A stretch of 64,000 bases of DNA, taken from Eledone cirrhosa (Eukaryota). Both the position numbers and the translations under genes were made by a program. The stretch's first letter is position 1. The number at the start of each line of letters is the position of its first letter. The notes beneath the pieces were generated by a model. It made no database searches. It was given only the letters and a program-made list of their open reading frames with translations, and was not told where the DNA came from. The stretch lies in NCBI GenBank assembly GCA_964016885.1, contig OZ024748.1, forward strand, positions 41,168,001-41,232,000, in the 5' to 3' direction. Of this stretch, positions 1-64,000 are shown in pieces.

Positions 1-60
1 TAATATATATATATAATATATATAATATATATATATATATATAATATATATAATATATAT

Positions 61-105
<45 letters not shown>

Positions 106-128
106 TATATAATATATATATATATAAT

Positions 129-162
<34 letters not shown>

Positions 163-198
163 ATATATATATATAATATATATATATAATATATATAT

Positions 199-232
<34 letters not shown>

Positions 233-295
233 ATATAATATATATATTATATATATATATTATATATATATATATATATAATATATATATTATAT

Positions 296-329
<34 letters not shown>

Positions 330-332
330 ATA

Positions 333-381
<49 letters not shown>

Positions 382-382
382 A
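1..382. repeat. (TA)n-type microsatellite
   Basis: Pure A/T dinucleotide run with slippage variants, directly visible. Confidence 0.97.
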
Positions 383-582
383 NNNNNNNNNNNNNNNNNN
401 NNNNNNNNNNNNNNNNNNNNNNNNNNNNNNNNNNNNNNNNNNNNNNNNNNNNNNNNNNNNNNNNNNNNNNNNNNNNNNNNNNNNNNNNNNNNNNNNNNNN
501 NNNNNNNNNNNNNNNNNNNNNNNNNNNNNNNNNNNNNNNNNNNNNNNNNNNNNNNNNNNNNNNNNNNNNNNNNNNNNNNNNN
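383..582. other. Assembly gap (200 N)
   Basis: Run of N. Confidence 0.99.
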
Positions 583-1325
583 CGTCGAATATCCAACGTT
601 ATCATGCTTAAGTTGCCAGAGTAAGCCTGATAGTGATGTTGAAGATTTTTTGCTTGGATCTGTGAAAGAATTCTTGTGGTTATTATAGCGAAGTTTAAAT
701 TCTGTCGAGGTGGAACCGACATAGTTAAAAGAATTTAAGTCCGTTTTAACATTACAGTTGTATATTATATTTTTAACTAAGCAATTGTTATTTAAGGACA
801 TTTAGATCTATCTCTACAGTTACATTTGTTTACTTGGATATTATTTATGCTATTATCGGTATTTTGGCTAGGTTTTAAATTCCTATTATTTATTCTATTA
901 ATATTTTGTGCTAAATTTTTGGTGGATGAGTAAGTTAATTTTATAGTATGTCTATTGAAAATTGAGTGATACCTATGTGTTCTAGGGAAGCGATTATCAA
1001 GAGCATTAAAAAATAGTTTAGCGATGTGGGTTTTAATGTTTAGTGAGAAGGGGGGGGGGGCAAACCATATTATATTCCTAGTTCTATTTCTTTTTTGGCT
1101 TTTGGAATTATTGTAATGCTTTCTATTATAATTGTTAAAGTTGTTGCCGTAATTAAAATTGTTGTTATTTTGGTTAGTTTGTCTAATATTATCTATGTAC
1201 ATAATTTTATCACTATATCCTGCTCTAGCTAACGCTTCATTGGGCTTTTACGTCGAAAATACTGGGCTTTTTCGTCGAAAATCTTTTTATTAGATGAGAT
1301 TCTAGAGATACGTTTTTTAAATGGA
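583..1325 (-). mobile_element. Penelope-like retroelement, 3' part of ORF (linker + GIY-YIG endonuclease), frameshifted and 5'-truncated
   Basis: Minus-strand translations: RISRISSNKKIFDEK...NEALARAGY; RNIIWF.PPFSLN.KT...FPRTHRYHSIFNRHTIKLTYS; KCNCRDRSKCP; CLVKNIIYNCNV...YVGSTSTEFKLRYNNHKNSF. These are motifs I recognise from PLE C-terminal GIY-YIG regions. Confidence 0.88.
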
Positions 1326-1572
1326 AGTTGAAGTTGTAAGGTATGTCAAATCTATCTATTTATAAGACTGTTTATATTGTATTTTGTCTGAAGAAGGCAT
1401 ACCATATTTTTAATATGATATCCCTGAAATATATATAATGAAATAAATATGGTTTTATAAATATAGTTTCCATTTATTTAATATCGTAAATATACTCCAA
1501 ATACTTGTTGAGTGCTTTTATATCAGTTATAAATATTTACTCGTTGTCACCCAACAATTTAAATAAAACTTT
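1326..1572 (+). mobile_element. Inverted Penelope-type terminal repeat (pLTR) joined to the truncated 5' end of the PLE
   Basis: Contains a hammerhead motif on the strand opposite the ORF; near-identical sequence recurs at 43660-44110. Inverted 5' pLTRs are a known PLE arrangement. Confidence 0.7.
1380..1445 (+). ncRNA. Minimal type-I hammerhead ribozyme motif
   Basis: TATTTTGT-CTGAAGA-[AGGCATACCATATT..AATATGATATCCCT stem II]-GAAA-TATATA-TA-ATGAAATA; stem I pairs with G-U pairs, stem III is palindromic. Confidence 0.8.
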
Positions 1573-1574
1573 GC

Positions 1575-1597
1575 ATATATATTATATATATATATAC

Positions 1598-1642
<45 letters not shown>

Positions 1643-1726
1643 ATTATATATATATATTATATATATATATTATATATATATATATTATATATATATATAT
1701 TATATATATATATTATATATATATAT

Positions 1727-1758
<32 letters not shown>

Positions 1759-1801
1759 ATATATATATAATATATATATATTATATATATATTATATATA
1801 T

Positions 1802-1832
<31 letters not shown>

Positions 1833-1983
1833 TATATATTATATATATATATATATATAATATATATATATATATATTATATATATATTATATATATATA
1901 TATATTATATATTATATATATATATATATATTATATATTATATATATATATATATTATATATTATATATATATATTATATATT
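1575..1983. repeat. (TA)n-type microsatellite
   Basis: Directly visible. Confidence 0.95.
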
Positions 1984-2323
1984 ATAATATAAGATCAAAA
2001 GATGGTTAAAGGAGTTCAATATATTTTATTATGCGCATTTCAAAAACAAACATCATCAAACAATAATATTTGTGTTTTCATCAGATAAAACAGGAGAACA
2101 TGATATGAAGGCTAAAAAAACACTTGTTGATAGTGCAGTTTTAAATCAACATATATGTTGATTTAAAACTGCACTATCAACAAGTGTTTTTTTAGCCTTC
2201 ATATCATGTTCTCCTGTTTTATCTGATGAAAACACAAATATTATTGTTTGATGATGTTTGTTTTTGAAAGGCGCATAATAAAATATATTGAACTCCTTTA
2301 ACCATCTTTTGATCTTATATTAT
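1984..2323. repeat. 340-bp spacerless palindrome carrying a hammerhead motif in each arm
   Basis: Centre CAACATATATGTTG (2147-2160); arms are reverse complements with one mismatch that I could see (2037/2270). Confidence 0.93.
2217..2283 (+). ncRNA. Minimal type-I hammerhead ribozyme motif (mirror copy at 2024-2090 on minus strand)
   Basis: TTTTAT-CTGATGA-[AAACACAAAT...GTTTGTTTTT]-GAAA-(G/T)GCGCA-TA-ATAAAA. Confidence 0.75.
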
Positions 2324-2417
2324 GCATACTCCAGTCCCACAAACTGTAGAGTGCTTCTTATCCGATATCTGCATTGCTTTATTGTACTACAATAAAACTC
2401 ACCTCCTACATATATAT

Positions 2418-2490
<73 letters not shown>

Positions 2491-2518
2491 ATATATATAT
2501 TATATATATATATATTAT

Positions 2519-2559
<41 letters not shown>

Positions 2560-2560
2560 A

Positions 2561-2960
2561 AGGCACATAGCTTAGTGGTTAGAGCATTGGCCTTGCAATC
2601 GAAAGGTTGTGAGTTCAATTCTCATACCGGGTGATGTGTTGTTTCCTTGAGCAAGACACTTTATTTCACATTGCTCCAGTTTACTCAGCTGTAGAAATGA
2701 GATGGTAGGGACTGGGGTCCCTATCATTCCACTGCAAAGTGGTCGTGGAGGTGCCATGGCAAAAAAAAGCACCCAGCCCACACTGTACAGTGGACGTGTA
2801 GGTGCCACGGAAAAAAGAAGCACCCAGCACGCACTGTAAATGAGGTTGGTGTTAGGAAGGGCATCCAGCTGTAGAAATCAAGCCAGAATCAGTTCCCGTC
2901 CCACCCTTGCAAGCACGGAAAAGCAGACGTAAAATGAAATGAATGATGATGATGATGATA
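2561..2960 (+). mobile_element. tRNA-derived SINE (CORE-like centre, LINE-like 3' tail ending in (GAT)n)
   Basis: A box TAGCTTAGTGG, B box GAGTTCAATTC, CCTTGAGCAAGACACTTTA core-like motif, tail GGAAGGGCATCCAGCTGTAGAAA...(GAT)n. Confidence 0.8.
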
Positions 2961-3071
2961 ATTATAACTTCGTGTACAGATAATTTTACATACACAATAA
3001 CAAAATATAAACAAAGGTATTTGTTTCACGAGGCTAGATAAGGATAAATATATAAGAACCCTAGAGCAAAT

Positions 3072-3099
3072 CCCGAGCAATGCCGGGCCATTCTGCTAG
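3072..3099 (+). mobile_element. Helitron-like 3' terminus
   Basis: Hairpin CCCGAGCAATGCCGGG followed by ...CTGCTAG|T; the same motif occurs at 46140-46167. Confidence 0.6.
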
Positions 3100-3479
3100 T
3101 ATTACATATAGTTAATAAATGAAACAAAACAAATGCAGGAATGCAAAAATAGGTTGAGGCTTGGAGGAGGGTTCAATGTTTGAGACAGAGGTCTTTCATC
3201 AGAAAAGTTTGGATAAGGAGAGAGCAAATAGATATAAATCTAATCGAAGGCATTAGTTAATATCCTACATTCCATTGTTAGAAGTAAAACTCTCAATACA
3301 ATATTGGACTTTTATTCTGAACCTAAAATATTACATCATTGATCCCGTCTCTCTCTCTCTCTCATCCCCTGTCTGTCTGTCTCTCTCTCCCTCTCTCTCT
3401 CTCTCTCAGCCTGTCTCTCAGACTCATCCACCCTCTCTTTCTCTCTCGCTCACTCACACAAATTGTTTCTGATTATCTC

Positions 3480-3925
3480 TACCATCCCCACTCCACCATT
3501 ACACCACCTCCACACACCCACTGCCCCCACCACTACACCACCTCAGCACTCCCACTGCCCCTACCCCCACCACTACACCACCTCCACACAGCCACTGCCC
3601 CCCCACCACAACCACTATACCACCTCCACTGCCCCTACCCCCACCACTACACTCCCACTGCCCCTACCCCCACCACTACACTCCCACTGCCCCTACCCCC
3701 CACCACTACACCACCTCCACACACCCACTGCCCCCCACCACAACCACTATACCACCTCCACTGCCCCCCCACCACAACCACTATACCACCTCCACTGCCC
3801 CCATCCCACTACACCACCTCTGCACCCCCCACCTCCACACTCCCACTATTACACTGCCACCACCACCCAACCGCTACACTCTCACACCCCCTACACCCCC
3901 CAACACATCTCCACCACCCCACCAC
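3480..3925. repeat. C-rich degenerate minisatellite (CCACTGCCCC...CCACCACTACACC)
   Basis: Directly visible repeated motifs. Confidence 0.85.
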
Positions 3926-4128
3926 CAGACAAATGGGTGTATATGAACTGGTTAATGAAGGACTACAATCAGTAGACTGCCAAAAGATTTTGGTTAGTTG
4001 GTATTGGTTAACAGTAAATAGAACCAGGATTGGTAAATATAAATACATTGGCTAGAGGTGGGGAGGGGGTAGTTCTTTCGTTATTCCTGTTCATTATATA
4101 TACACATATATATATATGTATATGTGTA

Positions 4129-4182
<54 letters not shown>

Positions 4183-4547
4183 CATAAACACACACACACA
4201 CATATATATTTATATACACACAGAAACAAACACACTATACACACACATATATATATACACGTCAATAATTATGTATAATCATCTATTCTTTTTTGTGTGC
4301 GTGGGTGGGACAATTCCCCTGAATACACAAACATTTATATATTTTTGATATTTATTCAGGCCATCACTAGCATGAGAAAAGCCCGACATTATTCCTTTTA
4401 AACACCAAACAATCTAAAACTAAACCTGGCTCTATCATAAAAAATTAACTGTTTCTTTTAAACTGTTAATCGAAAAAAAGTTTTACACAAAAATTTTATG
4501 TAAGAACCTTTGTTAAGTTATGTTCCAAACACTCCCAGTTTAATATT

Positions 4548-5240
4548 TATCGGTTGCTCTCCAACAGGTTTGCAATCGAGCCCCTAGCAGTGGTAACTTC
4601 TGGTGTCCTTGGCCCTAGGGCTATCTTCCTACTCACCACCATAGGCGCTGAGCTGGCAACCCCTAGCAGTGGTAACTTCTGGTGTCCTTGGCCCTAGGGC
4701 CACTTTCCTACTCACCACCATAGGCGCTGAGCTGGCAACCCCTAGCAGTGGTAACTTCTGGTGTCCTTGGCCCTAGGGCCACCTTCCTACTCATCACCCT
4801 AGGCGCTGAGCTGGCTACCCCTAGCAGTGGTAACTTCTGGTGTCCTTGGCCCTAGGGCCACTTTCCTACTCACCACCATAGGCGCTGAGCTGGCAACCCC
4901 TAGCAGTGGTAACTTCTGGTGTCCTTGGCCCTAGGGCCACCTTCCTACTCATCACCATAGGCGCTGAGCTGGCAACCCCTAGCAGTGGTAACCTCTGGTG
5001 TCCTTGGCCCTAGGGCCACCTTCCTACTCACCACCATAGGCGCTGAGCTGGCAACCCCTAGCAGTGGTAACTTCTGGTGTCCTTGGCCCTAGGGCCACCT
5101 TCCTACTCATCACCCTAGGCGCTGAGCTGGCTAGCTGCAGGTGTGAGCCTCGCGAGATGGAATGGCTCTTCCAGGGCATTTCCCTCACATTACTCCAGGG
5201 AAACGCCTTCTCCATTCTGTCCACTGGGGCTGTGGGGTGG
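4548..5240 (+). mobile_element. CRE-like non-LTR retrotransposon 3' fragment (restriction-like endonuclease C-terminus)
   Basis: Translates YRLLSNRFAIEPLAVVTSGVLGPRATFLL.T.GAELA...EPREMEWLFQGISLTLLQGNAFSILST, matching the F.P.A.E..G..G...QR.S.A..RGNA pattern; homologous to 19080-19700 and 63390-63865. Confidence 0.7.
4581..5133 (+). repeat. 79-bp minisatellite, 7 copies, inside the CRE-like fragment
   Basis: Units start at 4581, 4660, 4739, 4818, 4897, 4976 and 5055. Confidence 0.95.
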
Positions 5241-5273
5241 CCAGCACGTGGGACCCCATTTGCTCATAATACA

Positions 5274-6368
5274 GAGAGATGGGGAGGGTGAGAGAGATGG
5301 AGGCGATGACAGTGGGAGTTTGGCTCCTCTGTGTCAGGACCTGGTGTACATGTGAGATGGGGGGGGGGGAAGAGAGATGGAGGTGATGACAGTGGGAGTT
5401 TGGCTCCTCTGTGTCAGGACCTGGTGTACATGTGAGATGGGGGGGGGGAGAGATGGAGGTGATGACAGTGGGAGTTTGGCTCCTCTGTGTCAGAACCTGC
5501 TGTACATGAGAGATGGGGAGGGAGAGAGAGATGGAGGTGATCACAGTGGGAGTTTGGCTCCTCTGTGTCAGGACCTGCTGTACATGAGAGAGATGGGGAG
5601 GGTGAGAGAGATGGAGGCGATGACAGTGGGAGTTTGGTTCCTCTGTGTCAGGACCTGGTGTACATGAGAGAGATGGGGAGGGAGAGAGAGATGGAGGTGA
5701 TGACAGTGGGAGTTTGGCTCCTCTGTGTCAGGACCTGGTGTACATGTGAGATGGGGGGGGGGGGAGAGATGGAGGTGATCACAGTGGGAGTTTGGCTCCT
5801 CTGTGTCAGAACCTGCTGTACATGTGAGATGGGGAGGGAGAGAGAGATGGAGGTGATCACAGTGGGAGTTTGGCTCCTCTGTGTCAGGACTTGGTGTACA
5901 TGTGAGATGGGGAGGGTGAGAGAGATGGAGGCGATGACAGTGGGAGTTTGGTTCCTCTGTGTCAGAACCTGGTGTACATGTGAGATGGGGGGGGGGGGGA
6001 GAGATGGAGGTGATCACAGTGGGAGTTTGGCTCCTCTGTGTCAGGACCTGCTGTACATGTGAGATGGGGAGGGAGAGAGAGATGGAGGTGATCACAGTGG
6101 GAGTTTGGCTCCTCTGTGTCAGGACCTGCTGTACATGAGAGATGGGGAGGGAGAGAGAGATGGAGGTGATCACAGTGGGAGTTTGGCTCCTCTGTGTCAG
6201 GACCTGCTGTACATGAGAGATGGGGAGGGAGAGAGAGATGGAGGTGATGACAGTGGGAGTTTGGCTCCTCTGTGTCAGGACCTGCTGTACATGAGAGAGA
6301 TGGGGAGGGTGAGAGAGGTGGAGGTGATCACAGTGGGAGTTTGGCTCCTCTGTGTTCGGACCTGGTGT
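5274..6368. repeat. ~78-bp G-rich minisatellite (~14 copies)
   Basis: Unit GAGATGGGGAGGGAGAGAGAGATGGAGGTGATCACAGTGGGAGTTTGGCTCCTCTGTGTCAGGACCTGCTGTACATGT. Confidence 0.95.
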
Positions 6369-6369
6369 A

Positions 6370-6858
6370 TAATGGTTATGATGGTGATGATGATAATGGT
6401 TATGATGGTTATATTGGGGGGTGATGGTCATAATAATGGTCATGATGATTGTGATAGTGATGGTCATGAAGATGGAGGTGATGATGATGATGGTGATGAT
6501 GGTAATGATGATGATCGCGGTAGTGGTGATGATGATGATGGTAGTGGTGATGATGATGATGATGGTAGTGGTGATGGTGGTAATGATGTTGATGATGGTC
6601 ATGATGGTAATGATGATGATGGCAGTAGTGGTGATAATGATGATGGTGGTGGTGATGGTGGTGGTAGTGGTGATGATGATGATGATGGTGGTGGTGATGG
6701 TGGTAATGATGATGGTGATAGTGGTGATGATGGTGGTAATGATGATGATGGCCATGATGATGATGGTAGTGGTGATGATGGTGGTGGTGGTGGTGATGAT
6801 GATGATGATGGTAATGATGGTGATGGTAGTGATGTGATGATGGTGGTGGTGATGATGA
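6370..6858. repeat. (GAT/GGT)n trinucleotide tract
   Basis: Directly visible. Confidence 0.93.
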
Positions 6859-6886
6859 TATATCTTGAGATCTAACATGACAGCTG

Positions 6887-7819
6887 TTAACCCTGTCATT
6901 ACCATATTTCTAATGAAAGACACTGTCTATGTCATTAACCCTTTCATTACCATATTTCTAATGAAAGTCACTGTCTATGTCATTAACCCTGTCGTTACCA
7001 TATTTCTAAAGAAAGTCACTGTCTATGTCATTAACCCTTTCGTTACCATATTTCTAATGAAAGACACTGTCTATGTCATTAACCCTTTCATTACCATATT
7101 TCTAATGAAAGACAGTCTATGTCATTAACTCTTTCATTACCATATTTCTAATGAAAAACACTGCCTATGTCATTAACTCTTTCATTACCATATTTCTAAT
7201 GAAAGACACTGTGTATGTCATTAACCCTGTCATTACCATATTTCTAATGAAAGACACTGTCTATGTCATTAACCCTGTCGTTACCATATTTCTAAAGAAA
7301 GTCACTGTCTATGTCATTAACCCTTTCGTTACCATATTTCTAGTGAAAGACACTGTCTATGTCAGTAACCCTTCCATTACCATATTTCTAATGAAAGACA
7401 CTGTCTATGTCATTAACCCTTTCATTACCATATTTCTAATGAAAGACACTGTCTATGTCATTAACCCTTTCATTACCATATTTCTAATGAAAAACACTGC
7501 CTATGTCATTAACCATTTCATTACCATATTTCTAATGAAAGACACTGTCTATGTCATTAACCCTTTCATTACCATATTTCTAATGAAAAACACTGCCTAT
7601 GTCATTAACCATTTCATTACCATATTTCTAATGAAAGACACTGTCTATGTCATTAACCCTTTCATTACCATATTTCTAATGAAAGACACTGTGTATGTCA
7701 TTAACCCTTTCATTACCATATTTCTAAAGTAAGTCACTGTCTATGTCATTAACCCTTTCATTACCATATTTCTAATGAAAGACAGTGTCTATGTTGTTTA
7801 ACCCTTTCCTTACCATATA
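6887..7819 (+). repeat. 48-bp minisatellite (~19 copies) beginning TTAA-CCCT
   Basis: Unit TTAACCCTTTCATTACCATATTTCTAATGAAAGACACTGTCTATGTCA. Confidence 0.95.
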
Positions 7820-8239
7820 CTGCTGGAGGTGGGGCAGTGGGGGGGTCATATATTACTGGGGGTGGGGTAGTCATGGGTCAAACACAGGTGAGATGAGTGT
7901 GGCAGTAGAAAGTCATAAACTGATAACAAACATGTAAAACTGGAGAAAATTAATACATTTTAATACAAGACAACTGTGAAACACCATCAGATAAACAAGT
8001 TGATGGTGGTAGTGATGATGGTGGTTGGTGGCGATGGTAGTGGTGATGGCGGTGATGGTAGTGGTGGTGATGGTGGTGGTAGTGGCGGTGAAGTGGTTGT
8101 GGTGGTGGTGGTGGTGATGATGGTGGTGGTGATGATGGTGGTGGTGGCGGCGGAGTGGTGGTGGTGTAGTGTAAAATTAGAACTATTATAACATCAACAG
8201 CTGTGAGGAGTAAACATGACTAGATCACTGGTGACAAGG

Positions 8240-8291
<52 letters not shown>

Positions 8292-8581
8292 TGTGTTACA
8301 TATCAGTGTTGAGAGCAACTGTAGTGGTGGACTTTGGATGGCTCAAGCAGATTCTTACCCCACACACATTCACTCTTTGCCCCTAGACACACACACACAT
8401 TCGCTCCTACAGACACACACACACACATATTTGCTCCTACAGACACACACACACACACACACACACACATATTTGCCCCTAGACATCTTCAATATTCTCC
8501 AGACATAATCTAAATTAGTCATGTGAGAAGAAGCTCCCTAATACTTCATACAACACAGAATGTTGTCAATTATATTAAATA

Positions 8582-9127
8582 CTAGCAGTGGTACTCGGCA
8601 TTGCACGGGATAGGGTATTTTGGAACGCAGGCCGTCAACAGACCTAATCGTAGAAAAACTGCATGCCTGGACAATATGTAAAGAAAATAAACCGAATACT
8701 CTGATGGCTGGATAATCTTTAAGATTTTACTCGATGAAGTAGGAAAAGTGCAGGTTATCACCTAATGCGGGCCCTAGGGGATCAAGAAGATGAATTTTTT
8801 TTTATGTGCATAATATGCCTTGAAAAGCTGAAAAAAATGAAGTTTTTCACCTAATGCGGGCCCTTGGCCATAAAAAGTTGGATTTTCTTTGCTCACGGTA
8901 TGAAGAAGAGACTGACTAATACATAGTTACAATTTCAAGGAAATCGGTCACACGTAACGCCTCAAAAAAAACCTAAAAACTTGAAAAAACGCAGTTTTCA
9001 CCTAATGCAGGCCCTAGGGGATAAAAAAGTTGAATTTTTTTATGTGCCTAACACTCTCTGAAACGTAAGTAATACACATGTAAAGTTTGAAAAAGGTCAG
9101 TTGGGTATTTCTCGAGTTTTAGGGATT

Positions 9128-9166
<39 letters not shown>

Positions 9167-9290
9167 CACTCCCTGAAACATAAATTTTACATGTGTAAAG
9201 TTTGAAAACAGTCGGTTGGGTGTTTCTCGAGTTTTAGGGATTCAAACTCATACACACACAGACAGACATCCTCAGTTTTATATATATAGA
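8582..9290 (-). mobile_element. Non-autonomous Helitron-like element
   Basis: Minus strand starts TCTATATATATAAAACTGAGGATGTCTGTCTG and ends with a hairpin plus CTGCTAG|T; internal CACCTAATGC.GGCCCT occurs three times. Confidence 0.75.
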
Positions 9291-9991
9291 CTAGCTAAAG
9301 TACCCATCCTTTGGACGGTTCAAGTAGCTTTCGATGTAGCTCATTAAACTAAACAAAGTAAATTTGAATACATAGAAGAACAACGTACTTTATGTAAACA
9401 TGAAAACCTTAGGCACTTTTCCATCGAAATAATTAATGTGAGCTCGGTGTCATCCGTTATCCCATGTGACAACAGTAAAAGAGCATTACTTAATGTATGA
9501 ACACCAAGCTTGAAACGATAAATTATACAATGTCAAATCTATAACTTAACTTAGTTATCTGTTAGAAATTGCTGGTTGTGAAATATACAAAATAATATTG
9601 TTAGTCTCAAGGAAGTGTACCTTTTGTTTCAAGTACAAAGAGTAAAGTAAAATCCAAATGAGCCGAATTGTAATAATCAAAATCCCAAAACAAAATTTTT
9701 GACAACATCAAAAATGAGTTCCTATTGTATTGACGAAAGATAACTCTTGTCTTACTTAATCACGAAAATTGACACAATTAACCGAAACGTTTTTTAATGT
9801 CTCCAAAGGCCCCAATACCGATTTTTGAAAGCCTTTGTAGATCATGTACAGGTTTGGTGCAAGGAGAAACTCTGTAAAAAAATTCAAAGAAATCGCATGA
9901 ATGGTTTAGAATATATGAGCCCTCATTAAAAATTGTCCACACACACACAGAGAGAGAGACAGAGAAAACTTCAGCTTTATAAATATACAGA
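9291..9991 (-). mobile_element. Non-autonomous Helitron-like element
   Basis: Minus strand starts TCTGTATATTTATAAAGCTGAAG and ends with CCGTCCAAAGGATGG hairpin plus AGCTAG. Confidence 0.7.
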
Positions 9992-10016
9992 TATATATAT
10001 ATATTATAAGAACAGA

Positions 10017-10519
10017 CTAGCAGAAAACCACCCGGTGGGCGGTTTTCTGCTAGCAAATCTAGTGTATATACTGATATTGTTGAGATTTGGATGAGAAATG
10101 TTTTCGGCACCACATGTTCACCGTCTCTCGGTGTGTCTTTTATGCATGTATAAATATATATGTTATCTATACGGTGAAATCTTTGAAATAAATATATGTT
10201 AAAACGAAAAAGGAGACAAAGAGATTAGTGACGGAAATATAAACGTTATGATACATAAACGTTATGATATAACGATGGAAATATATACACGTTTACGATA
10301 AAACGATGGAAATAGAAACGTTTATATATAATAATAATAAGCCGAAACACTCGTAAGTCGAAACACTCGTAAAGCGAAACGTATAAATAAAGATAAAGAT
10401 TAATGTAATGAATTTGAAAGGCATAGAGATTTGAAACCGCGTCTATTTGTTTCCTTGGCATTTTTTACAGACAGACAAACAAACAAACAGAGAAATGCCC
10501 ATTATATATTATAAGTAGA
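10017..10519 (-). mobile_element. Non-autonomous Helitron-like element
   Basis: Minus strand starts TCTACTTATAATATATAATGGGC...TGTCTGTCTG and ends in the palindrome CTAGCAGAAAACC...GGTTTTCTGCTAG. Confidence 0.6.
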
Positions 10520-10782
10520 CTTGGCATGGTGTCAAGTCAGAACCGCCTCGAACTGGTTACTTCTGGCTTGTGCAAGGTGTCTCTAGAGCAACCAGCGATT
10601 CCCTCGGCCTCAGTGACCAAAGTCAGTGGAGAGGGGAAGGTAATGTTTCTATAGCGACAGTGTTTCTCTTGGTAGTACCAAAGTGGAGAAAGGAAGGGGA
10701 AGGTAATATTTCTGTAGCACCTACATTTGAGTTTTAGGGAAGGACAGACAGACAGACAAACAGAGAAATGCCCATATATTTC

Positions 10783-10827
<45 letters not shown>

Positions 10828-11103
10828 CACACAGAGAAATGTATATATATTTCTGTGTGTGTATATATATATATATATTACACACACAGAAATGTATATA
10901 TATTTCTGTGTGTATATATATATATTTCTGTGTGCGTATATATATATATATTACACACACAGAAATGTATATATATTTCTTAGAACAAAATTATTATTAA
11001 TGTTTTGCTGTTCATAACAATTGGAATCGAAAAATTACTTTTGAAATTATTAGTTATTTTACTAATGCTTAGATATGTAAAAATGAAGCAATGTTTCTAA
11101 TAA

Positions 11104-11292
11104 TTGTTTCTACTTTTGGCACAAGGCCAGCAATTACCCAGTACATTACTGGTACTTTATTTTATCGACCCCGTGAGGATGAAAGGCAAAGTTGACCTCG
11201 GCGGTATTTGAACTCAGACCGTAAAGGGACGTAACTCCATGCTATGAAGCATGGTGTCCGACTCTTTACAGATTCTGCCAATCCACTGCCCT
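11104..11292 (-). mobile_element. tRNA-derived SINE (family A)
   Basis: Minus strand: TGGCAGAATC...GAGTTCAAATACC...GCCTTTCATCCT..CGGGGTCGATAAAATAAAGTACCAG...CTGGCCTTGTGCC; many copies in this window. Confidence 0.88.
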
Positions 11293-11719
11293 AATGTCTG
11301 TACGTAATGAGGGAGTGAGAGGGGAGAGAAAGAAAGGCAGAGGTGAAGTGACGAAGTGACTCTCTCCTCCTCCTCCATCTCCCCATTCGTCACAGCGATA
11401 GAGGGGAGGAATGTTAGTGTGTTACAAAGAGAAAGAGTGAGAGTGAGAGAAACAGACAGACTAAAAGAGAGGGATAGCTGGAGATAGCAACCACGCGCGC
11501 ACGTGTTTCCACTGTCGGACAGACAGACAGAAAAATTGCTGGTTATATATTATAAGGAGATGACATTTTAAAACAACAGAAACAAATGGAAAATTGAGAA
11601 AGAGAAATTGTTTAAAAAAGGATCAATTGACATGGAGAAACGGGGAATTTAAGAAAGGATATTAAATTCTATTTCGTTTTTTAACAAAACATGAATGAAA
11701 GAATTTAATGGGGAATTTA

Positions 11720-12610
11720 GTGTTTAGTATTTAATGGGGAGAGAGAGAGTATAGTATTTAATGGGGAGAGGAGAGAGTTTAGTATTTAATGGGGGAGGGA
11801 TTATAGTGTTTAATGGGGAGAGAGAGTATATTATTTAATAAGGAGAGGGAGTATAGTATTTAATGGGGAGAGGGTGTAGTTTAGTATTGGGGGGGGGGGG
11901 CAGTTTAGTATTTAATGGGGAAAGAAGTTTAGTATTTAATGGGGGAGAGTAGTTTAGTATTTAATGGGGAGAGGGAGTATAGTATTTAATGGGGAGGGGG
12001 AGTATATTATTTAATGAGGAGAGAGAGTAGTTTAGTATTTAAGGGGAGAGGGATAGTTTAGTATTTAATGGGGAAGAGCAGTTTAGTATTTAATGGGGAA
12101 AGTAGTTTAGTATTTAATTGGAGAGTAGTTTAGTATTTAATGGGGACAGGGGTGGTTTAGTATTTAATGGGGGAGAGTAGTTTAGTATTTAATGGGGAGA
12201 GGGAGTATAGTATTTAATGGAGAGAGGGAGTATAGTATTTAATGGAGAGAGGGAGTATAGTATTTAATGAGGAGAGAGAGTAGTTTAGTATTTAAGGGGA
12301 GGGGTAGTTTAGTATTTAATGGGGAGAGGGGTAGTTTGATATTTAATGGGAAGGGGGAGTATAGTATTTAATTGGAAGAGAGAGTAGTTTAGTATTTAAG
12401 GGGAGATGGGGTAGTTTAGTATTTAATGGGGGGGTAGTTTTGTATTTAATGGGGAGAGGGAGTATAGTATTTAATGGGGAGAGACAGTAGTTTAGTGTTT
12501 GTATATTTTAATGGGGAGAGAAGATTGTTTACTGCTTAAAGGGAAGAGAAGGTAATTTAGTGTTCAATAGGGAGGAGAGGGGTGGGGTAGTTTAGTGTTT
12601 AATAGGGAAG
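11720..12610. repeat. ~25-bp G-rich minisatellite (GTTTAGTATTTAATGGGGAGAG)
   Basis: Directly visible. Confidence 0.92.
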
Positions 12611-12764
12611 AGAGAGGATGGGAAGAGAGAGGATGGGAAGAGAGAGGATAAAAAGAGAGGGTGGGTAGTGTAGTGTCATTTTTGATGTTCATGTAAACAA
12701 GAAACCTGAAATGGCTGCCAGAAACTATTACAACAGAATCTCTTTAAGAATTTTAATTTCTTAA

Positions 12765-14610
12765 GGGTGGAGGTGGTGCAGGAGGTGGTGGTGGTGGAGG
12801 TGATGGTGGATGTGGTGTTGGAGGTAGTGGTGGTGGTGCAGACGGTGATGGTGGAGGAGGTGGTGGAGGTGGAGATGGTGGTGGAGGTGGTGTTGGAGGT
12901 AGTGGTGGTGGTGCAGACGGTGATGGTGGAGGAGGTGGTGGAGGTGGAGATGGTGGTGGTGTTGGAGGTGGTGGTGGTGTAGGTGGTGCAGGAGGTGGTG
13001 GTGGTGGAGGAGGAGGTGGTGGTGGTGGTGGAGGAGGAGGTGGTGATGGTGGTGGTACAGGAGGTAGTGGTGGTGGTGAAGGAGGTGGTGGTGGTGCAGG
13101 AGGTGGTGGTGGAGGTGGTGGTGGTGTTGATGGAGGTAGTGGTGGTGGTGGTGGTACAGGAGGTAGTGGTGGTGGTGGTGGTGGTGCAGGAGGTGGTCTG
13201 GAGGTGATGTTGATGGAGGTAGTGGTGGTGGTGGTGGTGGTACAGGAGGTGGTGGTGGTGGTGGTGGTACAGGAGGTGGTGGTGGTGGTGGTGGTACAGG
13301 AGGGAACAAAAGAGGAAGAGAGGGAGTAAGATGAAAAGAATGCAGCAATAAAATAAAAAAATACTACAATATAAAATACTCCTCCTCCTCATACTACCAC
13401 TACCACTGCTACCACTATTACTACCACCTCCTGCACCACTACCACTACTACTGCTACCACTACTATTACTACTACTACCACCACCACTACCACTACTACT
13501 ACTACCACCACCACCACCTCCTGCACCACTACCACTACTACTACTACCACCACCACCTCCTGCACCACTAACACTACCACCACCACCTCCTGCACCACTA
13601 ACACTACCACCACCACCTCCTGCATTACTTCCACTACTACCACCACCAGCTCCTGCACCACTACCACTACTACCACCACCTCCTCCTGCACCACTACCAC
13701 TACTACTACTACTACCACCACCTCCTCCTGCACCACTACAACTACTACCACCACCACCTCCTGCACCACTACCACTACTACTACTACTACCACCACCTCC
13801 TCCTGCACCACTACCACTACTACCACCACCACCTCCTGCACCACTACCACTACTACTACTACTACCACCACCACCTCCTGCACCACTACCACTACTACCA
13901 CCACCACCTCCTGCACCACTACCACTACTACTACTACTACCACCACCTCCTCCTGCACCACTACCACTACTACCACCACCACCTCCTGCACCACTACCAC
14001 TACTACTACTACTACCACCACCACCTCCTGCACCACTACCACTACTACCACCACCACCTCCTGCACCACTACCACTACTACTACTACCACCTCCTGCACC
14101 ACTACTACCACCACCACCTCCTGCACCACTACCACTACTACTACTACTACCACCACCTCCTCCTGCACCACTACAACTACTACCACCACCACCTCATGCA
14201 CCACTACCACTACTACTACTACCACCACCACCACCTCCTGCACCACTACCACTACTACTACTACTACCACCACCACCTCCTGCACCACTACCACTACTAC
14301 CACCACCACCTCCTGCACCACTACCACTACTACTACTACTACCACCACCTCCTCCTGCACCACTACCACTACTACTACTACTACCACCACCACCTCATGC
14401 ACCACTACTACCACCACCACCTCCTGCACCACTACCACTACTACTACTACTACCACCACCTCCTCCTGCACCACTACCACTACTACCACCACCTCCTGCA
14501 CCACTACCACTACTACCACCACCTCCTCCTGCACCACTACCACTACTACCACCACCTCCTCCTGCACCACTACTACTACTACCACCACCACCTCCTGCAC
14601 CACTACCACC
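12765..14610. repeat. Two trinucleotide-based arrays in opposite orientation (GGT-rich 12765-13300; CCA/CTA-rich 13380-14610)
   Basis: GGTGCAGGAGG motif in the left array versus its reverse complement CCTCCTGCACC in the right array. Confidence 0.9.
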
Positions 14611-15675
14611 CTACCCACCTACCTACCCACCAACCAAACCCAATCTTTGCCTATCAATATTCTCTAGTCCCTAGTTTACAACCACCACCACCATCACACA
14701 CTACCCCACACTATTTACTCCCACCCCCCGCCACACTATTTACCCCCACCACCACCACACTATTTACTCCCACCACCACCACACTATTTACCCCCACCAC
14801 CACCACCACACTATTTACCTCACCACCACCTGACATGTTCTTCAGTAATCTTGGAAATGGAAGTGAATCAAAATATGAAAGAGAGGGGGGGGGGGGCGAA
14901 AGAGATGAGGAGAAAGAGAGAGTTTGTATGTTTGTAGAAAACATTGTATGAAGCTGTTCAATCAGGAGCAATTGATAACAACAACAACAAAGATATTATT
15001 GGCAAGGTTTTGGCAGTAGGATCTAAGATTGTCTGATCAACCTAGTTTTGGTAGTAAAACCATTCCACTTCACTTCTTCTACTAAAGCTTTGAGAAAGAA
15101 GAGAAAAGGAAAGTATGAACATCACAGAATCTCATTGGATTATAAGTCTAATGAGAAGCATTGACTGGAAAGTCTAAAAGACTTAATCCCTAGCCTGATT
15201 TACTCTTATGATACTCGGTCACCTAAACCAGCCCTGCCCCACACCCTCAGTCTACAAAGATCTTTATATTGAAGTCTTTATCATCATTACCGTTTAATGT
15301 CCATTTCTGTTCCACACTAAAATGGGTTAGACGAGTTATCTTGTGAGAAATACCAGGTCAGGTGACCATGTCTTGCTCGCACAGAACTGATTTTGCCTTG
15401 GTTTCTACAGCTGGATGCCCTTCCCAGTGCCAACCACATTTACAAAGAGTACTGGGTGCTTTTTGTTGTGTCTCCTACAAGACCACTTTAAAATCTTTTG
15501 TTACCAAACTGTCTGAAACTGGCCCTCATTTTACAATACAAAGCTGTATATTTTGTCAAAAATCCTTCCAGAATAATTTTATGTAAAAACCTTTGTTAAG
15601 TTATGTTCCAAACTTCAGTTTAATAATGAAAAAAAAAATGCATTTTACTGAATTCCTTCAAATGATGTGAAAATC

Positions 15676-16207
15676 ATAGGTAGTGTCTTTCATTAAAAAT
15701 ATGGTAATGAAAGGGTTAATGACATAGACAGTGTCTTTCATTAGAAATATGGTAATGAAAGGGTTAATGACATAGGTAGTGTCTTTCATTAGAAATATGT
15801 TAATGAAAGGGTTAATGACATAGACAGTATCTTTCATTAGAAATATGGTAATGAAAGGGTTAATGACATATGTAGTGTCTTTCATTAGAAATATGGTAAT
15901 GAAAAGGTTAATGACATAGGTAGTGTCTTTCATTAGAAATATGTTAATGAAAGGGTTAAAGACATAGGTAGTGTCTTTCATTAGAAATATGTTAATGAAA
16001 GGGTTAATGACATAGACAGTATCTTTCATTAGAAATATGGTAATGAAAGGGTTAATGACATAGATAGTGTCTTTCATTAGAAATATGGTAATGAAAGGGT
16101 TAAAGTGTTTATATTTATCTAATATAAACACTTTAAGAACCTTTGTTAAGTTATGTTTCAAGCAGCAACAGTGTCTTCCATTAGACATGTAATAATGAAA
16201 GGGTTAA
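15676..16207 (-). repeat. 48-bp minisatellite, same family as 6887-7819, inverted
   Basis: Reverse complement of the same unit, ending AGGG-TTAA. Confidence 0.93.
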
Positions 16208-16534
16208 CCAGAAGCGGTAATTATTATCTTTCGATATTTAAGGGTGTCTCCCTATTTCAGGCCTTTACGTTAAAAGAAAATATATAAAAAGTAAAAAAAA
16301 AAAAAAAAAAGACCATCATGAAAATGATTATTATTATTGTTGATGCAATCAACTGGCACTTCCTTTCTGGAAGTTGGCTTTATGCCAAGTCAGAAGGCAT
16401 TATTATTATTATTGGCAGAGTGCCAGAGTGAATACAATGCCAGGATGTTGTATTTCATAGTTCCATGTTCTCATTTCAAACATCATTAGATTTCTTCCCA
16501 GTGGATACCTGTAATATACTTGGCTGTATTCACT

Positions 16535-18005
16535 CATCCAATCTACTATATACCACACTCCCCTAAAGATACAAACCCTCTACCATCCAATACACTATAT
16601 ACCACACTCCCCTAAAGATACAAACCCTCTACCATCTAATACACTATATACCACACTCCCCTAAAGATACAAACCCTCTACCATCCAATACACTATATAC
16701 CACACACCCCTAAAGATACAAACCCTCTACCATCTAATACACTATATACCACACTCCCCTAAAGATACAAACCCTCTACCATCCAATACACTATATACCA
16801 CACACCCCTAAAGATACAAACCCTCTACCATCTAATACACTATATACCACACTCCCCTAAAGATACAAACCCTCTACCATCCAATACACTATATACCACA
16901 CTATCCGAAAGATACAAACCCTCTACCATCCAATACACTATATACCACATTACCCTAAAGATACAAACCCTCTACAATCCAATACACTATATACCACACT
17001 CCCCTAAAGATACAAACCTTCTACCATCCAATACACTATATACCACACTCCCCTAAAGATACAAACCCTCTACCATCCAATACACTATATACCACATTAC
17101 CCTAAAGATACAAACCCTCTACCATCCAATACACTATATATACCACATTACCCTAAAGATACAAACCCTCTACCATCCAATACACAATATACCACATTAC
17201 CCTAAAGATACAAACCCTCTACCATCCAATACACTATATACCACACTCCCCTAAAGATACAAACCCTCTACCATCCAATACACTATATACCACACTCCCC
17301 TAAAGATACAAACCCTCTACCATCCAATACACTATATACCACACTCCCCTAAAGATACAAACCCTCTACCATCCAATACACTATATACCACACTCCCCTA
17401 AAGATACAAACCCTCTACCATCCAATACACTATATACCACACTCCCCTAAAGATACAAACCCTCTACCATCCAATACACTATATACCACACTCCCCTAAA
17501 GATACAAACCCTCTACCATCCAATACACTATATACCACACTCCCCTAAAGATACAAACCCTCTACCATCCAATACACTATATACCACACTCCCCTAAAGA
17601 TACAAACCCTCTACCATCCAATACACTATATACCACACTCCCCTAAAGATACAAACCCTCTACCATCCAATACACTATATACCACATTACCCTAAAGATA
17701 CAAACCCTCTACCATCCAATACACTATATACCACACACCCCTAAAGATACAAACCCTCTACCATTCAATACACTATATACCACACTCCCCTAAAGATACA
17801 AACCCTCTACCATCCAATACACTATATACCACACTCCCCTAAAGATACAAACCCTCTACCATCCAATACACTATATACCACATTACCCTAAAGATACAAA
17901 CCCTCTACCATCCAATACACTATATATACCACATTACCCTAAAGATACAAACCCTCTACCATCCAATACACTATATACCACATTACCCTAAATATACAAA
18001 ACCTC
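16535..18005. repeat. 49-bp minisatellite (~30 copies)
   Basis: Unit CCATCCAATACACTATATACCACACTCCCCTAAAGATACAAACCCTCTA. Confidence 0.97.
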
Positions 18006-18696
18006 CAACTTATTTTACTAATGGGATAAAAAAATTATAAACCGTACACAGTTATTATAGTTTAGATTAGTTGAAGAGCTGAGATAGAGACGTGTAAATT
18101 GTGAAACACACACACAGAGGCCCCTACCACCACCACTAACACAATTGTTTCTCCCAGTCTAAAGTTTCAAAACAAAACAAAACCCCCAAAAGGACAGATT
18201 TATCAATAATCTACATTAAACTTGTGAAACTAAGAACCAAATTAATGTAAGGGAAAAGCTAAAATTAATCTTTCCCACCATCATATTTTCCTCCTGTATA
18301 GAAATAGGGACTTCATTTGATATAATTACAGGGGAGGGGACACACACACACAGAGAGTCTACACATTTCCGGGAATATTATGTTACCACGACAACAACAA
18401 CAACCACCACAACAACGATAACAACCACAAGCACCCCAACAAGAACAACCACCACCACGACAACCACAACAACAACCACCAAAGTACAGCCCAACCTAGA
18501 TTACAAGGAGGCATCAAATTAGTTTGTAACGTGAAAAAGATAAAGTCAATTGATTCAACCCCAAATTTAGCAGAAGTTATTTTTATCAGCTTGAAAGGAT
18601 GAAAGGCAAAGAATCCGGAGATATTTGGGGGGTTTTCTCTTTTTTCTTTCTTTTTTACAGTTATACATCCAGTTTTCAATTGTGGTGACTGCAATT

Positions 18697-18734
<38 letters not shown>

Positions 18735-19079
18735 TAAATAAATTTGGGTGAGATTTGCATATTGTAACATCTTTTGTTTCTTTTTGTTGCTTTTTATAGA
18801 TAGAAAAAAGTGACAGGAAGGGTTGATGCCAGGAAGGGCATCCGGTTGTAGAATATTGCCCCCAGAAGAAACTCTCACCAAATATCAACTTTCTCATGGC
18901 TCTATCTCAAAAAAATAGAATTAAGAATTTTGAGGGGTTTACAAAAATTACTTTTGTCGGCAAGGCCAGCATTAACTCGCTCGGTATGAACATGAGGCGA
19001 CAAAACAACTTAGGGGAACAGAAAAAGAAAGAAGAATCAAGCAACAAAAAAAAAGGAAGAGGAGCAGAGTCAGTACGTA

Positions 19080-19700
19080 GACCCCAGTTTGAACGGTACC
19101 TCAGCCACCGATAGACAAAACGGCAAAAGTATTACCGTGGAGAAGGGCCAGACACACCTGCTGCAGCAGCCACCCCACCTCACAAGGCTCTCTTCACAAG
19201 CTGGACACATCTTTCTGACTTCACGGAGGAAATCAGCAGCGTGGGGACCAAGGACACCAGAGGTCTTCCTCTCCTCTGAGGTAATGTGGGGACCAAGGAC
19301 ACCAGAGGTCTTCTTCTCCTCTGTGGTAAAGTGGGGACCAAGGACACCAGAGGTCTTCCTCTCCTCTGAGGTAATGTGGGGACCAAGGACACCAGAGGTC
19401 TTCTTCTCCTCTGTGGTAATGTGAGGACCAAGGACACCAGAGGTCTTCTTCTCTGTGGTAATGTGGGGACCAAGGACACCAGAGGTCTTCTTCTCTGTGG
19501 TAATGTGGGGACCAAGGACACCAGAGGTCTTCCTCTCCTCTGTGGTAATGTGGGGACCAAGGACACCAGAGGTCTTCCTCTACTCCGTGGTAATGTGGGA
19601 ACCAAGGGCACCAGTGTTCTTCCTCTCCTCTGTGGTAATGTGGGGACCAAGGACACCAGAGATCTCAACAGAGACTGGTACAAAGATGAGGAGGGCTGTC
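19080..19700 (-). mobile_element. CRE-like non-LTR retrotransposon 3' fragment with internal 42/45-bp minisatellite (19241-19660)
   Basis: Minus strand FVPVSVEISGVLGPH...AADFLREV...GWLLQQVCLALLHGNTFAVLSIGG; tandem unit GTGGGGACCAAGGACACCAGAGGTCTTCCTCTCCTCTGTGGTAAT. Confidence 0.7.
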
Positions 19701-20097
19701 AAGTCCCCTTCCTATGTGTTTACATTTACTGTTTGTTTATCTCCTATAAGTTAGGGGTTTGACAAAAAAAAAAAAAAGAAAAAAATGATAAAATATGTAC
19801 TAGACCAGAGAAAATTAAATAATGGGGTTGATGTAATAGACTAAATCTTTTAAAGGGAGTGCCCCAGCTTGGCCACAGTCTAATGAGTGAAACCAGTAAA
19901 ATAATAAACTAAACGTAGAAAATTGTAAAGCATTTAGTCTGGTACTTAACCATTCCTGGCACTAATTCTTCTCTCTTACATTGGCTTGGAGCCTGATAGA
20001 TTTAGCAGAAATAAGAAACTGAGATATTCATATTTTAACAACTGTTTTTGTGTGAGAGAACAAAGGTTGAGGGTAACAACTAGAAACAGGACAGCAA

Positions 20098-20139
<42 letters not shown>

Positions 20140-20149
<10 letters not shown>

Positions 20150-20410
20150 TAAAAAAATAATGAATAAAACAATGAAACAGTTCCTTATATTAAACAAAAA
20201 AAGTTCATTATTTAACGATCGTTTCTAGGACATATATGTGTTAGAATTGGCATGCATATTCAAAAGATCTTTGTACAAAATTATACAAACTATCAAAGAG
20301 AATATACATACCAACACATATATATGCTGTCTTCAGAAATAAATGAACTTTTTTTGTTTAATATAAGGAACTGTTTCATTGTTTTATTCATTATTTTTTT
20401 AATATTTTAT
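20140..20410 (-). ncRNA. Hammerhead ribozyme motif with long stem II, enclosed by ~70-bp inverted repeats
   Basis: Minus strand GTTCATTTATTT-CTGAAGA-[CAGCATATATATGTGTTGG...CTAACACATATATGTCCTA]-GAAA-CGATCG-TT-AAATAATGAAC; arms 20140-20213 and 20337-20410. Confidence 0.72.
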
Positions 20411-20694
20411 CTTGACTCTGTATTCCGTTTATCTTTCACCGAAAGTGATCTCTTCTTTCCATGATATCCGGATTACATTGAGTTCTTCATACGGATTGGA
20501 CACTACCGTAAACTTTTGGTAGATTTATCTACATATATATATATATATAGATAGATACATACATACATATACACATACATACTTTCATCATCAACATTTA
20601 ATGTCTATTTTCTAAATATATAATTTGAGGGGGAAAATTTTGAGGAAAACTTCAGGGAAAATTTTTTGAGAAAAATTTTGAGGAAATTTTTTGA

Positions 20695-20860
20695 GGAGAG
20701 AAGCTGCAGCAGAGGAAGGCCAAGGAAAAGCTAGACAGAATCAGTACAAGCAGATCTCAAAACAGTGAACCTCAGAGAAGACAAAGGGTAGAGTGAAGGA
20801 ATGTACCATCTAACCCATACAAACATGGAAAAACAGGCATAAAAAAGATTATGATGATGA
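20695..20860 (+). mobile_element. RTE-like LINE 3' remnant
   Basis: SCSRGRPRKS..ESVQADLKTVNL motif followed by a (GAT)n tail. Confidence 0.55.
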
Positions 20861-21188
20861 CTTTCCATGTCTCTCTAGACTGACATGGATTGGCAGAAAC
20901 TTGTTGAGGCAGTATCTATAAGTAGATATCCTTCCTAAGTCCAACTTCTTACACATCTGCTCAACTATGGGACTTCTGGTAATGCAGGACATATACAAAC
21001 ATCACTGGCTCTGCTAATGATGTTAAATGCAAAGAGAAGGCACAGAGACAAACAAATATATGCACTACATCGGGCTTCCTTACAGTTTCCATCTACCAAT
21101 TTCACCTACAAGATATTGGTTAACCCAAGACTATTGTAGATGATGATTATGACTGATTAAGACTAACACTGATTAAGACTAAGACTGA

Positions 21189-22133
21189 TCTGTTAGACAC
21201 GCAGTGACTAACAACAGAATGTTTTAAGTCTGCGTGTCTGACATACATGCGTAGCTTATGAATAAAAAATTCAAGGGGTATCGCTGGCCGTGGTGATCCC
21301 TCCCAAACATCTTTTGTAATGTATCTTCTTATTGGCTAATTTCATCGTCTTATTGGCTAATCAACCAGCGAGAGTAATTGTTGCTCAAAAGCATCCGCCA
21401 CTTTGTTTGCACGTTTATTTATCGTTTCGCTTTTGAATCTTCCTCCAGTATTTCGTCGTTTATCATCAAAATATTTTTCTCATTTTGGTAAGTTATATTG
21501 TTAATTTATATATGATTTTTTAAATTTATATTTACTACTAAAAGTCTGAAAATATTTTTATACATCTTGCAATAATATTTATAAGATCATTTATAAAATA
21601 ATTATATAATCTAATTACATTACAATAATTTATTATTAATATATATCATGTTTAACTAGAGTTATTACAAGCGTTGCCTTAACAAAATATATACTAGACC
21701 TGAAAAATGCGCAAGCTCAAAAGAGCCACAGAATGTTATAATAAACCTTCAAAAGTGTGGGACTAGAGTTGTTGCTCAAAAAATATTGTAACCATTATCT
21801 ATTGTACACTCTGTGGCATCCTTTTATAAAAAAGAGACTCATAATGAATTCAAGACGACATGATAATTATTTAAGCTAATGTATCTCATGTTAGATGTTT
21901 ATTAATGATTAATACGAAATGCACTTAAACTGAATTCTATATTATAAATTCACTTAAATAATCATTGTGTCGTCTTGAGTTCGTTATGAGTCTCTTTTTT
22001 ATAAAAGGATGCCACAGAGTGTACGATAGATAATGATTACAATATTTTTGAGCAACAACTCTAGTCTCACACTTTTGAAGGTTTATTATAACATTCTGTG
22101 GCTCTTTTGAGCTTGTGTATTGTTCAGGTCTAG
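21189..22133 (+). mobile_element. Helitron-like insertion with internal inverted copy of its 3' end
   Basis: A|TC ... CTAG|T junctions with no TSD; removal restores the satellite GACTGATTAAGAC. Inverted repeat 21693-21875 versus 21955-22134. Confidence 0.75.
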
Positions 22134-24875
22134 TTAAGACTGATTAAGACTAAGGTTGATTATGACTGATTAAGACTAAGATTGATTAAGACTAAGATTG
22201 ATTATGATTGATTAAGACTGATTAAGACTAAGATTGATTATGATTGATTAAGACTGATTAAGACTAAGGTTGATTAAGACTAAGGTTGATTATGATTCAT
22301 TAAGACTGATTAAGACTAAGATTGATTATGACTGATTAGGACTAAGATTGATTATGACTGATGAGGACTAAGATTGATTAAGACTAAGACTGATTAAGAC
22401 TAAGATTGATTATGACTAAGATTGATTAAAACTAAAATTAATTAAGACTAAGATTGATTATGACAGATTAAGACTAAGATTGATTATGACTGATTAGGAC
22501 TAAGATTGATTAAGACTAAGACTGATTAAGACTAAGATTGGTTATGACTGATTAAGACTAAGATTGATTAAGACTGATTAAGACTAAGATTGATTAAGAC
22601 TACGGTTGATTATGATTGATTAAGACCGATTAAGACAGACTGATTAAGACTAAGATTGATTATGACTAAGATTGATTATGACTGATTAAGACTAAGATTG
22701 ATTATGACTGATGAGGACTAACATTGATTAAGACTAAGACTGATTAAGACTAAGATTGAATATGACTGATTAAGACTAAGATTGATTATGACTGATTAAG
22801 ACTAAGATCGATTAAGACTAAGACTGATTAAGACTAAGACTGATTAAGACTAAGATTGATTATGACTGATTAAGACTAAGATTGATTATGACTGATTAAG
22901 ACTAAGATTGATTATGACTCATTAAGACTAAGATTGATTATGACTGATTAAGACTAAGATTGATTAAGACTAATTAAGACTAAGATTGATTAAGACTAAA
23001 ATTGATTATGATTAAGATTGATTATGACTGATTAAGACTAAGATTGATTAAGACTAAGATTGATTATGACTGATTAAGACAAAGATTGATTATGACTAAG
23101 ATTGATTATGACTGATTAAGACTAAGATTGATTAAGACTAAGATTGATTATGACTGATTAAGACAAAGATTGATTATGACTAAGATTGATTATGACTGAT
23201 TAAGACTAAGATTGATTAAGACTAAGATTGATTATGACTGATTAAGACTATAATTGATTATGATTAAGATTGATTATGACTGATTAAGACTAAGATTGAT
23301 TAAGACTAAGATGTATTATGACTGATTAAGACTAAGATTGATTATGACTGATTCAGACTAAGATTGATTATGACTAAGATTGATTAAGACTAAGATTGAT
23401 TAAGACTACGATTGATTAAGACTACGATTGATTAAGACAGACTGATTAAGACTAAGATTGATGATTACTAAGATTGATTATGACTGATTATGACCAAGAT
23501 TGATTATGAAAAAGATTGATTATGACCAAGATTGATTATGACCAAGATTGATTATGACCAAGATTGATTATGACCAAGATTGATTATGACCAATATTGAT
23601 TATGACCAAGATTGATTATGACCAAGATTGATTATGACCAAGATTGATTATGACCAAGATTGATTATGACCAAGATTGATTATGACCAAGATTGATTATG
23701 ACCAAGATTGATTATGACCAAGATTCATTATGACCAAGATTGATTAAGACTGATTAAGACTAAGATTGATTATGACTAAGATTGATTCTGACTAGGATTG
23801 ATTCTGACTAAGATTGATTATGACTGATTGAGACTAAGATTAAGACTAAGATTGATTAAGACTAAGATTGATTATGACTAAGATTGATTATGACTGATTA
23901 AGACTAAGATTGATTAAGACTAAGATTGATTATGACTAAGATTGATTATGACTGATTGAGACTAAGATTAAGACTAAGATTGATTATGCATGATTAAGAC
24001 TAAGATTGATTATGACTAAGATTAATTATGACTGATTAAGACTAAGATTGATTAAGACTAAGATTGATTATGACTAAGATTGATTATGACTGATTAAGAC
24101 TACGATTGATTATGACTGATTAAGACTAAGATTGAATATGACTGATTATGATTATGACTGATTAAGAATAAGATTGATTATGATTAAGATTGATTATGAC
24201 TGATTAAGACTAAGATTAATTATGACTAAGATTGATTATGACTGATTAAGACTAAGATTGATTATCACTGATTATGATTACAATTGATTATGGCTGATTA
24301 AGACTAAGATTGATTAAGACTAAGATTGATTATGACTAAGATTGATTAAGACTAAGATTGATGATTACTAAGATTGATTATCACTGATTATGACCAAGAT
24401 TGATTATGACCAAGATTGATTATGACCAAGATTGATTATGACCAAGATTGATTACGACCAAGATTGATATGACCAAGATTGATTATGACCAAGATTGATT
24501 ATGACTAAGATTGATTATGACTGATTAAGACTAAGATTGATTATGACTAAGATTGATTAAGACTAAGACTGATTAAGACTAAGATTGATTATGACTAAGA
24601 TTGATTATGACTAAGATTGATTCTGACTAACATTGATTCTGACTAAGATTGATTATGACTGATTGAGACTAAGATTAAGACTAAGATTGATTATGACTGA
24701 TTAAGGCTAAGATTGATTAAGACTAAGATTGATGATTACTAAGATTGATTATGACTGATTAAGACTAAAATTGATTATGACCAAGATTGATTATGACTGA
24801 TTAAGACTAAGATTGATTAAGACTAAGATTGATTATGACTAAAATTGATGACAGATTAAGACTAAGATTGATTAA
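22134..24875. repeat. 10/15-bp satellite (GATTAAGACTAAGATT / GATTATGACT); left remnant at 21140-21188
   Basis: Directly visible; includes homogeneous GATTATGACCAAGATT sub-blocks. Confidence 0.97.
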
Positions 24876-25131
24876 AGGGTGATAGTGGGTGGGGAGAGGG
24901 ATTGTGGGTGGAGAGGGGGATAGTGTGTGAAGAGGGGGTAGTCTGTGGGGAGGGGGATACAGTTTATGTGTGTGTGACAAAGAAAGATGGGTTGTAGACT
25001 TGCTAGCTTTGTTGTGTTTGGAATGAGAGAGAGAGTGAGAGAGAGAGAGAGAAGATATATAGAGAGAGAGTGAGACAGTAAAGAATGTAAATAGTTCTAG
25101 TCCAACAAGTGGAGGACAGTTGAGTGTAATT

Positions 25132-26956
25132 ACACAGTCTCATATATACACAGTCTCATATATACACAGTCTCATATATACACAGTCTCATATATACACA
25201 GTCTCATATACACAGTCTCATATATACAGTCTCATATACACAGTCTCATATACACAGTCTCATATATACACAGTCTCATATATACACAGTCTCATATATA
25301 CACAGTCTCATATACACAGTCTCATATATACACAGTCTCATATATACACAGTCTCATATACACAGTCTCATATACACAGTCTCATATATACACGGTCTCA
25401 TATACACAGTCTCATATACACAGTCTCATATATACACAGTCTCATATACAGTCTCTTATACGCAGTCTCATATATACACAGTCTCATATATACACAGTCT
25501 CATATATACACAGTCTCATATACACAGTCTCATATATACACAGTCTCATATATACACAGTCTCATATATACACAGTCACATATATACACAGTCTCATATA
25601 CACAGTCTCATATATACACAGTCTCATATATACACAGTCTCATATACACACAGTCTCATATACACAGTCTCATATACACAGTCTCATATATACACGGTCT
25701 CATATACACAGTCTCATATACACAGTCTCATATATACACAGTCTCATATACAGTCTCTTATACACAGTCTCATATATACACAGTCTCATATATACACAGT
25801 CTCATATATACACACAGTCTCATATACACAGTCTCATATATACACAGTCTCATATACACACAGTCTCATATACACAGTCTCATATACACAGTCTCATATA
25901 TACACAGTCTCATATATACACAGTCTCATATATACACACAATCTCATATATACACACAGTCTCATATATACACACAGTCTCATATATACACACAGTCTCA
26001 TATATACACAGTCTCATATATACACAGTCTCATATACACAGTCTCATATATACACAGTCTCATATACAGTCTCATATATACACACAGTCTCTTATACACA
26101 GTCTCATATATACACAGTCTCATATATACACAGTCTCATATATACACACAGTCTCATATACACAGTCTCATATATACACAGTCTCATATATACACACAGT
26201 CTCATATACAGTCTCATATATACACAGTCTCATATATACACAATCTCATATATACACACAGTCTCATATACACAGTCTCATATATACAGTCTCATATACA
26301 GTCTCATATATACACACAGTCTCTTATACACAGTCTCATATATACACAGTCTCATATATACACAGTCTCATATATACACACAGTCTCATATATACACACA
26401 GTCTCATATACACAGTCTCATATATACACAGTCTCATATATACACACAGTCTCATATACAGTCTCATATATACACAGTCTCATATATACAGTCTCATATA
26501 TACACACAGTCTCATATATACACACAGTCTCATAGATACACACAGTCTCACGTATACACACAGTCTCATATATACACACAGTCTCACATATACACACAGT
26601 CTCATATATACACACAGTCTCATATACACAGTCTCATATATACACAGTCTCATATATACACACAGTCTCATATATACACACAGTCTCATATATACACACA
26701 GTCTCACATATACACACAGTCTCATATATACACACAGTCTCACATATACACACAGTCTCATATATATACACAGTCTCATATATACACAGTCTCATATATA
26801 CACACAGTCTCATATATACACACAGTCTCATATATACACACAGTCTCATATATACACACAGTCTCATATATACAGTCTCATATATACACAGTCTCATATA
26901 CACACAGTCTCATATACACACAGTCTCATATATACACAGTCTCATATATACACACG
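25132..26956. repeat. 14-18-bp minisatellite CAGTCTCA(TA)n(CA)n
   Basis: Directly visible. Confidence 0.97.
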
Positions 26957-26963
26957 TTTAATA

Positions 26964-27008
<45 letters not shown>

Positions 27009-27099
27009 TTTTCTTTAGGTATTTATATCCAGACAATAGTTAACGTCTGGTCTGAATATATTCCAAGAACTTATATACAATAAAAAAAATTCCAATGAA

Positions 27100-29272
27100 C
27101 AGCAACAACACTACACCACCACCAACACCAACACTACACCACCACCAACAACAACACTACACCAACACCAACACTACACCACCAATAACAACAACACTAC
27201 ACCACCACCAACACCAACACTACACCACCACCAACACCAACACTACACCACCAACACTAACAATATAACACACTACAACAACAACACTACACCACCACCA
27301 ACAACAACACTACACCAACACCAACACTACACCACCAACAACAACAACACTACACCACCACCAACACCAACACTACACCACCACCACCAACACTAACAAT
27401 ATAACACACTACAACAACACTACACCACCACCACCAACACTAACAATATAACACACTACAACAACACTACACCACCAACACTAACAATATAACACACTAC
27501 AATAACACTACACCACCACCAACACTAACAATATAACACACTACGACAACACTACACCACCACCACCAACACTAACAATATAACACACTACAACAACACT
27601 ACACCACCACCACCAACACTAACAATATAACACTACAACAACACTACACCACCAACACTAACAATATAACACACTACAACAACAACACTACACCACCAAC
27701 AACAACACTAACAATATAACACACTACAATAACACTACACCACCACCACCAACACTAACAATATAACACACTACAACAACACTACACCACCACCACCAAC
27801 ACTAACAATATAACACACTACAACAACACTACAGCACCACCACCAACACTAACAATATAACACACTACAACAACACTACACCACCACCACCACCAACACT
27901 AACAATATAACACACTACAACAACACTACACCACCACCAACACTAACTATATAACACACTACAACAACACTACACCACCACCACCAACACTAACAATATA
28001 ACACACTACAACAACACTACACCACCACCACCACCAACACTAACAATATAACACACTACAACAACACTACACCACCACCACCAACACTAACAATATAACA
28101 CACTACAACAACACTACACCACCACCAACACTAACTATATAACACACTACAACAACACTACACCACCACCACCAACACTAACAATATAACACACTACAAC
28201 AACACTACAGCACCACCAACAACACTAACAATATAACACACTACAACAACACTACACCACCACCACCAACACTAACAATATAACACACTACAACAACACT
28301 ACACCACCAACACTAACAATATAACACACTACAACAACAACACTACACCACCAACAACAACACTAACAATATAACACACTACAATAACACTACACCACCA
28401 CCACCAACACTAACAATATAACACACTACAACAACACTACAGCACCACCACCAACACTAACAATATAACACTACAACAACACTACACCACCACCACCAAC
28501 ACTAACACTACACTACCACCACCAACACTAACAATATAACACACTACAACAACAACACTACACCACCAACAACAACACTAACAATATAACACACTACAAT
28601 AACACTACACCACCACCACCAACACTAACAATATAACACACTACAACAACACTACACCACCACCAGCAACACTAACAATATAACACACTACAACAACACT
28701 ACACCACCAACAACACTACAGCACCACCACCACCAACAACACTACAGCACCACCACCAACACTAACAATATAACACACTACAATAACAACACTACACCAC
28801 CACCACCACCAACAACAACACTACAGCACCACCACCAACACTAACAATATAACACACTACAATAACACTACACCACCACCACCAACACTAACAATATAAC
28901 ACACTACAATAACAACACTACACCACCACCACCAACACTAACAATATAACACACTACAACAACACTACACCACCACCACCAACACTAACAATATAACACA
29001 CTACAACAACACTACACCACCACCACCACCACTAACAATATAACACACTACAACAACACTACACCACCACCAACACTAACAATATAACACACTACAACAA
29101 CACTACACCACCACCACCACCAACACTAACAATATAACACACTACAACAACACTACACCACCACCACCACCAACACTAACAATATAACACACTACAACAA
29201 CACTACACCACCACCACCACCACCAACACTAACAATATAACACACTACAATAACAACACTACAGCACCAACA
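27100..29272. repeat. ~41-47-bp C/A-rich minisatellite
   Basis: Unit ACACTACACC(ACC)nAACACTAACAATATAACACACTACAACA. Confidence 0.95.
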
Positions 29273-29669
29273 AGAAAACTAATAACTATACAATTAATCT
29301 TTTCAGTTTGATCTAAGTTTGTGGTACCTTGAGCAACTCTACTACTACTACCACCGCCACTACTACCACTACTACCACTACTACTACTACTCTACTACTA
29401 CTACTGTGTTTGGTTGACCAATATCTCTTGATTTCTATATCTTTATCTGTGTAACACATGAAACCTCCACAAATGGCCCCCACCAAAGATAATTATATCT
29501 AAGCAGATGCCCCTTGAGGACAAAAGAGAAAAACTTTTCCAATAACATCTTTTTTAATCTTTTAATCAGTTGATAGAAGTTTTCTAATTACTTTAAAATA
29601 TTTAATTATATTTTTTTAAACAATAAGCTTTAAAATTTAATCCTAGCCAGGTGTTGGATTTCTCTCTCA

Positions 29670-32600
29670 GGCCCAACCCTATACCTAGCTTGTAGTTTCA
29701 TGTGGTGGACACAGACCAACCCTAAACCTAACTTGTAGTTCCATGTAGTGTGACACAGACCAACCCTAAACCTAACTTGTAGTTTCATGTGGTGGACACA
29801 GACCAACCCTAAACTTAACTTGTAGTTCCATGTAGTGTGACACAGACCAACCCTAAACCTAACTTGTAGTTTCATGTGGTGGACACAGACCAACCCTAAA
29901 CCTAACTTGTAGTTCCATGTAGTGTGACACAGACCAACCCTAAACCTAACTTGTAGTCCCATGTAGTGTGTACACAGACCAACCCTAAACCTAACTTGTA
30001 GTTCCATGTAGTGTGACACAGACCAACCCTAAACCTAACTTGTAGTTCCATGTAGTGTGACACAGACCAACCCTAAACCTAACTTGTAGTCCCATGTAGT
30101 GTGACACAGACCAACCCTAAACCTAACTTGTAGTTCCATGTAGTGTGACACAGACCAACCCTAAACCTAACTTGTAGTTCCATGTAGTGTGACACAGACC
30201 AACCCTAAACCTAACTTGTAGTTCCATGTAGTGTGACACAGACCAACCCTAAACCTAACTTGTAGTTCCATGTAGTGTGACACAGACCAACCCTAAACCT
30301 AACTTGTAGTTCCATGTAGTGTGACACAGACCAACCCTAAACCTAACTTGTAGTTTCATGTAGTGTGACACAGACCAACCCTAAACCTAACTTGTAGTTC
30401 CATGTAGTGTGACACAGACCAACCCTAAACCTAACTTGTAGTTCCATGTAGTGTGACACAGACCAACCCTAAACCTAACTTGTAGTTCCATGTAGTGTGA
30501 CACAGACCAACCCTAAACCTAACTTGTAGTTCCATGTAGTGTGACACAGACCAACCCTAAACCTCACTTGTAGTTCCATGTAGTGTGACACAGACCAACC
30601 CTAAACCTAACTTGTAGTTCCATGTAGTGTGACACAGACCAACCCTAAACCTAACTTGTAGTTTCATGTAGTGTGACACAGACCAACCCTAAACCTAACT
30701 TGTAGTTCCATGTAGTGTGACACAGACCAACCCTAAACCTAACTTGTAGTTCCATGTAGTGTGACACAGACCAACCCTAAACCTAACTTGTAGTTCCATG
30801 TAGTGTGACACAGACCAACCCTAAACCTAACTTGTAGTTCCATGTAGTGTGACACAGACCAACCCTAAACCTAACTTGTAGTTTCATGTAGTGTGACACA
30901 GACCAACCCTAAACCTAACTTGTAGTTCCATGTAGTGTGACACAGACCAACCCTAAACCTAACTTGTAGTTCCATGTAGTGTGACACAGACCAACCCTAA
31001 ACCTAACTTGTAGTTCCATGTAGTGTGACACAGACCAACCCTAAACCTAACTTGTAGTTTCATGTGGTGGACACAGACCAACCCTAAACTTAACTTGTAG
31101 TTCCATGTAGTGTGACACAGACCAACCCTAAACCTAACTTGTAGTTTCATGTGGTGGACACAGACCAACCCTAAACCTAACTTGTAGTTCCATGTAGTGT
31201 GACACAGACCAACCCTAAACCTAACTTGTAGTCCCATGTAGTGTGTACACAGACCAACCCTAAACCTAACTTGTAGTTCCATGTAGTGTGACACAGACCA
31301 ACCCTAAACCTAACTTGTAGTTCCATGTAGTGTGACACAGACCAACCCTAAACCTAACTTGTAGTCCCATGTAGTGTGACACAGACCAACCCTAAACCTA
31401 ACTTGTAGTTCCATGTAGTGTGACACAGACCAACCCTAAACCTAACTTGTAGTTCCATGTAGTGTGACACAGACCAACCCTAAACCTAACTTGTAGTTCC
31501 ATGTAGTGTGACACAGACCAACCCTAAACCTAACTTGTAGTTCCATGTAGTGTGACACAGACCAACCCTAAACCTAACTTGTAGTTCTATGTAGTGTGAC
31601 ACAGACCAACCCTAAACCTAACTTGTAGTTTCATGTAGTGTGACACAGACCAACCCTAAACCTAACTTGTAGTTCCATGTAGTGTGACACAGACCAACCC
31701 TAAACCTAACTTGTAGTTCCATGTAGTGTGACACAGACCAACCCTAAACCTAACTTGTAGTTCCATGTAGTGTGACACAGACCAACCCTAAACCTAACTT
31801 GTAGTTCCATGTAGTGTGACACAGACCAACCCTAAACCTCACTTGTAGTTCCATGTAGTGTGACACAGACCAACCCTAAACCTAACTTGTAGTTCCATGT
31901 AGTGTGACACAGACCAACCCTAAACCTAACTTGTAGTTTCATGTAGTGTGACACAGACCAACCCTAAACCTAACTTGTAGTTCCATGTAGTGTGACACAG
32001 ACCAACCCTAAACCTAACTTGTAGTTCCATGTAGTGTGACACAGACCAACCCTAAACCTAACTTGTAGTTCCATGTAGTGTGACACAGACCAACCCTAAA
32101 CCTAACTTGTAGTTCCATGTAGTGTGACACAGACCAACCCTAAACCTAACTTGTAGTTTCATGTAGTGTGACACAGACCAACCCTAAACCTAACTTGTAG
32201 TTCCATGTAGTGTGACACAGACCAACCCTAAACCTAACTTGTAGTTCCATGTAGTGTGACACAGACCAACCCTAAACCTAACTTGTAGTTTCATGTAGTG
32301 TGACACAGACCAACCCTAAACCTAACTTGTAGTTCCATGTAGTGTGACACAGACCAACCCTAAACCTAACTTGTAGTTCCATGTAGTGTGACACAGACCA
32401 ACCCTAAACCTAACTTGTAGTTTCATGTGGTGGACACAGACCAACCCTAAACCTAACTTGTAGTTCCATGTAGTGTGACACAGACCAACCCTAAACCTAA
32501 CTTGTAGTTCCATGTAGTGTGACACAGACCAACCCTAAACCTAACTTGTAGTTTCATGTGGTGGACACAGACCAACCCTAAACCTAACTTGTAGTTCCAT

Positions 32601-35600
32601 GTAGTGTGACACAGACCAACCCTAAACCTAACTTGTAGTTCCATGTAGTGTGACACAGACCAACCCTAAACCTAACTTGTAGTTCCATGTAGTGTGACAC
32701 AGACCAACCCTAAACCTAACTTGTAGTTTCATGTAGTGTGTACACAGACCAACCCTAAACCTAACTTGTAGTTTCATGTGGTGGACAGAGACCACCCTTA
32801 TACCTAACTTGTAGTTTCATGTGGTGGAGACAGACCAACCCTAAACCTAACTTGTAGTTCCATGTGGTGGACACAGACCACCCTTATACCTAACTTGTAG
32901 TTTCATGTGGTGGACACAGACCACCCTTATACCTAACTTGTAGTTTCATGTGGTGGACACAGACCACCCTTATACCTAACTTGTAGTTTCATGTGGTGGA
33001 CACAGACCAACCTTATACCTAACTTGTAGTTTCATGTGGTGGACACAGACCAACCTTATACCTAACTTGTAGTTTCATGTGGTGGACACAGACCAACCTT
33101 ATACCTAACTTGTAGTTTCATGTAGTGTGACACAGACCACCCTTATACCTAACTTGTAGTTTCATGTGGTGGACACAGACCAACCTCATACCTAACTTGT
33201 AGTTTCATGTGGTGGACACAGACCAACCTTATACCTAACTTGTAGTTTCATGTGGTGGACACAGACCAACCTTATACCTAACTTGTAGTTTTATGTAGTG
33301 TGACACAGACCACCCTTATACCTAACTTGTAGTTTCATGTGGTGGACACAGACCACCCTTATACCTAACTTGTAGTTCCATGTGGTGGACACAGACCACC
33401 CTTATACCTAACTTGTAGTTTCATGTAGTGTGACACAGACCACCCTTATACCTAACTTGTAGTTTCATGTGGTGGACACAGACCAACCTTATACCTAACT
33501 TGTAGTTTCATGTGGTGGACACAGACCAACCTTATACCTAACTTGTAGTTTCATGTAGTGTGACACAGACCACCCTTATACCTAACTTGTAGTTTCATGT
33601 AGTGTGACACAGACCACCCTTATACCTAACTTGTAGTTTCATGTGGTGGACACAGACCAACCTTATACCTAACTTGTAGTTTCATGTGGTGGCCACAGAC
33701 CACCCTTATACCTAACTTGTAGTTCCATGTGGTGGCCACAGACCAACACTTATACCTAACTTGTAGTTCCATGTGGTGGACACAGACCACCCTTATACCT
33801 AACTTGTAGTTTCATGTGGTGTGACACAGACCACCCTTATACCTAACTTGTAGTTCCATGTGGTGGACACAGACCAACCCTAAACCTAACTTGTAGTTTC
33901 ATGTGGTGGACACAGACCAACCTTATACCTAACTTGTAGTTTCATGTGGTGGACACAGACCAACCTTATACCTAACTTGTAGTTCCATGTGGTGGACACA
34001 GACCACCCTTATACCTAACTTGTAGTTTCATGTGGTGGACACAGACCACCCTTATACCTAACTTGTAGTTCCATGTGGTGGACACAGACCAACCCTAAAC
34101 CTAACTTGTAGTTTCATGTGGTGGACACAGACCACCCTTATACCTAACTTGTAGTTTCATGTGGTGGACACAGACCACCCTTATACCTAACTTGTAGTTT
34201 CATGTGGTGGACACAGACCAACCTTATACCTAACTTGTAGTTCCATGTAGTGTGTACACAGACCACCCTTATACCTAACTTGTAGTTTCATGTGGTGGAC
34301 ACAGACCAACCCTAAACCTAACTTGTAGTTTCATGTGGTGGACACAGACCACCCTTATACCTAACTTGTAGTTTCATGTGGTGGACACAGACCACCCTTA
34401 TACCTAACTTGTAGTTCCATGTGGTGGACACAGACCAACCTTATACCTAACTTGTAGTTTCATGTGGTGGACACAGACCACCCTTATACCTAACTTGTAG
34501 TTCCATGTGGTGGACACAGACCACCCTTATACCTAACTTGTAGTTTCATGTGGTGGACACAGACCAACCTTATACCTAACTTGTAGTTCCATGTGGTGGA
34601 CACAGACCACCCTTATACCTAACTTGTAGTTTCATGTGGTGGACACAGACCACCCTTATACCTAACTTGTAGTTCCATGTGGTGGACACAGACCACCCTT
34701 ATACCTAACTTGTAGTTTCATGTGGTGGACACAGACCACCCTTATACCTAACTTGTAGTTTCATGTGGTGGACACAGACCACCCTTATACCTAACTTGTA
34801 GTTTCATGTGGTGGACACAGACCAACCTTATACCTAACTTGTAGTTCCATGTGGTGGACACAGACCACCCTTATACCTAACTTGTAGTTCCATGTAGTAG
34901 ACACAGACCACCCTTATACCTAACTTGTAGTTTCATGTGGTGGACACAGACCACCCTTATACCTAACTTGTAGTTTCATGTGGTGGACACAGACCACCCT
35001 TATACCTAACTTGTAGTTTCATGTGGTGGACACAGACCAACCCTTATACCTAACTTGTAGTTCCATGTGGTGGACACAGACCACCCTTATACCTAACTTG
35101 TAGTTCCATGTAGTGGACACAGACCACCCTTATACCTAACTTGTAGTTTCATATAGTGGACACAGACCACCCTTATACCTAACTTGTAGTTTCATGTAGT
35201 GGACACAGACCACCCTTATACCTAACTTGTAGATCCATGTAGTGGACACAGACCACCCTTATACCTAACTTGTAGTTTCATGTGGTGGACACAGACCACC
35301 CTTATACCTAACTTGTAGTTTCATGTGGTGGACACAGACCACCCTTATACCTAACTTGTAGTTTCATGTGGTGGACACAGACCAACCTTATACCTAACTT
35401 GTAGTTTCATGTGGTGGACACAGACCACCCTTATACCTAACTTGTAGTTTCATGTGGTGGACACAGACCACCCTTATACCTAACTTGTAGTTTCATGTGG
35501 TGGACACAGACCACCCTTATACCTAACTTGTAGTTTCATGTGGTGGACACAGACCACCCTTATACCTAACTTGTAGTTTCATGTGGTGGACACAGACCAC

Positions 35601-38600
35601 CCTTATACCTAACTTGTAGTTTCATGTGGTGGACACAGACCACCCTTATACCTAACTTGTAGTTCCATGTGGTGGACACAGACCACCCTTATACCTAACT
35701 TGTAGTTCCATGTGGTGGACACAGACCACCCTTATACCTAACTTGTAGTTCCATGTAGCGGACACAGACCACCCTTATACCTAACTTGTAGTTCCATGTA
35801 GCGGACACAGACCACCCTTATACCTAACTTGTAGTTCCATGTAGCGGACACAGACCACCCTTATACCTAACTTGTAGTTCCATGTAGCGGACACAGACCA
35901 CCCTTATACCTAACTTGTAGTTCCATGTAGCGGACACAGACCACCCTTATACCTAACTTGTAGTTCCATGTGGTGGACACAGACCACCCTTATACCTAAC
36001 TTGTAGTTCCATGTGGTGGACACAGACCACCCTTATACCTAACTTGTAGTTCCATGTGGTGGACACAGACCAACCTTATACCTAACTTGTAGTTCCATGT
36101 GGTGGACACAGACCACCCTTATACCTAACTTGTAGTTTCATGTGGTGGACACAGACCAACCTTATACCTAACTTGTAGTTCCATGTGGTGGACACAGACC
36201 ACCCTTATACCTAACTTGTAGTTCCATGTAGTGTGACACAGACCACCCTTATACCTAACTTGTAGTTCCATGTAGTGTGACACAGACCACCCTTATACCT
36301 AACTTGTAGTTCCATGTAGTGGACACAGACCACCCTTATACCTAACTTGTAGTTCCATGTAGTGTGACACAGACCACCCTTATACCTAACTTGTAGTTCC
36401 ATGTAGTGGACACAGACCACCCTTATACCTAACTTGTAGTTCCATGTGGTGGACACAGACCACCCTTATACCTAACTTGTAGTTCCATGTGGTGGACACA
36501 GACCAACCTTATACCTAACTTGTAGTTCCATGTGGTGGACACAGACCAACCTTATACCTAACTTGTAGTTCCATGTGGTGGACACAGACCAACCTTATAC
36601 CTAACTTGTAGTTCCATGTAGTGTGACACAGACCACCCTTATACCTAACTTGTAGTTCCATGTAGTGTGACACAGACCACCCTTATACCTAACTTGTAGT
36701 TCCATGTAGTGTGACACAGACCACCCTTATACCTAACTTGTAGTTCCATGTAGTGGACACAGACCAACCTTATACCTAACTTGTAGTTCCATGTGGTGGA
36801 CACAGACCACCCTTATACCTAACTTGTAGTTCCATGTAGTGGACACAGACCAACCTTATACCTAACTTGTAGTTCCATGTGGTGGACACAGACCACCCTT
36901 ATACCTAACTTGTAGTTTCATGTGGTGGACACAGACCAACCTTATACCTAACTTGTAGTTCCATGTGGTGGACACAGACCACCCTTATACCTAACTTGTA
37001 GTTTCATGTGGTGGACACAGACCACCCTTATACCTAACTTGTAGTTCCATGTAGTGTGACACAGACCACCCTTATACCTAACTTGTAGTTCCATGTAGTG
37101 TGACACAGACCACCCTTATACCTAACCTGTAGTTCCATGTAGTGTGACACAGACCACCCTTATACCTAACTTGTAGTTCCATGTAGTGGACACAGACCAC
37201 CCTTATACCTAACTTGTAGTTCCATGTGGTGGACACAGACCACCCTTATACCTAACTTGTAGTTCCATGTGGTGGACACAGACCACCCTTATACCTAACT
37301 TGTAGTTCCATGTGGTGGACACAGACCACCCTTATACCTAACTTGTAGTTCCATGTAGTGGACACAGACCACCCTTATACCTAACTTGTAGTTCCATGTG
37401 GTGGACACAGACCACCCTTATACCTAACTTGTAGTTCCATGTGGTGGACACAGACCAACCTTATACCTAACTTGTAGTTCCATGTGGTGGACACAGACCA
37501 CCCTTATACCTAACTTGTAGTTCCATGTGGTGGACACAGACCACCCTTATACCTAACTTGTAGTTCCATGTGGTGGACACAGACCAACCTTATACCTAAC
37601 TTGTAGTTCCATGTGGTGGACACAGACCAACCCTTATACCTAACTTGTAGTTCCATGTGGTGGACACAGACCACCCTTATACCTAACTTGTAGTTCCATG
37701 TGGTGGACACAGACCACCCTTATACCTAACTTGTAGTTCCATGTGGTGGACACAGACCACCCTTATACCTAACTTGTAGTTCCATGTGGTGGACACAGAC
37801 CACCCTTATACCTAACTTGTAGTTCCATGTGGTGGACACAGACCACCCTTATACCTAACTTGTAGTTCCATGTAGCGGACACAGACCAACCTTATACCTA
37901 ACTTGTAGTTCCATGTGGTGGACACAGACCACCCTTATACCTAACTTGTAGTTCCATGTGGTGGACACAGACCAACCTTATACCTAACTTGTAGTTCCAT
38001 GTGGTGGACACAGACCAACCTTATACCTAACTTGTAGTTCCATGTGGTGGACACAGACCACCCTTATACCTAACTTGTAGTTCCATGTGGTGGACACAGA
38101 CCAACCTTATACCTAACTTGTAGTTCCATGTGGTGGACACAGACCACCCTTATACCTAACTTGTAGTTCCATGTGGTGGACACAGACCAACCTTATACCT
38201 AACTTGTAGTTCCATGTGGTGGACACAGACCACCCTTATACCTAACTTGTAGTTCCATGTGGTGGACACAGACCACCCTTATACCTAACTTGTAGTTCCA
38301 TGTAGCGGACACAGACCACACAGACCAACCTTATACCTAACTTGTAGTTCCATGTGGTGGACACAGACCACCCTTATACCTAACTTGTAGTTCCATGTGG
38401 TGGACACAGACCACCCTTATACCTAACTTGTAGTTCCATGTGGTGGACACAGACCACCCTTATACCTAACTTGTAGTTTCATGTGGTGGACACAGACCAA
38501 CCTTATACCTAACTTGTAGTTCCATGTAGCGGACACAGACCACCCTTATACCTAACTTGTAGTTCCATGTGGTGGACACAGACCAACCTTATACCTAACT

Positions 38601-39063
38601 TGTAGTTCCATGTAGCGGACACAGACCACCCTTATACCTAACTTGTAGTTCCATGTGGTGTGACACAGACCACCCTTATACCTAACTTGTAGTTCCATGT
38701 GGTGTGACACAGACCACCCTTATACCTAACTTGTAGTTCCATGTAGTGGACACAGACCACCCTTATACCTAACTTGTAGTTCCATGTAGTGTGACACAGA
38801 CCACCCTTATACCTAACTTGTAGTTCCATGTGGTGGACACAGACCACCCTTATACCTAACTTGTAGTTCCATGTAGTGGACACAGACCACCCTTATACCT
38901 AACTTGTAGTTCCATGTAGTGGACACAGACCACCCTTATACCTAACTTGTAGTTCCATGTGGTGTGACACAGACCACCCTTATACCTAACTTGTAGTTCC
39001 ATGTGGTGGACACAGACCAACCTTATACCTAACTTGTAGTTTCATGTGGTGGACACAGACCAA
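29670..39063. repeat. 9.4-kb satellite array of 43/44-bp units
   Basis: CACAGACCAACCCTAAACCTAACTTGTAGTTCCATGTAGTGTGA (44 bp) switches near 32760 to CACAGACCACCCTTATACCTAACTTGTAGTTYCATGTGGTGGA (43 bp). Confidence 0.98.
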
Positions 39064-39167
39064 CTAAGGCCTTTTGAATGGAATTTGGTAGATGGAAGCT
39101 ATGTGGAAGCCTGTCATATGTATAAGCTATAATTATCATTAGATTATGTTCCTTATGTTCCCATGGT

Positions 39168-39352
39168 ATGGCAGAATCGGTAGAGCAGGGGGACAAAATG
39201 CTTAGCAACTATTAGTTACATTCTGAGTTGAAATCCCACTGAGGTCCACTCTACCTTGCATCCTTCCAGGGTTGATAAAAGTACCAGTAATGTACTGAGG
39301 TCAGTATAATCTATTTATCCCTCACATTGCTGGCCTTGGGCCTAGATTAGAA
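39168..39352 (+). mobile_element. Diverged SINE (family A)
   Basis: TGGCAGAATCGGTAGAGC...CTGAGTTGAAATCC...CATCCTTCCAGGGTTGATAAAAGTACCAG...TGCTGGCCTTG. Confidence 0.7.
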
Positions 39353-39403
39353 ATATATTTTACCCTATATTGTAAAGATTTACACATTCTCATTTCTTCT
39401 TCA

Positions 39404-39870
39404 ACACCACCACCACCACCACCACCACCACCACCACCACTACCACCACCACCACCATCACCACCACCACCATCATTATCATCAACACCAACACCACCAC
39501 CACCACCACCACCACCACCATCATCACCACCACCACCACCACCACCACCATCATCACCACCACCACCACCATCACCACCACCACCACCACCACCACCACC
39601 ACCACCACCACCACCACCACCACCATCACCACCACCACCACCACCATCACCATCATTATCATCAACACCAACACCACCACCACCACCACCACCACCATCA
39701 CCACCACCACCACCACCACCACCATCATCACCACCACCACCACCATCAACATCACCACCACCATCACCACCACCATCACCACCACCACCACCACCACCAC
39801 CACCACCACCACCAACATCATCATCACCATCACCATCACCACCATCATCACTTCCACCACCACCACCATC
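39404..39870. repeat. (CAC)n/(CAT)n microsatellite
   Basis: Directly visible. Confidence 0.95.
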
Positions 39871-40065
39871 TAACGTCTATCTCTCCATACTTATGTGGGT
39901 TAGACAGGTTGTCACGTTCTAAAACAAGTGATCACATCCAATATAGATCTGTATTGATTGACAGACTCTCTGGACAATCTAATTAGAGGATCAACAGTTG
40001 AGACTTTAGAAAAATAAACGGTTTCTTTATTGATTGTTGTGTGGATATGTGGCACCTGCTGGAGT

Positions 40066-40815
40066 TGTGGGGTGTCACAGTGACATACACCATGTCTGGG
40101 GTGTCATAGTGAAATACACCATGTCTGGCGTGTCATAGTCACATACACCATGTCTGGGGTGTCACAGTAGGGTACACCATGTCTGAGGTGTCACAGTGAC
40201 ATACACCATGTCTGGGGTGTCACAGTAGGGTACACCATGTCTGGGGTGTCACAGTAGGGTACACCATGTCTGGGGTGTCATAGTGAAATACACCATGTCT
40301 GGGGTGTCATAGTCACATACACCATGTCTGGGGTGTCACAGTAGGGTACACCATGTCTGAGGTGTCACAGTGACATACACCATGTCTGGGGTGTCACAGT
40401 AGGGTACACCATGTCTGGGGTGTCACAGTAGGGTACACCATGTCTGGGGTGTCATAGTGAAATACACCATGTCTGGGGTGTCACAGTAGGGTACACCATG
40501 TCAGGGGTGTCACAGTAGGGTACACCATGTCTGGGGTGTCACAGTGACATACACCATGTTGGGGTGTCACAGTAGGGTACACCATGTCAGGGGTGTCACA
40601 GTAGGGTACACCATGTCTGGGGTGTCACAGTGACATACACCATGTTGGGGTGTCACAGTAGGGTACACCATGTCTGGGGTGTCATAGTGAAATACACCAT
40701 GTCTGGGGTGTCATAGTTACATACACCATGTCAGGGGTGTCACAGTAGGGTACACCATGTCAGGGGTGTCACAGTAGGGTACACCATGTCTGGGGTGTCA
40801 CATATACCATGTCTG
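40066..40815. repeat. 29-bp minisatellite
   Basis: Unit TACACCATGTCTGGGGTGTCACAGTAGGG. Confidence 0.95.
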
Positions 40816-41059
40816 AGACACTTTAAACCTAGTGGATCCTATCCCTTCTCCAGGTCAGAACACAGCTGATTCTTTTTAAGACGAGAGAGAGAGAGAGAGA
40901 GAAGTGAACTCAAACGATGTGAAATGAAGAACCTTGCTTAAGGACACAATGCACTACTCAGTTTGGGTGTTAAACCCACAGCCTTGTAATCCTGAACCTA
41001 ACACTCTAACCAGTACACTACACACACACCAGAGTTTGTAGAGAGACCTAACTAAATGT

Positions 41060-41812
41060 TATATAATCCTATCTACTAGTTTAATGTAAGTACTAATACT
41101 ATACAGTAGTATAGACCTACTAACTACTAGTTTAATGTAAGTACTAATACTATACAGTAGTATAGACCTACTATCTACTAGTTTAATGTAAGTACTAATA
41201 CTATACAGTAGTATAGACCTACTATCTACTAGTTTAATGTAAGTACTAATACTATACAGTAGTATAGACCTACTATCTACTAGTTTAATGTAAGTACTAA
41301 TACTATACAGTAGTATAGACCTACTAACTACTAGTTTAATGTAAGTACTAATACTATACAGTAGTATAGACCTACTATCTACTAGTTTAATGTAAGTACT
41401 AATACTATACAGTAGTATAGACCTACTATCTACTAGTTTAATGTAAGTACTAATACTATACAGTAGTATAGACCTACTATCTGCTAGTGGAATGTAAGTA
41501 CTAATACTATACAGTACTATAAACCTACTATCTAGTAGTTTAATGTAAGTACTAATACTATACAGTAGTATAGTCATACTATCTGCTAGTAGAATGTAAG
41601 TACTAATACTATACAGTACTATAGACCTACTATCTACTAGTTTAATGTAAGTACTAATACTATATAGTATTATAGACCTACTATCTACTAGTTTAATGTA
41701 AGTACTAAAACAATACAGTAGTATAGACCTACTATCTGCTAGTAGAATGTAAGTACCAATACAATACAGTAGTATAATCCTACTATCTACTAGTAGAATG
41801 TAAGTACTAATA
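41060..41812. repeat. 51-bp minisatellite
   Basis: Unit CTACTAGTTTAATGTAAGTACTAATACTATACAGTAGTATAGACCTACTAT. Confidence 0.95.
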
Positions 41813-41892
41813 CCAATAATTACTACTTAATAAGTATAGGAATAAGTATAGGGAAAAGAGTTAGTTGATTGTAACAACTTTAGTACATAGTG

Positions 41893-42151
41893 AGTGCACT
41901 TGACTGTTCCAACACCTCAGACTCGCCATCACACACCAACATTCTCTGTTGTAGTGCACTTGACTGTTCCAACACCTCAGACTCGCCATCACACACCAAC
42001 ATTCCCTGTTGTAGTGCACTTGACTGTTTCAACACCTCAGATTCGCCATCACACGCTAACATTCCTTGCTGTAGTGCACTTGACTGTTCCAACACCTCAG
42101 ACTCGCCATCACACACTAACATTCCCTGTTGTAGTGCACTTGACTGTTCCA
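41893..42151. repeat. 60-bp tandem repeat, ~4.3 copies
   Basis: Unit AGTGCACTTGACTGTTCCAACACCTCAGACTCGCCATCACACACCAACATTCCCTGTTGT. Confidence 0.93.
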
Positions 42152-42590
42152 GTATGAGTGTATGTATATGTATATATATATATATGTATGTGTATATATG
42201 TATATATGTATATGTGTATGTATGTGTATATATGTATATGTATATATGTATGTGTATATATGTGTATGTATGTATATGTATGTGTATATATGTATGTGTG
42301 TGTATATATATGTATGTGTATATGTGTATATATGTATGTGTGTGTATGTATATGTATGTGTATATATGTATGTGTGTATATGTATACGTATATGTATTTG
42401 TATATATGTGTATATGTATGTGTATATATGTATGTGTATATATGTATGTGTATATGTATGTGTATATGTATGTATACATGCATATATGTATATATATGTA
42501 TGTGTATATGTATGTATATATGTATGTGTATATATGTATGTGTATATATGTATGTGTATATGTATGTATATATATATATATATATATACA

Positions 42591-43205
42591 GTATGTCAGG
42601 TCACCAGTTGGTGCTACTGGTAACATGTATCCCAGTACAACCTGTCTCATGGTCGGGTCTTTGGTGACTAAACTGGCAACCCCACCAAGGTTTCTTGGTG
42701 AGGAGGGTGACTTTGGACATCCTGCAGGACTAAAAACAAAACCTGTCAAAAGACAAAGGAGCTCTTAAGAGTCAATGGCCATTCAAAATCACCGGGAAAG
42801 ATGACCCCTTAGCCTTTGTCAAGGCAGAATTCTAGGAGAAGGAAAACTCTGATATAACACCTGCAACTCTGATGGTATCCAATGATGTTGACTTGTTCTT
42901 CTTTTTGGTAAATATCATCTTGGTTAAGAGAGTGGGACTGGCTTTGTGCAGTGCCTTTGATAACTATAAAAGCTTCACGGCACAGGCATTGCTTTATATC
43001 TGGAGATCTCTCTGCACTTGTCGTCACGTGGTACCATGGGCCCAGCACTATGTGTCAATAATTGTCACAGGTGTAGTGTTTGTACTAGAGTTTTCAAGTC
43101 GCTGGCTGGACTAAAAAGTCACACTCGTTCAGCGCATCGGTAGGGCTTCTCCTACATGGATATAAAGTAGTGGCCGTACTTGAAAACGAGTTGGCAGCCA
43201 CCATA
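42591..43205 (+). mobile_element. Degenerate RTE-clade LINE 3' end with terminal C2H2 zinc finger
   Basis: FGHPAG (cf. FGHVAR), WRSLC and CSVCTRVFKSLAGLKSHTRSAHR* motifs, broken by stops and frameshifts. Confidence 0.65.
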
Positions 43206-43264
43206 TATGTATATGTTCCCAAGTTGTGGTACTCAATACATTGGTAGAGTATAGGCATTTTTAT

Positions 43265-43347
<83 letters not shown>

Positions 43348-43553
43348 GGGGGGGGGGGGTGAAAAGGTGAGAAAAGAGAGGAGAGAGAGAGTGGGAAGAG
43401 AGAGGAAAGAGAAGAAAGAGAGAAAGAGATGAGAGAGAAAGAAGAGAAAGAGAGAGAGACACCAGTAACCTATATATAAATCTAAGTATTTAGCACTGAT
43501 TACTAAAAATACTTGAGTAGCTGGAAAGGTGTCCTATATTGTACATGGTAGTG

Positions 43554-43592
<39 letters not shown>

Positions 43593-43594
43593 GG

Positions 43595-43654
<60 letters not shown>

Positions 43655-43659
43655 AAGTT

Positions 43660-44111
43660 ATATTTAAAATTGTTGGGTTACAACTAGTAAATATTTATAA
43701 CTGATATAAAAGCACTCGACAAATATTTGGAGTATATTTACAATATTAAATAAATGGAAAACTATATTTATAAAACCATATTTATTTCATTATATATATT
43801 TCGGGGATATCATATTAACAATATGCTATGCCTTCATCAGACAAAATACAATATAAACAGTTTTATAGACAAATAGGTTCGACATACCGTTATAACATCA
43901 ACTTCATTTGAAGAGGTTTACGCTAGCGTAAACCTCTTCAAATGAAGTTGATGTTTATTACGGTATGTTGAATATATTTATCTATAAAACTGTTTATATT
44001 GTATTTTGTCTGATGAAGGCATAGCATATTGTTAATATGATATCCCCGAAATATATATAATGAAATAAATATGGTTTTATAAATATAGTTTTCCATTTAT
44101 TTAATATTGTA
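43660..44111. mobile_element. Palindromic solo Penelope-type pLTR with two hammerhead motifs (44002-44067 +, 43784-43849 -)
   Basis: Centre GAAGAGGTTTACGCTAGCGTAAACCTCTTC; arms match 1326-1572; core CTGATGA...GAAA-TATATA-TA-ATGAAATA. Confidence 0.82.
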
Positions 44112-44141
44112 TATATATATATATATATATATATAGACAGG

Positions 44142-44190
<49 letters not shown>

Positions 44191-44197
44191 TTTTCAT

Positions 44198-44229
<32 letters not shown>

Positions 44230-44389
44230 TCTGTATTTTAAAGAATTGATTGAATTTTACTTGTTCTGCTTATCTTAATATTAAAGTTCTGGTGTATCAA
44301 ATTAATACCATTGAACAACCTTGAATCATAGACAACCTATGTATTTCTAGGAGTACCTAGTATCCTTGGACATATTAACTTCATTTATA

Positions 44390-44629
44390 TATATACATAT
44401 ACAGATCTGTATATATATAGAGAGAGAGATACAGACCTGTATCTATATATATATATATATACAGACCTGTATCTATATATATATATATACAGACCTGTGT
44501 ATATATATATATACAGACCTGTGTGTATATATATATATATACAGACCTGTGTATATATATATATACAGACCTGTGTGTGTATATATATATATATATACAG
44601 ACCTGTGTGTATATATATATATACAGACT

Positions 44630-44690
<61 letters not shown>

Positions 44691-44715
44691 GTCTGTATAT
44701 ATATAGTATATATAT
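44390..44715. repeat. (TA)n CAGACCTGTG compound minisatellite
   Basis: Directly visible. Confidence 0.9.
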
Positions 44716-44827
44716 ATAATTGGAAGCTTAGTAAAATCGAAGCTTTGGCTATGGGCAAGCAAAGTCGCCCTACAATATGAATGAGTTAGCAAAGCACTCA
44801 ATAAGGGTAGGTCCTTAGAGTAATAAC

Positions 44828-44960
44828 TGTTTCTACTGTTGGCAAAAGGCCAGCAATTACTCGGTGCATTACTGGTACTTTATTTTATCTACCCCGTAAG
44901 GATGAAAGGCAAAGTTAACCTCGGCGGGATTTGAACTCAGAATGGCAAGGGCCGTAACTC
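44828..44960 (-). mobile_element. SINE family A, 5'-truncated
   Basis: Homology to 11104-11292. Confidence 0.85.
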
Positions 44961-45124
44961 TAGTAATAACATACGTTTAAATAGCTTGACAAATTGAACA
45001 TTGTGGTAGGCAAAACCTAACACACAATATCAAAGTAACGAAAGATCTAACAGATATATATATTAGAAAGTGAGGTTTTTTTACAAAATGAAAAATAACC
45101 GAGGTGTCCTACACGAGTGAAAGT

Positions 45125-45403
45125 ATAAGGAAAAAAGATGAAATCGAAAATGCAACTGGAGTCTTATTTAAAAAAATATATATATATTTATTTGGTTCCT
45201 TTACCGGTTTCGCAGTTCTTCTGCTTTTCAAAAGTAGAGTTGAGATGGAGGGTCTGTATGTGAGAAAAACCACAGACCCTCCATCTCAACTCTACTTTTG
45301 AAAAGCAGAAGAACTGTGAAACCGGTAAAGGAACCAAATAAATATATATATATATTTTAAAATAAGACTCCAGTTGCATTTTCGATTTCATCATTTTTCC
45401 TTA
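45125..45403. repeat. Foldback (~130-bp arms, ~14-bp spacer) with degenerate hammerhead-like core
   Basis: Arms 45125-45257 and 45272-45403; CTT-TTGAAAA-GCAG(AAGAA)CTGY-GAAA-CCGG-TA-AAG. Confidence 0.85.
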
Positions 45404-46167
45404 TCTATATATATAAAACTGTGGTTGTCTGTCTGTCTATCGATTTTTGGCACACATCTCCTCTTAGAATCTCTCACGGAATTGCACCGAAATTGCTAAA
45501 CTTGTACATTGAGCCCTAGCGAAGACATCGGAAAAAAAAATTTCAAATTGACCCACCCTATGTGACGAAATCGAATATAATGTATCGATTTTTGAGCGTA
45601 AGTTATCAGTTATTTCCCTTTGTTCTGTTTACATTGAGCGTCTTACGTAAAAAATTACGCTGGCTTTCTCAGTTGTCGAGCCAGCAAAATATTGACCTGC
45701 AAAATTCATCAGTTCGAACACTAAGCTTCCGTTTTGCTTCATTTCCATTTAAAAGCATTTTAAAACAATATTTGTACTTGAAAACAAGTCTATTTAAAGA
45801 CTACGTAAAACAAGCAAATATTTCAGGCGTGCAGAGAGGTGATATAGGCGTGCAGACAGACATAACTGATAATTTGGTTACGCTAATGTTTTTCTCTGCG
45901 TTGCAGTGTTTACATTTTCGATCTTTGTTAATAAATAACCAGTGCAGTTTTTATCCCCAGCATCCTCTTTTGTTATAACATTCGGGTTATCGTTATGTTT
46001 TCTTAACTTCATAAGGCATATTGTTGGTTGAGGGAATATTAATCAAAAACACCACATGCAAGTCTGCACAGTAGACATTACAGTTTTTAAGCCAAAAAAG
46101 AAACTTAACATTGTAACTTTAACACAGCTACTGAGCGACCCCGAGCAACGCCGGGCTTTACTGCTAG
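45404..46167 (+). mobile_element. Non-autonomous Helitron-like element
   Basis: A|TCTATATATATAAAACTG...GTCTGTCTGTC start; CCCGAGCAACGCCGGG hairpin plus CTGCTAG|T end. Confidence 0.8.
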
Positions 46168-47424
46168 TATATTATATATATAGATACGCATATATACACA
46201 GGTCTGTATATATACACTTATATACAGATGTATTCCACATATGGTAGGGGTCTGTATATACACATATACACAGATTTATATATACACACTATATAAACAC
46301 ATGTAGAATATAACTGATAGAGGACTGTTTATATATACACACTATATACACGCACATTGTAGAATATTACGGGTGTGGGCCTGTTACCAGCTTTATACAG
46401 ATGTGTATATATATATAGACATGTAGTATACTACTGGTATATATATATTATAGATAAAGCAGAGGTTTAAGCACACCTAGAAGATGAGAACTAAATGTAT
46501 TTATCAGTAGTATATTACTGGTATATATATAATAGCGCAAAGTATGAAAACTAAATGTTATCTGTAGGAAATAGCATTGAAGACTTTCATTGTTGGTAGG
46601 AAAGATATCGTACAGGACAGAGTAACACACACACATACACACACATGCTTACACACACATACATACACTTAAACAAATACACATGCTCACAAACGTACAC
46701 AAATAAATGCACAAACATACAGACTTAGAGAGAGAGTGACCAACGCACACACACACAAGACAAATGCACACGTACAAACACACACAAACAAATGCATACA
46801 CATACACACATACAAACACATGCACAAATGCCCACACTATCAAACGCATGCACAGACACATTATATATGTGTGTGTGTGTGCGTGCCTGTATGTATATAA
46901 AGATAAGGAGTTACAGACAGCAGAGTAAATGAAAATAAAGTAATTTATGAATGATTTCTTATAGATATGGCAGAAGGCCAAAGATGTGTCGGGAGCGGAG
47001 TTTTATTTTAAATCTCTTGAAATATTTTTATGGAAACGTTTTCGATTGGAATGATTGTTGGGGAACATCAAAAACAACAACAACATCTAATTTAGGCACA
47101 AGGCCAGCAAACGTTGGGGGATGAGGAAAGTTGATTAAATCGACCCCAGTGCATGACTGGTACTTCATTTTAACACGCGACAAAGAGTTAGGTTTACATC
47201 AAGGAATGGGGGGACATCACCAACGAGAAAACAGTAGAAATAACAATAACAATATCTGTTTCAACACACGTTTTCAGATGAGAAATCTTGCAAAATAAAT
47301 TCAAAAATAACAAGTATTTGCTGATAACAGTAATAATAGGAGAGTTAGGGTGACTTGAAGTCCGGTGTCTTGGTAAAAACTTCATCATATTACAGACATC
47401 TGTATTTGTTTGGTGATAAAGCAA

Positions 47425-48603
47425 GAACTAAAGTATTAGGTCCTAAATATAGCTAAAGACACAGGGTACAGCTTTAGGGACCTAGCAAGATCTATAAAGT
47501 ATTAGGTCCTAGATATAGCTAAAGACACAGGGTACAACTTTAGGGACCTAGCAAGAACTAAAGTATTAGGTCCTAGATATAGCTAAAGACACAGGGTACA
47601 GCTTTAGGGACCTAGCAAGATCTATAAAGTATTAGGTCCTAGATATAGCTAAAGACACAGGGTACAGCTTTAGGGACCTAGCAAGATCTATAAAGTATTA
47701 GGTCCTAGATATAGCTAAAGACACAGGGTACAGCTTTAGGGACCTAGCAAGATCTATAAAGTATTAGGTCCTAGATATAGCTAAAGACACAGGGTACAGC
47801 TTTAGGGACCTAGCAAGATCTAAAAAATATTAGGTCCTAGATATAGCTAAAGGCACATGGTACAGCTTTAGGGACCTAGCAAGATCTATAAAGTATTAGG
47901 TCCTAGATATAGCTAAAGACACAGGGTACAGCTTTAGGGACCTAGCAAGATCTATAAAGTATTAGGTCCTAGATATAGCTAAAGACACAGGGTACAGCTT
48001 TAGGGACCTAGCAAGATCTAAAAAATATTAGGTCCTAGATATAGCTAAAGGCACATGGTACAGCTTTAGGGACCTAGCAAGATCTATAAAATATTAGGTC
48101 CTAGATATAGCTAAAGACACAGGGTACAGCTTTAGGGACCTAGCAAGATCTAAAAAATATTAGGTCCTAGATATAGCTAAAGACACATGGTACAGCTTTA
48201 GGGACCTAGCAAGATCTATAAAGTATTAGGTCCTAGATATAGCTAAAGACACATGGTACAGCTTTAAGGACCTAGCAAGATCTATAAAGTATTAGGTCCT
48301 AGATATAGCTAAAACCACATTATAAGGTCATAGCTATACATAAAGCCACAGGGCACAGTTTTAGGGACCTAGCAAGATCTATAAAGTATTAGGTCCTAGA
48401 TATAGCTAAAGACACATGGTACAGCTTTAGGGACCTAGCAAGATCTATAAAGTATTAGGTCCTAGATATAGCTAAAGACACATGGTACAGCTTTAAGGAC
48501 CTAGCAAGATCTATAAAGTATTAGGTCCTAGATATAGCTAAAGCCACATTATAAGGTCATAGCTATACATAAAGCCACAGGGCACAGTTTTAGGGACCTA
48601 GCA
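47425..48603. repeat. 66-bp minisatellite with internal dyad symmetry
   Basis: Unit AAGATCTATAAAGTATTAGGTCCTAGATATAGCTAAAGACACAGGGTACAGCTTTAGGGACCTAGC. Confidence 0.95.
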
Positions 48604-48687
48604 ATATAAATGCCAACAAGAACAACAAAATGTTATGGGAGCGGGGGGGGGGGGGGGGGGTTAATCATATATACTTATAATAATAAT

Positions 48688-49010
48688 GGTTTCTACTTTG
48701 GGCACAAGGCCAGCAATTATCCCAGTGTATTACTGGTACTTTATTTTATCGACCCCGTAAGGATGAAAGGCAAAGTTAACCTCGGCGGGATTTGAACTCA
48801 GAATGACAAGGGCCATAACTCTATGCGTCAAAGCATAGCGTCCGACCCTCTACCGTTACTGCCAATCCACCGCCCTTATACTTATAATAATAATTGTTTC
48901 TACTTTCGGCACAAGGCCAGCAATTACCCAGTACATTACTGGTACTTTATTTTTTCGACCCCGTAAGGATGAAAGGCAAAGTTGACCTCGGCGGGATTTG
49001 AACTCAGAAT
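48688..49010 (-). mobile_element. Two tandem SINE family A copies (48688-48876 full length; 48895-49010 truncated)
   Basis: Homology to family A; 18-bp direct repeat TATACTTATAATAATAAT flanks the full-length copy. Confidence 0.88.
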
Positions 49011-49159
49011 GGAAGGTTTCTTTTATTGGTACCAGGGAAAGGGGGAAAGTCGATTAATCATCCCCAGAGCACTACTGGTACTTTATTCTATCAACTGGAA
49101 AGCCACAAGGGTACAATATATCCCACTGTTCCACTGTAGAAGGTCCTGGGATAAGTCGA

Positions 49160-51418
49160 CAATATATATAGTAATGATAGCAATATATATAGTAATGATA
49201 GCAATATATATATAGTAATGATAGCAATATATATATAGTAATGATAGCAATATATATTTATAGTAATGATAGCAATATATATATAGTAATGATAGCAATA
49301 TATATATAGTAATGATAGCAATATATATATAGTAATGATAGCAATATATATATAGTAATGATAGCAATATATATATAGTAATGATAGCAATATATATATA
49401 TAGTAATGATATATATATAGTAATGATAGCAATATATATAGTAATGATAGCAATATATATATATAGTAATGATAGCAATATATATATAGTAATGATAGCA
49501 ATATATTTATAGTAATGATAGCAATATATATATAGTAATGATAGCAATATATATAGTAATGATAGCAATATATATAGTAATGATAGCAATATATATAGTA
49601 ATGATAGCAATATATATATAGTAATGATAGCAATATATAGTAATGATAGCAATATATATATAGTAATGATAGCAATATATATATAGTAATGATAGCAATA
49701 TATATATAGTAATGGTAGCAATATATATATAGTAATGATAGCAATATATATAGTAATGATATATATATAGTAATGATAGCAATATATATATAGTAATGAT
49801 AGCAATATATATATAGTAATGATAGCAATATATATATAGTAATGATAGCAATATATATATAGTAATGATAGCAATATATATATAGTAATGATAGCAATAT
49901 ATATAGTAATGATAGCAATATATATAGTAATGATAGCAATATATATAGTAATGATAGCAATATATTTATATAGTAATGATAGCAATATATATATAGTAAT
50001 GATAGTAATATATATATAGTAATGATAGTAATATATATATAGTAATGATAGCAATATATATATAGTAATTATGACAATATATATATAGTAATGATAGCAA
50101 TATATTTATAGTAATGATAGCAATATATATTTATCGTAATGATAGCAATATATTTATAGTAATGATAGCAATATCTATATATAGTAATGATAGCAATATC
50201 TATATATAGTAATGATAGCAATATATATATAGTAATGATGACAATATATATATAGTAATGATAGCAATATATTTATAGTAATGATAGCAATATATATTTA
50301 TCGTAATGATAGCAATATATTTATAGTAATGATAGCAATATCTATATATAGTAATGATAGCAATATCTATATATAGTAATGATAGCAATATATATATAGT
50401 AATGATAGCAATATATATATATAGTAATGATAGCAACATCTATATATAGTAATGATAGCAACATCTATATATAGTAATGATAGCAATATATATATATAGT
50501 AATGATAGCAATATATATATATAGTAATGATAGCAATATATATAGAGTAATGATAGCAATATATATATAGTAATGATAGCAATATATATAGAGTAATGAT
50601 AGCAATATATTTATAGTAATGATAGCAATATATATATAGTAATGATAGCAATATATATATAGTAATGATAGCAATATATTTATAGTAATGATAGCAATAT
50701 ATATATAGTAATGATAGCAATATATATATAGTAATGATAGCAATATATATAGAGTAATGATAGCAATATATATAGAGTAATGATAGCAATATATATAGTA
50801 ATGATAGCAATATATATAGTAATGATAGCAATATATATATATATAGTAATGATAGCAATATATATAGTAATGATAGCAATATATATATAGTAATGAAAAC
50901 AATATATATAGTAATGATAGCAATATATATGTATAGTAATGATAGCAATATATATAGTAATGATAGCAATATATATAGTAATGAAAACAATATATATAGT
51001 AATGATAGCAAGATATATGTATAGTAATGATAGCAATATATTTATAGCAATGATAGCAATATATATATAGTAATTGTTTCTACTTTAGGCACAAGGCCAG
51101 CAATCACGCAGTGCATTACTGGTACTTTATTTTATCGACCCCGTAAGGATGAAAGGCAAAGTCAACCTCGGCGGGATTTGAACTCAGATCGTAAAGGGAC
51201 GTAACTATGCTGGAAAGCATGGCGTCCAACCCTCTACCGATACTGCCAATCCACCGCCTATATATATAGTAATGATAGCAATATATATAGAGTAATGATA
51301 GCAATATATATATAGTAATGATAGCAATATATATAGAGTAATGATAGCAATATATATATCGAGTAATGATAGCAATATATATATAGTAATGATAGCAATA
51401 TATATATAGTAATGATAG

Positions 51419-51454
<36 letters not shown>

Positions 51455-52128
51455 ATGATAGCAATATATTTATAGTAATGATAGCAATATATATAGAGTA
51501 ATGATAGCAATATATATAGAGTAATGATATCAATATATATAGTAATGATAGCAATATATATATAGTAATGATCGCAATATATATAATAATGATAGCAATA
51601 TATATATATATAGTAATGATAGCAATATATATACACTAATGATAGCAATATATATATATATATAGTAATGATAGCAATATATATAGTAATGAGAGCAATA
51701 TATATACAGTAATGAGAGCAATATATATAGTAATGATAGCAATATATATAGTAATGATAGCAATATATATACAGTAATGATAGCAATATATATAGTAATG
51801 ATAGCAATATATATAGTAATGATAGCAATATATATACAGTAATGATAGCAATATATATAGTAATGATAGCAATATATATACAGTAATGATAGCAATATAT
51901 AAAGTAATGATAGCAATATATATAGTAATGATAGCAATATATATACAGTAATGATAGCAATATATATAGTAATGATAGCAATATATATACAGTAATGATA
52001 GCAATATATATAGTAATGATAGCAATATATATACAGTAATGATAGCAATATATATAGTAATGATAACAATATATATAGTAATGATAATGATAGCAATATA
52101 TATATATATATAGTAATGAAAACAATAT
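49160..52128. repeat. ~19-23-bp minisatellite (AT)nAGTAATGATAGCA, interrupted by a SINE
   Basis: Directly visible. Confidence 0.96.
51075..51258 (-). mobile_element. SINE family A, full length, inserted in the minisatellite
   Basis: Homology to family A; flanked by TATATATATAGTAAT on both sides. Confidence 0.9.
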
Positions 52129-52129
52129 G

Positions 52130-52391
52130 CAGGGTGAGTCATAAGTAACCGGACACACCACCATTTACATTCCAAATGATAATATTTACTAACATTCTGG
52201 TCCATTCCTCACGAAATTATAAATACATCAAACAAAAGTAGTTTAAACAAATATAATTAAAGTAATCGTAAGTGTTTGAAAAAGCTGACCTGGTTCCTTA
52301 ATATATTTTATAAGCGAATGTTGAAAAAAAGTTATCTGTGAACCTTGCAATAAAACTATATTGACTGCCCGGCTACTTAAAACTCACCCCG
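52130..52391. mobile_element. Degenerate Tc1/mariner-like MITE
   Basis: Imperfect TIRs CAGGGTGAGTCATAAGTAACCGG and CCGGCTACTTAAAACTCACCCCG. Confidence 0.5.
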
Positions 52392-52859
52392 TGCGTGTGT
52401 TTATATATATATAATGAAAATATATAGAAATAAAAACAATTGAATAATAATTCCGACCTTCTTGGTAAAATATTCGCAATCATACTTCATGTCTGGTAAT
52501 AAGAATCTCCAGTGATATAATACCATTAGTATAGAAGACAAATGCGAAAGAAAGTACTAATAAATACTAATAACTTAGTAGAACTATCTATTAGTAGTTT
52601 GTTTTTGGTGGTGGTCTGGTTAGTAGGTAGGTTGGCTGGTCTGGTTAGTAGGGAGGTTGGCTGGTTGTCAGCTGTCTTTCTAAATATGTCCAGTGGACGA
52701 GAGAAGGTTTAAAGGTTTGAAAACTTCGTAGTTAACTGGTGGTTGTTGTTGTTTAGTTGGCCAGGAATGACATTCCTGAAAACAATGGACAAGAGGTGGT
52801 AGCTGTGGTGGTGGTGGTGGGATGAGGAAAAAACTGTGGGAGAAGGAGGTGATTATACT

Positions 52860-54110
52860 GTGATGGTGGTGGTGGTAATGGTAATAGTGGTGGTAATGAT
52901 GGTGGTAATGATGGTGGTGATAGTGATGGTAATGATGGTGGTGATAGTGGTAATAGTGATAGTGGTAGTGGTGGTAGTGTTAATAGTAATGGTTATGATG
53001 GTGGTGATAGTGGTAATAGTGATAGTGGTGGTAGTGTTAATAGTGATGGTTATGTTGGTAGAAAGGTAGTGATGGTGGTGGTGGTGGTAGAGAGGTAGTG
53101 ATGGTGGTGGTGGTAGAGAGGCAGTGATGGTGGTGGTGGTGGTAGAGAGGCAGTGATGGTGGTGGTGGTAGAGAGGTAGTGATGGTGGTAGAGAGGTAGT
53201 GATGGTGGTGGTGGTAGAGAGGTAGTGGTGGTGGTGGTGGTGGTAGAGAGGTAGTGATGGTGGTGGTGGTAGAGAGGTAGTGGTGGTGGTGGTGGTAGAG
53301 AGGTAGTGGTGGTGGTGGTGGTGGTGGTGGTAGAGAGGTAGTGATGGTGGTGGTGGTGGTAGAGAGGTAGTGATGGTGGTGGTGGTAGAGAGGTAGTGAT
53401 GGTGGTGGTGGTAGAGAGGTAGTGGTGGTGGTGGTAGAGAGGTAGTGATGGTGGTGGTGGTAGAGAGGTAGTGATGGTGGTGGTGGTAGAGAGGTAGTGG
53501 TGGTGGTGGTGGTAGAGAGGTAGTGGTGGTGGTGGTGGTGGTAGAGAGGTAGTGATGGTGGTGGTGGTAGAGAGGTAGTGATGGTGGTGGTGGTAGAGAG
53601 GTAGTGGTGGTGGTGGTGGTAGAGAGGTAGTGGTGGTGGTGGTGGTGGTAGAGAGGTAGTGATGGTAGTGGTGGTGGTAGAGAGGTAGTGATGGTGGTGG
53701 TGGTAGAGAGGTAGCGATGGTGGTGGTGGTGGTAGAGAGGTAGTGGTGGTGGTGGTGGTAGAGAGGCAGTGATGGTAGTGGTGGTAGAGAGGTAGTGATG
53801 GTGGTGGTGGTAGAGAGGTAGTGGTGGTGGAGGTGGTGATAGAGAGGCAGTGATGGTAGTGGTGGTAGAGAGGTAGTGATGGTGGTGGTGGTAGAGAGGT
53901 AGTGGTGGTGGAGGTGGTGATAGAGAGGCAGTGATGGTAGTGGTGGTAGAGAGGTAGTGATGGTGGTGGTGGTAGAGAGGTAGTGGTGGTGGAGGTGGTG
54001 ATAGAGAGGCAGTGATGGTAGTGGTGGTAGAGAGGTAGTGATGGTGGTGGTGGTAGAGAGGTAGTGGTGGTGGAGGTGGTGATAGAGAGGCAGTGATGGT
54101 AGTGGTGGTG
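52860..54110. repeat. (GGT)n-based array with AGAGAGGTAGTGAT spacer
   Basis: Directly visible. Confidence 0.93.
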
Positions 54111-54476
54111 TAATGGTTGTGTGATGAGTGGAAGGGTTACAGAAAAAATTGTTTTTGTAAGTGTGTGATCACCACCACAACAACAGCAACCACCACCATA
54201 ACCACAACAACAGTAGTAGTAGTAGCAATAGCAACCACCACCACCACCATAACTACAACAGTAGTAGTAGTAGCAACAATCACCACCACCACAACTACCA
54301 TAACTATCCCCCCCTCCACCACCACCACCACCAACAACAACAACAACCCCACCACCACAAGATAATATGTGAAAAACCCACCAGTTTTAAATATGACTAA
54401 GGTTTTCAGGTTTTTTTTCTTTGTTCTCTATAATTTTGTTGGGCTTTTTTCTTCTTAGTTAATTCCTTATTTTGAA

Positions 54477-55212
54477 ACCAACCAGCCAACTATCCAACCA
54501 GCCAACCAACCAACCAACCATCCAACCAGCCACCTAACCAACCAACCAACCAGCCACCTAACCAACCAGCCACCAAACCAGCCAACCAGCCACCTAACCA
54601 ACCAACCAGCCAGCCACCTAACCAACCAGCCACCTATCCCCAGCCAACCAGCCACCTAACCAACCAACCAGCCACCTACCCCCAGCCAACCAGCCACCTA
54701 ACCAACCAACCAACCAACCAGCCACCTAACCAACCAACCAGCCACCTAACCAGCCACCTAACCAACCAACCAGCCAGCCAACAAACCAACGACCCAACCA
54801 GCCACCCAACCAACCAACCAGCCACCTAACCAACCAGCCACCCAAAAACCAACCAGTCAGCCAACCAACCAACCACCCAGCCACCTAACCAACCAACCAG
54901 CCAGCCAACCAACCAACGACCCAACCAGCCACCCAACCAACCAACCAGCCACCTAACCAACCAACCAGCCACCCAAAAACCAACCAGCCACCCAACCAAC
55001 CACCCAGCCACCTAACCAACCAACCAGCCAGCCAACCAACCAACGACCCAACCAGCCACCCAACCAACCAACCAGCCACCTAACCAACCAACCAGCCACC
55101 CAAAAACCAACCAGCCACCCAACCAACCAACCAGCCACCTAACCAACCAACCAGCCACCCAAAAACCAACCAACCAACCAGCCACCTAACCAACCAACCA
55201 GTTAGCCAACCA
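54477..55212. repeat. (CCAA/CCAG)n tetranucleotide-based array
   Basis: Directly visible. Confidence 0.93.
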
Positions 55213-56103
55213 CAACCATCACCCCACAACTACCTCCACCGCCACCAACACCACCACCACTACTACCACTACTACCACCACTACCACCACCACCACTACT
55301 GACATCAAACTTAACACACTAGTCATCTGTTCTACCTCTCTTATGACAGTTATCTGAAAATGAATTACAGGTTGTATATAGTGTGGATATATGTATATAG
55401 TGTGAACGTATGTAGCGTATATAGTGTGGATATATGTAGTGTATATAGTGTGAATGTATGTATGTAGCGTATATAGTATGAATGTAGTGTGTATAGTGTG
55501 ATATGTATGTAGTGGGTTTTTATGTGTACACGTGTATGTGTACGTGTGTACAGATATATTGATTCAGTCGCACACACACACACACACACGGATACATATA
55601 GACTAATGCCTACAAAATATACGTTTACACACATTCTGACAAGCATGCACACACACACACACACGTAATTTACATGCATAAAGTTCAGTGCTATTGGTAC
55701 ACTCTATATGTATGTGTGTAATAATAGAATGGACATACGGGGAACTACCCCCCAGAAACGATCGTAAAATAATCAGTTGTACTATGAATTAACCGTTTTT
55801 TGTTTAATTTCATTGTTTTACTATTTGTATATATATATATATATTCAGGGTAATTCCATTATAACGAAATTCACGGGGTATAAAAAAATTCGATGTAACG
55901 TAAAACTCTTTATAACGAGATCGACCGAAACACATCGAGCATACGGCCGGGATTGAAAAGAATTTCGTTATACTGAGAAATTCGTTATAACGGAATCTTA
56001 ACTATATGTAAATATATATATATATATACACAGTGGCGGACTGGGTCTAAAAATATTGATTGCCAGGAGATATGGAATGCTATCATTTAATTTTTATAAT
56101 GAA

Positions 56104-56875
56104 CTAGCATTAAATCCCGGCGTTGCTCGGGGTCAGTAAATTACCAAAGTTAGGTTGCACCACCCATTTTATGGCAGCACTTTTTTGTCTGCCAGGCACT
56201 GGGTGAATGAATCGCAGACCTGGACTGCCGAAGCAGGAGCTGCGCCAGCAGTGACAATTGTAGTTTCGCCTATGGATATCTCTGTGCAAAGAAGTGTTGA
56301 AATTTATTGTTTCACAGTACTTGCGCAACACGCGCGTAGACGATGCCAGCCGAACAACAGAGCTGCGATGGAGTTGTTCTGCATGGTTGTCTAATGTGTG
56401 TTTTCTAAATTTAAGACAGTAGGGAGCGGTGTGATATGGGGGAGAGTTAGCTGCTGTTTCTAGCAGGTTTAGTGACCTCATAGAGAATATTATTGTGTAT
56501 AATAAATGAACTGATACTTCTATGTTCCACGTTCGTTGATAGATGTTTTAAAAAAGATTTATCGCTATTTTTTTTTGTTGTTGAATAAATTTATCTGTTG
56601 CTTTTGAATATGGGGGGGAGTTAGCTGCTGTTTCTAGCAGGTTTAGTGACCTCATAGAGGATATGTTTTCTAAATTTAAGACAGTCGGGAGTGGTGTGAT
56701 ATGAGGGAGATTTAGCTGCTGTTTCTAGCAGGTTTAGTGACCTCATAGAGGATATTATTGTGTATAGTAAATGAACTGATACTTCTTTCTTCCACGTTCG
56801 TTGATAGATGTTTTCAAAAAGATTTATCGCTATTTTTTTTGTTGTTGAATAAATTTATCTGTTGCTTTTGAATAA
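56104..56875 (-). mobile_element. Helitron-like 3' end plus adjacent ~265-bp tandem duplication (5' limit uncertain)
   Basis: Minus strand CCCCGAGCAACGCCGGG...TGCTAG|T; 56400-56610 is duplicated at 56665-56875. Confidence 0.55.
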
Positions 56876-57222
56876 TTATTGTTTCGTATGAAATGTAATA
56901 AGTTCTCTTTGTCATTGACGTAAATAAATATTTGACCGTTCCACACTCAAAAACAAACGTTCTCTCTCTCTCTCTTAAAGTTTAAGGGGAGTAGAGAGAG
57001 GTAATCAGATTCTATTAGAGGGATAAAGCGTCATGTATTTAGTTTTATCGATTATTTCCGTAATTGTGGGTGAGTGTGAATGAAATAAATAGTCGTTGAC
57101 CTAAGTTAGACCATTTACAACATTCTTACAGACTTTGGGTCGAATCGATTTGAAATTGTGCAAATGTATAAACATGGAACATGCACACACACACCACCAC
57201 CACCACCACCACCACCACCACC

Positions 57223-57254
<32 letters not shown>

Positions 57255-57282
57255 CAACAACAATCTGCCGTTTATAGATAAT

Positions 57283-57652
57283 TGTTTCTATTTTAGGCAC
57301 AAGGCCAGCAATTACCCAGTGCATTACTGGTACTTTATTTTATCGACCCCGTAAAGATGAAAGGCAAAGCAAACCTCGGCGGGATTTGAACTCAGACCGT
57401 AAAGGGACGTAACTATGCTGGAAAGCATGGCGTCCGACTCTCTACCGATACTGCCAATCCACCACCTTTTATAGATAATGTTAAATAACTGGTTCTTCTT
57501 TTGGCACAAGGCCAGCAATTATCCCAGTGTATTACTGGTACTTTATTTTATCGACTCCGTAAGTATGAAAGACAAAGTTAAGCTCGGCGGGATTTGAACT
57601 GTCCGTAAAGGAACGTGACTCTGTGCTGCAAAGCATGGCGTCCGACCCTCTA
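57283..57652 (-). mobile_element. Two adjacent SINE family A copies
   Basis: Homology to family A; TTTATAGATAAT direct repeat flanks 57283-57467. Confidence 0.85.
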
Positions 57653-57694
57653 TCAGAAGTCGACCCTAAATATTACTAATAGCTCTAGGAAAGC

Positions 57695-58020
57695 TATGAA
57701 CGACACCACTTGGATTTTGAAAGTAGGTTTATAATTATCAATTTTCATTATACTTTTGTAGCTGTCTCGGTGGCCTAGTTGGAGGAATCATAGACGGTGG
57801 TGATCCTGGTCTGGAGTAGGGTTCCCGGTAAACCTTTTCAGTTTTTTCCTATTGGTTGTAAAATAAAAACTGAAAAAGGTTACATGTACCTCTTGACCAG
57901 GATTGAACCCAAGACTAGGATCTCCACCGTCTCTAGTACCTACCGCTAGGCTACAGAGACAACTACGAAAATCTTATAAACATACTTTCAAAACAAAGTG
58001 TTGTGGTGTAGTTCATGTCT
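57695..58020. repeat. Diverged foldback with tRNA-like arms
   Basis: GTAGCTGTCTC.GTGGCCTAG...AGACGGTGG.GATCCT.GTCT pairs with AGACTAGGATCTCCACCGTCT...CTAGGCTACAGAGACAACTAC; inner stem AACCTTTTCAGTTTTT/AAAAACTGAAAAAGGTT. Confidence 0.7.
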
Positions 58021-58044
58021 ATCTTAATGTTATTGCTACTACCT

Positions 58045-58106
<62 letters not shown>

Positions 58107-58110
<4 letters not shown>

Positions 58111-58475
58111 TGTTATACTTTGGGAGGGTCATGTTGCCAATAAGAAACACACGCACCAGTTGCTTTCACTTCAATTTAATTTAATATATATTTATAAATT
58201 TACAAATTTATAAATTTCTGGTTGGTTGGTTGGTTCCACAACCAGATAGTTGTTTATATATATATAGTCATAGTTCTTTCGTCACACACTCTGTGACCTC
58301 TTCAGTGACTGGGGATTTCTATCTGGGGACAACTATCTGGTTGTGGAACCAACCAACCAACCAGAAATTTATAAATTTGTAAATTTATAAATATATATTA
58401 AATTAAATTGAAGTGAAAGCAACTGGTGCGTGTGTTTCTTATTGGCAACATGACCCTCCCAAAGTATAACAATAT
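58107..58475. repeat. Foldback with 147-bp arms and a hammerhead-like motif (58266-58310, minus strand) in the loop
   Basis: Arms 58107-58253 and 58329-58475; minus strand AGTCA-CTGAAGA-GGTCACAGAGTGTGTGAC-GAAA-GAAC-TA-TGACT. Confidence 0.85.
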
Positions 58476-58529
58476 CGGTTTCAACACACGATTTCAGATA
58501 AAGAATCTTGCTAAACAAATTCAGAAACG

Positions 58530-58568
<39 letters not shown>

Positions 58569-58569
<1 letters not shown>

Positions 58570-59351
58570 TAGCCGAATTACCCGCGTCTTGCTGCGTTTT
58601 TTTTGTAAGAAAATGATGATTTTTGTTGTCATAATTCTAGTGATGTTTTGCCATAGATAACATGTTTAAATTAGCCAAATTTTACTATAAAAGAGATATT
58701 ATTGAAATTTGCTGAAATTTTGTGAATAGGCATCATATCTTGTCATTTACCTATGGTTTAAATTTCATATAAATCGAAGGAAAAATATTTCATCGGGGGT
58801 TTGTGCCCCCGGGGAACCCTTTGATTAAAATGAAATATACTTATCCAAGTACCCTGGGTAATGTAGTTTCAGAATATATATGGTTATGGAGGTCTATCTT
58901 CAAAACCATAGGAGGAGTTCGTGAACAAACAGGAAATACAACTTTATATACGAGGGCAATCCCAAAAGTAAGGTCTCTTTCCGATATTGCAACTTTTCCA
59001 TTAAAATCCTGTGGATGGTATTTCGGGAAACCTCAGGAACGAAAATGCAGAGAGCATCCAGAGTGATCCGCCGATCTTTACGCATGTTTTCCTCGGAAGG
59101 AGACCTTACTTTTGGGATTGCCCTCGTATATAATAACTGCGCGAAATTCGCACTTGGCAGTAGCGTTCAACGGGAGCTCCATTCTCAACGGCTGCCAGCC
59201 AAGATTGAGCATCCCAGCGAAGCGCGCGCATGCTTGTTTGGGAGTGAAGGAAGCACCAATCACAACAGTGTTGCCAACAGCCGTACGAACAGTTTCTCTG
59301 CGTCCCCATCGCTTTGGAGACCTTACTTTTGGGATTACCCTCGTATATAGA
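58569..59351 (-). mobile_element. Helitron-like element carrying a mariner insertion in its 5' TA run
   Basis: Minus strand TCTATA[mariner]TATATAAAGTTG start; CGCAGCAAGACGCGGG...GGCTAG|T end. Confidence 0.6.
58951..59343 (-). mobile_element. Internally deleted mariner element with three TIR copies
   Basis: TA-flanked ~27-bp TIR CGAGGG(C/T)AATCCCAAAAGTAAGGTCTC; transposase remnants MELPLNATAKCEFRAVI and RKDRRITLDAL...VSRNTIHRILMEKLQYRK (helix-turn-helix region). Confidence 0.85.
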
Positions 59352-59719
59352 TATATGCTTGTGTGACTGTGTCTATATATGTATGTTTGCATGCATGAAT
59401 ACACTAAACTTTAGATTTAGTAGAATGTACAACCACTGATTCCAGCTATTTACACTATCGTATATTTTGGTTTCTAGTAATTCCCTGGGGGATTGGTGAC
59501 CTAATGCTTTGCTTAATTGTTTTATTGATTTTTAAAACGTTATCCTTTCACTTAGATTTCAGGTTTTTTTTTTTTAAAGAAAGCATTGGCCCCTAAAATA
59601 CTACAGTGGACCCTGCAATGCTACTGTGGGCTCTTGAAATGCTACCGTGGGCCTCCTGGGGCCCACTTGCCATTGGGCAAGCTGGCAACCTGGCCAGTCC
59701 GCAACTGCATACACACACA

Positions 59720-62432
59720 ACAGTCCACTCTGTAAATTGTTAGTGCTGGTGTCACAATAAAATGTACCCTGTACAGTCTGTAAAGTGATAATGCTGGTGT
59801 CACAATAACATGTTCCCAGTACAGTGATAATGCTGCTGTCACAATAAAATGTACCCAGTCCACTCTGTAAAGTGATAATGCTGGTGTCACAATAACATGT
59901 TCCCAGTACAGTGATAATGCTGCTGTCACAATAAAATGTACCCAGTCCACTCTGTAAAGTGATAATGTTGGTGTCACAATAAAATGTACCCTGTACAGTC
60001 TGTAAAGTGATAATGTTGGTGTCACAATAAAATGTACCCAGTCCACTCTGTAAAGTGATAATGTTGGTGTCACAATAAAATGTACCCAGTCCACTCTGTA
60101 AAGTGATAATGTTGGTGTCACAATAAAATGTACCCAGTCCACTCTGTAAAGTGATAATGCTGGTGTCACAATAAAATGTACCCAGTCCACTCTGTAAAGT
60201 GATAATGTTGGTGTCACAATAAAATGTACCCAGTCCAATCTGTAAAGTGATAATGCTGGTGTCACAATAAAATGTACCCAGTCCACTCTGTAAAGTGATA
60301 ATGTTGGTGTCACAATAACATGTTCCCAGTACAGTGATAATGCTGGTGTCACAATAAAATGTACCCTGTACAGTCTGTAAAGTGATAATGCTGGTGTCAC
60401 AATAAAATGTACCCAGTCCACTCTGTAAACTGATAATGTTGGTCTCACAATAAAATGTACCCTGTACAGTCTGTAAAGTGATAATGTTGGTGTCACAATA
60501 AAATGTACCCTGTACAGTCTGTAAAGTGATAATGTTGGTGTCACAATAAAATGTACCCTGTACAATCTGTAAAGTGATAATGTTGGTGTCACAATAAAAT
60601 GTACCCAGTACAGTCTGTAAAGTGATAATGTTGGTGTCACAATAAAATGTACCCAGTCCACTCTGTAAAGTGATAATGTTGGTCTCACAATAAAATGTAC
60701 CCTGTACAGTCTGTAAAGTGATAATGTTGGTGTCACAATAAAATGTACCCAGTACAGTCTGTAAAGTGATAATGTTGGTGTCACAATAAAATGTACCCAG
60801 TCCACTCTGTAAAGTGATAATGTTGTTGTCACAATAAAATGTACCCAGTACAGTCTGTAAAGTGATAATGTTGGTGTCACAATAAAATGTACCCTGTACA
60901 GTCTGTAAAGTGATAATGCTGGTGTCACAATAAAATGTACCCAGTCCACTCTGTAAAGTGATAATGCTGCTGTCACAATAAAATGTACCCAGTCCACTCT
61001 GTAAAGTGATAATGTTGGTGTCACAATAAAATGTACCCTGTACAGTCTGTAAAGTGATAATGTTGGTGTCACAATAAAATGTACCCAGTCCACTCTGTAA
61101 AGTGATAATGTTGGTGTCACAATAAAATGTACCCAGTCCACTCTGTAAAGTGATAATGTTGGTGTCACAATAAAATGTACCCAGTCCACTCTGTAAAGTG
61201 ATAATGCTGGTGTCACAATAAAATGTACCCAGTCCACTCTGTAAAGTGATAATGTTGGTGTCACAATAAAATGTACCCAGTCCAATCTGTAAAGTGATAA
61301 TGCTGGTGTCACAATAAAATGTACCCAGTCCACTCTGTAAAGTGATAATGTTGGTGTCACAATAACATGTTCCCAGTACAGTGATAATGCTGGTGTCACA
61401 ATAAAATGTACCCAGTACAGTCTGTAAAGTGATAATGCTGGTGTCACAATAAAATGTACCCAGTCCACTCTGTAAAGTGATAATGTTGGTCTCACAATAA
61501 AATGTACCCTGTACAGTCTGTAAAGTGATAATGTTGGTGTCACAATAAAATGTACCCTGTACAGTCTGTAAAGTGATAATGTTGGTGTCACAATAAAATG
61601 TACCCTGTACAATCTGTAAAGTGATAATGTTGGTGTCACAATAAAATGTACCCAGTACAGTCTGTAAAGTGATAATGTTGGTGTCACAATAAAATGTACC
61701 CAGTCCATTCTGTAAAGTGATAATGTTGGTCTCACAATAAAATGTACCCTGTACAGTCTGTAAAGTGATAATGTTGGTGTCACAATAAAATGTACCCAGT
61801 ACAGTCTGTAAAGTGATAATGTTGGTGTCACAATAAAATGTACCCAGTCCACTCTGTAAAGTGATAATGTTGTTGTCACAATAAAATGTACCCAGTACAG
61901 TCTGTAAAGTGATAATGTTGGTGTCACAATAAAATGTACCCTGTACAGTCTGTAAAGTGATAATGCTGCTGTCACAATAAAATGTACCCAGTACAGTCTG
62001 TAAAGTGATAATGCTGGTGTCACAATAAAATGTACCCAGTACAGTCTGTAAAGTGATAATGCTGGTGTCACAATAAAATGTACCCAGTACAGTCTGTAAA
62101 GTGATAATGCTGGTGTCACAATAAAATGTACCCAGTACAGTCTGTAAAGTGATAATGCTGGTGTCACAATAAAATGTACCCAGTACAGTCTGTAAAGTGA
62201 TAATGTTGGTGTCACAATAACATGTTCCCAGTACAGTCTGTAAAGTGATAATGTTGGTGTCACAATAAAATGTACCTAGTCCACTCTGTAAAGTGATAAT
62301 GTTGGTGTCACAATAAAATGTACCCTGTACAGTCTGTAAAGTGATAATGCTGGTGTCACAATAAAATGTACCCAGTACAGTCTGTAAAGTGATAATGCTG
62401 GTGTCACAATAAAATGTACCCTGTACAGTCTG
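59720..62432. repeat. 48-bp minisatellite (~57 copies, with 39-bp variants)
   Basis: Minus-strand unit GGTACATTTTATTGTGACACCARCATTATCACTTTACAGA(CTGT/GTGG)ACTG. Confidence 0.97.
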
Positions 62433-62771
62433 TAGAATGATAATATTGGTGCCACGATTAAAATAAAAGCACCGAGTCCACGCTGTAAAATGGTTGGCAG
62501 CCGACTGTAGACACCAAGCCAAACAAGAACAGGACATGAACAGGACATAGTCATCTGCTGTGTCTAGTCTTTGATAATGGTAAACTATCCAACGAATGCC
62601 AGCATGGAAAACGGATGTAAAAATACTGATGTCGGGGTGGGGGGCCAGGTTGGTGGTGTGTAATATCAGAAAATAATTTGATTCCCACTGGAAATTCAAG
62701 AAAATCGACACTACCACTTCTATGTTGCTTAGTAATCTCTATAAAAACCACTAACCAACAAATAATAATAA

Positions 62772-63251
62772 TGGTTTCTACTTTTGGCAGGCACAAGGCC
62801 AGCAATGATCTCAGTGCATTACTGGTACTTTATTTTATCGACCCCATATATATATACTTTATTTTATCGACCCCCATATATATAACAAATAATAATAATT
62901 GTTTCTACTTTTGGCACAAATACCCAGTTCATTACTGGTACTTTATTTTATCGACCCCGTAACGGTGAAAGGCAAAGTTGGTTTCTGATTGAGGCACAAG
63001 GCCAACAATTTTGGAGAAAGGGGAAAGTCGATTAAATTGACCCCAGTGTGTGTGACTGGTACTTTATGGTTAATAATTGTTTCTACTTTTGGCACAAGGC
63101 CAGCAAATACCCAGTGCATTACTGGTACTTTATTTTATCGACCCCGTAAGGATGAAAGGCAAAGTTACCCTCGGCGGGATTTGAACTCAGAATGGCAAGG
63201 GCCGTAACTATGTGTCAAAGCATGGCGTCCGACTCTCTACCGATACTGCCA
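62772..63251 (-). mobile_element. Cluster of SINE family A fragments ending in a near-full-length copy (63078-63251)
   Basis: Repeated GTTTCTACTTTTGGCAC...ACTGGTACTTTATTTTATCGACCCC segments. Confidence 0.85.
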
Positions 63252-63389
63252 AAAAGATATTTATATAGTCAGATTGAAATCGCCATATTCGGTGTAATAA
63301 TTAAATGGAAAAAGAAGAAAAAAAAGGAAAAGGAAAGAAGAAAAGAAAAAAGAGAACGAAGCAAAGGGCGAGGGGGGGGGGGGTAGACT

Positions 63390-63865
63390 CTATACCCCAG
63401 TGTAAATGGTGATTTGGCAGTACCCCGCTGACAGAATGACGAAGGTATTAGCACAGACAATGGCTAGAGACACCTGCTGCAACAGCCACCCAGCCCCTGC
63501 ACTAAGCGGGTTGCTGTGTTTCCGATTTAACGGTGGAAATCGCTAGTGTGGGGACCGAGTTCACCCCGGGGTTCACAAATGGCGACCAGTACGAAAAAGA
63601 AGCGGTCGAACAAGACCCGGAATTTACTTATATTCTTCGCCTCTATATAGTGGGCGGCGATGCCAGGGATTGCGGCCGAAGGGACAAAGTTGGAGGCAGA
63701 GAATGATACACAATAAGTCGTGTCCCAGATTAGGGATTTACCTTCCTCGAATGGGAAGAAGGTTATTCCTTCGGGGCACTTATCAGTGTCACTGTCGAGG
63801 CCAGATGGTTCCAGTTGTGACTGGAAGCCGGCTGCGTCAGCGGGGCTCTTTTTGATGTCGTTCAT
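63390..63865 (-). mobile_element. CRE-like non-LTR retrotransposon, restriction-like endonuclease fragment
   Basis: LEPSGLDSDTDKCPEGITFFPFEEGKSLIWDTT...SAAIPGIAAHYIEAKNISKF...FFFVLVA...GELGP then WLLQQVSLAIV; matches the EP.GL...RPDG....W..GK...WD.T pattern. Confidence 0.8.
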
Positions 63866-64000
63866 AGCTGATTGTGGGTGTATGTGTGTGTGCTCGCATG
63901 TGTGTGTCTGTCTGTCTGTGTATATGTTTATATTTGTGTTTGTCTGTCTGTATATTGTATATGTGTGTATATATATATATATATTCTCCTGAACGAAACA

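Follow-up and report, generated by a model that had tools for sequence, protein, structure and literature searches.

Hammerhead-bearing palindromes in Eledone cirrhosa as probable head-to-head, 5'-truncated ends of Penelope-like elements

We have traced five hammerhead-bearing palindromes in a 64,000-nucleotide stretch of the Eledone cirrhosa genome (contig OZ024748.1, positions 41,168,001 to 41,232,000; hereafter the window) to five families of Penelope-like elements (PLEs) in the 3.0-Gb genome, of which A, B and D are Hydra-type and C and E Neptune/Nematis-type. That the palindromes are PLE stubs is almost certain, and very probably they are the head-to-head, heavily 5'-truncated, hammerhead-bearing ends of protein-coding elements, likely built anew at each insertion. 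The original prediction had linked them to the hammerheads of Penelope-like pLTRs, and this was right. Every palindrome consists of pLTR-end sequence from a PLE that codes for protein. Head-to-head pLTR architecture has already been published (PMC3846280, PMC4209133, PMC8557442); with the structure known, the value of our data lies in the numbers.

Results

Palindromes and hammerhead cores

The five inverted repeats that had been proposed (1984-2323, 20140-20410, 43660-44111, 45125-45403 and 58107-58475) are present at about those positions, and a structural descriptor combined with reading by eye found a type-I minimal hammerhead core in each. Comparison with shuffled controls bore this out: the descriptor returned five cores in the window, all within palindrome elements, against a mean of 0.18 and a maximum of 2 in 100 block shuffles, and none in the reversed window. 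Because of mismatches in stems II/III it missed the family A pair, the plus-strand core of B and that of D, which were taken by eye from the letters. The cores had been described as intact or decayed; cores they are, but that of family E is not decayed, being instead of the U3-A8 covariant type known from Schistosoma PLEs (PMC4209133). Core boxes are intact in 73/73 arms of A, 32/39 of B, 25/34 of C, 51/53 of D and 55/67 of E.

As in metazoan PLE pLTR hammerheads (PMC4209133), we see type I topology, an extra base after A9, a short palindromic stem III and the U3-A8 variant, whereas family D departs from those hammerheads in its predicted fold, with a stem II of ~100 nt whose first base pair is mismatched, and with U17. 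Hammerheads were absent from the 140 matches of an Rfam scan at E≤1, and the many miRNA matches, all below gathering score, reflect hairpins and microsatellites. Two further inverted repeats of the window (21693-22134 and 58944-59349) gave no descriptor match.

The family A palindrome consists of a tail (43646..43738, minus strand; 99% to L034:1340-1432), an arm (43739..43927, minus; hammerhead 43840-43791; 97% to L034:5153-5342) whose 5' end lies at the hotspot described below, and a tail-less arm (43922..44111, plus; hammerhead 44010-44059; 100% to L034:5153-5342), both arms sharing a 6-nt palindromic microhomology at the junction. Elsewhere in the window, a 5'-truncated family A ORF remnant (583..1317, minus; amino acids 440-676 of P0001; tblastn 86-89%; blastn 87% to L034) abuts an N gap (383-582). 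Its inverted partner arm, a pLTR end (1316..1488, plus; 89% to L034:5168-5342), holds a third hammerhead copy (1388-1437, plus), matched by the descriptor, and is followed by a tail and then (TA)n (1489..1578, plus, right end approximate; 90% to L034:1340-1435). This remnant and the one-sided tails had been overlooked earlier.

Family B has a tail-less arm (1992..2154, minus; hammerhead 2084-2030; 94% to L113) and an arm (2153..2323, plus; hammerhead 2223-2277; 95% to L113), both with 5' ends at the hotspot, L113:4803, followed by a tail and (TA)n (2324..2411, plus; 99-100% identical to tails, likewise one-sided, in L276, L277 and L278). In family E, a tail (45054..45124, minus; mapping to L115:1742-1817 and 96-100% identical to tails in L272 and L274) adjoins an arm (45125..45257, minus; U3-A8 hammerhead 45231-45202; 96% to L115) and a tail-less arm (45258..45402, plus; hammerhead 45298-45327; 98% to L115:1962-1818) that starts at the hotspot.

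Families C and D each have a hammerhead on the minus strand only. That of D (20336-20214) lies entire, by folding, in a tail-less arm (20144..20347, minus; 96% to L106) with its 5' end near the hotspot and a junction formed via stem I complementarity; the short partner arm (20337..20407, plus) maps from L106:8041 and begins with the 3' strand of stem I, the predicted cleavage site, and a tail and (TA)n follow (20408..20535, plus; 100% to L106:1847-1974). That of C (58305-58271), within the spacer, belongs to a tail-less arm (58111..58324, minus; 99.5-100% to L115); the shorter partner arm (58329..58475, plus; 100% to L115 from 9252) begins downstream of the hammerhead and precedes a tail and (TA)n (58476..58528, plus; 94-100% to tails in L279-L281). 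A lone family C tail with the last pLTR bases lies at 47246..47307 (plus; 87% to L115).

Protein-coding families

ORFs lie between inverted arms in all five families: in L034 (737 aa) for A, L278 (800 aa) for B, L106 for D, and L115, L279 and L281 for C and L272 for E, those of C and E with Pfam GIY-YIG at or above the cut-off and RVT_1 below it. The palindromes had been called unrelated in primary sequence, which holds for their DNA but not for the encoded proteins, those of A, B and D being 44-53% identical. For these three, a Pfam search gave no RT or GIY-YIG match and a PDB search with the Hydra-type proteins was blank; the AlphaFold model of P0001 reached a pLDDT of 43.9. Nevertheless, YRDD and GIY-YIG-like motifs, similarity to the E protein in BLAST (E=2e-7) and Atlas neighbours with GIY-YIG/RVT_1 point to A, B and D as EN+ PLEs.

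P0001, P0002 and the L278 ORF carry Hydra-clade motifs, namely RWK as RWR or RWT, DKT and a CxCx5C linker, and the Hydra-type proteins have no CCHH, with CxxC and CxH around a conserved E and N (the end of P0002 is frameshifted, and CxH was read from L110 instead). Together with the hammerhead and (TA)n, these are the traits of Hydra clade PLEs as given in section 11 of PMC8557442. Thus, by motifs and (TA)n target, A, B and D probably belong to the Hydra clade, although family A measures about 4 kb where that clade is described as generally under 3 kb (same source) and each of the three has thousands of copies. The C and E proteins (P0003, P0004 and the L272 ORF) have a CX2-5CxxC linker and CCHH inside GIY-YIG, which suggests Neptune/Nematis, the two clades taken jointly.

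Orientation, tails and junctions

An 82-nt AT-rich query found no match in the genome, and exact patterns were taken in its place. Exact diagnostic words occur genome-wide 4154 times for A, 9816 for B, 21885 for C, 5060 for D and 12461 for E, with controls at 0. Among the first 100 matches per family, 152 of the 166 adjacent pairs within 10 kb are head-to-head and 8 are on the same strand. Head-to-head spacing forms a continuum from 0.1 to 10 kb in which long spacings enclose RT/GIY-YIG ORFs, and L034 and L106 combine tandem and inversion (partial tandems). Tandem retrozyme and MITE readings were ruled out by orientation and ORF linkage.

A script scored 66 of 74 pairs as tailed on a single arm, 6 on neither and 2 on both; one of the six is the window's family E copy, whose tail mapping to L115 shows. 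Flanks are mostly (TA)n, which masks any target-site duplication, and nearly all tail-less arms of A, B and D end in (TA)n. Fold-backs are a familiar long-read artefact, and the window's own junctions were assessed from the assembly alone. However, an origin of the palindromes in assembly or library fold-back is extremely unlikely, given that arms end at two fixed element ends, tailed and tail-less, that a few substitutions distinguish the arms, that junctions carry templated insertions, and that both ends recur in independent DNA contigs, each followed by (TA)n. In four runs of contigs from one study, of unrecorded kind, no strand-switch joint was listed.

The two arms overlap in a perfect palindromic centre at 43/74 junctions. 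In families A, B and D both arms come from a single source; in D, arms of one insertion differ at 1/171 polymorphic cells, versus 41% for random pairs. Arms of one pair differ at 22% of polymorphic cells in E (random 31%) and 14% in C (random 35%), so a single source is less clear there. No allele was significantly tied to the tail-bearing arm.

The palindromes had been proposed as a distinct non-autonomous class, a view that our data do not sustain, since they are the shortest members of a series that grades into ORF-bearing elements and their centres mostly differ. We consider it very unlikely that each palindrome is copied whole, by transcription and re-insertion with PLE proteins. Such copying could account for junctions that recur identically (4/13 in A, 2/4 in B), but these fall on naturally palindromic 6-nt sequences, at which joining by microhomology would converge, and distinct junctions number 10/13 in A and 11/11 in D, several of the latter with templated insertions. 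The predicted start site does lie within short arms, as do both RT start sites, and non-autonomous PLE derivatives are known (PMC8557442; bioRxiv 10.64898/2026.07.22.740005). Long copies match short arms as closely as other short arms do in 31/33 cases in A, 25/26 in D, 19/42 in E and 10/18 in B; about half of the short arms in E and B are thus nearer other short arms, as unit copying would allow, whereas in the young families A and D short arms share alleles and haplotypes with long copies. Like non-LTR retrozymes (bioRxiv 10.64898/2026.07.22.740005), the palindromes are short, non-coding and pLTR-derived with a type I hammerhead, but retrozymes are head-to-tail tandems and the palindromes are head-to-head and continuous with coding copies.

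Fixed 5' ends and an extra G

In A, B, D and E, about half of the arms begin no more than 6 nt from a single C|A site that lies upstream of the ribozyme. Pile-ups were first seen in BLAST-selected loci and, because these are biased by query starts, were retested on position-ordered matches, the first 30 on one contig. Arms within 6 nt of the mode number 13/29 in A, 15/28 in D and 16/30 in E (scan p≤1.5e-4, with one arm per insertion), and 16/30 in B, where the mode was set in advance. Under snap-back, paired arms would not be independent. The modes, which are predicted start sites, lie at L034:5150 (A), L113:4803 (B), L106:7911 (D) and L115:1964 (E). Depth over L106:1570-2017 is ~10-20x that of the preceding bin in X1-X3 (contigs of unrecorded kind from one study), which fits the pile-up but does not measure copy number. 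What look like piles at L115:8976 (C) and L113:4549 (B) reflect reference divergence instead of truncation.

At -1, where the element itself has C, an extra G occurs in 17/30 arms of B and D, or at 12/24 clean junctions with six ambiguous rows removed (p about 0.001 versus 20%). Family A has no such excess (1/7 true arms), and E is unscorable because the native base beside its mode is G. Family C has no sharp pile-up, with 1/30 arms at the candidate site (p=0.11 versus an exponential null).

We favour, with some reserve, run-off at a putative transcription start, the capped 5' end of uncleaved sense RNA, as the cause of the fixed site. The less probable alternative is that the stubs pile up at an RT stall, nuclease cut or other processing site, as might be expected from the D mode falling within stem I, the A mode lying beside a 6-nt palindrome, and the lack of an extra G in A and of a sharp mode in C. 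Set against this, the distance from mode to ribozyme is family-specific (about 10, 40, 70 and 90 nt) yet all four modes read C|A, and B and D have the extra G. The predicted ribozyme cleavage site is a truncation point only once, in the window's D arm, and the mode in no family; a splice acceptor was likewise rejected, A, B and D having no AG there.

The same features bear on the proposal that a bidirectional pLTR promoter yields an antisense template on which self-priming produces the head-to-head forms (PMC3846280). This would explain the common perfect palindromic centres and predicts both arms from one source, as seen, but a fixed end with an extra G is a sense-strand 5'-end feature, and the two 3' ends match in vitro RT starts on sense RNA (PMC11167929), which together make it improbable. 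In our literature search, no paper reported about half of the arms stopping at a single family-specific site, nor the extra G seen in two families.

Discussion

Our preferred reading, run-off on sense RNA, can be set in a wider scheme that we hold only tentatively, at slightly less than even chances: PLE reverse transcription would begin near the 5' end of the element's sense RNA, capped and uncleaved, so that about half of all copies would be strong-stop-like run-off products inserted as mirror pairs, which would settle the template strand, map promoters and feed ADAR or small-RNA pathways. In our main reading of how the insertions form, the RT/GIY-YIG protein would nick an AT-rich target and start reverse transcription within the element's RNA at two sites downstream of the ribozyme, the pLTR end and the tail end. 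It would read past the uncleaved ribozyme and, about half of the time, run off the capped 5' end, with the cap sometimes copied as the extra G. The second arm may arise by priming on the opposite strand or by snap-back of the first cDNA, with microhomology or a templated insertion closing the centre. Longer arms would need a template extending upstream (tandem RNA, circular RNA or a jump). The ribozyme within the stub would be a passenger.

This mechanism parallels the in vitro PAc (Poseidon) system, in which the tail lies between two internal RT starts, the main template is uncleaved RNA, and both target strands are cut and extended (PMC11167929); head-to-head products and start-site run-off are not described there, and the ribozyme overlaps the ORF start. 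PLE transcription begins in the pLTR (PMC2377424). Known EN+ PLE insertions (PMC3846280; PMC8557442 Fig. 2; PMC2377424 Fig. 1) likewise show a head-to-head inverted 5'-truncated copy, a palindromic junction, a one-arm tail, AT-rich targets, partial tandems and an Inr-like word in the pLTR. Those described here differ in being mostly tiny on both sides, with tails of 53-128 nt versus 30-40. In Schistosoma, hammerhead pairs 100-700 bp apart on opposite strands were already reported (PMC4209133).

The original prediction also envisaged a self-cleaved long hairpin RNA. Self-cleavage is unlikely in A, B and E, because forming the ribozyme costs 71-101 kcal/mol relative to the hairpin, and possible in C and D, where folding gives 6-7 kcal/mol; a read-through hairpin would, by this modelling, mask the ribozyme in three of the five palindromes. 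Isolated hammerheads fold no better than shuffles, except for stem II of D (whose interval was short on the 5' side), and comparable motifs show weak cleavage, cleave in dimeric form or do so when a protein assists (PMC4209133, PMC11167929). By analogy with other animals, palindrome hairpins are plausible ADAR or small-RNA substrates (PMC5625713, PMC3846280); lizard Penelope repeats are heavily edited (PMC5625713).

Earlier work posed the origin of PLE head-to-head repeats and their template strand as open questions (PMC3846280, PMC11167929). Direct testing by 5'-end mapping becomes possible with young families of thousands of copies, one predicted start for each family and an extra G that resembles a copied cap. 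If our reading is true, the fixed C|A end and extra G would decide between sense and antisense templates, and four promoters would have been mapped from DNA alone. For annotation, such palindromes belong under PLE stubs rather than MITEs or miRNA hairpins. They are also a possible source of genomic dsRNA: rough extrapolation from the first 100 matches per family gives at least about 8,000 short palindromes with an exact match in each arm, and if our reading is true PLEs would be a steady source of thousands of near-perfect 300-450 nt hairpins for ADAR and small-RNA pathways.

Results

We conclude that the window's hammerhead palindromes are stubs (short head-to-head insertions) of five new Penelope-like element (PLE) families, a real feature of a known kind. 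The five inverted repeats of the original prediction are present, and each bears a type I minimal hammerhead (5/5): family A at 43646-44111, with a second part at 583-1578, B at 1992-2411, C at 58111-58528, D at 20144-20535 and E at 45054-45402. The window spans positions 41,168,001-41,232,000 of contig C8 in a 3.0-Gb assembly, and 62% of it is masked as tandem repeat or gap. A structural descriptor found five cores there, all within the five palindromic elements, whereas 100 shuffles averaged 0.18. Four more cores with mismatched stems were recognised by eye, and hammerhead was not among the matches listed by an Rfam scan of the window. The cores had been called intact or decayed; that at 45125-45403 is not decayed, being a U3-A8 variant of the sort reported in PMC4209133. 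The family D hammerhead (20214-20336; also in genome locus L106:1563-8110) is an unusual variant, with a stem II of ~100 nt (z -6.3), U17 and a palindromic stem III that is invariant in 51/51 intact arms.

Every arm, or mirror half of a palindrome, has matches at many genome sites. Exact words of 23-34 nt gave genome-wide counts for families A to E of 4,154, 9,816, 21,885, 5,060 and 12,461, respectively, and reversed control words gave 0 genome matches for all families. Long head-to-head pairs enclose ORFs: 737 aa between inverted arms for A (locus L034), 800 aa for B (L278) and 784 aa, with a frameshifted end, for D (L106), and frames for RT and GIY-YIG occur for C (L115, L279, L281) and E (L272). 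Part of the A ORF lies in the window at 583-1317, adjoining an inverted arm. The A, B and D proteins share 44-53% pairwise identity and carry the Hydra clade motifs given in section 11 of PMC8557442. A Pfam search with these three proteins returned no match; homology to RT and GIY-YIG is supported by their Atlas neighbours and by similarity to the family E protein (E=2e-7). At L031, L032, L110 and L115:5162-9527 the PLE palindromes are giant, their arms measuring 2-3.7 kb and each holding a portion of the ORF.

Among the first 100 matches per family, 152/166 neighbouring pairs ≤10 kb apart are head-to-head, spaced from <100 bp to nearly 10 kb. Retrozymes are tandem as described in bioRxiv 10.64898/2026.07.22.740005, and we reject that identity for the window palindromes on orientation. 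The tail, taken as the sequence from the pLTR end to the ORF start, is on exactly one arm in 66/74 head-to-head pairs (no tail, 6; both arms, 2). Tail-less arms nearly all terminate in (TA)n, and independent DNA contigs have loose ends at both family D ends, then (TA)n. Head-to-head inverted pLTRs, palindromic junctions and a one-sided tail likewise characterize PLEs in PMC3846280; the arrangement is shown as typical in PMC8557442, and PMC4209133 describes hammerhead pairs on opposite strands 100-700 bp apart.

The 74 junctions comprised 43 with microhomology overlap, 9 blunt and 22 bearing insertions, several of which were templated from the arm start. Where both arms begin at the family's hotspot, junctions are mostly distinct (A 10/13, D 11/11, E 7/8, B 3/4). 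Short arms matched long copies as closely as they matched other short arms in 31/33 cases for A and 25/26 for D, with no clear lean in E (19/42) or B (10/18). Arms belonging to the same insertion share subfamily alleles: in D they differ at 1/171 polymorphic cells, compared with 41% between random pairs, in A at 43/727 (21%) and in B at 20/515 (32%), with less clear-cut values for C (74/520; 35%) and E (106/474; 31%). Varied junctions, the closeness of A and D short arms to long copies and shared subfamily alleles together point to stubs formed at insertion from one source, rather than palindromes copied whole. The proposed separate non-autonomous palindromic class is not supported.

Arm 5' ends were sampled from 30 position-ordered matches per family. 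Mapped arms began ≤6 nt from one site in 13/29 (A), 15/28 (D) and 16/30 (E) cases (scan p≤1.5e-4 for each; one arm per insertion, exponential null). At the family B site, set before sampling, 16/30 arms began (10/24 insertions), and family C had no sharp peak in its position-ordered sample. Seven C arms begin at L115:9126-9143; words upstream of the C ribozyme (L115:9090-9150) resemble ETS, NRF1 and YY1 promoter motifs, and those upstream of the E ribozyme (L115:2260-2030, minus strand) CCAAT, E2F and E-box motifs. The A, B, D and E sites are all C|A and resemble the initiator consensus. They precede the ribozyme core by 10-90 nt, and none coincides with the ribozyme cut site. Base -1 is G in 17/30 non-overlapping B and D junctions, where the element has C. 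With six ambiguous rows removed by hand (L049, L058, L078, three of L170), the extra G stands at 12/24 versus 27/137 at other truncation points (p ~0.001); family A has 1/7. Copying of the m7G cap adds an extra G in L1 and other RTs, according to PMC4038843. A literature search covering few subscription papers found neither start-site pile-up nor extra G in PLEs, and we regard the two as a modest, testable addition to known PLE architecture.

Several other repeats occupy the window. The inverted repeat at 21693-22134 (~440 bp), whose centre has diverged and whose flanks are TA-like, gave no hammerhead with the descriptor and looks like a candidate MITE. Another element (58944-59349) is bounded by terminal inverted repeats of ~40 nt and flanked by TA, and its right repeat is duplicated internally at 59093-59133; it resembles a Tc1/mariner-type MITE. 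The dispersed ~200-nt repeat at 11093-11295, 39169-39299, 44814-44962, 48670-49016, 57270-57657 and 62762-63252, frequently in partial tandems, is probably a SINE; its minus strand carries a tRNA-like B-box. The sequence at 2558-2740, whose tRNA-like head (Rfam tRNA, 36.8 bits) immediately follows a (GA)n tract, is probably a tRNA-derived SINE. The repeat adjoining the E palindrome (45403-46196) is also inserted in L106 (91-97%) and was not found in other family D copies, and thus lies outside the PLE proper. Finally, a 48-nt tandem array occurs twice in opposite orientations (7116-7806 and 15670-16103; 91-93% complementary).

Discussion

Formation at insertion may be understood by analogy with studied PLEs. 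PMC2377424 places transcription start in the pLTR, and PMC11167929 reports two internal RT starts that bracket the tail, use of uncleaved RNA, and cutting and extension of both target strands. Here, similarly, transcription would start within the pLTR, RT would initiate inside the element RNA at two sites flanking the tail, and uncleaved RNA would be the template as both target strands are cut, then extended. With just 150-330 nt between the RT start sites and the RNA 5' end, a short run-off cDNA would be the default product; longer arms would require a jump, or else a template that is tandem or circular. Either opposite-strand priming or snap-back could supply the mirror arm. Antisense self-priming, proposed in PMC3846280 as the origin of the head-to-head form, is made less likely by the 5' signature, which lies on the sense strand.

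Self-cleaved hairpin RNA, the product originally envisaged, is unlikely in general. In predicted folds of A, B and E read-through transcripts (for B, the minus strand), the hairpin hides the core at a penalty of 71-101 kcal/mol, and similar minimal hammerheads cleave weakly and as dimers (PMC4209133) or with protein help (PMC11167929). In C and D transcripts the ribozyme would sit in a loop, at a cost of 6-7 kcal/mol. Uncleaved hairpins are plausible, putative ADAR or siRNA substrates.

Different PLE families often lie within a few kb, or nested in each other's (TA)n flanks (loci L040, L037, L108, L113, L115, L272, L275, L276), and such clustering may explain the window's palindrome density, which is far above the genome average from extrapolation. 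Short exact-matching pairs extrapolate to at least ~8,000 genome-wide. In its size and microsatellite load the genome is reminiscent of a cephalopod's; if the host is indeed a cephalopod, the high genomic dsRNA potential that PMC5625713 reports for octopus, obtained without repeat annotation, would make counting PLE stubs worthwhile.
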